Source of the DNA: Laetmonice hystrix
Taxonomy: Eukaryota
Assembly: GCA_965235115.1 (NCBI GenBank)
Contig: OZ249445.1
Span: 4,216,001-4,280,000 of the forward strand
Length of the DNA: 64,000 bases
Reading direction: 5' to 3'
Each line of letters begins with the position of its first letter. Position 1 is the first letter of the stretch. Positions 1 to 64,000 of the stretch are shown here, piece by piece. Made by a program: the position numbers and the translations under genes. The notes beneath the pieces were generated by a model. It saw nothing but the letters and a program-made list of their open reading frames with translations, ran no database searches and was not told where the DNA came from.

Positions 1-1524
1 CCACCTTTCATTATGAGGTAATACCTCAGCACGCATTACGCTATTTTTAGGCTAATTTCTTGTGGATAATTGCTAGGAAGCAGTCGAAGTGAATAATTAT
101 TGACCTTGACAACACAAGGCCTGTCCAGTCAGCTGTCACAAGTTGTCACTTGATCATGGGTCTCCGAGACCGTCCCATGTATCCCTCACATTACAAAGAG
201 AACTGAGGAGGCAACAATTGGTTGCCAGGTCAATGGGTGCAGACAGTGGAGGGGGCGCGCTATAGTGGGTGGCGGGCACTGATAGCATGCTGTGGATGGC
301 ATGTCCGAGGGAAAATTGTGAACATGAGAATATGTTTTAGATATTATAATAGATCTTATGAATATACATAATTATATACTACATATCAAGACTACAGATA
401 AGTTAATTCAGTGACTATGTATGCACAGGCTGTTCATAGAAGTAGGGACAAGATCAACTTTCAGGTAGTTTTCCAATAACTGACTGTTTAAGGGGCGTTT
501 ATCGCTAAGTTACACGACCCCTTCAAACTGGATCTCCCAAACAGACAGATGACTGGCAACTGAAGTGTCCATGGTTACTGTATATAGCAGCCGTGTTTAC
601 CGTCTGGGTATACGGTAATTATTTAATACGACCTAATTACAATCAGAAATCAATGACCAATACAGCGTCAGTGGAACTACTTGAAACGAAATGATTGCCC
701 CAGATTGTAGTTGTAGTTGCCACAAAGGCAGGCGGGTCTCACAAGGCCCCATGCCGACTGGCACACAATAATGTCTTTATGAACGTGATGGCAAACAATT
801 ACTCTTCAAACGGTACAAAAAGTCGACACACAGTGCGTGTTGCCTGGGTTACGTGTGTACCGCGCAACAAGAAAGGTTAGGCTACTACTATAGACACCTT
901 TAATCTAGATTCAAAGCGTTCCAGATTGCTGCCATGTAAAAACAAAAGACCTGAATTGCTGTCAAAAAGTATTCGACCTTCTTACGTCATAATTTTACAG
1001 TTATTACATTCCAAACTAAACAAAATCGTATTTGGGACCTATTCAATGAGACGCCATTGGTTAAATATCAGGCAAGTGCTGTCTAAAAATAGTAAACACA
1101 TGCGTAACAATGTGATGGTCTGGAACCGTAGCCTTTGTGTGTGCACCAGTCACGAGTTTCCATTATTGGGGTTATTTGAGGTTAATTTGGGAGTCACCGT
1201 CAATCTTCTTTGTCTGTCTACCTGAAGGCCCATTGTATCCCAATATAGTAACTGTGTGGGCAGCGTGCTATCTCTCTATGTATAAAATAAACTTACCAGG
1301 CCAGTTTAGGACCGTTAACTAAAGGAGGAGTGGGGGTTGATTCAGTGGGGCTCCAATTAATTAGAGCATCAGGAACGTGATTGAGTAATTCACGGGCCTA
1401 CTGGGCATGCAGCGCTGTAAGCTTCAGTCAATGAGTCCAGACTTTTAGATGATATATCTAAACTGTCACGGATAGATTCTGACGTTACCTGAAGTCACCC
1501 CCACCCCCTTCCCTGAATTCCTGG

Positions 1525-1544
1525 CCCCGCCCTTGGTGACGTCA
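1525..1544 (+). promoter_or_regulatory. GC box plus perfect CRE palindrome, candidate promoter of the collagen-TM gene
   Basis: CCCCGCCC at 1525-1532 and TGACGTCA at 1537-1544, about 100 bp upstream of the candidate ATG at 1650. Motif match only. Confidence 0.35.
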
Positions 1545-1649
1545 TGCGTACCAGAGACAACCCTTCCCATTCTCAGCCCCGTGACTCCTGGCTGCCTCCC
1601 AAGGTCAAACCGTAGATGACCTTTCCAGATTTATCCGACCCATCGAGAG

Positions 1650-1751
1650 ATGAACCTTGACGTCTGTGTATGTTCTGTTTACAGGGGCGGCCATGGGAAC
1701 CAATGTGTAATCATATCTAACATTGCTGGGTCGATACTGGTGTTGATATCT
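1650..1751 (+). CDS. Candidate first coding exon (signal-peptide-like) of the collagen-TM gene
   Basis: ATG at 1650 opens MNLDVCVCSVYRGGHGNQCVIISNIAGSILVLIS. It ends in phase 0 at a GTGAGG donor, matching the phase-0 start of the collagen exon at 2133, and its C-terminal half is hydrophobic. Could be chance; an acceptor (tttacag) at 1684 offers an alternative internal-exon model. Confidence 0.35.
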
Positions 1752-2132
1752 GTGAGGGGTTGAGGAGACAACATACCCTAATAGAGGGATAATGAGGGCA
1801 TGTTGTATTGTGGCGTAACAGCCAGACTAACGATATAACCATGCCAACCAATGGTAGCATCAACAGTAGAGTCGGGATGGACCGCACGTGGGGCCGGGGG
1901 TTGTAGGAATAACCCCTGGGGCATCACAGAGGGGTGTCATAGATCACCCAAATTATAATAGCCAAGTCCAAATTCAGATGATTTTCCTGGTCCAAAAGCC
2001 TGACCATTCCTCCATTATGGCACGTATTTGTGTGAATACGCGCACCACTATATCTTTTTTTTCGCTGAGTCAGTGATAATCTGTTACCTGATTGCAGCCA
2101 ACATGATAAATAACTCTGTATGTTTGTTTCAG

Positions 2133-3762
2133 GGAGAACGTGGACAAGCTGGTGTTCCAGGACCAGTCGGTCCAGCAGGACCACAGGGAGAAGCCGGTCC
2201 CCCTGGTCCCCCCGGTCCCCCTGGCCCAGCAATTGACAACAACATCAACAACAACGGTACAGTTGAACTGGTCGGACCAGCCGGTCCCACGGGCCCCCAG
2301 GGACCGGCAGGGACCGCCGGCTTGCCTGGACCGAGGGGTCTACCAGGGACGAATGGTCTTCCCGGCGTGAACGGTGTGGCTGGTCCTGTCGGTCGTCCCG
2401 GTCGTCCCGGTCCCCCCGGTCCACCAGGCAAGGATGGCATTGACGGCAAGGATAGACAGAACCATATCGGAGGACAGACCCTGACGGGCAGCGGCGGTGA
2501 ACCGAGTAAAGGTAAGCTATAATCATGATGAACTTGTAGGTTACCTGTATACATTGAAATATACCAACCCTGGTCATTCTCTTATTAGTCTTTACCCCCA
2601 CTCATCCCACATAGATACCCCCTGGAATTCCCACAGGTACCTGCAACCAACACCACATAGTTTACACCTGAGCTAACCTTATGACAGGCGCACCTTGACG
2701 GAGAAATGTGCATGTTATGTGCTCAGTTCAAACACAGACCACCAGGTGGCCGACATGCACGCGCAGTGCCCACGCCGCGTGTAGGGGCCAGCAGACCGAC
2801 CCCCCCCCCCCACCCCACCACCAGTGTTGATCACAAGGCCGCCCGCCCACCCTCTCTCCCCCTCATTGTATCATCCAGGTGTCACAAAGGCTGGGTGGTT
2901 CCTCGGTGGGGCCCTAACCCCGAATACCAACATGACCTTTTGAACGGGTCAAGCTGCTAGATATAGAATGACCCGACATGTCATTGACCCTCTTGGCCAT
3001 ACTAAACAAAAACCCGACGGCAAACATCAAGATACAGATCGACCTCAGAACAAAGTGGCCGAGTAATGTAGTGGTGATTTTACACAATTACAGGCTGCAT
3101 AAACTAAAGGACTAGGTGGCCGGTAGAAGGAGTAGGCGTACAGTTTACTACAAACGTCATGCCTGGGGTTTCTACTTTTAGCTATTCAACATTTTAAGTG
3201 CCCTGGTATGGAGGGGTTCTGTTGTCGGTGGTGAGGGAATAAATAATTATTTGATTATTTGATTAACCCGGTGTTATTTTCTCCTCTTTCAGCGGCCACC
3301 ACTTCCAAGGATATCTGGTCCGACCCCATGTTAGTGATGATCCTGGTCATCTGGCTAGCTGTTGTCACCTTCCTTATGATCATCCTTATCATAGCCGCCT
3401 GCTGTTTCTGCTGCCGTTACCGGGCCAAGCAGGCTGGGGCACACACCGACCGGCCAACCTACCCGTCCGCCTACGATCCCACCGCTAAGTTTGACTTCCA
3501 GTACCTGGAAGGACCCGGTGGGCGTGTTTCGGGCCTCCAGAGGGCGCCCTCAGACATCAAGGCTGAGTGGATGAACAGCATGCGCGAGGACACGTTCAAA
3601 GACTACTGCCTGGACACGATCGAGCGCGACCCCTCCCGGAGAGGCCCACACTCCACTCCCGTGGCTGAGGCAGGCGCCTCCTCTGTGGAGATCATCGATA
3701 ATAACTCCTTCCTCGTCGCCAACACCAGCGCCGTCACAGAGCAGGAGTTGTTGTGTTATTGA
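2133..3762 (+). CDS. Collagen triple-helix-containing single-pass membrane protein (last two coding exons 2133..2511 and 3293..3762)
   Basis: Exon 2133..2511 (tttcag|...|gtaagc) encodes 11+20 Gly-X-Y triplets split by [15 protein letters not shown] phase-1 splice to 3293 (ctctttcag|) gives [12 protein letters not shown], a hydrophobic segment [29 protein letters not shown], basic RYRAK and a cytoplasmic tail ending ELLCY, with TGA at 3760-3762. Confidence 0.8.
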
Positions 3763-3767
3763 AGAAA

Positions 3768-3894
3768 CCACTCCCTATTATAGGCAAACCACCCCTCTGT
3801 GGCCACTCCTTATTCTAGGCATACCCGTCCTCTGTGGCCACTACTTATTATAGGCATAGCCGCCCTCCGTGGTCACTACTTATTATAGGCAAAT
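3768..3894. repeat. 35-bp tandem repeat, about 3.6 copies
   Basis: Units like ccactacttattataggcatagccgccctccgtgg start at 3768, 3803, 3838 and 3873, directly after the stop codon. Confidence 0.75.
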
Positions 3895-5925
3895 CACAGC
3901 TTTTCACCATCACGACCATTATGAATCAACACATGGTCATGAAAGAAACTTTCCTACATTTTCAAACGTTGGACATGGTACATTTCCGACCTCGGCTAAT
4001 TAAGAAAGGACTACAACTTCCGCAGTTGTCAGCCTGACGAACAGAGGTTTTTGGGATAAGGAGGTTGTTTTTGATTTTGGGGTTGTTACACCTGGTAAAA
4101 CCGTAAGGAATCAGGAAGATTCTGAGATATACACAAAGAATGATGATGAACCATTTATACTGATATATTTTATCACATCAGGTTTCATTTATAATATTAC
4201 CATTGATGTCTCAAACATGCCAAACAAATCCTCATCATAATGATAACAGTCGCACGTCATAATATCATCAATAATCATGACCATCGCCATCATAATCATC
4301 CTGGAACAGTTGATACTATTCTCGATTGTTTTATCTTGTGTACAGTTAATCTACCTGTATATTTGTAGTTCACAAGTTCCTCCATGGGGAAGCTTGAAGG
4401 CTGTTTATTCCTGCCCTGGATTGGTCGCGGGAAGCAATGTTTTTTCTCACCAGTGGAGCGACTGGTGATTGTATTATACAGATGATGAAAGGGCAGTCTG
4501 GTTCGGAACTGTGTGTTATAACAGCTCATGTTAACTGTATGTCAGCCAATCGGCCTTGGAAATATGTAAATGTAGCAGTTAGCTTATATCTCACCCGTAA
4601 TGGGTTCCATGTTAACGACGTATATGTGCAGGTCGCATCTTATGTTTTATAATGTGTGAAAAACTTACAATTTCAAACTGACGGTACCCCGACAGAACGG
4701 GTCAATCCGCACAGTTTCACCAGGCCAATGTTTCAGACTCAAATTCTTGGTGCGTATACAAAGTTTCATTATAACCAGGGCCCATTTCATACACCAGTGC
4801 AAGTATAGCCTCGGACCAGTATTATTTCGCTGTGATTGGATGAATATAACTTCAAACTAACTATGATCTAAACTGAAACTTGTGAACCGGTCCCCTTCTT
4901 CGGTATTGTGAGAAAAGCAGAAGTGAAGTTGTTCTGCTGATCTACACAGGTTAACTAAGTAAACAAACAAGCAATAATAAAATAGAAAATACAGCAGAAC
5001 TCCGTAATGTAGATATTTATAGGTAATAGTTAGAATAGACTTTGTACATGATGTAGTGAAGTTGTGCAAGCGTGTGTGTGTGACTACAGGTGCGTGTGTG
5101 GACGCACATGGGGGGCACGTTATTAACCACCTGTACGTGACGTTATTGTTATTGTTCATCAGCGGGGAACGCCCTAGTGAAATAAACTGATTATAACCGA
5201 AGTGATCTCGATTGTCTTGTTTGTAAGGGGTGGGGGCATTTCCCCCCTAAAACATTTAAGGTTGGGCGGTTTCTTGGGCCCCATACCTACGTCCCCCAAA
5301 ACGAAGGACCGCTCCAATCGAGATTGATTCTGGGACCAGTGCTTCCACCTGGCGGCAAGGCATCTCTTGACAGTTTCCACTGAAAGCCAGTCAATGTCCT
5401 GATTACTAAACGGCGCCATAATTTCGTAGAATAGATTGCTATTCTACTGAGAACAAGTCACAATCTTAAAGAAGTGTTAACGCTTGAAGGTTGGTGTTGT
5501 TCAGGATTACACCAGGTGGCGCCTCGATCTCAGTTCAAGGAAGGACATGGACGTGAGAGATTGGATTATAATTCGGCCAATCTTAGAGTCACTGACGGAG
5601 GCAGGAACTCTGAATTCACCACCAACATTCAGAATCCCTTGGTTTCTTGCACCTTGCACCTTGTTCTGAGTCTGCTCCTTGGTTGAGTGTTTTCATGGAG
5701 AGGTCCCCATTGATTGGAGTTGGGTTGTCTCCCCATGGCCAGGTGTGGGGAATATGGTGGGTAGACTCTCTCATCGACTAGTGTATGAAAGCATCAGTCA
5801 TACCAACATCACTCACAGGTGGCGCTGCATGGTGGACCGCCGCCAACTCTGGCGCTGGTTATAATGGACACCGCACAATGGGTGGGGTGAGGCGGTACAC
5901 GCACTGTCTCATCACAATCATCTTG

Positions 5926-6030
5926 ATGATGATGATGACGTGGGACGATGATGGCGATGAGGATGAAGAAGAAAAGAAGAAGACGTTCAAGAGAGGTAGA
6001 AGAAGATGGAGGAGAAAAGAAAGATCGAGA
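5926..6030. repeat. Low-complexity (GAT)n/(GAA)n purine-rich tract
   Basis: gatgatgatgatgacg...gatgaagaagaaaagaagaag...; no splice or homology support for coding. Confidence 0.6.
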
Positions 6031-7232
6031 AAAATAATCTAGTTGCGTCGCCAGTGGTAATCTGGTGTGCACCGAATGGGTGCACCAATGGGTGCACCAA
6101 TGGTAATCTGGCGTGCACCGAATCTAACATGTATATTCTTTGGCTGCTTGAACTGTGAAATTAACTGACGGTTTATCCGGTCAGTTCGGTTCCGACTAGA
6201 ATGTGTCCGGATTATGAGATCTAGGGATTGCCAAGTTATTTCAAATAAAGAATGGGAGAAGAGTTCACCGGAAAGGGTATTTGGATTATGAAGGGTAAGG
6301 ATTAACGAAGCGCCCTTGGTTTGTTTCTCTGGTTCTAATTTAATCTCTGCATAATAAATGCGCCAACAACAGGAATGGGCCTCCGCACAAAGGTATATCG
6401 CGGAGCCAGGGCACTTCTCCTTATATCCTCTTCCTCCTATTTCCTCTTCCTCCTATTTCCCCTTATACCCGGAAAGAGCAGGGAAAGCAATTGCCCGTCA
6501 CAAAAAGAGCGCCTCCAAATTCTCGTAGTTTTCTGTCCCTCCTCTCACCCTTGTACAAACACCACGGACCGACATATATGTCAGTATACAATGCTGACGG
6601 TTATAGCTCGGGGGGGGGGGGTGGTTAACGGAAATCACGAACCAGGGGGCGCTGTGCATCCTGTCTACCTGTCTGTAAGGTCGATAGAAGCGGCGGAGGC
6701 GATCCCTGCTCGTGGTGGGAAATTTGCCCGGCTGATAACAGCTGACGCTAAGACGGAAGTTAGTCCGCGCCCCGACCCGCCTACCTGACAACGGCGGTCG
6801 CTAAGGGCTCACTCTCCATTCCCGTGGTCGTGTGATCAGCCGTGCTGGAGTACGCTTGGATGGTCGCACTGCTCTCTCCCTTCACTACACCTTATCATCA
6901 CTTTCTTGGAATATAGATATTTATTAATCTTAATTAGGGCGACCTTAAATTATTCTTGAAAACGGAGCTGTGCCGGTGATGTGACATGGTTACAATCATT
7001 CGAGGAGAGAGGACATTTCTATCCCAGGAGCCCAGCCGAAAACCTGATTCCATAACCACTTTTAGCCTCTTCAGTGTGGACTTTAACAGCCAGATTATGA
7101 GACCTGAGGAAGTCCATCGCGATTACCATCCACTGATTGAGTTTGAGAAATACCACGGGCGATTTGATCTCGGAGTATTCTTTATTCCTGAATCAGGTTT
7201 GTTCCTTTTTGATATCGATGTTCATAGCCTGG

Positions 7233-8060
7233 GAACAGCGGTACAACTGGTAAACCTCAGGACAGTGCTACATATCAGAGAGATTACTGAATGAAGGAAC
7301 GGCGGTACGACTGGTAAACCTCAGGACAGTGCTACATATCAGAGAGATTACTGAATGAAGGAACAGCGGTACGACTGGTAAACCTCAGACAGTGCTACAT
7401 ATCTGAGAGATTACTGAATGAAGGAACAGCGGTACGACTGGTAAACCTAAGGACAGTGCTACATATCAGAGAGATTACTGAATGAAGGAACAGCGGTACG
7501 ACTGGTAAACCTAAGGACAGTGCTACATATCAGAGAGATTACTGAATGAAGGAACAGCGGTACGACTGGTAAACCTCAGGACAGTGCTACATATCAGAGA
7601 GATTACTGAATGAAGGAACAGCGGTACGACTGGTAAACCTCAGACAGTGCTACATATCAGAGAGATTACTGAATGAAGGAACGGCGGTACGACTGGTAAA
7701 CCTAAGGACAGTGCTACATATCAGAGATATTACTGAATGAAGGAACAGCGGTACGACTGGTAAACCTCAGGACAGTGCTACATATCTGAGAGATTACTGA
7801 ATGAAGGAACAGCGGTACGACTGGTAAACCTCAGGACAGTGCTACATATCAGAGAGATTACTGAATGAAGGAACAGCGGTACGACTGGTAAACCTCAGAC
7901 AGTGCTACATATCAGAGAGATTACTGAATGAAGGAACGGCGGTACGACTGGTAAACCTCAGACAGTGCTACATATCTGAGAGATTACTGAATGAAGGAAC
8001 AGCGGTACGACTGGTAAACCTCAGGACAGTGCTACATATCCGAGAGATTACTGAATGAAG
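7233..8060. repeat. 64-bp minisatellite, 13 copies
   Basis: Unit gaacagcggtacgactggtaaacctcaggacagtgctacatatcagagagattactgaatgaag, starting at 7233, 7297, 7361, 7424, 7488, 7552, 7616, 7679, 7743, 7807, 7871, 7934 and 7997 (63-bp variants lack one g). Confidence 0.95.
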
Positions 8061-8360
8061 CCATGCACGGAATCCTTTAACTTCACTCTCTATATGACAA
8101 AAGGAGAGAAGAACGTTGAGAACATGAGAAAAACATCCTCCCGTTTTTTCCAAACACACTCCACCGTATAGCCATCCGTGCTGAGTGGCAATAAGCTTTC
8201 CGTATAGCAGTAATTATTTGATTTTTAAACAATTCAACTGGGAATCGACAACACGTTTTGAGAGGAGGTTAATCAACCCTGTTTTTCCCCCGTTGATGAC
8301 AAGCGGAAGGAATGGTGTAGGGATGCTGGTCAAGGTGCACTGACCGGGCCGGCCGACACG

Positions 8361-11300
8361 ATGCCGGGCGAGGCGGCTGACCGGAGGCGGGCGAGTGGTG
8401 TGCCCGGCCGGTCCCTCTCTCTCATCCCGACCCTATCGGCCGAGAAGTCCATCACCCCAGGCCGGGCGGACAACCGGGTCGTCATTAACGTGGGTGGTGT
8501 CCGCTACGAGACATACAAGTCAACCTTGAAGAACATACCCGACACCCGGCTCTCCTGGATTACGGAGACAACCGCCCACAACTCCGACTATGACCCCGAC
8601 ACGGGCGAGTATTTCTTTGACCGCCACCCGGGGGTGTTTAACATGATCATCAACTACTACCGTACGGGTAAACTTCACGCCCCTGTCGACGTGTGCGGGC
8701 CTATGTTTGAAGAGGAGTTAGCGTTCTGGGGTATTGACGAGAAGCAGATCGAGCCATGTTGTTGGATGACGTATCGCACACACAGAGACGCTCAGGAGAC
8801 GCTAGCCGAGCTGGACGATGACGGAGCCGCTGGCTCGGACAGTGACGACGATAATGTGGCGGCACGGTTTGGTATCCTTGAGGACGACCTTCCCACGGTG
8901 GGGTGCTGGGAGAGGTGGCAACCTCGAGCCTGGTCACTCCTTGAGGAACCCTATTCTTCCAAAGGCGCACAGGTGAAGCCCGGTGTCTTTCTTGTTGTCT
9001 TTGTTGTCCTTCGTGTCCCTTCACTTTCAACTTCTTTTTTTCTAAATTGTGCGCTATCCCTTCTCTTCCACATAACCATCCTCTTGGTCACCACCTACTT
9101 TCTCGTCTTCTCCTGCTGGAGCTTGTTCTTCCTGTAGCATTTCTCCTCTCCCTCCTCTTGTTTTGTCTCCTGGGGTGCCCCCCCCCCCGTTAATCCTAAT
9201 ACTGACCTCCTTCTCGGTGTCATGGGGAAGGTATCTGACCTCCTGAACTATGAAATATTCCCAGTAACCGTTAGCGTGCACCTTATAAATGCACATTGTG
9301 TGCACCTGGTACATGTAAATGCCTTGTACGCACCGAGTACGTGGAGTACACGGAATCGGGCATTAATTCATTGATATTGGAACCGGCAACGATAACTGAG
9401 ACATCTAACATCCATAATCTCAGTTAGTCTGGTTCACCTGTCATCAAGAGCTGCTAATTTAACATGAAGCACTTGAAACTACTTATGGAGTAAGAGGCCT
9501 AATGGGGTAGTACTGATCAGAAGTAATCGCCGGTTTTGTTTGTTTTAATAACAATATATCGAGATCGGAAAAGTTCATGATGTCTGGCATTGTGTCCTTC
9601 GTTGTAATAAACAAACTGTTATTTTACAAACTCAAAGAATGTCAAGTCAATATCCTTCAAAATATCTAATAGTTTAATTTGTTGAATGACCTACTATTAC
9701 CACGGTCCCAAACGTTACAACGTTACAATATACAACCCCTGGCCTCGGCCGACGAGGATAAAGTGAGTAGTATATGGAAAGAGTCAGTATTGTCAGGTAC
9801 CGACGGCAAACCACGCAATGCCTTGAATGGTGGCCTGCATGGCGTATCCCTTTACATGGAGGTTTATCTTATTGAAATCTAGGATCAACAACTTTACATA
9901 ACCTTTCCGTCATGATTTCTCAGAATCAAATCCTCCAAAGCTTTAGTATGAACTAGCAGACTGACAATCCATATCTAGAAGGGGGCTTAGACACAAGTAC
10001 GATATGCATCCTCCCTTTCAGTTTTGTTATTGTATTATTGATTGTGTGGTTTGCGTTCTTTCTACCTGAACCTACTTTGTTGTATTAATAACCTGCCAGT
10101 CACTGAGTGTCAGTTGTACCCCAGCTGTTGGTACGTGTGTATGTGAGTTGTATGTCGGTATCAACTGCAGACCATGTTATGCCGCCAAACAACAACAACT
10201 CTATAGGGTGTTATATTTACCTGTTTCCCTGATTACAAAACTTTCCTGTGTTTGACAGGTGATACCTAACCTCAGCCAAATATAAAATATCATCTCTAAC
10301 GACGTACAAACAAGTGTATAACTATATTTTATCATCTACAACAGCATCAGAAGACAAACTGTCAATTTTTAGATACGGGAACCATTGAAGTCTGTTGTTC
10401 ATGCAGAGGTGGACATTAATTCAGTTGTTCATACAATGAACACTGTGCCACACGCAGCACACATGCAGTAACGTAATGATCCAAAGTTGGCAATGGAACT
10501 CCCAGCATGCACCCAACCAATATATCGTACACTACATGTCCATATCGTATGTGAAAGGTCTGTCGATACTTTCTGCAGGTCGTGATATTCTACGGGTACC
10601 CATGATTCCTTCCCCACTTAGGCCTACTAGTACAGTGTATATGACTGCTTAAATTATCTTGCTACCATATACCATTATACATGCCTATACCATTATATTA
10701 TTCCTCATCTATAATTATTCAGTCTATTGGAAATGTGCGTATAGACGAACCAGCTATCACTTTATTTTTCTATTTAAGCTATCGTTTTTCCTTGACAGGT
10801 CATGGCTGCCACGTCCATGATGTTCGTCATACTATCTATCGCCTCGTTTTCACTCGAGACGCACGTCTACTTCCGGCGTCCGATCGACCCTAACGTGACC
10901 CTTGACGATTCGTGGGCCGTGTCTAGAATTAACACTGACTCGCTTCCCCTAGCGATCTTTGACTACGTCGACTACACCTGCGTGGGATATTTCACCATTG
11001 AACTAATACTACGTTTGACGTTCTGCCCAGACAAATTGGACTTCTTCAAACATGCACTAAACTGGGTAGATTTACTATCAGTCTTGCCATTTTATATAGA
11101 AAAGCTGATACGTGCTTTCGTTCTGTTAAATGGCTTTACAGTTCAGCTTTTTAAAACAATACGCGTAATTCGCATCTTTCGTATCTTCAAATTGACTCGA
11201 CATTTTAGTGGCCTCAAGATTTTGGGCCACACTATAAAAGCTAGTGCCAAAGAGATGCTTCTACTTATCATGTTTCTTGTGATCAGCATACTCATCTTTG

Positions 11301-12909
11301 CCTGTCTGATATATCTGGCGGAGACAGTTGCTGAGGAACACCCCAAAAACTTCTTCAAAAATATACCTATAGGGCTGTGGTGGGCGACAGTAACCATGAC
11401 AACTTTAGGATACGGTGACATGTTCCCGAGAACAGGTTTAGGATATATGATCGGTGGAATGTGCGCAGTGGCTGGAGTGTTAGTACTCGCACTGCCAGTA
11501 CCCGTCATTGTAAATAACTTCGCCCTCTACTACTCCCACGCACAAGCCAGGCTCAAACTGCCCAAGAAGAGGAAGCGGTTTCTGGTCGGAGCGGCCGACA
11601 TGTTGAAGACCCAGACGGGGCTGCCTGGGGAAAGCCTGGCGGAGGCGGGCAGGGTCTCGTCCCCGAGCCCCAGTGACCGATCCACGCCCGGTGTCCGCAA
11701 GGTCAGTTGTGACAGCATGGAGACGAGCGTGGATAGCGGCATCAAGACCGGAGAATGTAAGTCCCTGCTTTACTGAATGGCTGCATTTAATTTCTGGATT
11801 GACAATGTTGAACTCCCAGATTTCTCATTGAGCCCCTCTTTCAAATTCGGGTTATTGTTTCGCCGGACGCCCGTGTCCCTATAACAGATCTATTGTTCGA
11901 AGAGAAACTGCTTGTTTTGAATTATGCCAGATATGGTAGGCCTATATCTTCGACTTCATCAGAGCCAACCGTTGATGCTTTGTTTAAATGACCCTTGTCC
12001 TAGAAGTTTTGCCATTTCTTATAGGCCTAGATTTGAAAAAAAGAGCTCGGAAGGTCCAACCCATCCGGCTTAGTTTCGACGTCCCTGGGATTTCCTAATC
12101 AATGATGTTATTAATGATCCTCCAATTGCAAAGTATTTTTACCATAAATTCTATAATGGGTCTTTTGGCAGCGAACGACAGTAATGGAGTTAGCGTTGGA
12201 ATTAGCGTCATCTTCACGGACGAGTTAGCCGAGTCCCCCCGCCGGCCAACCCGGTCAGCGGCCGGGAGCAGGCCCGCATCAACCACTACCCGCCAACCGG
12301 CCACCAGACCCAGCTCAGGCAGGTCGCGCAGTCTCAAGCCGAACGGTGTGGCTGTCTGTCCGTCCATGCTCAGGGTGAACTCCGCCAATGGCCACCTGTC
12401 CTCCGCTAAAGGTAGGTCTCGCGACAAGAGCACCTGGGGTATTTACCCGCTTGCTCCCCGCTCGGCGCTTCTAATCAACACTGTCCTTTTATGACTCCAG
12501 CCTGGCCTATAAATTCCGAGCCGTAGCCCAAAGTGGTCCTCAACTTGGAAAAATGTTGCTAGAACAAATGTCAAAATTTGCCCAAGGTTGGTTTCCAGCT
12601 ATAATATAGTTCCGCAGCGGAAGTAATGCGGATAGACTGTTATGGGTATAGGTCCCTTAGATCTTTGAGACCGAGGGAGGGCGGAATAGGCCTACACTCG
12701 GAACCATATAAACTCTCTATATCGCTCGGCTGGCCACCTCTACAAGGGGCAGATATATTCCTTGTAAAACTCATGGTCTATTGTGAATGGTAACTTTTCT
12801 TGCAGACGACCCCTACACGCGGCGCCTCTCTCTCCGATCCCCGGACATCTCGCCCGCGGACGCCCCACGCCGGCGTTCCCTCAGACCACTGTCCAACATC
12901 GACGTCTGA
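8361..12909 (+). CDS. KCNC: Voltage-gated potassium channel, Kv3/Shaw subfamily; exons 8361..8972, 10799..11756, 12172..12411, 12806..12909 (about 637 aa)
   Basis: T1 domain with the HX5CX20CC motif (HAPVDVC...EPCC); S4 [17 protein letters not shown]; pore [17 protein letters not shown]; S6 [11 protein letters not shown] followed by KLPKKRKR, all Kv3-like. Splice phases 0,1,1 are consistent. The final exon ends SNIDV-TGA. The last two exons are less certain than the first two. Confidence 0.93.
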
Positions 12910-13155
12910 CGAATACAGGGGGCGCCACCAGCTACAACCAGCCACACGCCGACATCGCCATCCTTCATCGTTCGGTCTGACGGAGGGCCGGACTTGGTGA
13001 ACTACAGTTTCTGCGTTTTCACACGGTCTCACCGAGGGCTTGTAGCCTGACCCTTTTCTTACTATAGGGGCCCACACTGCATTCAGGCTATAGGCCTAGG
13101 TCATCCTCCGTATAAGGGCGTACAGGTCCGTTTTGTTTGAATGGGACTATACAAA

Positions 13156-14667
13156 CACATACTTGACAAAAGTCTAGTCTGATAACTTGAGTTCACCATT
13201 TCAAAAGACACGTGTTCTCCTGATAGGCCTATACATGAATTTATTTGTGATCCATGGCAAAGAGGGCAACAATAATGACATTAATCGTTCCCTTAATATC
13301 TCAGAATGCCCCTTAAAGATTAACGCAACTTCAAATTAATACTTTGTATGGTAAGCACGAGATTTTACAATCGCTCTGACACGTCTGGCCATGGAACTGT
13401 ACTGTATAACATCTGGGGTAACATTTCCCCACGCATGAAACAAGCATTGCATTAGCTCGTTTTTGTTGGTTGGTCCCCAGACATGTTCTATGGGAATGAG
13501 ATCTGGGAAATAGTCTGACCACTGGATCCCCTGGATGGATTCCATTGGCAGCGAACCAATCCTCCACTCGTTGGGCGTTGTGTACAGGAGCATTGTCTTG
13601 TTGAAATATGTCTCTCTCAAGACTTCATTTGTCCAACCAATGCATCTTTCGGTCGCCCGGAGTGTTCTTAATCGATTGCATAGCAAGTTCTGCTCCAGAA
13701 TATCGATGTAATCTTGGTGGTTCAGACAATTATGCTGCCTTCCACAACCACAAGTTCGACGACTACGATGTGATGCAATCCCAGACTATCACGGAACACG
13801 CTCCTTGCTGACAAACTTGGACAGATTTGACGGTTCCATTGCAGTTCCATTACGACACCAGACTCGCACCCTTTTATCGCATTCGGCCCACCTCGGGACT
13901 GTCCGGGCCAGATCCGAGTCCACAACTAGCGAAGCGACCGGAAGTTGGGCCGAGGTTTTCCGAATGCCTTTTATCGTTGAAGTCCAGGTTGAAGCGCGAT
14001 TCGTCGGAGAAGCCCAGTTTTCCTGTGTTCCAGAATCGAATACGGCTACACCAGCGCACTCATCACATCCTGTTTTGCCTGGAAATCTGAGGTTTTCTTC
14101 TGGCAATGCGACTGTATAGATTCCCGGAATATGCAGCCGACGCCTGGCAGTCTTTACAGATGTTTCGACTTAAATCTGGTCGTTCCACTGGCGGTTTATT
14201 GCATGTGGTGAGAGAGTAAACTCGTTCAGAAGAAGTCAGTCGTCGAAGCACGCGGTCATTTCGACGTGTGGTTTTCCGAGATCTTCCAGACTGAGACTTG
14301 CTCGATGCGTCATCACATCTGTCTCCTGAAACTGTCGCCAAACCCGGGAGATGGTGCAGGTCGAACCCCAAGCCTCTCAGCGATCCGATGGACCTTCATC
14401 CATCCTTGCCGCAACTCCACGATTATCCTCCGCTACTCCTCACTGACGTCCTTCCTCCCACCAATGGTGACAACGAAATTGTTGTAAATCAACTTTTTAA
14501 GATATCCCGTAATATGTGCACGGATTTGTGCGGGAAATTGGTGTTTTCCTATCGAGATTTCCATTTTTGCAAATCATACATTAATTTGCAATGACACATT
14601 GAAATGACACATTCAACTTTGTATTCAGGACTATACATTATCGGACTATACCTTTGTCCAGTATGTG
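13156..14667 (-). mobile_element. Decayed Tc1-family (DD34E-like) DNA transposon
   Basis: Frameshifted transposase pieces on the minus strand: SGRSRKTTRRNDR (HTH region), FSDESRFNL, FQQDNAPVH, PDLIPIEHVW, SMARRVRAIVKSRAYHTKY. 30-bp TIRs at 13156-13185 and 14638-14667 match 26/30, with TA on the right flank. Length about 1.5 kb. Confidence 0.88.
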
Positions 14668-15204
14668 TATACAGCGCCTACCAATAGGCCTATAGTCTTG
14701 CCGCGTGGTCGACTACGCCGTTACGGGCATGTCCAGTGTTCTTTCAGTAGCATATACAGTATTATCAGAGAAGCGCCCTGGCAGGTTCTTGAAGATCAAT
14801 ATGGGCACCATATGGGCTCTTTATAATCAGCGTGTGAATTCACTTTATAGATTGGACCCAGGAGACGTCAGGTACTGCACTGAATGTTAGAATTGAAATG
14901 AAATACCACTGCACAGTATACGCATACATGTAATTTCAATTCCTTCTTGCAATATTAATAGACCGAGGTCACCGAAACTAGTCTAGTCCCGTTGCTGTAC
15001 CTAAATTATGCCATTTTTATCACTATTGGAGTTATATATACAAAAACTATTGGAATGTTCTCTTGGCGACCATATACCGAGGGCTACCGCTTGTTTTCTA
15101 TGAAGCCCTAAGACTGTCAGCGTTGATATACGATTCCTTATACTCCTTCCACTGACTTATACGTCTGTATAATTATGTAATCTAGTTAGGATTAATAGTC
15201 CACC

Positions 15205-15344
15205 AAGGGCGGATCCAGGTCGGCGACTCGGCTCACGGGTATAGACGGGTTGGGGGGGGGGGGTGTTTGAACTGGTCACCCTAGACAGAAAACACTTTCC
15301 AGAGGCTTACAACTCCGTAAGCCCCCTCTCTGGATCTGCCACTT
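15205..15344. mobile_element. Short MITE-like element
   Basis: Imperfect terminal inverted repeats aagggcggatccag / ctggatctgccactt around a poly-G tract; similar termini to the element at 15539. Confidence 0.5.
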
Positions 15345-15538
15345 GTCCAAGCACAATTGTTTAAGGTATGGTACAGGTAAGTGGCAGATGCTGAAGTTGC
15401 ATATCCACAACAAATGTTGAAAGGGTTATTACATTTCGCACACTAATTAAGAAAACAGCAGTGCAAACAATGTATAATTATTCGCCTACCTATATGAGCA
15501 TAATAGTGGCTTAATAACTATAATGGCATAGGGCCCAT

Positions 15539-15657
15539 GCAGTGGCGGTTCCAGGATTTTTGTTCTTGGGGGGGGGGGGGGGGTGTCAAAGTGCACCCAA
15601 GTGGTTAAGGAACGTTCTAGGAACGGATCAGACTAACTCATCTGACAAGCAAGAAAA

Positions 15658-15704
<47 letters not shown>

Positions 15705-15759
15705 AGTGATTTTTTTTGGTGAGGGGTACGCCCTTTAAGCTCCCTGGATCCGCCACTGC
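15539..15759. mobile_element. MITE-like element containing a (TAAA)n microsatellite
   Basis: TIRs gcagtggcggttccagg / cctggatccgccactgc; internal poly-G and a (TAAA)n run at about 15657-15704. Confidence 0.7.
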
Positions 15760-18060
15760 CATGCATGTTGGGCCTATATCACAAAGTATATTCGTCTTTT
15801 TATAACAGCGGTACACATGTATAGTGTAGATATTAAGAGATAGAATATTTTCAAAGAATATTTCTGGAGGGTGGGGCAGAGGGAATTATTGGCGAATTGT
15901 AACCTATTCGCTGAACAGAGACTATATATCAATGGATGATTAAACGTCGTATAACAGATAATATCAAGGCGTGACTTACTTTACTCTGTTCTCATTTAGC
16001 TATATTTATAGGCCTACCTGTTTTTTTGCTGTCACATCTTTTAGTACAGTTTGTCGACCATCTAATCCGGACCTCCCTGGGCAGCCTTCCTCTCAACATC
16101 CGTCAGTCATGTAACCATATCCTGGCAGTGTGATAAATACGTGTTTATGTTTTTTTCCCTGAAGGTTTGAGAGACTTAATCTCAACTTCAGGCCATATAT
16201 TTAGAAGTCCCATGATTAAAGTTAAGACAAGTATTTTAATCTAATCGAGCCTTCTTGGTGGTCTCTGAGGTAAATGGCGAGTTTTGTGCCTGAGCTGTCA
16301 CAAGTATATTCAGCCATTTTCAATTAAGCCAAGAATACAAGGTCGGCAAATTTGCCCTTTATTACCCCCGCAGTATGAGTTTCAGGGCTATACATCTTTG
16401 AAACCAGTTCATGATAGCCCAAAACAATTATCAGATCTCATGGGGACGGAAAGGTCAGCAACCGGTATTAGGCGTAGGCCTATACCATGATATCAGAAAC
16501 AATCTACGACTTAGATAGAAAGTCTTGATATACCATGCAGGTAAAATCGATGTATGGATAGGGCAGTGCACATCAATACTGGCAATGTCTCAAGTGCTGT
16601 CACATGGACACTTTTAAACGATGTGCTGTCAGATTTCAGTTACAGCATCGATTCGTGTATGGAACATGGCGCACACAAGACCTGTCAAGTAGTATTGATA
16701 CTGCAGTCGGCGCTACAAAGGTTTAGTGATCAGTGCTTCTTCACAAAATGCAACGGGAGATTGGGGGGGGGGGGGGGTCGGCCCTGTCCTCAAGGAGAAC
16801 CGGCTTTATAATGACTAAAATTAAGACCGGAGAAAATAACAGAAACAGAAACAACCCTATCATCAAAACACCCTGCAGTATATTAAAAAAGCAAGGTTAA
16901 TTTATGATGATTGTTGATGAGGTTAACTATATATCTGAGGGTGAAATATTATTGCAAAGGTGAATAGACCTAGGAGTCTGTCTTACAAAGGTCTCGTTAT
17001 TAACGATAACCGTGAATGGGAGGTCTCTGGTTAATGGGATCCTTATTAACCAGAGACTCTATGCATTCCTCTACTGAAGTTAAGGATATCGTTAATAACC
17101 AGACCTTAGTAAGACAGGACGGGCCTAGTTCGTCCACACACACATACAGACAAACTATGCTGGCATTGACTATAGTCATCACGAACGGTATCATCAATAA
17201 CAGCTACCTCATACACAGGGGCTTTGTTTCTTCAAAAGGTGACACCGTTTTCATGGAGAAAATCTATGCTTCCACATGGATACGACTTCTTCATAATGCC
17301 ACGTAAACAAATGTACCTGTGTCAGGCTGTGTGTTGGCTCTAATACATGTATGTAGGCCTATATTCTGGCGAAATCGGACATGCATCCCAAACGCATGAA
17401 TCCAGCACTCTTAAAATGATATCTATAAGTTATTTGAGAGTAAAATAATTCTTGATCACCATTCCGGTAATTCTGGCTATATAGCCTACATCTTTATTAG
17501 AGAACAGAAAGGGTCTAGTAGGCCTACGTAGGCCTACGTACGTGTGTGTACCCTCTCAGAGAAAAGAATCACGCAGGTGCCAGGACCTCTTATTTTATTA
17601 CATCCCAGCAGGACAGGGTGGCTTGGGACAAGATGGGCCTTCCTGAAACCCACAGTCTACTCCTCCCGAATAAAAAAAAAAAATAAATAAAAATACATAA
17701 AAAAAATATTATTTTTTTGTAAACAAATAAACAAAATCAATCAATCAAAAAGATAAGGAGATTGGTCAGTATGAAATAAAGTTGCACAAATTTCAGTTCC
17801 TTCTTGTAATTCTACAGATTAAGGGTGTAACGTTCCATGGGCCTAGCCTACCTGATATGGAGGCCGAGCGGCCTACATGACATACATCATAGGTTCAATA
17901 GCTCCCCGTATAAAGGTTTGGTTTTAATGCGCGGGATCAGAATGTGTTCACCTTTCCCTCAACACGTACCCGCTCGACGTTACAGGTACACTCGAGCGTT
18001 CGGAACGCATGTGAACGCCAACATCTGGTGACTGGGAGCAGGCCCCGCCGAGGTGGGACC

Positions 18061-18751
18061 GCTGCCGGCTTACAGCACCACCTGGAGGGCATCAAGATAT
18101 ACGATTCGACCATTCTACACTAGGGGTCTCTGGTGGCGTTTACCTCCACTGGCTGCTGCCATACAGCACCACCTGGAGGGCATCAAGATATACGATTCGA
18201 ATATTCTACACTAGGGGTCCCTGGTGGCGTTTACCTCCACCGGCTGCCGACTTACAGCGCCACCTGGAGGGCATCAAGATATACGATTCGACCATTCTAC
18301 ACTAGGGGCCCCTGGTGGCGTTTACCTCCACCGTCTGCTGCCATACAGCGCCACCTGGAGGGCATCAAGATATACGATTCGACCATTCTACACTAGGGGT
18401 CTCTGGTGGCGTTTACCTCCACCGGCTGCTGTCATACAGCACCACCTGGAGGGCATCAAGTTATACGATTCGACCATTCTACACTAGGGGTCCCTGGTGG
18501 CGTTTACCTCCACCGGCTGCTGCCATACAGCGCCACCTGGAGGGCATCAAGATATACGATTCGACCATTCTACACTAGGGGTCCCTGGTGGCGTTTACCT
18601 CCACCGGCTGCTGTCATACAGCGCCACCTGGAGGGCATCAAGATATACGATTCGACCATTCTACACTAGGGGTCCCTGGTGGCGTTTACCTCCACCGGCT
18701 GCTGCCATACAGCGCCACCTGGTGGGCATAAAGTTAATATAGGATTCGACC
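18061..18751. repeat. 91-bp tandem array, about 8 copies, each with a CTCF-consensus-like motif on the minus strand
   Basis: The motif cagc(a/g)ccacctgg(a/t)gggca starts at 18073, 18164, 18255, 18346, 18437, 18528, 18619 and 18710, an exact 91-bp period. Confidence 0.95.
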
Positions 18752-20026
18752 AGTCGATCCATGCGTTATTCAGCGTCTACTCGCATTTTGGAATTTGAAT
18801 AGACCCTTTCTTACATGTTAAAAAATTTTGGAAGGGGGAGGGGGGGGGGACGAAAATGCAAGTACTATAATTTGAATAGACCCCTTCTTACATGTTAAAA
18901 AAGAGAAACAACACGAAAGATATCAAGTGTTGCCATAATGATCCCTCTTTTTTTTGGTGTACAAATAATATAGAGTCTGAATACTTTTAAAATAGGTGCT
19001 TTATTACACGTGTGTAAAAAAGAAGAAAAAGAGAAGATTCCTGTTATGTGTGGACACACCTCGCCTTCAGTGTTCTGGTGGTCGTAACTTGTTATCAAAT
19101 AGGCAGCAGCTGTTCATCACTTCTAACCACTTATTACAACCTTATATAAAGGTCCTTTATATAAGGTCCCTCGCGGGTTAAATCATTCCGCAAAGTTTGA
19201 TGGAAGATTCCGGTTAGACTGATCGTCCGCACATAACACACAAACACCCACCCAGCATGTACAAGAGAAGGAACTGTCAACTAAACTGTTCTTGGGTATT
19301 CATGGAACACAACACTGAACAAAATTATGTTTAAAAAGATGCTGAACAGACTGAGTAAAAACAGAGGTCTTGTAGTTGAAAAAGGTTCACTGGTGAATTT
19401 GGGTAGAACATCTTTTGGTCTAAATATGCAGGGCTGCAATGTCTGTATTTAAAATTTCTATTTTTAATAAATTTCATTCTAAACTTATTAAAAACAGCAA
19501 GGCTGAGCTACCGTTAAAATATAAATGTATTTTAGTTCTCAAAGCATTTAATGACCTTAGATAGACATATTAAAAGACAGAAAGCATACATATTAAAAGA
19601 CAGAAAGCATGGATGTGCAACTTGACAGAATCTTTGTTATAAATAATCAGCATACATTCCTGGCGGTTGTTGTTGATGAAATGACATTTTCAACTAGATC
19701 TATATGATATGGACACGACTTAAATGATTTCACTCAAACATTTTCAACAAAAATGCCATTGTAAAATGATGACGCCTCGACATAAAGCAACACTGGGAAG
19801 TGATCCACCAAAAGCTGATTAAAGCCTTGTTAACAAAACTAAACCACGTATTCCCAAATCCTACTGCACAAAAACAAAATATGTAGCAATGCATTATAAT
19901 TCGGAATCTACCGGTACTGTTCTGATAATTGGTATCACCTTCTACTTGTTCTTTACCTGTGGCACATGGCTCTCACAGGTGATTCTCCCAGTGACATATA
20001 AACAGGAGCCCCACACCTGGTGACCC

Positions 20027-23000
20027 TTAGTCATCACCTTCATCTCGGACCCGACCATTGCGGGATGTACTACTCCTGTCTTTCCCTCGAGACGCTGACC
20101 GTGATCTAAAACAAAAGGTGACAATCAGAACTCAGTGATTAACTATCATGATACTCTACTCCCCTGGTCAGGGAGCCAGTGAATGAAAGTGTTGTTTAAA
20201 CTTCTTGCCACATCCAAGTCTATGTCGAGAACAAATGAGTCAACATCCCCATGACGTCAGTGTGGTAATTACAACAAGATATACTTCTTCTAGCACCAAA
20301 CATTTAAATAATAATTTCACAATGTCTGTGAATTTTTAAGACTGCATTTTAAAACCAACATGGAGCAGGAAAACAGGCAGCTATTAAATAACACTGAAGA
20401 AAATAAAACATAAAATATACCTGTCTCGTGATGGTGAGCGCGATGCTGACCTTGAATGTGACCTCTTAGTCCTGTCCCGGCTACTACAAAACAAACATGA
20501 CATCATACAGAGCAGATACTGATTGCATTATATCAATACAACATTCTATTACTGGAGTCACTGAAAAACAGTTTTTTCTGCAATGCCTATTTCAAAATAT
20601 TAATCCAAGAGCCCATGTGAAACACTGACCTATCATCCTATTAGAATCGTTAACTTTGCTCACCTGTCTTTGCCACGAATGGGAGACCTTGAGGTAGATC
20701 GTGATCTTGTCCTGTACCTGTCCCTGTATGTACACCAAGTATGTAAGTCCATGTCTAATAAATCTAAAGGTCATCATGTTGCAAGTCTTTGAAAAGCATG
20801 AATTATGTAATACATTGATTTTCTAAGAAATTTCTAGGGAGAAAGAATAGGAAACAGCTAGAACATGTAAAACTTTAGGTTTTCAGTTTGTGAAAGACAT
20901 GCGACAGAAAGTTTTTTATCACTCTTACCTTGACCTACTTCTGCTCCTGTCATTGTGACCTCTGCAACAAGTAAAAACAGTCACGACTATGAGATCACCT
21001 CGCACTAAATTCTCTCAGACTCAATATCAAATTGCCCAAAGTAAAAACCCCCAACAAATAAAATTACAGTATCATACCACTAATAGAGTCTGTCAGATTC
21101 TGTGATCGTTGCCAGGAAATTCCATTTTGAAATTGAGAAAATCCCGGGGTTTTTTTTCACACAAACTTTCGAAAAGTCTGTTTCCACATTATCTCTGATG
21201 TCGTAAAAGCACACTGTGGCTTTACTGTGTATGCATGCACAAAGCGATGGGCACTTTTTTAAATACAAGTCAGTCTTGGCCAGAGGTATGGGCAGTATAC
21301 AGTTGGCAAGAAGTAGACTGGATGGACACGGTGATGTTGCTGTAATCTGTGCAAATAAATCCTTATTATGGCAGCTAGATTGGGGAGAATGACAAGTGGT
21401 AGGCCTAAAAATGCATTTTCCGTTTTTACGGTTCCACAATGGAAATCCTGTTTCAGATTCCGCCTTAAATTAGACTGTAAATTAACCTTACCATTATAAA
21501 TATTTTAAAGTTTAACAAATAAACTAATGCAGAAGAACACTCCAATATCAGAACATAGACGCACAGATTCTTAACACAGCAAAACCCATATCTGGAACCT
21601 GCAATTCACATGTCAATAAAATAACAAAGAGAACAACCACAAAGAACAGGTTGAACAACCAGCTCAGACAACCACAAGTGTTACTGCATCCTTTGTAAAC
21701 TGGAGCAGTTTCTGTACTGTTAGTTATCACAGAAATGCTTCAAACATTAATGTCTTCTGCACAATGACAACAAGTGCACAGTTGTCCGTCTTTTTAAGCA
21801 CATTGAGAATCAAACCTTTTTTCAGTCTTTCTTAATGCTAATTGGTCCACAGGGCTAACATTTCTTTGCCAACTTAACATATTTCATTGAACATGCTAAA
21901 ATGGGTGAAACACAATGGATTTGACTAATTGCAATAAGCTTGGTCAGAGCTTGATCAGGGAACTACATCACCAGTCTCCCTTACCTGGAATATGACCGGC
22001 TTCGACTTCGGTAACGCCTAAAGTGACAAAAAGTCTTAAGTTAAATTCTGAATAGGGATCAACGCCACAGAATCTTAACACCTCTTAATCAATTCCGGGA
22101 TAGAAGGGCATTACTATGTCAAAACTGCCCCAATTATTTTATTGTGGATTGACCATTTCTCGAAGACACACTCAGTTATATGCTGTACTGTAGTTGTACA
22201 TAATTATTTGTTACATGTAAAACTGGCCTCACACAAAAGCCTCAAATTACCAGTACCAGACCCTAAACTAACAGAATTTTACATAGCAAATGTGCCATCC
22301 TTATCTTTTTCTCATTGTAAAACAGCAGAAAATTGTAATATTAGAGTGAAAATAGAAGGCAGTAATGTCATAAATCATGTTTTACATTCAAATGACTAAA
22401 AGGTAACGGCATGTTTATAGACTTCAAACAAATGCTTCATGGCCTCTTCTCATAACCCACCTTGACTTGGACTGTGATCTGCTCCTTCGCCTATCCCTGC
22501 ACCAATCAAAACGAGCAATCAAATTACTAGCCCAAGTCAAATGAAATCAAAAGCCCTACTTAGAGCTCAATCATCAATCATTTCAGGGACTAATTAAACT
22601 GTGAGCAAATGTCCAGCAATACCCTGTGATACCTTGTATACTACTGAAACTTATTGAGATTTACTTATCTACAAGGTATATTAGACTTTACCTGCTGCGA
22701 GAACGACTGTAACTGCGATGACGATCATGCGACCTTGATCTTGACCTAAAAACAAACACAACAGAGTATAAATAATGGTAATGCATCTTACCTTTCGAAA
22801 AAATCAAACCTCTCTTGTGATGCTGTCAGGAAGAAACAAATATTTCAAGTCACCCAGTCCTGCAGAACAAATCTGATATTAAAATTCAACAATTTCCTTT
22901 ACAGTTTGACCTCAAAAATCCATCTTGGCTGAGCTCAACTCAGGAAATTATATTCCCTCAATGCTGTGATTTGTCTTCAACTTGAGTTATAGGAAAAGGG

Positions 23001-25458
23001 AGAAAGAGTGTTTCTTTTTTAACAGAATCATATAAATATTATCAGTTAACTTAAGGTTACACTTATTTCTAGTCTTACACAACTAGTTTCAACAATAAAA
23101 TAAATTAAATGGTATACCATCATTACCCATGATGAGTTTTTTCACCCCTGTGCTCTTTTTAGATTTTCACCAGAAAGGTTTATGTTAAACTGATTGAAAT
23201 TGCCATTCTTCATAAAGTATTAGGTATGGAGGAAAAAACAGATTAGTTTATGAATCAGCAGATATTTCACCCATACGTTGCCACATCATTTTTCATCAGC
23301 AGGCATTGTTCAGCTGCCAGCTCAACTGAACGTCTAGCTCATTGTTTACAACTCAAAGACCTAATGGCTCACAAAAATGATCAGCAAAAAACTGGTCGTC
23401 ATCTTTTGGAAACTGGTTGCCAGCAGATGAACTTACGGCATGATGCACATACAAATGTGGGGGCTATCACAAGTGGTCTAAGAGTTGTCAAGGAGGTAGG
23501 TGTTGTCTAATGTTGTCATGATGGATGGTTGGCTGATCAGGTTGGATGCACCGATTCTTTCTACTCTTGTAGGACAGGTCTGAAAGGTGGTGGACCATCG
23601 CGGTGTGTTTCGTTTCAATTATACTCAAGAGTGGTTGGTTGGTCTTGTGTTTGTTGTCAGGGCACTGAGCAACGTTTAGTGCGAGTTGACACCGGCTGAC
23701 TGTTGACAATCTAGGTCTAGAGGAGTCAGCTGACTTGACTAGCGCGTTCAAGGATGGGGGATGTGACGAGTGACAACATAATCTGGCTGTGTGTGAAGTG
23801 AGGAGTTAGCAATACGCCAGGTGAGCTTGGCAGACTCAGCTGGCTCATCACATCTACGTCAAGGCTGGCCTGTGCTCGTCACAGAGACAATCTAGCAGCA
23901 CTCATGAGCAGCGGTCAGCGCTGGCTGATCTTAGGGCATAGGGGCAGTTCAATGCTCGGTCATGATGATGCTCAACTCAATCAACGGTTGCAATCGGTTG
24001 AAATTTCCCAGAAACTTTTGCAGGGATTATGTCTGCAATGCATGCGGACAGAAAAAGGTTACAAAGACGTTTGATTCATATGAATATTTGGGACATATTC
24101 TGAAATACGATTGTACTGCTAGTGGTCCTTACAACCTGTAAGTGTTAACACTTGGGGTCATTTCTTTGGACTAAATGGTAGATTAACTGCCATGTACATC
24201 TAAAGTTAAGTTCCAGGTTTGTCAGAACTTCGTGCAATGCCATTTATTCTATGGCATTATTACTAGTACAAGCATCCATTCAAAAAACAAACTTTCAAAA
24301 AAAGGAATCCTCTCAATCATATGAAGAACAAAACAAAAACCAGAATTTATAACATCAGGTAAGTGTAAAATATGAAATAGTAAAAAGCCTTCAAATGTTA
24401 CATCATATTGTGTAAAATTAGCGACTGTCAATTTATGCTTTTCAAAACAGAACACCAAAGCTTCGTCAGGTGAACCACACATGACCCGATATGACATGAT
24501 ATGCAGCAATATCCTACTTGCAAATCATTTCCCCACAATCATGGAGATTCATAGAAGTACAGATTCATAGAAGTACATGTACACATGGGAACCTAAAAGG
24601 TGCCAATGACAACATATCCACCCTGCATGCAAGGTGTAAACATGATCTACTTGGATAATTTATTTTTTCATAATCCTTTTCATTGTGCACTGGTTATCAT
24701 GACCACAATATTGGTGGGAAGAGTAAAAATTCTCCTTTGCAATTTACTAACCTTGAACGTCCTCTTTTCGAACCTGAGCCAGAACGTGAACAGTCATAGG
24801 CATAATGACCACGGCCACCACATTCATAGCAGCGATCATTTGGATCAAAAGGTTTTCGCAGTCTTGGTGGGCCCCTGCTTGAACCAGATCTCATCCATGG
24901 TTTAGATCCGACTTTCCCTGTTGATCTTTCCACACGAATTCGTGCCCCACAAAGTGACCTGCAAAACCATGAATCATGTCACTTAGTACCGGTACTGTTA
25001 ACATCCACTGCCAGTACTGGTCTCAGTAAACTTGACCTTGTTCAAGGATTCATCCCCCCAGAAATAAGTCCATTCATCATGTATCTTCTTTTCATACACC
25101 ATGTAAAAAAATCTGTATTAGAGAGGCAGTATTAAAAGCCCCTCTCAAGGTAAAAAATATTAGCCCTGGCTCTATAATAGGCCGTAATTTAACTTTTGAA
25201 ATACAGAATACCCTCAATAGAGTCCTACGTTCAGACAAATACATACGTGCCATCCATTCCTCGCACTGAGTCATCAGCATCACGTGGATCTTCATATTCT
25301 ATGAAAGCAAATCCTGGTGGATTGCGTGCGACCCATACACTACGAAGTGGACCATAGTATGAGAATGATCTCTCGAGTTCCTTCTCTGATGCATCGCGTG
25401 GCAAATCGCCTACATAAATCTTGCAGTCCAGTGGGGTATCACGTCCGTAACGAGGCAT
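20027..25458 (-). CDS. SRSF7: SRSF7 (9G8)-like SR splicing factor, RRM + CCHC Zn knuckle + RS domain; exons 25247..25458, 24752..24958, 22692..22745, 22461..22496, 21985..22017, 20929..20961, 20664..20723, 20421..20483, 20027..20105 (about 258 aa)
   Basis: RRM KIYVGDL...[16 protein letters not shown]; [23 protein letters not shown] closely matches the SRSF7 Zn knuckle. Seven phase-2 RS exons have canonical AG/GT sites and sum to an open frame (777 nt) ending GDD-TAA. Confidence 0.92.
23437..24032 (-). other. Candidate poison cassette exon of the SRSF7-like gene
   Basis: Acceptor tttttctgtccgcatgcattgcag| and donor gcc|gtaagt; in-frame TGA at 23981-23983; rich in CAAC/CATC. Same intron position as the vertebrate SRSF3/SRSF7 poison exons. 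Confidence 0.6.
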
Positions 25459-26489
25459 TGTCCACAATCTGCTTCACCTTTGATAATTAAAAGTAAGGTC
25501 AGTATTGTTGACTTTCTATCGCTCGATGCTACTGAATTTTCCAGTCGGGCTACTAGCCCCAGTTTCAAGAAAGTGGCTAAGTTAATTAAAATCATGGTTA
25601 ACTCCGACTTTAACCAAGATTGGTTAATTCTCCTTCCTGATTGCTTAATCTAGATGGCTCAAATTTATCTTAACCGACGTAATTAACTTTTAAATCACTA
25701 TTCTGAAATCAGGGCCAGGTCTCTCTCTACTGAGGGCTACCAGCTAAATGTTTTCTCTCTGGTAGACTGGGATTCAGGGTGGTTCTAACCATTTTCTGAA
25801 TCTCCAACAGGTCTCTAACTAGTCAGGATTCCCTTAATTATTTTTTAAAATGTAAAGATTGTGTTTGAAATTACTTGCAAGAAAACCCAAAAGTATAAAA
25901 CAAAAGCAGCAGGGGAAGTGGAACTAGAGTCTATGTTCATGTAATGGTAGTAAAAATTTAAAAATGTATCAAATTAAATTGGTGCCAGTGTCGTGGTTTG
26001 TTTTCTCCGCGGTCTGAAATCTTCGAGTGGTGGGCTGCAGAGTCGTGTGTAGGCTATGTGTGTGAGTGTGTTTGAACCGAGACTCCGACCATACACTGCC
26101 TTGTTGTTGAAAATAATAGGCCTACACCATAGGCAGCTATTTTTAATCTAAACATAAGTAAAAATAAATAGTATGGTTCTAAGCCTAACATAAAACTACC
26201 GCCAGACATTCAAAATTCTTTCTCAGTTTCTGCAAATCCGGGCGCATCTTAGACAGAATATCCATCTCTCTAGGCTAGCCGAGAGATGGACGTAAGCCCA
26301 CTGTAAATCCCATCGAAACACCTTACCACTACTCCCTCCCTCCTCCCGTGTAATCACGCGAAGAAAATCATGGTACAGTGAAGCGGTACCTAACCTTGAG
26401 CGATTGCATAAGAAATAAAGATCTTTATGTCCCTGTTGTTCATAGAAATTTGCTGAAATATGTTTGAACCGGCACATTTCATTCCATTC

Positions 26490-26532
26490 CGCCGCCATGG
26501 TCTATTACTGGGGGGCAAACGTCACTTCCGGT
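26490..26532 (-). promoter_or_regulatory. Candidate core promoter of the SRSF7-like gene (YY1-like ATGGCGGCGG, ETS CCGGAAGTG)
   Basis: gccgccat at 26491-26498 and cacttccgg at 26523-26531; a possible non-coding exon 1 donor (gtg|gtaagg) at 26327. Confidence 0.4.
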
Positions 26533-26987
26533 GTCAGGGAGCAGTTCATAATATCTACGCCACGAACTAACTTTGTCTGATAGGCAGTCTGCGCCATTTG
26601 ATCGAGCATGGAGTGCACAGGCGATATCGACGTCCCGCTGGACCCTGGCCTAGGTAGAGTTAATTCCAAATGAATTAATACCCGGTAACAACTCTATTCA
26701 ACCGCGGTCTAAAGCGTTCCAGAAGGGCCAACATCGCAAAATGAATGCTCCCCCGATTTGAGCTGTCGTAACGCCCACGAGACAGGCAAAATGCTCGCAA
26801 AATGGCGCCGCTCAGTAAACATGCGCGAGTCGCTGGATAAAAGTTCTGATTATTCATCAAGATTTACACCACCGCCGAACTTTGTGATATATTTTTTGCT
26901 TTGGGGACGGCAATATAGCAAAGTCACTTGATTTTTGGGCCACCATAGCGTCAGCTCTGTTTGGAACACAGAGCCAACGAGTTGGTA

Positions 26988-27629
26988 ACACGACATGTCC
27001 GCCCGTAGCCATGTCCGCCCGGTCATGTCCGCCCCCCGGGATGTAGGCGCTAGCCCCGGTCATGTCCCCCTTCATCATGTCCGGCCCTCGCCGCTCCACT
27101 CAAGAGGCGCCCGGCAAGGGACACGTTACCTACGAGGTGGCTCTCATTTGTTGGGCACTTAGCGATTACAATAGTTGATCTAGAGTTGTCGATTCTCGTT
27201 TCCGATAATCCGGGCATTTCTAGGTGGCGCTGCTATCTTCTCTTTTTTTTTCTTTTTTTTTTTCTCTGGTCAGAGCCGGTGAATACAAAAGCCTAGCAAC
27301 GCAACGGAACTAAATATAGGTGTTACTGGCTTGGGTTTGATCATCACACCATCCTATAATTAGACTGTCACGGGGGGCAACGCTTCTTGATACCCTTGTT
27401 TTCACCGGTCGTCAGGCTACTCAGGACCGGAAGAACTGACCTCGGAAACGAGAATACGCTCCTCTAACTCAGTAGACTGTCCTAGTCACGTTGACGGCTT
27501 TTCCCGGGACCACGGGCGGCAGGGTGAGCAGAGTCGAGTGTCTATCACAGAGGCACAGCGGGCGGGCGGGCATAGTACCGAGGGGCGGACATGACCGGGC
27601 GGACATGGCGACGGGCGGACATGTCGTGT
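26988..27629. mobile_element. MITE-like element with 48-bp terminal inverted repeats made of three catgtccgccc subrepeats
   Basis: acacgacatgtccgcccgtagccatgtccgcccggtcatgtccgcccc (26988) is the reverse complement, with one mismatch, of ggggcggacatgaccgggcggacatggcgacgggcggacatgtcgtgt (ending 27629). No clear TSD. Confidence 0.75.
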
Positions 27630-27722
27630 ATTCCTATGTTCGACGAGTTGGCTAGGGCTAGAGCCTAGCCTAGCCTGCATCCTGTCCTGTGACAGGCTGT
27701 GTATCATTGTATGTAAGTCTAA

Positions 27723-28837
27723 AGCCCGCCGTACACTGTCACGACTTTGCCCAACTCCCGACTCCCGACTCCCGACTGACCACCGTACACTCTCCCGATT
27801 ATCTGCTCCCGACCCATGCAGAGTGGGCGGCCATAGATCGGCACCGTAGTTGGGAGGTCATCCAGTTCAACCCCCACTTGAACGCCCAGAAAGTGTTATT
27901 ATAATCTTTCTAGCCTAGGTGATAATAGTGTGAAGACTAACTGATCGACCTGTTTAGCTTTCATTGTCACTTGTGACATCATAATTAGTTAACTACGTAT
28001 TTTGATACATAATATTACAATATTTCACTGACACAAAGCTGTGGCGTCATAAAGAGGACGTGCGGCAGAGCCGTGAAGAGAAGGCTTAGATCTAACGTAG
28101 ACTGCACTATTTTGCTGTTTAGCTCTCGCCTTATAAAAGAATGGATTAAAATACTACAGAAGCAGAGACTTTGAAGGTCAGTAAATATTCACAGAAAATT
28201 ATAGCATTATAATACCTCTGAAAATATCACTGTAGGCCCCTGATCCAACACAGCTTCGATTGGAGCCTGGCTGTCTATTGTGATATTTAACGTCATTATC
28301 AAAGTTTTGGGAACTTTTAAATTTCCAAACAAAGCTCGCTGTATTCATAACTAAAAGGAGTCTCGCTAAAAGAAAGACATCGATGGAAACCTTACGATGT
28401 GGGGACAAATTCTGGGTACTTTTTTGTATAGGTCGTCGCGACAGATTTTGCATGGCAAGACCTAGAAGGTAGAGAAGTCACACGTTTTCAGGTTTTTTAT
28501 ACTTTTTTGATGATTTTCGAATGGCCGTATGAAAAAGAATCCTTAAATCTATTTATTAAATTTTATACTGGACAAAAGCCACATATCTCTAGTTTCCTTT
28601 GCAATAATTTCCATCTGAATTGATTCATTGTTATTACCACCGCGAGCGTGTTTTGAAGAACCCAAGGTTGGAAAAGCTAAGCTTAGTCGGCCGTAATCGG
28701 GAACCACGCTTGGCTCCCGATTCGTTTTTCGAATCGGCTACGATTTGCTCCAACTGCAGTCGGGAGCTGTCGGGAGCAGTCGGGAACCATGGTTACCGAC
28801 TCGAGTTGGGCAAAATCGGGAAAGTGTACGGCGGGCT
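27723..28837. mobile_element. Non-autonomous PIF/Harbinger-like element (1.1 kb)
   Basis: TAA|agcccgccgtacact...tttgcccaactc on the left and gagttgggcaaa...agtgtacggcgggct|TAA on the right; TAA TSD at 27720-27722 and 28838-28840; subterminal (ctcccga)n repeats; no transposase ORF. Confidence 0.82.
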
Positions 28838-31800
28838 TAACGTTAAGTGTGTTAGGGATTATTCTTTTTTTATTTGAATAAGAGTGGCCTCGCTTGAATG
28901 TAGCTGTGTGCTGGTATGTACATGTACTACGGTACAGTGTCAGTGGTTTGCGTAGCCCGTACGGTAACGTAAGCATCAGGCCTAGTCTTAAGTAAGCTGC
29001 AAGCAGTAAGCACATGAAATGATGAAGTGATAGAATGGATGGAGGCCATTTTGGTTTTGTCGACTCCGCGTTTCACTGCCCCACACCGCACTGGCAAGAC
29101 CTGGCGTTTTATTTCGAATTGTAAAGTAACTAATTCCCATTCAAAATGATACTACTATCTGCCGCATAGTATAGACGTCTGTAAATTTAACGCTGGATTC
29201 TAAATGCAGACAGAAAATTAACTTGAGCCTCACCTTTCTTTTGACGTCAATCCACGCTCGTCCACAGCCTCGGTCTGCTTGGACACCAAGTATTTGACCC
29301 ATAATGCATCAGTTGAAGGAAAACTGCATTTTTTTTTATAGAGTTTACTGGGCCTATATAGTCGGTAACAAGAAATTATTTTTTCTTCGAAATAAATAAT
29401 ATATTTACATTATGATGATTGGTGTACATTTGATCTAAAGAATAATTAGGTCAGGCATCAGATCGAAGACGAGGCCGCCATCCCCGCATCCCGGACTGTT
29501 GTGAGTGTGGTTTGAGGTCGTGGGAGGACTGACGTAGCCTGCTGCAGCCTTCGCTACATCATAGGTGTACGGGTGGATAGCATCAACAACTGTAAGTGTC
29601 AAGGTGAGAGAAATGCGTAATGAACAGATCGGCGTATTATTCATTGTGGTGAGCCTTCAACTAAGTCAGTAAGTACAAAGATCGCAAGCCAGGCCCAGGT
29701 GAGCCCATCATCATGCCGCCCCATGCCCATGGCCATGCTGTGACGTGTGAGTCCTGCCAGTGACAGTGACACAAATTTTCAAAGTCAAAGTCATAAAAGA
29801 GTAAAGACGTTCAGACAGTCGGTGACAGTGAGTGAGGGGCCGTCCATAAATTACGTTACGCTATTTTGACCAAAATCTGACGCCCTCCCCCCCCCTGTAA
29901 TAGCCTAATCGCTAATGCTTTCAATGGAGCTTAAATTAATAAATAAGCATAACTTAATATGGCATAAGCATGATAACTAGATAAGGCGGCTCTCATCAAG
30001 ACAATACAGTACCCCCACCCCTAGGGCTAGGCCCTACCCAACCCCAGGCCTTGAATGGGGTACATTAGACGCATGCGCAATGGGGATTTCAAGTCAAATC
30101 CGCAAGGCGGCAGCACTGTGCAAGCAGTCATTGCTGCAGTACATTAGCATTAGTTTAGATAGGACGACGAAATGCTAATGTGCTGTAGGATGACCTAACC
30201 TTATCATTACTAAATAATATTAACTCATTTGGACTAAAGTGAATGAAAGAAGTTTAAAAATTGTCATACCTTTTTAAAACAAATGTCGGTAAGGCAACCA
30301 GCCACAGATTAGCAGATATCAGCCTATCTAATTCTATGCTAAAATGTCGCCTCCTGAACCGCTTGCACAGTGCTGCCGCCATGCGGAAAAGTCGGCGACC
30401 ATGTTCCCCATTAGAATAGAAGTTGAAAGGGGCACGGCAAAAAACTGCCGTCAATACATAAGAATCAACGTCAGATTTTTCCAGGGCACAGTCAGTAGCA
30501 AATTTACGATACATGGAAAAGGCACGATGGCAAATGCTGTCGTGTAATTCGAGGCCTGCCACCCCCACTCCCATCAGCATTACGTAATTAATGGCCAGCC
30601 CCTATGACATTGTGGTTTAGGCACCTTAACTGTCTTAAGCCTCTCTCCCAAGTGTGATTTTTGTCCTGCCTCAGCTGGCAAGGTGAAGGTCTGTGTTTAG
30701 ACTTAAGTTGCGTAAGACAACCCAGCTAAAAACACTATGAGGCATTCATTTCATTTTGATTTGCGTTTAGCTTTTTTTTTTGTGCGCATGCATGTTCGTG
30801 CATTTACTTGGGTTTAGCCTACCTCTGTTTAGTTGGATTTACCTGCGTCTTACAAACTGCATTGTCTTGGTGGGTTTTTAAAAATCAATCGGACATTGAT
30901 TATGTCAGTGGAAAGGTTAAAAAAAAGCATGCACAGCATGTCATTCCACAAATGTAGAATGCTAATAAATTATTTTGGAGGGATGCACACTGCAGTCATT
31001 CTAAATACTTAGTAATGTAAAGTCAGCCTTTTTAATAAGCGCCGGTTTTGGCCGCCTACTTCCCAAAAACCGCCGGCAACTTTCTCAAAATTATTGATGC
31101 CAATCTTACTCTCAGAATGCACCAGAGTTCACCTACGGACACCAAGAAATCATAACTTTTCAGGGGGATGCCCTTAGACCCCCAGGCCTTGCGTTTTGAG
31201 GTGCGCGATCGCTCTCGCGCACCTAAATTCTCTTTTTGGCGCGTGAATTTTCGCGCTCCATGGCTTAGGAAAACGAACTACAACTGTACACAAGGGGAGG
31301 TGGGCTAATGACGCCATGGCAGTGACAGCAAAGTTGGGCAGCAACCATCAACCCTATGAAACATGCTGAGACGTGTATCAGCTAGATGCTTCACCATGTC
31401 TGCAGACTGGTCATAGTGTGAAAACTCACTGTCCAAACGCCAGGGTCACCATCACCTCCCATTGTTAATCGGGCTGTTACTTTCCCTGGGCATTGAAAAC
31501 AATAGGGCACACCTTTATTTTTGGAAGCCATCATATATTCACACGTAAAACAATGGGTGTTGGAGGAACACCATGCAGCTTTGGTATATAGCAGGCTATA
31601 GGCCTAGTTCCCACTGGGAACCTAGAGACCCAGGGATAATATACTGAACTAACTTCTTGACCATCCTCAGACACATGAGTGTCCATCTATAAGCCGCACC
31701 CCCAATCTATGATTAGTTTGAGGAGGAAAAAAGTTCAGCTTGGACACAGAAGAAAGGAATTCATACTGCTGGATTCAGTACTTTTATATTGTTTAAATTA

Positions 31801-34470
31801 TCTTATGGTATCAGTTTCTGAAATATAATTCATCAGTCAATGTATTATAAACATAGAACATTCAATTAATGTAACAAAGTGTCATTTTAGACAGGAGAGC
31901 AAATCACTCTCCTGGGCATTTTTAGGAGGACTGTTAATAGCTCTCCACCATTTTTCAAACTGCAAGGCCTGGACCCCCCATAACTTTTCAGGTGGATGCC
32001 CTCAGACTTGGGGAATTGGGGTCCCTCTTCCCACCCCCACCCCCTGAAGGGCAGTGCGGTGGCAGTATAGAGCCACCTCCTACTTTATCAACTTCCCCTT
32101 CTACTACTTTTTTTATTGAAACCCCTGAAGGTGCCAGTCAGTCAATCTGAAAATGTAGTAAGAAGATGATTTCATGTTAAGCTGGGCCACCATTAGGAGT
32201 GCTCACTGAATGAATTCAGACTGCAGGGATACTGTCACACTAGTGATGCATGACAATTATTAGTATTGAATACTACGGTAATGGCCAAGGGGCCGGGAGC
32301 CACCATAAACTCTTCTACTGCATGCTCAAGGTTAATTATGAGGAATGGTTTAATGTTGGTACTACAAAAACTAGGTCAAGGTAAACTGGCAAAAAATTCT
32401 AAAATCAACAAACTTAAAACACATAAATTTGCTACAGCACTTACAGCTTCTGAAAATTATCAATCAGTTGTATTTTGAGATCACCAGAATAAAGAGTAGG
32501 TACCTTCCTTTCTACTGGACTGGGGAAACAACAGGTTACAAGGAGACCCATCAAGATAAAAAACATTGGTCCAGTTTTTTAAAGGTGCACAGAACCATTT
32601 GTAGGTACTGGTGGTATGTCCATACAGACCCTACTTTTGTTGGGCACCATGGCACTTGTGCCAATGATTGTGAAGTTAGGAGTGCTATACGTGGTGTCCC
32701 TCATGACAGCTTTCATGGCCCTAGACCTATAATGTTAGGACCCTCATAGCTCAGGTCTCTATTTCACAGAAAGTCACCGATGGTGCTTGTGTTGTTTTCA
32801 AAAGACAGGGTCTGCCCATAAAAACTGGGTGATATGGGCAGGCACAAGTTTCCCCCTCACACCCTGTGAGAGAGAGGGAGGTTTTTATACGGGGTCATTC
32901 AAACAGTTCATGTCCTGATGTTTGTTGTAAGGCTCCTCTACATTTCTGTGTTTGCAGACTGTCAGCCGTCTCCTGCGAATCACCGTGCAGGTTCTGTAGT
33001 CATGTGACTGCCTTCAGCAGGATGGCTCGGATGCAAGTTTCCAGTGCAGAGACAGTGGTATTCTTGCTATGGGAAAGTTAACCGTTCAAGATACACACAT
33101 ACAGCTCAGTCGACGTAAGGCAGTGCAACGCTCTAAGTAAGTATCCTTGCTGGAATTTGATGAATTACAGCTGTATATGGTAGTGTATGTTTGGATCTAA
33201 TATTTTGTTAGAGAAATTGAATATTTCAGTTGACTGCTATACTCTTATAAAAGGATTGTGTAGTCAATACCAAGGTTTGTCAGATTGGCACATGAAAGAA
33301 CAACGAGAAAACAAAACAACAAAAGGTTTAACATAGTTGCTATGACGTTATATTATTGAATATTTTATTTCTGTCTTCAGTCAGACTACCAGGACCCTTG
33401 TGTATATTATGCATGGCAAATGTTACCATGTTCTATAGTGTAGTGGTGTGTATGAGAAGTGGGTGGGGTTGACTGATCAGTGCACAATGCTGGCTGGAGG
33501 AGGAGGACCGTGATAGTGTCAGTCAGGTATACACCATGCACACCTGTCGTTTCATCACAGGTAGTAGTGCCAGGATCACTATGGGAACCTACTGTTGATA
33601 CACAGATCAATAACTCGCCATGGTAATGACAGGGCAGCGTTTTCGGCAGCCTTTTTCTGCATAGCAGGCTGCTATGTTGTGGATTTAGGCCACTACACAG
33701 TCTCTTGAACAGTGTAGCTGTAAAATTTTGTCTGAATTCAACTTGTCTGAATTCAAATTTCTAAATCTGGCTCTCTAGACTGCCAGATAAGGCTAAATTA
33801 CCAGAGCTTGGGAGGAGGGTGGGGGCAGGCTTCACCCACCCTCTCCCCCGAATCTGGTGAGACTGCTGCAGGGTTGACCTGCCCAGCAACACGTCATGTG
33901 TTGTGAAGGCTTATTGGACATAAGTTAAGGGAGGGTTTTTTTGAACTCGGAGTCTATGTCCCCCTTTTTCCTATTCTGTCTGTAGGTCACCTGAACAAAC
34001 TTAAGATTTGCACAAAGATTTCAGGGGTGATAGAAAGGCTCAAGTCTTTTTGGCTGTACCTCCTGTGAATTAATGTCACATCACGTTCAACCAAAGCTTC
34101 CTGACAAGTGTGAATACTTGTCGTGTGATAGGTGTTTGTAGAGACCTGTTTGTTCAAGCCTTAACTTTTCAAATAGAGCCGGTCTGCACTGTACCCTGTG
34201 AGCTGGTTCAGGTGCCAGCACCCTGGTCCCCAGCAGTCAGTGTAACCTACTTAAAGTGTATATATGTAAATAAAGCAGCCTGGGTGCTTTTTGAGTTAAA
34301 GAAGCCTGACAGAGTCTATTTATTCTGACTACAGGTCAAAGGTTTTATTCTCTGTGAAGGGGATTATGGGTGAATGGATACTGGGAGATTGCAATTTTCA
34401 CATGTAAATACACATGTATGCATTAATAAACAGAAAAGGCTGAGCTCTAAGCTTTGAGCTACTGGTATCA

Positions 34471-34709
34471 GGGCCCGTTTTTTTGTTTACTTTTCCACCA
34501 TGACCAAGGGTGAGCATGAGCTTTTGCTCACCGTTTTCGTTTTTTTTCTCTTTTTTTCTGTGAGATTGGTCACCATAAGCGTGCCTCATGAAAAAAAAAA
34601 AACGAAAAAAACCGCGAAAACGGTGAGCATAAGGTCATGCTCACCCTTGCTCAGCTCAGCTCAGCTCACCCTTGCTCACGGTGGAAAAGTAAACCAAAAA
34701 AACGGGCCC
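34471..34709. mobile_element. Palindromic MITE
   Basis: About 48-bp TIRs beginning gggcccgttttttt(g)gtttacttttccacc, with further internal symmetry (ggtgagca / tgctcacc). Confidence 0.8.
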
Positions 34710-35414
34710 AGAGGGTGTGGATGTGAGCACCCCTTACCTTTTCTATCATTGTTCTCTTCATCCTGTGCCAAAAATAATGAATCATAAATTTATTAAAATA
34801 TCACAGTTTGCAAAGCTTAAGAATGACAATGACAACAGAACAAAATCTGTAGCTCTACAATATGAATTTATTTGCAAGTTATAACATGTTTTTAAAAGAC
34901 AAAAGACAAAAAAGAACAAGTGATACTTTTTTTACTATGTGTAAAAGAATTGTATCATGAATCGTATTGTGACCTCTGTATCGCAATACGTATGGCATAG
35001 CCAGACAATGTATCGTTCCACCTATACCCAGCAGTGCCAGTTGGTGAACCTCATGTCATGATCCTCTGTGGGAAGAAAGCAGGCCAGGTATAGGAATATC
35101 AGGAGTGTTTGACCTGCCACCACCAGGCATAGATCCGTGCCAGGTGGTACAGCTTGGTTCTACTTGGAGTTAGTTGTGAGAACAACTGATAAGGTTAATT
35201 TTATCTCTACACTGGCCTGGTCAGGTAGTATCAGCACATTCAGCACACTGACCTGGATGTGTAGAGTTTAAACAAAGACATACCGTACATACTGTTCGGC
35301 AGCAGTAACTGACCAGAGTCCATAAGACAAGGTCTACAGGGGCAACTCCTGCATCTTATCTGACAGTATCGTTTTTTTCCAGATAGTTGATACAGTGGTG
35401 CATGGTTCCTCCAA

Positions 35415-38400
35415 ATGGGACGATCCAAGCCAACCTCCAAGTCCCAGTCCAGGTCACGATCAAGATCAAGGTCACGTCATCGCGAGCGGCGACATCGCAG
35501 CAGGTCTCGTAGTCGCAGTGTCAGCACCAGCTCAGAGGATGATGGTTTTCGTATCCATGTGGCAGACTTGGGTATAGACTGCTCCAAGCGAGAGCTTGAG
35601 AATGCCTTTAAGAAGTTTGGCCCCCTCCTTGAAGTTTGGTTGGCACACAACCCACCCTGCTTTGCCTTCGTTGTGTTCCAGTATCGTGAGGATGCTGAAG
35701 AAGCCATCCAAAATATGAACGGAAAGTAGGTAGCATTTGGTAAAAGTGTTAAAACTTGGCTACCATTATCTTGTCCCTGGTATACATTGTAAGGAATCAC
35801 TGTGTCAATGTGTTTTATGGGTCCATATTGATCTTGGTTTTAAAAATTAAAAGTGTCACATATAAAAGCTGTTTTATAGCCCTGTCATTTTCCAAGTTTT
35901 TACCTTCTGCCTCTCACAGTGTCAGGTGGTGTACTATTACTGTGTCTTGGATACTAAGTCTCCAGAACATACCCTTGTATATTGTATGGTGGTGTTTCTC
36001 AATCTCTGTCTGTGCCAATACTTCTTACCTCACTTTGCTGTAACAGCTGTCCCCTTAAAAACGTTTTATGTGAAAATACTTGTAAAGAACCAGTTGTATG
36101 ATATAACTTATTATCCTATCTGTCCTAGTTCTATTTCAAGACGTAATTAATATAGCATAGTTTTTAAATAATTGATGCCTGGTTATGTGCAGTGTTTCTC
36201 TTCAGTATGCCAGTGTTTGACGTGACCTAACCTGACCTATTTCTTTGATTGTTGTCTCCCAGGCAGATATGTGGTTCACGGATCAAAGTGAGCCTGGCCA
36301 GGCCAAGGACACGGGGTCTGCAGCGGAAGCGGGGGTTTGACCCCAACTTACGATGCTATCAGTGCGGAGAGTGTGGCCACTTCTCCCGTGATTGTGACCA
36401 GGTGTGGCGGTTACGTAAACAGCAACCGCCAGGCTCAAGGTCAGTCAGCGCTCACGGTTGCTTTCATTAATTCATACCGGCCAGCCTTTCTGTATAATGT
36501 TGAATTTTGATAAAACATTTATATTCCTCATTGCTCTCCTGATATAATAGATTCACAAAATTCACAGAACAAGTATACATTTACTCTCTTTACCATCAAA
36601 GGCAAATTTTCACTGGCAAGCAACATGGCAGCACCGTGTTGTTGGTTTAAAGTGGAAAGAAAGAGAATGACACTTGAATTAGGATGAAATCGAATCTACG
36701 ATATCTGAAAACATTCTCAAATTTATTCTTTTTGATGATTCTACATTCAGTTGACCAAATGTTGGCAAGTATGTGAATTGAACACAAAAGCCCTTAAACT
36801 CTCAAGCATGTGGAGGCAGTATAGCTATTTGTATAATAATTATTTTAAAAAAAATAAAGTAATTAAGTGCTTCTTTTAGGTAAAGACCAAACTAATCACT
36901 AATAGATGGAAGCTTGTTTGCCCAAAGCCTTATGTATTAATAATATCAAAATTCTTATGAGAAGGAGCATAATGTAATGGTGATAAAACAGTCTGCTGGA
37001 GTCATATTGACTTACTTTAATGCATACAATGTTGTTGAAGTAGAGAACTTCAAGACACCAATTGTGATTATCAGCAGGGCTGGCCCGCTGCGCTTCAACT
37101 TGAGTGAACACTGGGAAATCTCAGACGATGATATTATCAACTTCAACAGGTGGGTGTTAGCAAAACTGCTATTTATATAGAAATATACTTTCCTTTGTTG
37201 CATACAATGGGCAGGTGTGGTGATATCCAATGCACTAATGGTGAGAGTACCCCGGGCCAGGCAGGCTGGTAGTCATGAGTTTATAGCTGTGAGCAGAATG
37301 AGATGTATGTAAGGCATTAGGTAATGATGCCTGACAGACCTGTTGGTTCTCTTATGATATTCATTTATACATTACCCGACAGACATAATGAATGATAGTC
37401 CTTGAGTCAGGATACATGTAGCCAAGGCAATCCAATATTGATAAATTCAGTGAAGTAACAATGTGACTGTCCTTGAGAATAACATATCTTGACATTTGCC
37501 TTTCAGCCTTAAGGCCCTGATCCACTGAGGCGATTGTCTTTGTGATGTCCATGCGATTTTGACATTACTCTTTTACTTTACTGTGACTTTGAGATTAAAG
37601 GATGGAGGCCATTTCCAGAAACAGGGAAGGCCAGCCAGGAAAAATTACAGTGAAATTCCACTATTAAATAAAAAATCGCATGGACGTCGCAATGGAAATC
37701 CCCTTAGTAGATCGGGCACTTTGAAGCGGCAGTCTCCTCATTAAATTGGTTAGATATTGGGGCCATGTTTTTCTGTTCTATTAATGTCTCAGTTTCAAGT
37801 CAACTGTGCAATCCTAGTTGAAAATATCATACTCATTAGCTGAAATTGAAGTGAGCAAGATCTTATATACGAGATGGCTCAAGTGACTTTAGATAAAGTC
37901 ACTGTGTAAGGCCCGCCACACACTATACGATTCCCAGTCGGCGCCCCCGCACACTATACGACTTGAGTCGTAAGTCCCCGCACACTTTGAGATCCGACTG
38001 TTGGTGACTGTGATCCGATTCAAAATTCCAATTGTTGTTTGGGGCCTTGCGACCCCTTCTGATCATCGTAAGCAAGTCATAAGCGGGTTGTAAGCCCCAG
38101 AATGCGATCGGATCATAGGAAAATCGTATAATGTGCGGCGGGCATAAGAGTTGGAATAATATCGCTCAGTTGACTGCAAGGGCACAGTGTAAGGGCTGGA
38201 AGAATATACATCAAATTTTACATGCAAACTGTGGTGTATAGCACCAAAGAGGAATTTTACATGCACATTTTGGTCACCCAATGACTTCCGCTGATGAGAC
38301 TGTCGCTTTAGCCATTTTAAAAATAAATATCTGTTAACCCTTTCCAGACGGACCGGCCAAATTTGGCCGGTGAATTTGCATTAGAATTGGTATAAAATAG

Positions 38401-39943
38401 AAAACAAATCAGTCTGGAAAGGGTTAATACGTGAGAGTGCTGCTCAGCTGGCCTCCAACATGAGACGTCTGAGTGATACCAAGACCATTTTTCCAATCAG
38501 GCGTGACTAAGTGGTGCCTATGGTGATGAGACCTGGGTTGTGGGCTGGTGGTGTGAAGTATAAAATGGTCATTGTAAGGTTGTCATGGGCAACGACTGCC
38601 ACGGCGGCTGCTGCATTTGAGGTGATTGTTTCTCCGTCTGCTTCGTCTGTTGTCTGCAAAGAACGGTATGGTTGTGATATCACTGGTGAAAAAGGTTGAT
38701 TTTGACATTGTCACAATGTGCCACTGACCTTGACCCAGATAGACAGAATAATGTTAAAATCCATTTGACAAAAGAGTAAGGCAGTAGAGGTGAGGGATTG
38801 GCCTCCACCACTGTGTAAAACGGGTCACATGGGCTCTTCCATGTCAAACTTTCTGTCAAACTCAGTCCTCTAGTGACTAAGATTTTATCATTGAACACAT
38901 TTCTCACTGATGATGTCTTGCACCACTTCTGTCCAGTACAGAATAAGGTTAAATGATGATGTAACGTTTCCCCAGAGGGAGGCTTCCAAGAGTCAATAAT
39001 TTGTTAAGAGAAGGGTTGTCAAAATAACATTTTTGTCCATGAATGTGGTTGTGACGGTAATTCACAAAAGATTTCAAAGGTTTCCTTTCTCCTCTTTACA
39101 GAACACCATCAAGGTCAAAATCGAGATCCCGCTCTCGATCAAGGTCAAGATCGAAGTCAAGAAGTTCAAGACACAAAAAGTCGAAGCATAGAAAGTCATC
39201 CCGATCTAAAGAAGGGTCACGTCACAAGAAAAGATCTCACAAAGATAAAAAAGAAAAGCATGAGAGGTAGGCACATCCGTACATTTGACAAGTGACAAGA
39301 TGACACGAGATTCTATGTTGATAACATAATGTGAAACAAAACCCTACTGACAACTTCAGGAGGGGTCTCAAGTCTCCTGAAATGCAATGTAATCTCTTGT
39401 ATTGGTTGTAGCTCAAAGGATAGATCAAAGAGATCCGACGAAACTTCAGAGAAGCCGGCAGCGAATGATAATGAGATAGCAGCTCCAATGGATGTGGTGG
39501 AGACTTCAGCGACAGAGGCAGCACCTAGACCTGAAGCCAGTCTATCCGTGAACACTGAGGCTAAGTCAGTAAGCAGTTCTTGTGTTCCGCCCAGTGAAGG
39601 CAGTAGTAGTGTGGCCATTGAACCTAGTCTGAGAGATGTCAGTAGTCGGCACCTACCGTTAGGTGACCGGAATTCCACACTGGCCACCGGGTCGGAGCTA
39701 ACTTCAGCAGGGGAAACACCAAACAAAGTCATAACACCTGAACCAGATGTTACATTACCTGTTGTGTCACCTGAGAAACCCACCGGAGGAAAAATTATTC
39801 CCACAACCACTGCTGGTTTGGTATCCCCCTCCCAGAAAGCCATTTCACCCTCGGCAGTGAAGCTGACCATCATGTCATCCAACAAGATGACTATGATTCC
39901 ACGAGTCGTCACAGTCAGTGCTAACAATAGAATCCAGTCTTAA
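35415..39943 (+). CDS. Atypical SRSF3/7-family paralog: N-terminal RS, RRM, Zn knuckle, RS/basic region, S/T/P-rich tail; exons 35415..35725, 36263..36439, 39102..39266, 39412..39943 (about 394 aa)
   Basis: [35 protein letters not shown], then RIHVADL...WLAHNPPCFAFVVF and ICGSRIKVSL...FDPNLRCYQCGECGHFSRDC. Phase-2 introns sit at the same positions as in the other two paralogs. The 1185-nt frame is open to TAA at 39941-39943. Confidence 0.88.
36880..37149 (+). other. Candidate poison/alternative cassette exon of the atypical SR paralog
   Basis: Acceptor ttcttttag| at 36879 gives AGG then TAA; donor aacag|gtgggt at 37149. ATG 36977 opens 57 codons that reach the donor in phase 2. Confidence 0.4.
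37910..38144. mobile_element. PIF/Harbinger-like MITE
   Basis: TAA|ggcccgccacacactatacgatt ... aatcgtataatgtgcggcgggca|TAA; termini related to the 27723 element. Confidence 0.8.
38338..38423. mobile_element. 86-bp piggyBac-like MITE
   Basis: TTAA|ccctttccagac ... gtctggaaaggg|TTAA: perfect 12-bp TIR, CCC/GGG ends and TTAA on both sides. Confidence 0.8.
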
Positions 39944-39963
39944 GCCAATGCATCTAGCGTCAG

Positions 39964-39969
39964 AATAAA
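39964..39969 (+). terminator. Candidate polyadenylation signal of the atypical SR paralog
   Basis: AATAAA 20 nt after the stop codon; motif only. Confidence 0.3.
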
Positions 39970-40190
39970 GCATTTCCCTTGTCCGAAATATATCTGGCCA
40001 AATTAAAAAAAAAAAAGTATAATAAGCATGGGTTCTGTTGATTGACTTTTTCAATTGCCTTGGAATGTTGAGGACTTAGGAATGGAGTTAATACTGGCCG
40101 TGTAGGGAGGTTTTCTACATATGGTTAATATGTTTAAAAACGTCTTTACCTTGCTCTTGTCATTTGTGGCGTGCTTTAAATAGGGATTAT

Positions 40191-40277
40191 GTATCAGACC
40201 TCTAGTGTAAGTATCAGGACTCTAGTGTAAGTATCAAGACTCTAGTGTAAGTATCAAGACTCTAATGTAAGTATCAA
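40191..40277. repeat. 20-bp tandem repeat, about 4.3 copies
   Basis: Unit gtatca(a/g)gactctagtgtaa; GTAAGTAT recurs at 40207, 40227, 40247 and 40267. Confidence 0.85.
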
Positions 40278-43200
40278 ACAGTAGTAGAGGAACCTAAGGA
40301 ACTGTCGGAAGTTGATTTTTTCCAAATCAAGTGAGAAAAAAATCATTTTATGACAATTTAGGGGGATATCGGGACTGAATGTTGCTACACCAAAACATTT
40401 TGTAATGTTGGCAGGTCTGCATTTATGTACCGGGTACTGTCAAATACAATTCCAATTGTAGGTGCACAGCTGAAATACCGGTAGTATTTTAAGGTCCAGA
40501 GTTAAATACAGATGTTTTAAGGGATGTAGTTTTAGTCAGATGTCAGGTTTTGAGTTCTGGTAAAGAAACATTTGTATATTACAGGTATTACTGGCTACAG
40601 TCTATTATACATGTAGATTTCACTAGACAGTGGGTACATCTAAAACTTTCACGATCCAAATGCCACAATGTTGTCGTTAGGCTTTGCAATAAGTTCTACT
40701 ACTATTATAATTATTGATTTCCTGGTAATTTATATCAATCTTTGTAGTGAAGTCTAATCATGCTTAAACCTGCCAACCATAATGTCTACACAAGATGAAC
40801 CAGTTGGAGTATAAAGAAATGTACAGTGTATCATGTTTGGGGACTTGACATCCCTGTATAGTAACGTCAATACTATTTTGTGAGGATTAGGCCATCCCAG
40901 AACTGTGCTTGCTACTTGTTGATTATGTGCTCCTGCTTTTTGTTTTTGTATCTGGTCAGTTTGCTGCCATATAAATCCGGGTCAGTGATTTCGTGACAGA
41001 ATTAATGTGGCCTTACTATAGCTAGGTAAGGGAATTAAGTAATTTTGTTTACTTAATTATTATTATTATTACATGTATTGACCATTGAAAATCTTAAGTC
41101 TTAAGCATCTCATATAGTGTGGTGAGGTAATTTGAGCGTATGAAATTAACTCGTACAGATTACTGGTGTTCCCCCCCCAATTTGGATTGTTATTAGGGAG
41201 AGCAAAATCACTACTGCTTGTGATTGCAAATAAGTGATTTTCGAGAAAATTACTTATGCCGTGTATAGACAACCAGTGTAGTATTGAACGTGGCCTTACA
41301 AAATATGATTGTGGAGTGTTGCTTCAAGATCTCTATTGGGATACTTAGGTTAGAGAATTATAATTACTCAGCCTAGTCTATATGGGCCTTAGTAACTGAG
41401 ATGTAATCATTATCCTCTCAATGTTAAGCAATGCCATCCCGAAGTGTTCGCCTCAGACCTTGTAGTTGCAAACATTGTTCACACACTGGTATGTATGATA
41501 ATAAATCGTCCGTCTATATGTCACACCAAGGCTTTATTTCATTGGTCTGCGATTTTTCTTTAGTTGCAGGCGCAACCCGTTACTTTCAGAATGTCCGATG
41601 CGTTGCCTGTTAGTCTTTGTAAATTAGGCCTTTAAATCTGTAAAATATGCCTCTAGCCTCTGGGTAAAGTGCCCTCAAACACTGTATTAAATAGGTACAC
41701 CTATCTGGTTCACACTGGCCCCAGGTCCGGTTTTCGGGTCAAACACGTTTGGCCCCCAAGCGGTAACCTCGGAGACTGGTTCTTACGTATAAATTAATAA
41801 ATATACTGAACGGCAATGAAAACGGATAGGTTCAAATGCATTGTCATCACTAGTAGGATGTGCAAAGTGTCTTAGGTGAGAACAGGAATGTTGTATTCTG
41901 AGTAGTCTATTCCGTTGAGTTATTCCATAGACGTTATTCGATACTGACACAGCTTCTTGTCAAATATCAAATGTGAATATTCCTTTTCAAATAAATATTT
42001 GAGCTATATTTTCAGCATCTGCGTTTTCATTGCCGTTCAGTATACATGTACTAACGTCCAAGTTGTCCCCCGCCCCCCTCCCCTACGTCCCTGGTCAAGA
42101 CGTGTGTATTTCAAGAATTCGGATCTGGGGCCATTTCACATGGGCAGCGTTCAATGCTAAAGCGCCACCTATTGATGCCTTTTTTAACCTACCCAACGGG
42201 TCGAATTGTACATGTCTATTTTATATTCCACGCCCTAAAGTTTTCTGATGAAGATGGGGGGGGGGGGGGGGCAAAAAAGGCCATCTCGTAATTACTTCTG
42301 TCGGAGTTTGGGGCTCATTACCTGGGAAAGAAAACCATTTTAACACTGGAATATATGTCATTTTTTTAACTTTTATTTTGATACGAACTTCAGCTGCCAA
42401 GAAGTCCTGATAATCTCCAAAGGCTTTCCAACCTTAGAGAATCCAAATCTTGACCAGCATTCTGTGGTCCCTTATTGTGAATAATACACTGTGACATTAT
42501 CAAACTGAACTTTCTCATAAAATCTTGTTAAAATACAGGAGTATATGCCATCCATGACAGCACGAATGCTGTGTTTTCCCCTAAAACCATTGACTTAAGA
42601 AAGCTTAAAACTCCCAATTAATAATTCTTCGACCTAAATAACTGGCATATTTTGACAGTAATGGTTTCCACAAATCTACTGGAAAAATAAGATACAGGTA
42701 CGTCTAAAGTGAAACTGTTTACAGGTACACAACTTAAGTTTGCATTCACAAGTAGACTTTACAGTATTTACGAGTCCCAGTTCGAGTTTGGCAAGTAACA
42801 GCACACAAGACGAGGACTTCTCTTCAAATATCCCGGTTGCCAGTGTATTTACAGAACAAATTTTGACACCTACCACAGGGCCAAAATCTTATGAAATCAT
42901 TGCATAAATAACGAGTCCTACCGTGGCTAAGCTTACAATGAAACATCCCCGTGACATCAGTTGTTGCTACTGTAACCTCTATATTACTGTAATAAAGTAG
43001 AAAATACACCAAACCTGCTGGCTACGTCGACTTAATACAAGACAGGAGTGTTATGTGCAAAATACAATGACAATTCCCAAGCAAAACTTAACCGATAAAC
43101 TGGCTAACTTCCCGGCAGCTACTATGCACCAGTCCTTTCATGGTACATTTTGCACTCTAATAATGCGCTGTACAGGCAGTTCTAAAAATTTCTTTTGAAT

Positions 43201-43468
43201 TTAGTAAAGGCATTTCTCAAGCCTGGACCTCCAACATATATACAAATACCAGTTCTTTTCCAGACTACCCAAACTGGAACAGGAAATCTGCACCAATGAG
43301 CATATACACCGGCTGCCGATTCCTCGCCCCCCCCCCCCTCCCTCCAACCCTGCTAAAATGAGAAAGAAAAGTTTGTACCCAAAAAGAATGATAACCGTGT
43401 TCATTCCCCACTTAACCCTCTTCAATAGAAAGATCCAGTACCGAACACTAGTATTTTCCACATTGGGT

Positions 43469-46400
43469 TCAATAGTTATCCCCTTCCCCATTTGCCTGTC
43501 TATGCGTTTCATCTTCTGAAACATTTGAAGTTACACTAGCTTTTTTCTCATGTCTCGAGTCCGTTTTTTCACCATTCGTTTTGCCCTTTACATTTGCCTC
43601 CCGGTCAAGGCTATCCCTCTTCGATTTGTCTATGGACCTTGACCTTGATCTTGATCTTCCACGGGACCCACTTTTGTTCAGATCGGTTGATCTCGACCTC
43701 GATTTTGTTTTTGAACCCTTTATTGTCGGCGACTTGGAGCGTGACTTAGACTTCACTTTCCTGGACAGGTCTCTCCCGAAGCGATCAAGCGAACCTTCCT
43801 GTGATGCCGACCTGTCCCTGTAAAACATCAACGTAGCAAATTGAAATGTAACGTAACAAATTGAAGTATGCGAAGTTATGTTCAAAACTTTCACATATAC
43901 AACAAAGTCTAAATAATAAATGAAACGCCTTTTTGTTCATGGACTTCTGATAGCTTCCATTCTAACGTTGTCAAAAGTTCAGCATAAATTTCTCCGGAGG
44001 GCTATATAGGAGGCTGAGTACGACATCCAAACTGGCACAAGAACAATGTCAATTGAATCTCTCCAATGAACTTTGAAAATGGGCTACAATATGATATTTA
44101 AACTTGAAGCCAAAACTTCTCTAACTCCGCGTCAATAGCTTGCATCTAATCAACCAATATCCTTGCGACAAAGAACGCCTCAAAAAGACTCAACAGCCTC
44201 TACCTTTTCATTACAAATCTTCACACCAGTAAGCCAAGTACAAATGCCAGCTTCACTTGCACCTAAACATATACGTTTATGCATTACAACACTCTTTATT
44301 TCTAGTCGTTTTAACTCGAAACTCTTAGTTTCGGTGCCTGTAATAAACGGTTACTGAACAGTGGATAACATGCTAAACATATAGTCGCAGCACACCCAAT
44401 GTGTGCTTGGTGATGCAGTCGTGTTGTTCAAGGATGTGATTTCCATCGATGGCAGTTTAGGATGCATGTCGTTTAATGCCGAGAGTGGAAATAAATAGTC
44501 TGAGTCTACAGGAAAGGTTAATGTAAAGCCAATCAAAACATTAAAATTCCACCGCAGAGCTGACTGATGCAGATGAAATTGATGGAGAAGTGTCATGCAG
44601 TGGTCGTAATTCTCATCGTACGAGTGTAGAGCATTGAAGAATGGCCTTTTATTCCTGCACACTTGCTCCAACGCTGGATGAAGTTACATAAATTGATCCA
44701 ACGAAGGCAAATTTTGAAGTGCGTCGAATGAAGCTTAGACATGATGATCCAGTTGGAGGTAAATTTTGAAGGATAGTTGATATGACGATGGGTTCATATT
44801 TGCTGTCATTTTAAAAAGCATGAGTTGGTGGATTTGGCTGGTCCCTCGATGGCAAGTATGGTCAGTCAAAACAAGTCACCCAGTCTCCTGCAAAGCTACC
44901 CTATGGGTAAGATTTGATTGAAAATAATAAGGAAATTCTGCACCTGATGTGCTGCCGTTTCTGCTGACGACATCTGCCCTGTATCCAACTGTAGGGTGCT
45001 GAGTCGACTGGCCGATGGTCCAGCGCAGAGTTGTCCTCTGAGCCACTACTTACAAATGGCTGCTGAAGAGCAGTATACAGAAGTGTAGTGCTGTTATGTG
45101 ATGCGTAGTGTGTTGGTGTTTGTACTGAGCGGGGTTGGTGGTGATTCCGTGGTGCACGCTGACTTTGTACTTTGTCACAGGTCAAGACTCCATGACATTA
45201 TGGAAATCTATCAAGACCACATACTTCAAAGTGACAAGTAACTTCCAAAGGCTACAGGATAAAACACGCCTATGTCACTGTCACCACCACAACACAGGAC
45301 CTGTCGCCGCTTCAAGCAAAAGTCAAACAAAGATGTTCTGACTCATGCAGCTACAGACAGTGGGACCTACTACGGAGCTACATTAGGGAAGCGTGTACCC
45401 AATTTGAGTCAAAAAGCGCAAGAGACTATCAATGGCATGCGGGGACAAGACCATGTTTAAAGGAAAGTACGGATGACAACACACGCATACATCTCATACC
45501 ATGGCTGAATCCAACTTCCACTATCAACTAAACCAACTTAAAGTGGCCTGAAGAGAAAACCAATGGTAATGTCCAAAACGGCACAATTCCCCAGTTACTC
45601 TCTGAACTGTAAAAAAAAAAAACACTTTCAGTGTAGTTTCTTGTGTACAGGTTTTTTCGGGAACATTGGTTTCAGCACAAACATTCACACTATTTCGCCC
45701 CAGGACAACAATGATGTGTTAGGTTAGTTCGCCAGAACCTATTTTTCCACATAAACTGTCCTTTTCTGCTGTCGTGAGACCACCTTTGCCACCGCGGATC
45801 ACAAAGGCCAAGTTTCCAAGTTTTCTTTGTGACTCAAAGGGTGAGACACTTTTTTTTTAAATATTGGCGACGGCGGTCGTCAGTCTGGCAGCAGCAAAGA
45901 CAACTTTTGAGGACTTTCCTTCCCTCTCTTTGACTTTAGTCACTTACGTGGGGTGGAAAGGCACTAGTGTGTTGGCGATTCAGTTCTTTGATGTGGAAGT
46001 TCTTCAAATGAGACAGAGGGGGAAAGGGGAAAATCATGAGTTTCTACTTTTCAGTTAATACATGAAACCATACGTAAAAGATAACCATTTCAACGTTGAA
46101 AAAGAGTTAGTTTCATAAAATCCATCAATTCTGAATTTATCGCATGAACAATAATTATTACTATCATGAATTACTTTGATAAACATTCTTACTGGCCAAA
46201 TCGCCTTCGTTTGTATACATTATAACTTTTTTTCTAGTACAAGTTTGAACGTTATGCTGTTTCCACACACACTGAACAAAGTAGAACTACAATTATAACG
46301 TCTTGGAATAGGGCAGTCTGTATCCTTTCTGTCTAGCTTGCAAGGATCAAGCCACCACACCAGATAGCACGACAGACAAAAAGAGCCCCTTGGTGATTAT

Positions 46401-49400
46401 TTTAGTGGACAGATGTCATCGAGGGTTATTCACAGGTACTTCACGGTGTGTATTTCTAGCATTACTGAAATATCAAAACTATTATGTACTGGTCTCCTGA
46501 TTCGTAAACTACCATCAATCAAGTTACACTCTAGTTGCACCATGATTAAAATGATTTTATACCACTAAACATTTACACCGCCAAACTATCGCTTACTGCG
46601 CATAAAGGTTGAAGAAGCTTTTCCTCAAGTTGGAGAACACAAGTTTTTAAGTACATGATAATGACCGTTTTTATTTCACATGGGTCCAGAACTAATGTAT
46701 ACAAAATGAGAGAGGGTGAACACTTCTTGGGGCTCAACGAGCCAAATCGTAACAGATGCTTTCAACTTAGAAACAGATTTTGACAATAATGTTTAGTTGG
46801 GTTAAAATGTATAAAACAAACGCCTTTTAGTTATAGGCATCAGGAATAAAGATCGCGTGTCTCATACCTAGCAGAATGTACCATAGTTAACTTTTAGACA
46901 ACAGACAAGTGCAAACTTTTAAGACAATACCACAACTTATTTGGTTAACAATCTCGGACCAATCCTTCATGTGACTGCAGACAATTACGAGCGACCTCTT
47001 TCTCCTTCCCCTGCAGGCCAAGTCCGTATTACTACACACACATCAGGCATTAGCACGTGCCAGATTGTTCACAGAGAACCATTCTGACATTCAGAGTTAC
47101 TGCTTCCTCAAACTCAATACCAGTATACCTTTCAGCTTCCTGAAGGTAGATTTTTACTGGCACTTTGATGTGGGGGCCAAACAATTCAATTTACAACTGT
47201 CACCTTGCGATTGCTTTACCTTACAGAGGAGAATTACATGTATCCAAAGGATACGCTAAAAATTCTCTTGAATGACACTGAAACTCTTTACATTGCCATT
47301 GGAAGATGTCACAATTCCTGAAAACCTGTGGCTGGTTATCCCATGGCCTTCTAATCGAGACGTACAGATAAAAATTGCTGCCTAAAAGACTTAACTCAAT
47401 CTCCAAATAAAACGTTCTCAAACATGCTGCAATTTCTTATGTGGCAGTTGACAAGTCAATTCAATCCATCTTGTCATTTCAATTTCCTTTAGGTAATCTT
47501 CTGATGCCTTATCCACAAAATCTAATCATAACGTCTCAAGATCTCTGCAACATTCTAGCTTACAACTTGTTTCGTAACCAAATAGACAAAGTGGAAAACT
47601 ACCCTACTGTGTACCGCTAGTCTCACGTTGCAGACAATACCTAAATGCAATGATGTCCCCACATTCTAGATCCTCTGTGTACAATATCAATGGAATAAGC
47701 CTTCTACCAGACTATACTGTGTGCATTTTGAACAGGATGATGGTAATTAAAATCTTACAATTCTAAGGGAAAGATACTATTCACCCCAGGAATTCAAGGT
47801 TACATTCCTAACTGCAAATGAGTCATGGTTCTTTGACCAATTGCCCACCTTGAACCAGACGTTCTGACTTGCAGTTCAATCAATCCCGATCGTACACCTG
47901 CAGTATTATGACAAGTTAAAAATGACACCTTAGGATATTTTACTAGGCTAACCGTCTTTGTTCTGTATCAGCAGATTTCAACATCGGTCAAGCAATGGCT
48001 GCAACCGCCACAGTAATTTTTGCTTACCATACTATTCAACATTGCAGAGAATACAATCAGTGGAGAACAGAACTGTGAACAGGCAAACGTGAACGGCACC
48101 CTGTGAATCTCTCCTAATAAACGTCTAGGTTTCCGTCAGATGGACCCTCTACTGTTAATCTGCTTCACTCATGGTTAGTCAAACATCAATCGGAAAGCCC
48201 TATCCAAAGATTTCTGATTACATGATTTGTAGATTAAATTAAGACATCTTTAACTTTTTGTTCCTTTTTATATTTTTGTGCAACAAATTCTAATGCTCAA
48301 TTTGAATAGGGCCCTTTACAAGTCATCTGAGTGCACCCACAAGGTTTTCTATTTCTTTCTGAGTGTGGGGCCAGTATGTAGACTAATAAAACATACACAG
48401 TTTAGAAGGTGGAATGTTACAACATTTTGATAGCCTACTTCTTTGAAATAAATGATCTTCACGGTGACACTTGTATTATGAACTTATTTTCTAACACTGA
48501 CAAAACCAAGGCTGCAGAGGATAAAGTCTAAAACACTTGGGAGTCACTTTTCTTCAGTTACGGTATTCAGCTTAAGTTGTCTAATCACATCCTGGCAGAA
48601 GAATGTGCTCTTCACATCTAGTGTTTCCTACAGAGATCCTTAGCACCTAAACATGGCCAGCTGGATTGCCAGATATATTTCCTTAATTTGAACTGTCTGT
48701 ACACATACAAAAGGGGGGGGATTGCCATTACATGCTTCTACAATATTAACATTGAATGACTTTTTTCAAGATCTTGTGTTAACTTCCAACGTCTTCCCAA
48801 GTCTTGTTCGGTACAATAGTACACTTGTAGAGAGTAATTCTTTAAACTGGCTGCATCTAGAAGGTCTCATTCAACGTCACCAGGAGTCTTTCTTTATGCA
48901 TTTCTTTTCCAGATTTGTCAAGTCATTCAACTGAAACCAAAAAGCATTACGACGATCATAAATAAGAGCATCTTGGAGCCACTACGAAGTGTTCATTTGT
49001 AGATGAGGTGGCGAACGTAGGGCCAGAGTGGAGCTAGAGCGAGCCGTAGACTTGGTACAAGAGCGGAGTTGCATGCTGAAATCTGTGTTGGGGTAAATCT
49101 GGCGTTATTTAATTCACATCATTGCCAACTGCAATCACACCTTCAGTCAGCACCGAGCTTTTACACCAAACTACACACAGAAGCTTTGTCCTCAAAATAT
49201 AGTTTTGTCAACTCACCTTCTCTCCCTAGAAGCGGAGCGACGACGATCTCTTGAGCCAGACCTTAAAAGGGAAAAAATCAAATATTTATCAATTTGCCTG
49301 AAATGATTCAGCAATAAATTGCCCAGCAATATTTTTTTTATGTCGGGACAGGTTTTTTTTTCTGGTGGCAAGTTGCAAAATTCTGCAATTACAGGACCTG

Positions 49401-52400
49401 ATAGACCTATTCCGACAAAATTGAGTAGGGATACACAATACGACCGATACCCAAATTACACCCTTTTTTCAAAAAATTTCTGAGGAAGGCCTCCCAGTAA
49501 GAGGGGAAATCCCCCTGTAGGAGGGAAACTTACCTACGCCCTGCGATGCATCACAATTACCTACCTAGCTCTACCTGACAATTACCCTCATGCTGAAATT
49601 TTCTTCTAGTTCTATCTAGGACATTGTCTGTATAAATATTATTATTGATTCACTCACCTGCTTCGGCTGCGGCTGTAGCTACGGCTGCTTCTTCCTCGTC
49701 CACGTGGCGAATACGACCTGCAAAAGGTTAGACACCATATCAGAGATGTTTGTGTTAGCTGGCGTGGCTGCTACTAGCTTTATGCCATTAAAAGGGTTGA
49801 AGGCGGGGGTTTGACCACATACAGGTAAACCAGATTTGCCAAATAATAAACACTTATGCTGCCTTATTAGGCATCCTCTCCACCGGCAAAAAATAACTGT
49901 ACATTACCAAAACTAAATAAAGAGGCAATATAAAACTACACAAACCCACAGACAGCCACATCAGGAAGAGGTTACGAGTAGTAAAGTGCTTGGTAAGTCA
50001 GGCATAACTAGCATAACGGACTGGGGTTGTCCACATGACAAGACACGATCTATTGGTGTCCTTGGGCTCTTAACAGGTACAGATAAGAAATCTAGCTAGC
50101 ATTTTACTTTTAACATTTTTCGATGGCCAGGGCTAAGTTAGGGGGGATAACCACCAATTTGTTGCCCTGTGACAGTCACCCAGCATGGGTTTTCCAAGCA
50201 GCATCCGAGGCCATTACCACTGGTCTATCATTCAACTTTGGGAGATATGTATATCAGCAACTGCAATCTTTCAGTTTAGACTGGGCTTGGGGGGCAGCAA
50301 TCGTCTCTATGGCGTTCAGTTTTATCATGCTATATATATAAAAGCCTTATTTAGCAACGGTGGGGCAGTCAGGTTTAAAGTACCAGACACTGCCTACAAT
50401 TTTTTTCAACATAATTTACATTTTCAGCTTTCACTCACAAACAAGTGTCTGCTTGTGATGTCTTTGCATCTTGAGAAAGAAGAGATGCTGAAATTTGCAC
50501 TTGTTTTGGCAAGAATTATTGTTAGAAAAGCTGCTTTTCTGGTCTCCTCATGGACAATCTGAATACAGAAAAAATTGTTAGCTCAGCCAAGTTTGTTCAC
50601 CAGGTTGAGAGGGGGCCCAAAGAGCAAGGGATTGGGATTTATATTTTGAAATGAGGTTAATGGAAGTGACAGAAATCCCACTTGTACGAAGCTGTCTACT
50701 GTGGAAAAAAATAAAATCGAATTTAAGGCCAAAAAAAAAATAGATTCGTTTCTTGTCCCCGCGCGCGTCACCTAAAAACCCCCGCGTCAAGTCTTTTTTT
50801 TTCAAATCCGACTGCTTCATATGGTGGGCAGTGTAGCACTGTGACAGAACGTTGCAACGGTTCTTTGGCGTTGGCGTTTTTCTGTTAGTCTTGTTGATTT
50901 TATGTGAGTTTTACACATTCTAAAACATTGAACATCATTGCATTAGCATTTTCTTCAAGATTTATGTACCCAACAGCAATTGCATTCGAAGAATCGGCCG
51001 TTGTCTAGTTGCATCCAAAAAAAAAAAAGAAAGATGAAAAAAAAAAAAAACCGCGTCACCGCACCAATTTTTTTATATGAAAGGACAAGAAACGAAACTT
51101 TTTTTGGGGGGGGGGCCTAATCGGTTCCAACTCCTAATATTTGAAGAGAAAACCCCCTGGAGGATTAATTTGGTTACTTGCCCCCAGCAGGGTCTCCAAT
51201 ATCCCTTAAATGCAAGAAAATTTACTTAGTTCTAAAGCAGACCCTGATCTATTTCCAATTTTCTCAGGCTATGACTATGAGGGCAAGCAAACACTTTGCA
51301 AGCTTCTATTGGTTGAGAGAGCAGAGATATGCTTTCAATACACTGTCAGGCATGAGAGTGACAACTGAAAAAAAAAATCTGAAAATTTCCGGGGCTATGG
51401 AAAATGGCGAGGCCCTTGGGATATTAAGGGGCAAAGCCCCTGTAAGCTGAGCAAACAAAATCAGGTACCTTAGAGTTTTCACAAAACAGTTTGCATCAAG
51501 ACTTTATGCCAGGATGATGCAATGTTGCAATGTTTGCTGACAAGTTTTGATGAATTCAAACAGGTTTTACCCTCCCCCCGCCCATCATAATGCATTTTGA
51601 GATCTCAACGGATTTGCATCGATCTCGATGACCACAAATTTGGATGTAAAAAAATCGGAATTCCGAGAATAATCAGAACACTCTCATGCCTGTACACTGT
51701 ACCTCTGCCACTTCACAAGCCACTGCCACTCCAGGATACTTTCCACACACAAGAATTGATATTTAAAGATTTTAAATCTAAATTTAGTGTCTGACATTTA
51801 CATGAGTGGACTGCCTGTTGTTGGAGGTCAGCACAAGTTGTTTCTAAATTATGAGGTCTACCAGGAAACCAGCTTTTCAATCTCACCAACCCTTGAAAGG
51901 GCCAACAAATAGTGCCAGTTGCAAGAGTAAGATCTTAAGGCCAGTGTGTCCAAATCACTTTTCAAACTGCCCTTTTCTTAAAAAAAAGAAAGCCCTTTTC
52001 CCTATCGTCCAGCATCGATAAATTTAAAAGAAAAAAAATACAGGAGGGACCAAAGAGGAAAAAAGAAATTTTGAATTTTGTTTGAAATGTTTGTGCCAAA
52101 GCTAACCTGGCTGACTCGAGCTTTTATTTATAACGGGCACACCTACTCTGTACCTGGCCGTAACTCGTGAAGAAACCATGACAGAGGAGGCCTGCCGCCG
52201 CCGGTCACCCACATGGTGGGAAAGCCCTTAGACTATTTCTTTGGCACAGCTGTAGAAGACTGACAGGATGTTATGCTGCCAAATTTGGAGCGACGATTGC
52301 AAAAGGGCAGGCAGCAGCCCAAGTTGCGACGAACGATTTGTTGCCGCGGCGGGGGTGCAGATCAGGTCTACGGAGGAGACGCAGACAGCTGGGCCGGGCC

Positions 52401-54470
52401 AACCTGTGCTGGTTGCGGCTGTGTGGCTGATTGTTGACCTTAGGTCATGCGACTGATGCTGCGGAGTGTATCTGTAGAGGCTGAAGCAGTTGGTGCCTGA
52501 GGCAGAGCTGATGATGATGTAGTAGTGGTGGGACAGTTGAGAGATTTGTTGTTGTGGATGGTGGTGGGCGACTGAAGGGCTGGCATGGCGGGAAGAAGTC
52601 ACATGATCGACACATGGTGGCCATGTGGACACATGGACGTACGCGGACGTTTGGAGTCTGCGTGCGATGCGCAGTGAGTAGAACCATAACGAGGCTGGGA
52701 GTTGGGATTCATGTCCTGTAAATTGGGCAGCCAACATGAACACACGTTAAACATCACTTGACAACTGTCAACAACGATGCTTGCTCAGACACTCTTAAAC
52801 TAGTTCAAGCTACACTGCCAAAAACAATATTTTTTTAACTTTTTTTTCCACTTATGAAATTTCATTTTACTTTACATACATTCTTTTCCAAAATTTCATT
52901 TAATCAAACAGATTCAGGTATATATTCCAATTGAAAATTTCCATTACTACCAGCCTCTGAAGGTTTGTTTAGAGCACGCTTCCAAAAGATAACCACCGTC
53001 GTAAGACAGGACATTATAGGGGATGGGGCTTAAAGGTTTTAGTTCTCTCTCCATCTTCATCTGAAAATTAACGCTCCTGTCAGCATTCAGCAAATACAAT
53101 TGTAAACCAGTTATCAATATATGGCATGGTGCTCTCCCTCTCACCGTTTTAGGTCCCTGTGTTATGAGCAAGGGTTTTGTGTTGGATAGGCAAATGGGAA
53201 ATAAAGACTTAGAACTGAGTGGAGAAAAGTTTCTCCCATGATCAACAAGGTCTGTTCTGTAGTAACATAAACCAAGTCAGAATTCTACCAAGCAGACACA
53301 ACAGGTTCATGTTTTGGTAGACATAAGTCATCACTTTTTCTTTCCCACATTAATTTCACAAAGCTTAAAAAAATTGTTTGTAGTAACCTGAAATAAAAAT
53401 GTTGAAGTTTGCATCATACAAACACCCACAGAACAGTCTGAGGTACAATTACTTTGTTCTGATGACTGCATACCCATACAGATCTGGTAAAACTGCACAT
53501 ATGCCATAGATTACTGGAATATTTCTGACATCAAGGGCAAAACAGCCGCCATCGTACAAGAAATCCATAACAAAAGTCAACCAACTTGACAAAACTGACT
53601 CATAAATTTACTGTCACAATCAGCATGGTAGTCATTCCTCTAACTTTCATCAAAGGTTGTTTAGTCAACTGAATGCTGCATAAATTGGCAGCTGGTACAT
53701 AAAACTAGCTAACACAAATATTTCCTTTGAAAAATACTGCATAAATCTCTGAACTAGTCATGGAGGAACCTTATTACAACTGCATCAATAATCAGGAAAA
53801 TCATTGTGAAAACCCATAATCAGCAGACATATCACTAACACTTCATCTTCAGTTGCAGCAGCTGGAAGTGAAGAAATGCAGCCTAGTAAAATAATGCGAG
53901 TCCTACCTAGAACGCCGACGATAGCGACTTGAGTTGTCACGTCCATAGTTGCTTCCATAGCGGGGCCCACTTGAGGGAAGTGGGCGCCGTCCGCCACGTC
54001 TTGAACGACCTGTTGACATCTCAACCCGCACACGTCGACCATTCAGTCGGCTGAAGGGGGGTTTATAAAATGAGAGAGATTTATCGGTAGGTATATTTAA
54101 GCGACACAGGGCATTCATCAGAAAAATCATACAAAATAAAAAAAGCTCTTTGAAAAAGTCAGACATAGGTACGGTATAGAAAATAACAGGTATAGAATTT
54201 AAATCCCATCTGTTTCAATTTACAGCCATGTTACACTTTCTATATTACAAAATACTTCATTAAAAGTTAGGCTTACCTTCCATCCAAAGCCCTAACTGCA
54301 TCCTCAGCATCCCGGGGGTCTTCAAACTCAACAAATGCAAATCCTGGTGGATTTCTTGCCACCCACACATTGCGAAGTGGCCCATACTTTGAGAAGACAT
54401 CTTCCAGCTCTTGTTTGGCTGCACCATAGCCTAGGTCACCTACATACACCTTGCAGTCCATGGCTGTCAT
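43469..54470 (-). CDS. SRSF3: SRSF3 (SRp20)/RBP1-like SR splicing factor, RRM + RS, no Zn knuckle; exons 54277..54470, 53907..54050, 49658..49717, 49217..49261, then 43469..43817 (about 263 aa) or 48982..49075 (about 178 aa)
   Basis: [13 protein letters not shown]...[43 protein letters not shown], followed by phase-2 RS exons. The RS-rich exon 43469..43817 (ttttacag|) is in frame, and no other RRM exon lies between 43.8 and 49 kb, so it is assigned to this gene. Confidence 0.88.
45948..46001 (-). other. Candidate 54-nt alternative exon of the SRSF3-like gene carrying a stop codon
   Basis: Strong pyrimidine tract ttttccctttccccctctgtctcatttgaag| and donor cac|gtaagt; phase-2 entry reads RTSTSKN-TGA. 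Confidence 0.45.
48982..49075 (-). other. Candidate proximal terminal exon of the SRSF3-like gene
   Basis: Acceptor gatttcag|; in frame it reads [34 protein letters not shown], a degenerate RS-like sequence. Confidence 0.4.
50727..51117. mobile_element. PIF/Harbinger-like MITE
   Basis: TAA|ggcc...ttcgtttcttgtcc on the left and ggacaagaaacgaa...ggcc|TAA on the right. Confidence 0.7.
52154..52814 (-). other. Candidate poison cassette exon of the SRSF3-like gene
   Basis: Acceptor ttgtttttggcag| at 52814 (alternatives at 52809 and 52715 also give immediate stops); TGA at 52805-52807; donor cag|gtacag at 52154; dense CAAC/CATC runs (caccaccatccacaacaacaaatctctcaac...acatcatcatc). Confidence 0.6.
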
Positions 54471-56689
54471 TGAATCGTTTGTTGTGTCCTCCAAAAGTAG
54501 AATCCACACTACACACAGAAACTCTGCCCAAGACCAGTCTGTTTTCTAAACCTCTTTGGCTACCTGCAAAATAAATGATACATGTGTTATTAAGTACCAG
54601 TGTGACGTATAGGTGGTCGGTTGACACCTGGCAGATAATTCTTTACCAAGTGAATCATGAATTTCACAAGTGAAACATTCTTCCACTAAAGGTACAATGG
54701 TAATAAATTATACACTGTGCACATACTGTACAAGACTCAAGGGGCAATGACTGTTTGGTTACTTGACATCATTATACGGTTACTTGACATCATTATACTT
54801 TTTTTTAACAAATGTAGAATGCCACCCTTCTCAACTAAGTTCTACATTCCCCATACATTTTTGTAGACACTGAGACTCCCCCTCTAGGCTACTTATGCTC
54901 AGCTATTTTGCTCAGTCTCACACCCAGCAATAATATCAATCATTTTTTTAACCATTACTGAAAAGTACAAATTTGATTTTGACCTAGGAGCCAGTAAGTG
55001 CCTCGTCTGTGAAATCTACTCGCCAGCTGACTCAGACGTTATTTTATCATTTGCAAACAGTTGCGAGTTGTTGCAAATATTTTTCAAGCCGTGATGCACT
55101 CAATGGGACAGTAGTTACACAAAAGTTGTAAAGGTCATAAATTAATGCAGACTTTGCTGCATGAAAAAATTCGCATGTCTGATCCTGCCTGCAGTCCTGC
55201 GTCCCAATCAAACGGTACAGTATGATCTGCTTGCTCTGCCTCTGTAACCACCCATAATAATAATAGCCCACACATTACAGACCTGTGCACATTGTATTCG
55301 CAAGCTTAGACTTAATCATTAAAGTTAGCCCTAGATATATAAAAATAGGCTAATATGTTGATGTAGTGTTGCAACTCTGTACATCGACTCGTACTGCCTC
55401 ATGATAGTAGTGTGCAGGGTCTAAGAATAAGAATTGGATTTTTAATTTTAGTGTAAGCAGACCCAGAGGTACCACTGCCACTGGTTCCAGGGCGTGGCCC
55501 TCTAAATCTAGGCACTTCATCTTGACCAGTGGGAGTTGTGGCCAAGGCACCATGGCCTCTTTCGACCACTCACACACTGCTGCTGACCTTGCGTTCCCTA
55601 CCCTCCCACCCACGCCACGACCCCAAGCGTGGCTTCTGCAACCCAAGCCAAACCACCACCACCACCAGCCAAGACACGCTACCAAAATGGCCGACGCTTT
55701 CTTTGTTTCCCATTCGCGAACACATTCGATAAGGTGGTTTTCCTTTTACTAATACATTAGTGAACAATTTCCAGCGACAAATTTTAGACCATAATAGTTG
55801 GTGAATGTGATTATCCACCAGTAGGGTCCGGCCATTGATTCTGCGGCGTCTCTCGGCATCCGTCGTCACCGGTACTCGCGGTACACGACGCCGCGCGATT
55901 TTACCGTGCGACAAATTCACTGCTTCCTCGTTCGAAGTAAGCACAATGGAAACAGCCTCTTACGATCATTTCATACGGCAGATTTGTCCAATAAACGCTG
56001 TATCAACTTAACACGATATTCATTTATATGCATATGGCCAACCAGTGCTAAAAATGTGGGAAAACTCACTCAAATTTCCGAACGTCCTGTCTGTTCTGCG
56101 CTGTTCGCTGGAAAGGACCCAACGTACCCGGATTTATGTATGATAAAGAAGAATCTACCATAGTCCATTCTGATTGGTCAATGGACAAGCGAATAGCATG
56201 AGGGGAAATATTGCGCTTTCACACATGAGACGGCAGCGAAAACTTTCCTAATGTAAGCTGACAAAACCACGAAACACATCAAGATTCCTTAAACAGTGTT
56301 TTTACGAACTCCCACTTAAAGAAAAGGCATAGGAACTCTCCATAATGACATTTATTCCAAAAACGCCGATGGCAGCTCTTGTTAAAATTTTATCCGCTCG
56401 TGGCAGCACATGACGCCGGTTCCAAAGCGCCCTCGGATCGACAGCCAATGGGCTCTAAGAATGCTTTTGGAGCATGTTCTTCTTTGTTTTACCGGTTAGG
56501 GTTTCTAGAGGAATCGAGGCACAGAAGTATAAAGTTTAAATCTTCCAAATCTTCAGTTGAAATGTTCAAACCCTTGAAAATCATGGCGAACTTGCTACAA
56601 TGTAGATCTTTACTTGGCACTGTGTGGTTCCTATTTTCTCCACTGGTGGCAGCACCGAATGGGCCGACATTCCGGCTGGTTCCCTGCCT

Positions 56690-56854
56690 CATATGGACGT
56701 AGTTACAATTTTGATCGCTGGTGGCAGCACCTGACGGTCGAATGACGGTCGAATGCGCCTGGTTCCCTGTCAAGAAACCGCTGACCAGGGAACCAGCCGC
56801 ATTCGACCGTCAGGTGCTGCCACCAGTGATCAAAATTGTAACTACGTCCATATG
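56690..56854. repeat. 165-bp near-perfect palindrome (about 69-bp arms, 16-nt loop)
   Basis: The arms differ by two substitutions plus an 11-nt duplication (gacggtcgaat) in the left arm. A partial direct copy lies at about 56640-56686. Confidence 0.9.
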
Positions 56855-58055
56855 CGACACAGCATGGCTATCGCCGGCGCGTCATAAATGAAAATTAGAA
56901 ACTTTTCAATGACTTTTGAGAACACGGTGAGAATACAATCTAGACAAGTATAGTATCACTATCATTCTCTTTCCCATAAAATGTCAGATTCATAACATAA
57001 TGATCTAGGTGGCTTTTCTGGGAGTCGCCTAGTTTTGCTGTTACGAGCGTAGTCCTAGGTTATGATTTTGTCCACTGGTGGCAAGCACCTAACGGCCCCT
57101 ATCAGTATCAATGCCACACCTTGACAATTTGAAGTGTTTGACGTTGTAGTGATTTGTAGGTGTCTGGATTTAGTTGGATTAAGCCTCGATTTTTACGCCT
57201 TTACAACCAGGGTCATATTGAGGCGGTCATTTTTATAGGCGACTAAAACGGAAGTAGGCCTAGGGCTAGACTAGAGTCGTCGAGATCTATCCAGGAGAAT
57301 CGACCGACCTGCGGCTGCAGACAGGTTAGTCCTTGCTTGTTGTAGCATAATGTACGTTAGGCTTTATACAGTTAGATTCGTGTCTGGAATGTTGTTTTGG
57401 GGGTTTCAATTTTCGCTTACAGCCTACCTACCTCAATGAGGCCTACTACTATGCACAGTACTAAATAGGCCTGCACTGTAAACTATTCTAGACTAGGGTC
57501 CCAGCATTTTTTTTGTTTCGTCCAATGCATTGGCATTGCCCCCCCCCCCCCCCGCGCCCCCCTCCCCCGGGTCCTAGAGCCTGCCACTCCATGGTCTCAT
57601 TTTTAGTTGAGTTGAGTTGGATTAGGCCAAGATGTTTACACCGTGACCCCAGCAACATCCAGGATCATAATGAGACAGTCAGTTTGCTTAGCCTAAAGCC
57701 TAGTAAAGGCCGCCGCACACGACGAACATTTGTGCGCGAACAATTGTTCCCGAACAAAAATCCGCTCGTGTGCGGTGATCAAAACGCCGAGCGAACAATT
57801 GTTCGTCAGTCTTAGGTGAGGGAAACCGGGAGGGTCCACCGACCTGCACACACAGCCTGGGTTGGTCCTTAGCTTAGGCTTAGATCTACACTGTCACTGT
57901 ACTACACTGCTACAGTTAGAATCTACCAAATGGATCCGTGAAGGTGTATGTAATGTTGGTTTGAGGGGTTTCAATTTACTATTTAGTTGAGCCGCTACCT
58001 AAATGAGGCCCCAGAGTCAAGAGGCCTGTCCATGCATGGTCCCTAAAATTCTCCA

Positions 58056-58122
58056 TGCTGCCATCTATCGTTTTGAGTTAGAACTCAATATTAGTTCAGA
58101 GCTAAAACGATAGATGGCAGCA
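58056..58122. repeat. 67-bp inverted repeat / hairpin
   Basis: tgctgccatctatcgtttt ... aaaacgatagatggcagca, perfect 19-bp outer arms. Confidence 0.8.
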
Positions 58123-60034
58123 CCATACTCAGTGCCATCTAGCGGGTATTATGGAACTAATCACGATTCATCGGCAGCGGTGAAACTTCGCTTCGGTTAG
58201 GCACTTCAAACGTTCATAGCGACGAACGAAATAATGCTTATCCCGTGTCAAGAGGGAGTTAATAAGTCAAAGGTTGAAATCATGATTGGATTTCCTTCAG
58301 ATTCTAAGTGAATTATCAAAGGAATCGTGTCGAACGTGTGTAGTTAATGTAAAATCATTTCAGCTTTCAATGTTTCATAAAAGTGCCGCCAGTACGCGCT
58401 GGTGTATATTGACCGTTCCGAGAATGGGTGGCACGGTGCATGTGGTTGGGGCCTCCCAAAACGACCACTCCAGGCAGAGTACAGCAAGTTGGTAACTGTA
58501 CCGCTTTGTCTTATGTAGGCCTATGTGTTTGACGTCACAATATTATAGTTCCATATTATATTAAAACAGTACTTACTATTGTGTTCTTATGCCCCCCTAT
58601 AACTTAAACAACTGCCAAGTGATATCACTGGAAATGCGCCGTTCCAAGTGTTTATTTGGCGTTTCTTAATTGTTCTGAAAACGCGAAAATCGCGAAATTA
58701 AAACACACGCGAGAAATACCTGATTTACAGTATATGGAATCATGACTAGGCCTGGCCTACTCTACCGTTGAAATACCGGAAATTTGGATTGTAGCTCTAG
58801 TATACGGACATAGAGAAATCACTAAATTTAGTTATAAATACAAGGCAATGTTAACAGGCCAGTGCTTTGTTAATTGGTTATTCATAAGTTTCTATATATT
58901 TCTTTAACAGACACAGATGAGGAGTGTGGTGTTTTGATAGGCACGGACTAGGCCCTATAGCCTATCACCTAGCGCTCATTGGTGGAGTTAAACAGGATGT
59001 TGATTTTGCGGCTGCTGTTATGGTCAAGACAAGTGGTCTGCTAAAAAAACGGCAGTAAAACAGTATTATAACGGTTATGTTTTTCTCCACCATTTATACG
59101 TTTTAATACCGTACTGAGAACACAGATAAAGTTCTGTATCCGTCTGAGAATGAACCAGCCCCACACCTGGGTGGCGAGTCTGACACTCGCCTACTCATGG
59201 CCTGGGCCTCATCCGTATACGAGCAGTCGTCTGCATGGTGTTTTGTTAGTCATGGACTTGTCGCCTTGTCTCAGAACAAACTCGCCAGTTTTGCAAGTCC
59301 CGGCACCCTGATCTTTTCGGGTAAAAAAAAATGTTGTCTGAATTCAAATCAGACTAAGAGACCGTCCGTCGGCGAGTCTCAGTTAAGCCTAAGGACCCGT
59401 TCACTTTAAATTACAGGGGACCTGGTAGCAATATTACAGGCATGAACTATGATGAAGTCATAATCTTATAGGCTTGTGAGTCATACATACAGGGCTGTCA
59501 AGATAGGAGAAATAAAATGCGTGTGATAAGGCTGAACGTCTGGGTGTTACCCACGCCCCCGGCGGGGTCTAGCGACAGAGCCCCCAGCGGGGTCGGGTGG
59601 CGAAGCCATAGTTATAACATGGTAATTATAATTTTCATGACTCGACCAGCATGAATGTTTGTCTTGAGGGAATGTTCATCTGAAGTTAGCCCTGTCAACT
59701 AAAGAACATAAATTTGTACCTTCTTAAGTGATATAATTTCACCATATTTCGAGTCAGTAGGTAAACCCTTCCTGCCTGAGACTGGCCTACACCTTGGCAA
59801 ATTAGCCTAATTAAGACAGCAGTCTTGGCGGTCATGGACATAGCTTTCCCAAGAATGAGAAATTTAAGCTTCTCACGATCTACTCCTTCACCAAGTGATA
59901 CAATGAATGTCCCAATACACCAATGGCAGACTGATTTTGTTACATTGTAATACCTCTCCCTGGGTACCGGTTGTCTTGGGGCGAGACAAATGGATAAGGT
60001 TTTACAGGGAGGTGGCCATGTGTGAGGCTCTCTG

Positions 60035-60162
60035 CCAATCAAATCCAGAAGCCCCGCCCCTTTTCTTCTTCAACCAATTAGCGGAGCCCTACGTTCCTGC
60101 GCTATGAATATTCACGAGCGCGTCTCCCAACTTGTTCCATGAAAGCGCATGCGCTGAGATAA
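60035..60162 (+). promoter_or_regulatory. Proximal promoter of the RBM47-family gene
   Basis: CCAAT at 60035 and 60074, GC box CCCCGCCCC at 60052, NRF1-type palindrome GCGCATGCGC at 60145-60154, AGATAA at 60157. Confidence 0.55.
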
Positions 60163-60294
60163 GAGCGATGGTTATGATATGCAAGTTCCAAAGTTCAGTT
60201 GATCACACGAACTGTGTGGTGTAAGGTAACCATGACCATCGGAGACTTACCTGCGTTCTGGAGGCGGACGGACGTGTACAGCAATAATAACAGA

Positions 60295-63200
60295 ATGGCA
60301 GCGGAGAAACCCACGGCGGCTCTCCCTCACGGTGTCGCAGGTGCGCCCAATGAAGCGGCCCTACTTCAGCTGATGGAGCGTACAAACTACGGGATGATCC
60401 AGGAAAATGGACAACGTAAGTACGGAGGTCCGCCACCTGAATGGGAGGGGCCGGCTCCTCTGAGAGGATGCGAAGTATTTGTTGGGAAAATTCCACGAGA
60501 TTGTTATGAAGATGAACTTGTACCGGCGTTCGAGAAGATCGGAACGATCTATGAACTGCGCTTGATGATGGATTTTAGCGGATCCAATCGCGGGTATTGT
60601 TTTGTGATGTATACAAATCGCGACGACGCACGTCGTGCCGTCAAAGAATTGAACAATTTTGAAATACGGAAGGGAAGATTTCTCGGCGTGTGCCTATCAG
60701 TAGACAATTGTCGGCTCTTTGTCGGAGGAATTCCAAAGAACAAGCAGAGAGAGGAAATTCTGTCTGAGATGACCAAGGTGACGGAGGGTGTTGTCGATGT
60801 CATTGTGTACCCCAGCGCTACGGATAAAACGAAAAACAGAGGATTTGCGTTTGTGGAATACGAGTCGCACCGGGCTGCTGCCATGGCGCGCCGAAAGCTC
60901 ATTCCAGGAAGGATCCAACTTTGGGGTCACCCAATCGCAGTGGACTGGGCCGAGCCTGAACAAGAAGTAGACGAAGAGGTGATGTCCAAGGTAGGGCTAC
61001 GTTTCGCTTTTTGCCCCCCCCCCCCCCCCCTTTCGCAAAAAAAAACCTCGAGACAATTGAAAGCTCGAGAGTGTTTTATGAGTGGCGATCACCGTTTCGT
61101 TAAACTTAAAGGGGCGTGGCCAGCTTTCTTGGCCATTTAATTTGGGGGACCTTTAACAAGCTTACTCGGTCTGCATGTGCGTCTCATATTGTCATAATTC
61201 AATCAGATAACCGTGGGGAAACAAGCCTACAAGGACAACCCTCTGAATGTCGGTTTTAGGTATGCGTAGGCCTAACGTTAGACCTACGTAGGCCTAAATA
61301 AAAGTTGGAAACTGATTTAACGTGTGTCTTGTCTTACTCTCTGTCTTAGTCTTAGACCTCGGTGACTGTGCATCTTACCCGAACCGATTTTTATTTTAGT
61401 CGTCAACGTTATGGTTAAGTTAGGGCTAAACTTAAACAGTTAAAGTTAAAAAAGTAGCTAGATCTAGCCTAATAGCCTACTCGAGATACTCTCCTGTTGC
61501 GGGGGCCTGATTGGACCGCCTGATTAATAAACCAAGGTAAAATTTAAGCACAAAACGTTAGGCTTCCTACTAAAAACCAGAAGTATTTTAGGAAGGCAAA
61601 ATTAAATGCAAAATGGCAACTTCAGAATGACTGGGGGAAATATTTCACATGATTCTGAACTTTTTATTTCCTTTAATGTAAAAACGAAGACTTCTTTGCC
61701 TTTTGCGTGACCTACAATACATCTACTTAAACTATCTGACAATCCTTAGTGAACATAGTTGTTTGCATAAGGGAGACACGATAATTTCCATGGCGACCGT
61801 GTCGGGTTGGCCCACACAGCACAGTGTGGATGTTTGAACAAGACCGCTCCGGGGGGGGGGGGGGGGGGGACGCGGCCGGCGGAGTCAGGTGGCCCAGGGA
61901 GCCTGGCTGCAATGTTGGGCGGTGGGAGAAGTGACGGCAGCTCTGCCTACACAAGGCCCGAGCCGGCTGGACAGCCACTACACTCTGACAACACCGATTG
62001 CAACAAGTGACGGCGACACGTGTGGCTTGTCTGGCCAGGCCGAGTGGTGGGAATCGCCGGGGCTGGGAGAGGGCTCAGGCTGGGGTGGGTGGGGGTTGGG
62101 GGTGGCAGTGTTTTTAGGAGACTCGGGGAGTTCACCTGTTGAGTTGGCGTGAGAAACACTCCGACTTGCCACTCAACTTTTTAAGGCTAGCAGATTATGC
62201 AACAGGAGGGGAACCCCAGGAGAAGGCACCTACCCTACAACCGCATCTCATCCTCCTCCCTACTGAAGCAACCGGGCAGTTAGTCCCCAGGGGCCCTGGC
62301 TTCTCACGGGGTTAATTGTAGCAATGTTCAAAAAGTGGTAACAAGGCTTAAAAACAAGCAGTAGTTTTTGCAATGAAGGCCTACAGTTTCCAATTAAATA
62401 GCTGATGACATGGGTGGATCCAGGGATTCTTTTTTTTTAGAGGGGGGGGGGCATATTTAGGCCTAGGCCTAAAACACAAGATAAATATTTTCATAATTGG
62501 ATGAAAAAGAAAGTAGGATGGTTAATCATGGGCTAGAATTTAGGGGGGGGGGGGGGGGGGGTAGATCAGTAGATCTACATGTATACAGCACCAGGGATCA
62601 TGAGTATATTCTGAGGCAATGTCTATTGATACTTGGTAAGTTTATGAAAATGTGAGGTGTTGGGTTTCTGACAATCATCCACCAGCTGCACCTATATACT
62701 TATATATACAGTAATTGGATATAAAAATATGTTTTTCAATTTGCATTCAATACTGTGTGGGTCAGCAGTTTTTCATGAAACCGTTCTTGATCCATAGGTC
62801 AAAATCCTCTATGTAAGAAACCTGATGTTATCAACATCAGAGGAAGCTATCCGGGAGGCCTTCACCAAAGCTGTGGGCAAGGAGAACTGTGTTGAACGTG
62901 TGAAGAAGATACGAGACTATGCCTTCGTTCACTTCCGAGAGAGAGAGCATGCAATTCAAGCAATGCACGGCCTTGATGGTGAGTCTGACACAGGGTTGGC
63001 AAAAACCCGGGTTTTCATATATTCATAATATTTTCATTCAAAAAGTGTACTAAATCAACACACTGGAACCCGTGAGTCTGGTGTGATTGTATCTTTGTAT
63101 AGAGTAGATAATTCCTGTCCTATACTCCAGACGGTCTGGAAACTCATGACTACACTGAATCAATACACTGGAATCAGTGAACCGGTATTTAAAGAGAGGG

Positions 63201-63807
63201 GTGCACCAGTGCCTTCCAGCTCCTCTGTGTATATACTGACTGCCTTGTCTAAACTTTACATGGCAGACGCCCAGTCAGTGTGTATGGGTACTTGACTGCA
63301 TAGCTATTCAGATACTGACCTATCAGTATGAAGCATAGAGACCATGTTTGGCAAATTTTTGCCATTTTTTGAGAATTGTAAATATGATTTTGTTCTTATT
63401 GCCCAGTATTGCCCACTTGGCTGATTTTAGGGATATTGCCTAGGGCATTATTATCTGACGGGTATTGCCCGGCCCACCCTAGTTTAACAAGGTTTGAGTA
63501 ATTTAGTATTCCGCCATCCAGGTACTAAATGTAATGAATTGGATGAGCCTATAATCTAAGGATTCCTCAGTGGGCCCTCAGTTAATCAAGTTTTCCCCTT
63601 TGTTAAACTGTGTTATCACCTAGAGTATAGACACAATATGCTGGACAAGAGTGTGTTCAAAGTTAGGGCCTATTTGAATGTTGCCTCCAACTTGCAGGTT
63701 CAATATTGGATGGGTCTCAAATCGAGGTGTGTTTAGCAAAGCCTGTTGACAAGAATGACTATGTGCGCTTCACACGGGGCACTGCAGGCAGAGGTCCTTT
63801 CGCTGGA
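60295..63807 (+). CDS. RBM47: A1CF/RBM46/RBM47-family three-RRM RNA-binding protein, 5' part; exons 60295(or 60232)..60990, 62798..62978, 63698..about 63807; continues beyond the window
   Basis: [103 protein letters not shown]. These match the A1CF/RBM46/47 branch rather than hnRNP R/Q. Which vertebrate paralog is the ortholog cannot be decided, and the last donor is uncertain. Confidence 0.92.
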
Positions 63808-64000
63808 GTACGTATGACTGATGGTCTTCTCAACGCTGACTTAAAAACAGGAGAAGTACTTGTGGAAGTGTGTATTACATTTATTATCAGTTTCGCCTAC
63901 ATGCATGCTGCAAGCTGTCTGGGTCGTGGTAGATGTGCTAGTGCTGGTGTACATGTATAGTCACAGGTTCATAGTCACTAATGGTTGGGGTGTAGGCTTT

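What the first reader, a model, noticed from the sequence alone, without database searches (positions are those of the whole stretch)
23437..52814. Shared stop-then-restart (Split-ORF-like) cassette in the homologous intron of all three SR paralogs
Seen: each gene has a candidate exon in the intron between the RRM(/knuckle) exons and the RS exons (23437..24032 minus, 36880..37149 plus, 52154..52814 minus). Each gives an in-frame stop within 1-17 codons and contains an ATG (23450/23441, 36977, 52179) with no stop before a phase-2 donor, so it is in frame with the RS exons. The three exons show no obvious sequence similarity beyond CAAC/CATC-type motifs. Established: mammalian SRSF3 and SRSF7 autoregulate through a poison exon at this position, and the SRSF7 poison isoform has been described as bicistronic (RRM half plus RS half). 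Inference: a clustered, possibly cross-regulating system in which each gene can make full-length, RRM-only and RS-only products. Caveat: exon ends were chosen by eye, and an in-frame ATG near a donor can arise by chance.
Basis: partly seen in the sequence, partly recalled or inferred. Interest (0 to 1): 0.8.

Follow-up and report, generated by a model that had tools for sequence, protein, structure and literature searches.

The report
Conserved poison exons in clustered SR genes
Two of three neighbouring SRSF3/SRSF7-type splicing-factor genes in this invertebrate genome carry a real, conserved, roughly 600-base "poison" exon of the kind already known from mammals, while the proposed stop-then-restart (Split-ORF) design is no better than chance and is not conserved in relatives.

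Summary
The window holds this genome's only three SRSF3/7-type genes: A (minus strand, with a zinc knuckle), B (plus strand, divergent, with a knuckle) and C (minus strand, no knuckle).

**Gene C: exon confirmed, boundary corrected.**
- One RNA contig from the same organism joins 53907>52715 and 52154>49717.
- The exon is therefore real, but it is 52154-52715 (562 nt), not ...52814.
- It gives a stop at codon 3.
- It is also found in transcript contigs of three other organisms.

**Gene A: supported by conservation only.**
- The acceptor at 24032 and the first ~200 nt align with the same intron of two distant SRSF7-like genes, one of them from the bivalve Solemya velum.
- No junction reads could be obtained. 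The donor at 23437 is inferred.

**Gene B: no support.** The candidate (36880-37149) has no RNA, no conservation and no motif enrichment.

**Shared motif.** The A and C exons, and the three relatives' exons, are packed with CA(U/A)C, the motif class bound by SRSF3/7.

**Restart ATGs.**
- An in-frame ATG arises in 29-42% of shuffled exons.
- Eight other ATGs come before it in both A and C.
- The gene C ATG reads ACG in a related organism.
- Three SRSF7-like relatives have no in-frame ATG.

**Verdict.** These are ordinary autoregulatory poison exons: new members of a known kind. The Split-ORF layer is unsupported.

The parts
25247..25458 (-). Gene A (SRSF7-like), first coding exon: start codon and RRM
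   Evidence: Translation and GT donor. Pfam RRM_1, E 3.6e-16.
24752..24958 (-). Gene A, CCHC zinc-knuckle exon ending in a phase-2 donor (AG|GT)
   Evidence: Pfam zf-CCHC above its cutoff. Homologues are mollusc SRSF7-like proteins.
23437..24032 (-). Gene A poison exon (596 nt). TGA stop at 23983-23981. The donor at 23437 is inferred, not shown by RNA.
   Evidence: The acceptor and first ~200 nt are conserved in L002 and in Solemya L005. Exon-versus-exon alignment gives z 5.7, against 1.1 and 2.1 for the flanking introns. CAWC density is z 5.3. The RNA-like run X4 holds only 0.28 of the words of 23300-24200.
23439..23450 (-). ATG-TGC-ATC-ATG: the two 'restart' ATGs of gene A, 4 and 1 codons before the donor
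   Evidence: Sequence. Only 13 codons are open before the donor, and 8 other ATGs lie upstream. Not conserved in frame in L002, Solemya or L006.
20027..22745 (-). Gene A RS-domain exons: 22745-22692, 22496-22461, 22017-21985, 20961-20929, 20723-20664, 20483-20421, and 20105-20027 with the stop
   Evidence: All have AG/GT borders. The joined frame gives a 259-aa SR protein.
35415..35725 (+). Gene B, exon with an N-terminal RS stretch and a divergent RRM
   Evidence: Pfam RRM_1, E 6.9e-13. 50% identical to the gene C RRM.
36263..36439 (+). Gene B, CCHC knuckle exon with a phase-2 donor
   Evidence: Pfam zf-CCHC.
36880..37149 (+). Unsupported.
   Evidence: The sequence is as described. There is no CAWC enrichment (z 0.7) and the pyrimidine tract is weak. 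No Pfam match to its ORF. Single copy in the genome. No RNA or cross-species data could be obtained.
39102..39943 (+). Gene B RS exon (39102-39266) and last exon (39412-39943)
54277..54461 (-). Gene C (SRSF3-like), RRM exon
   Evidence: Joint 54277/54050 seen in X4 and X5. Nearest solved structures are the SRSF7 and SRSF3 RRMs, E 1e-27 to 1e-28.
53907..54050 (-). Gene C exon 2 (no knuckle), with a phase-2 donor
   Evidence: Joints seen.
52154..52715 (-). Gene C poison exon, 562 nt, TGA stop at 52711-52709
   Evidence: One 619-nt X4 contig carries both joints, 53907>52715 and 52154>49717 (tables 5 and 8). Also laid in organisms B, C and D. CAWC density z 4.3. Single copy.
52177..52179 (-). 'Restart' ATG of gene C, in the RS frame, 8 codons before the donor
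   Evidence: Sequence. Reads ACG in organism C (loose end of X7, table 7). Eight other ATGs lie upstream, and one of them overlaps it out of frame.
43469..49717 (-). Gene C RS exons 49717-49658 and 49261-49217, and last exon 43820-43469
   Evidence: Joint 49658/49261 is seen in X4. The X4 loose end at 49216 matches the start of the exon at 43820.

Best explanation
Genes A (SRSF7-like) and C (SRSF3-like) each carry a long cassette exon of about 560-600 nt, in the phase-2 intron between the RNA-binding exons and the first RS exon.

Proposed mechanism:
- Including the exon puts a stop codon 3-18 codons in, far upstream of several later exon junctions. The transcript should therefore be degraded by nonsense-mediated decay, or at most give an RRM-only protein.
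- The exons are dense in CA(U/A)C, the motif class bound by SRSF3/7-type RRMs.
- The likely circuit is the classical one. Excess SR protein binds the exon, promotes its inclusion and lowers productive mRNA.
- Cross-talk between A and C is plausible because both exons carry the same motif class.

Shown:
- Both isoforms of C exist in RNA.
- The C exon is conserved across four organisms.
- The 5' third of the A exon is conserved across distant lophotrochozoans.
- The motif is enriched.

Inferred:
- NMD sensitivity.
- Protein binding and the feedback itself.
- The A donor at 23437.

The in-frame ATGs near the donors are incidental. The gene B candidate exon is unproven.
For: Gene C RNA:
- A single X4 contig (619 nt, depth 70) carries joints 53907>52715 and 52154>49717.
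- The skipping joint 53907>49717 has depth 446.
- The same exon is laid in organisms B, C and D.
- In organism B there are 26 substitutions in 704 nt over the exon. Coding exons show 17 in 146 and 23 in 244.

Shared exact words: runs of three other organisms share exact 31-mers with the C exon (shares 0.40, 0.07 and 0.06).

Gene A conservation:
- The acceptor block and several other blocks of the A exon are shared with L002 and Solemya L005.
- The exon alignment gives z 5.7, against 1.1 and 2.1 for the flanking introns.

Annotated isoforms: truncated SRSF7-like isoforms with non-RS tails after the knuckle exon are annotated in Ostrea edulis, Biomphalaria glabrata and Mya arenaria. They also occur in the transcript contig L006.

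Motif density:
- CAWC is 2.9-3.5 per 100 nt in all five verified or homologous exons.
- The background is 0.78 +/- 0.49 per 100 nt.
- The window's two highest 200-nt peaks fall inside the A and C exons.

Family context:
- Searches place the RRMs in the SRSF3/7 family.
- One search shows A, B and C are the genome's only three such genes.
Against:
- X4 holds only 28% of the words of the A region, against the 66% expected for a fully assembled exon. The A donor or the exon length could therefore differ.
- NMD sensitivity, protein binding and feedback are untested.
- All depth figures come from contigs, so the roughly 14% inclusion estimate is rough.
- Organisms B, C and D are coded, so their distance from the window's species is unknown.
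Confidence: 0.8

Rival explanations
1. The three exons are Split-ORF cassettes. After the stop, ribosomes restart at the ATG near the donor and make an RS-only protein, which may also protect the transcript from NMD as described for mouse SRSF7. Each gene would then yield full-length, RRM-only and RS-only products.
For: - In-frame ATGs do exist in A (23450, 23441) and C (52179), and the C donor and ATG lie in a real exon.
- The C ATG has G at -3 and G at +4.
- There is a precedent in SRSF7, summarised in bioRxiv 10.64898/2026.05.22.727176.
Against: - Chance gives such an ATG in 29-42% of shuffled exons.
- Eight other ATGs lie between the stop and the restart ATG in both A and C. In C, one in good context overlaps the restart ATG out of frame.
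- In organism C the codon is ACG (table 7).
- In L002 the ATG next to the donor is 1 nt out of the RS frame.
- In Solemya a TAA directly precedes the by-eye donor.
- In transcript L006 a TAA lies two codons before the RNA-verified junction.
- The gene B exon is not shown to exist.
Confidence: 0.08
2. Gene B also has a poison exon at 36880-37149, so the cassette is shared by all three paralogs.
For: - It has AG and GT borders, an immediate TAA and a phase-2 donor.
- The intron is homologous to those of A and C.
Against: - The pyrimidine tract fails even a lax filter, and the 'acceptor' AG|GTAAAG is itself donor-like.
- There is no CAWC enrichment (z 0.7) and no similarity to the A or C exons.
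- A 78-codon open stretch is about the longest expected by chance in a 2.7-kb AT-rich intron (my estimate).
- The B intron contains several stronger acceptors and donors elsewhere.
Confidence: 0.15
3. The A and C exons are splicing noise or retained-intron fragments with no regulatory role.
For: - In organism B the contig over the C exon runs on into both flanking introns (records 17 and 20). Part of the signal there is therefore unspliced RNA.
Against: - In the window's organism, exact exon-exon joints lie on both sides within a single contig.
- The exon has fewer substitutions than the coding exons in organism B.
- Blocks of the A exon survive between distant lophotrochozoans.
- The motif enrichment is shared by five species.
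Confidence: 0.04

Closest known systems
Mammalian SRSF3 (exon 4) and SRSF7 poison cassette exons, which drive autoregulatory splicing coupled to NMD
   Same: - The same gene subfamily. The nearest solved RRM structures are SRSF7 2HVZ and SRSF3 2I2Y/9ASQ.
- The same intron, between the RRM/knuckle exons and the first RS exon.
- An early in-frame stop, a long exon, high sequence conservation and clusters of the protein's own binding-motif class.
   Different: - The host is an invertebrate.
- No sequence similarity was detected between the A and C exons.
- Homology to the vertebrate exons was not tested.
- NMD and autoregulation are inferred here, not shown.
SRSF7 Split-ORFs (Koenigs et al. 2020, as summarised in bioRxiv 10.64898/2026.05.22.727176)
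   Same: An ATG inside the poison exon, downstream of the stop and in frame with the RS domain, is present in A and C.
   Different: - It is at chance level.
- It is preceded by eight other AUGs.
- It is not conserved: ACG in a relative of C, and no in-frame ATG in three SRSF7-like relatives.
- No translation data exist.
Drosophila Rbp1 / Rbp1-like negative feedback and cross-regulation (Kumar and Lopez 2005, cited in PMC4274639)
   Same: Invertebrate SRp20-type paralogs that control their own and each other's productive splicing. This is the kind of cross-regulation proposed for A and C.
   Different: - Here the paralogs are physically clustered within 35 kb.
- Cross-regulation here is only inferred from the shared motif class.
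- The details of the fly mechanism come from my own recollection. The paper itself was not held.
Unproductive splicing of SR genes across eukaryotes (Lareau and Brenner 2015, PMC4379411)
   Same: Poison cassette exons in SR genes are strongly constrained in sequence and can be old.
   Different: In the passages retrieved, that study concerns SRSF4/5/6. The text names SRSF3 once and SRSF7 not at all. The lophotrochozoan SRSF7-type exon seen here is an additional case.

Membership tests
SRSF3/SRSF7 subfamily of SR proteins | A single N-terminal RRM of the SRp20/9G8 type | tested here: met
   Pfam RRM_1 in A, B and C. For C, the best solved matches are the SRSF7 and SRSF3 RRMs, E 5e-28 to 5e-27.
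SRSF3/SRSF7 subfamily of SR proteins | A CCHC zinc knuckle (SRSF7 type) and a C-terminal RS domain | tested here: met
   zf-CCHC above its cutoff in A and B, and absent from C. RS-rich C-terminal exons are present in all three genes.
SR-gene poison cassette exon (splicing coupled to NMD) | A cassette exon that is both included and skipped in RNA | tested here: met
   Gene C only. Inclusion joints 53907>52715 and 52154>49717, and skipping joint 53907>49717, are all present in X4.
SR-gene poison cassette exon (splicing coupled to NMD) | An in-frame stop more than about 50 nt upstream of a later exon-exon junction | tested here: met
   A: TGA at 23983-23981, 545 nt before the donor. C: TGA at 52711-52709, 555 nt before the donor. 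Several junctions follow in both genes.
SR-gene poison cassette exon (splicing coupled to NMD) | Sequence conservation above that of the flanking intron | tested here: met
   C: laid in four organisms, with fewer substitutions than coding exons in organism B. A: exon z 5.7 against intron z 1.1 and 2.1 when compared with L002, and blocks shared with Solemya.
SR-gene poison cassette exon (splicing coupled to NMD) | The inclusion isoform is degraded by NMD, and inclusion responds to the protein's own level | not testable with these tools
   This needs an NMD block and overexpression or knock-down. Only indirect support exists: CAWC clusters at z 4-5.
Split-ORF transcript (SRSF7 type) | A start codon inside the poison exon, after the stop and in frame with the downstream half | tested here: met
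   Present in A (23450, 23441) and C (52179). In B it sits only in an unverified exon.
Split-ORF transcript (SRSF7 type) | The start codon and frame are maintained by selection, meaning more than chance and conserved in relatives | tested here: not met
   Shuffles give 0.29-0.42. The codon is ACG in organism C. No in-frame ATG in L002, Solemya or L006.
Split-ORF transcript (SRSF7 type) | The second ORF is translated | not testable with these tools
   No Ribo-seq or proteomics data. Eight upstream AUGs argue against access by scanning.

The most novel reading that the evidence does not exclude
The SRSF7-type poison exon is an ancient element shared across lophotrochozoans. Its acceptor block, about 600-nt length and CA(U/A)C clusters would be shared by this organism, the L002 animal, a protobranch bivalve and a gastropod-like animal. 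The A-B-C cluster would then preserve the ancestral tandem arrangement of the SRSF3 and SRSF7 lineages, with cross-regulation through a common motif class. In this lineage alone, the donor-proximal ATGs might add a low-level RS-only product.
Probability: 0.12. Interest if true: 0.6.

Novelty: new member of a known kind. Interest (0 to 1): 0.33.

Why it matters
- It shows with RNA that the SRSF3/7 poison-exon design of mammals is used in an invertebrate. The design comprises the same intron, an early stop, a long conserved exon and self-binding motif clusters.
- The SRSF7-type exon keeps recognisable sequence blocks between distant lophotrochozoans. That pushes the likely age of this autoregulatory device back.
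- It gives a compact locus for testing auto- and cross-regulation, because it holds all three family members within 35 kb.
- It corrects the boundary of an exon that annotation would otherwise get wrong.
- It removes an attractive but unsupported Split-ORF claim.

Tried and rejected
**Protein fishing for transcript contigs**
- I searched the protein collections with ORFs lying inside the A exon and the C exon (against all 1.84 billion representatives). Both searches returned nothing.
- The transcripts of organisms B, C and D could therefore not be fetched. The C donor and ATG region could only be read for organism C, from a 30-letter loose end.

**Sequencing runs**
- No run is on record as RNA. 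X4 was recognised as RNA-like only from its spliced contigs.
- Only one read-laying run was allowed, so genes A and B have no read evidence.

**Fetching relatives' loci**
- P0002 returned no DNA because the file was too large.
- P0001 and P0004 sit on short contigs without the intron.
- In L003 the RS exons lie beyond the fetched 10 kb.
- P0012 is not on record.

**Full-length queries**
- Closer relatives of A, B and C were therefore not retrieved.

**Similarity among the three exons**
- blastn found no similarity among the three exons, or between them and anything else in the window.
- None has a second copy in the genome.

**Other negatives**
- Rfam found nothing in 19000-56000.
- The very deep bins at 50683-51243 are poly-A low-complexity sequence, not a small RNA.
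- The GAYGAY (SRSF7-type) motif occurs only twice in the B candidate. That is too few to count.
- Kumar and Lopez 2005 could not be read.
Full report
**What is in the window**

Six-frame reading and splice-site tracing give three SR genes.
- Gene A (minus strand, 25458 to 20027) encodes an RRM, a CCHC knuckle and seven RS exons, 259 aa in all.
- Gene B (plus strand, 35415 to 39943) encodes an N-terminal RS stretch, a divergent RRM, a knuckle, an RS exon and a long Ser/Thr/Pro-rich tail.
- Gene C (minus strand, 54461 to 43469) encodes an RRM without a knuckle, followed by RS exons.

Pfam finds RRM_1 in all three genes and zf-CCHC in A and B. The nearest solved structures to the C RRM are those of SRSF7 and SRSF3. 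A search of the whole 627-Mb assembly with the C RRM exon finds only these three loci. The cluster is therefore the genome's entire SRSF3/7 subfamily.

The best protein matches of A are mollusc 'SRSF7-like' proteins at 65-74% identity. The host is an invertebrate, probably a lophotrochozoan. Its identity is otherwise hidden.

In all three genes, the exon before the first RS exon ends in a phase-2 donor (AG|GT).

**Checking the observation**

The sequence features are as described for A and B.
- In A, the exon 23437-24032 has an AG acceptor, a TGA stop after 17 codons, a GTAAGT donor and ATG-TGC-ATC-ATG-CC just before it.
- In B, the exon 36880-37149 has a TAA at codon 2 and an ATG that opens 58 codons up to a phase-2 GT.

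For C, the donor at 52154 and the ATG at 52179 are right, but the 5' end is not (see the next section). blastn finds no similarity among the three exons. Each is single copy in the genome.

**RNA evidence for gene C**

No public run is labelled RNA. Run X4, from the same organism and sample, has 59 Mb of contigs and behaves as RNA, because its contigs carry exon-exon joints.

I laid it on 49000-54600.
- One 619-nt contig (depth 70) joins 53907 to 52715, runs through to 52154 and joins to 49717.
- Another contig joins 53907 directly to 49717 (depth 446).
- The constitutive joints 54277/54050 and 49658/49261 are also present.
- A loose end at 49216 matches the start of the exon at 43820, which fixes the 3' end of gene C.

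The cassette exon is therefore real, but it is 52154-52715 (562 nt). The frame reads AG|G ACA TGA, a stop at codon 3. X4 holds 0.74 of the sampled words of 52100-52870. That equals the exon's share of the stretch.

**Conservation of the C exon**

Runs from three other coded organisms share exact 31-mers with this stretch, at shares of 0.40, 0.07 and 0.06. When laid, each gives a contig over the exon (table 8).

| Organism | Range covered | Contig |
|---|---|---|
| B | 52091-52794 | 1940 nt |
| C | 52200-52718 | 577 nt, depth 657 |
| D | 52200-52716 | 584 nt |

In organism B, substitutions are distributed as follows (table 8).

| Segment | Substitutions |
|---|---|
| Poison exon | 26 in 704 nt |
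| Coding exon 2 | 17 in 146 nt |
| Coding exon 1 | 23 in 244 nt |
| Adjacent intron | 17 in 152 nt |

Substitutions are thus rarer in the poison exon than in the protein-coding exons, although it also carries 35 gap letters. This is the behaviour known from vertebrate SR-gene poison exons.

**Evidence for the A exon**

The A knuckle exon finds SRSF7-like genes on foreign contigs. Two genomic loci were fetched:
- L002, from an ENA metagenome assembly. Its knuckle exon is 61% identical in protein to that of A.
- L005, from Solemya velum (GCA_048127485.1).

In L002, the intron after the knuckle exon contains the block TGCATTGCAG|AC(A/T)TAATCC. It matches the A acceptor at 24032 exactly in position.

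A global alignment of the A exon with the L002 exon (10942-11598) scores z 5.7 against shuffles. The flanking introns score 1.1 and 2.1. The signal lies in the first 200 nt (z 5.3).

Solemya shares the acceptor block, a GGAA(A)TTTCA block and a GCTGACC block about 145 nt into the exon.

Early stops follow in both relatives, at codon 6 in L002 and codon 3 in Solemya.

NCBI isoforms with non-RS tails directly after the knuckle exon exist in Ostrea edulis, Biomphalaria glabrata and Mya arenaria. A metatranscriptome contig (L006, gastropod-like) shows a 595-nt insert at exactly this junction.

The A acceptor and 5' third are therefore conserved, and the exon class is old. Two points remain open:
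- The donor at 23437 is a consensus GTAAGT, but no RNA shows its use.
- X4 holds only 0.28 of the words of 23300-24200, against the 0.66 expected for a fully assembled exon.

**Motif content**

CA[TA]C is part of the WCWWC/CAUC class bound by SRp20 and 9G8 RRMs. That statement rests on my knowledge of Cavaloc 1999 and Hargous 2006.

In 200-nt windows, the motif reaches its window-wide maximum of 11 inside the A exon (23401-23700) and the C exon (52401-52600). The background mean is 1.55 and the 99th percentile is 6.

| Exon | CAWC per 100 nt |
|---|---|
| A | 3.4 |
| C | 2.9 |
| L002 | 2.9 |
| Solemya | 3.5 |
| L006 | 3.0 |
| Background | 0.78 +/- 0.49 |

The motif load is kept even where the sequence no longer aligns. 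That fits a binding-site-driven exon and the classical negative feedback. It also makes cross-regulation between A and C plausible.

**Gene B**

The candidate has no CAWC enrichment (z 0.7), and its pyrimidine tract failed a lax filter. Its 'acceptor' is AG|GTAAAG, which itself looks like a donor. Its ORF has no Pfam match. No RNA or cross-species data could be obtained. A 78-codon open stretch is about the longest expected by chance in a 2.7-kb AT-rich intron (my estimate). It remains a guess.

**The Split-ORF claim**

Four tests were made.
1. *Chance.* In 2000 dinucleotide shuffles of each exon, an ATG in the RS frame after the last in-frame stop occurs with probability 0.32 (A), 0.29 (B) and 0.42 (C). 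For the two verified exons together, that is about 0.13.
2. *Access.* Eight other ATGs lie between the stop and the 'restart' ATG in both A and C. In C, one with A at -3 opens a frame that overlaps the restart ATG.
3. *Conservation in C.* The loose end of the organism C contig next to 52200 reads, on the gene's strand...CCTCTGTCACGGTTCCTTC. The window has ...CCTCTGTCATGGTTTCTTC. The ATG is therefore ACG in organism C (table 7).
4. *Conservation in the SRSF7 type.*
   - L002 has ATGC|GTAAGT, so the ATG is one base out of the RS frame, and no other in-frame ATG lies in its 9 open codons.
   - Solemya has TAA directly before the by-eye donor.
   - In transcript L006, whose junction is given by the RNA itself, TAA lies two codons before the junction.

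The Split-ORF mechanism itself is real for mammalian SRSF7 (summary in bioRxiv 10.64898/2026.05.22.727176). Nothing here indicates that these exons share it.

**Comparison with what is known, and novelty**

SR-gene poison exons, their extreme conservation and their auto- and cross-regulation are established (Lareau and Brenner 2015, PMC4379411). Feedback between the fly SRp20-type paralogs Rbp1 and Rbp1-like is cited in PMC4274639.

The present case adds an RNA-verified SRSF3-type exon and a deeply conserved SRSF7-type exon in an invertebrate, in a compact three-gene cluster. It is a new member of a known kind. The most novel reading still open is that the SRSF7-type exon is shared across lophotrochozoans and that the cluster preserves an ancestral tandem arrangement. 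I rate that at about 0.12.

**Limits**

- There are no read data for genes A and B.
- Organisms B, C and D are coded.
- All depths come from contigs.
- The 3' ends of the exons in L002 and Solemya were chosen by eye.
- Spliced full-length proteins could not be used as queries.

Noticed in passing
window 43469-43820 (minus strand) and 49216: Gene C does not end near 49217. An X4 contig continues from 49217 into an exon that starts at 43820. That exon encodes about 117 further RS/K-rich residues and ends at the stop 43471-43469. The gene therefore spans about 11 kb.
   Followed up: partly
window 44401-44600 (minus strand): A third CA[TA]C-dense stretch (8 per 200 nt) lies in the last intron of gene C. 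It could be another regulated exon or a binding platform.
   Followed up: no
window 5801-6100 (minus strand): Another CA[TA]C-rich, C/T-rich stretch (8-10 per 200 nt) lies outside the SR cluster. Its gene context was not examined.
   Followed up: no
window 49694-50228 and 52091-53022 (organism B contigs): In organism B, the contigs over the C poison exon and the first RS exon run on into the adjacent introns, at about 6% of exon depth. This looks like partial retention of the introns flanking the poison exon, as described for mammalian SR genes.
   Followed up: no
window 36878-36885 (plus strand): The 'acceptor' of the gene B candidate reads TTTTAG|GTAAAG. An acceptor directly followed by a donor-like sequence is the pattern of recursive splice sites.
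   Followed up: no
window 35402 (plus strand): An out-of-frame ATG lies 13 nt upstream of the presumed gene B start codon (35415) and opens a 36-codon overlapping ORF. The true start or 5' exon of B is uncertain.
   Followed up: no
window 60178-61137 (plus strand): A 320-codon open stretch encodes tandem RRMs of the A1CF/RBM46/RBM47/hnRNP-R type, so another RNA-binding protein gene lies next to the cluster. The family name is my reading of the sequence and was not searched.
   Followed up: no
window 53942 (organism B, table 4): The organism B orthologue of gene C has a 21-nt in-frame insertion in exon 2. It is a repeat of CCAGATCCA-type units on the plus strand, and lies in the Gly/Arg-rich linker.
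   Followed up: no
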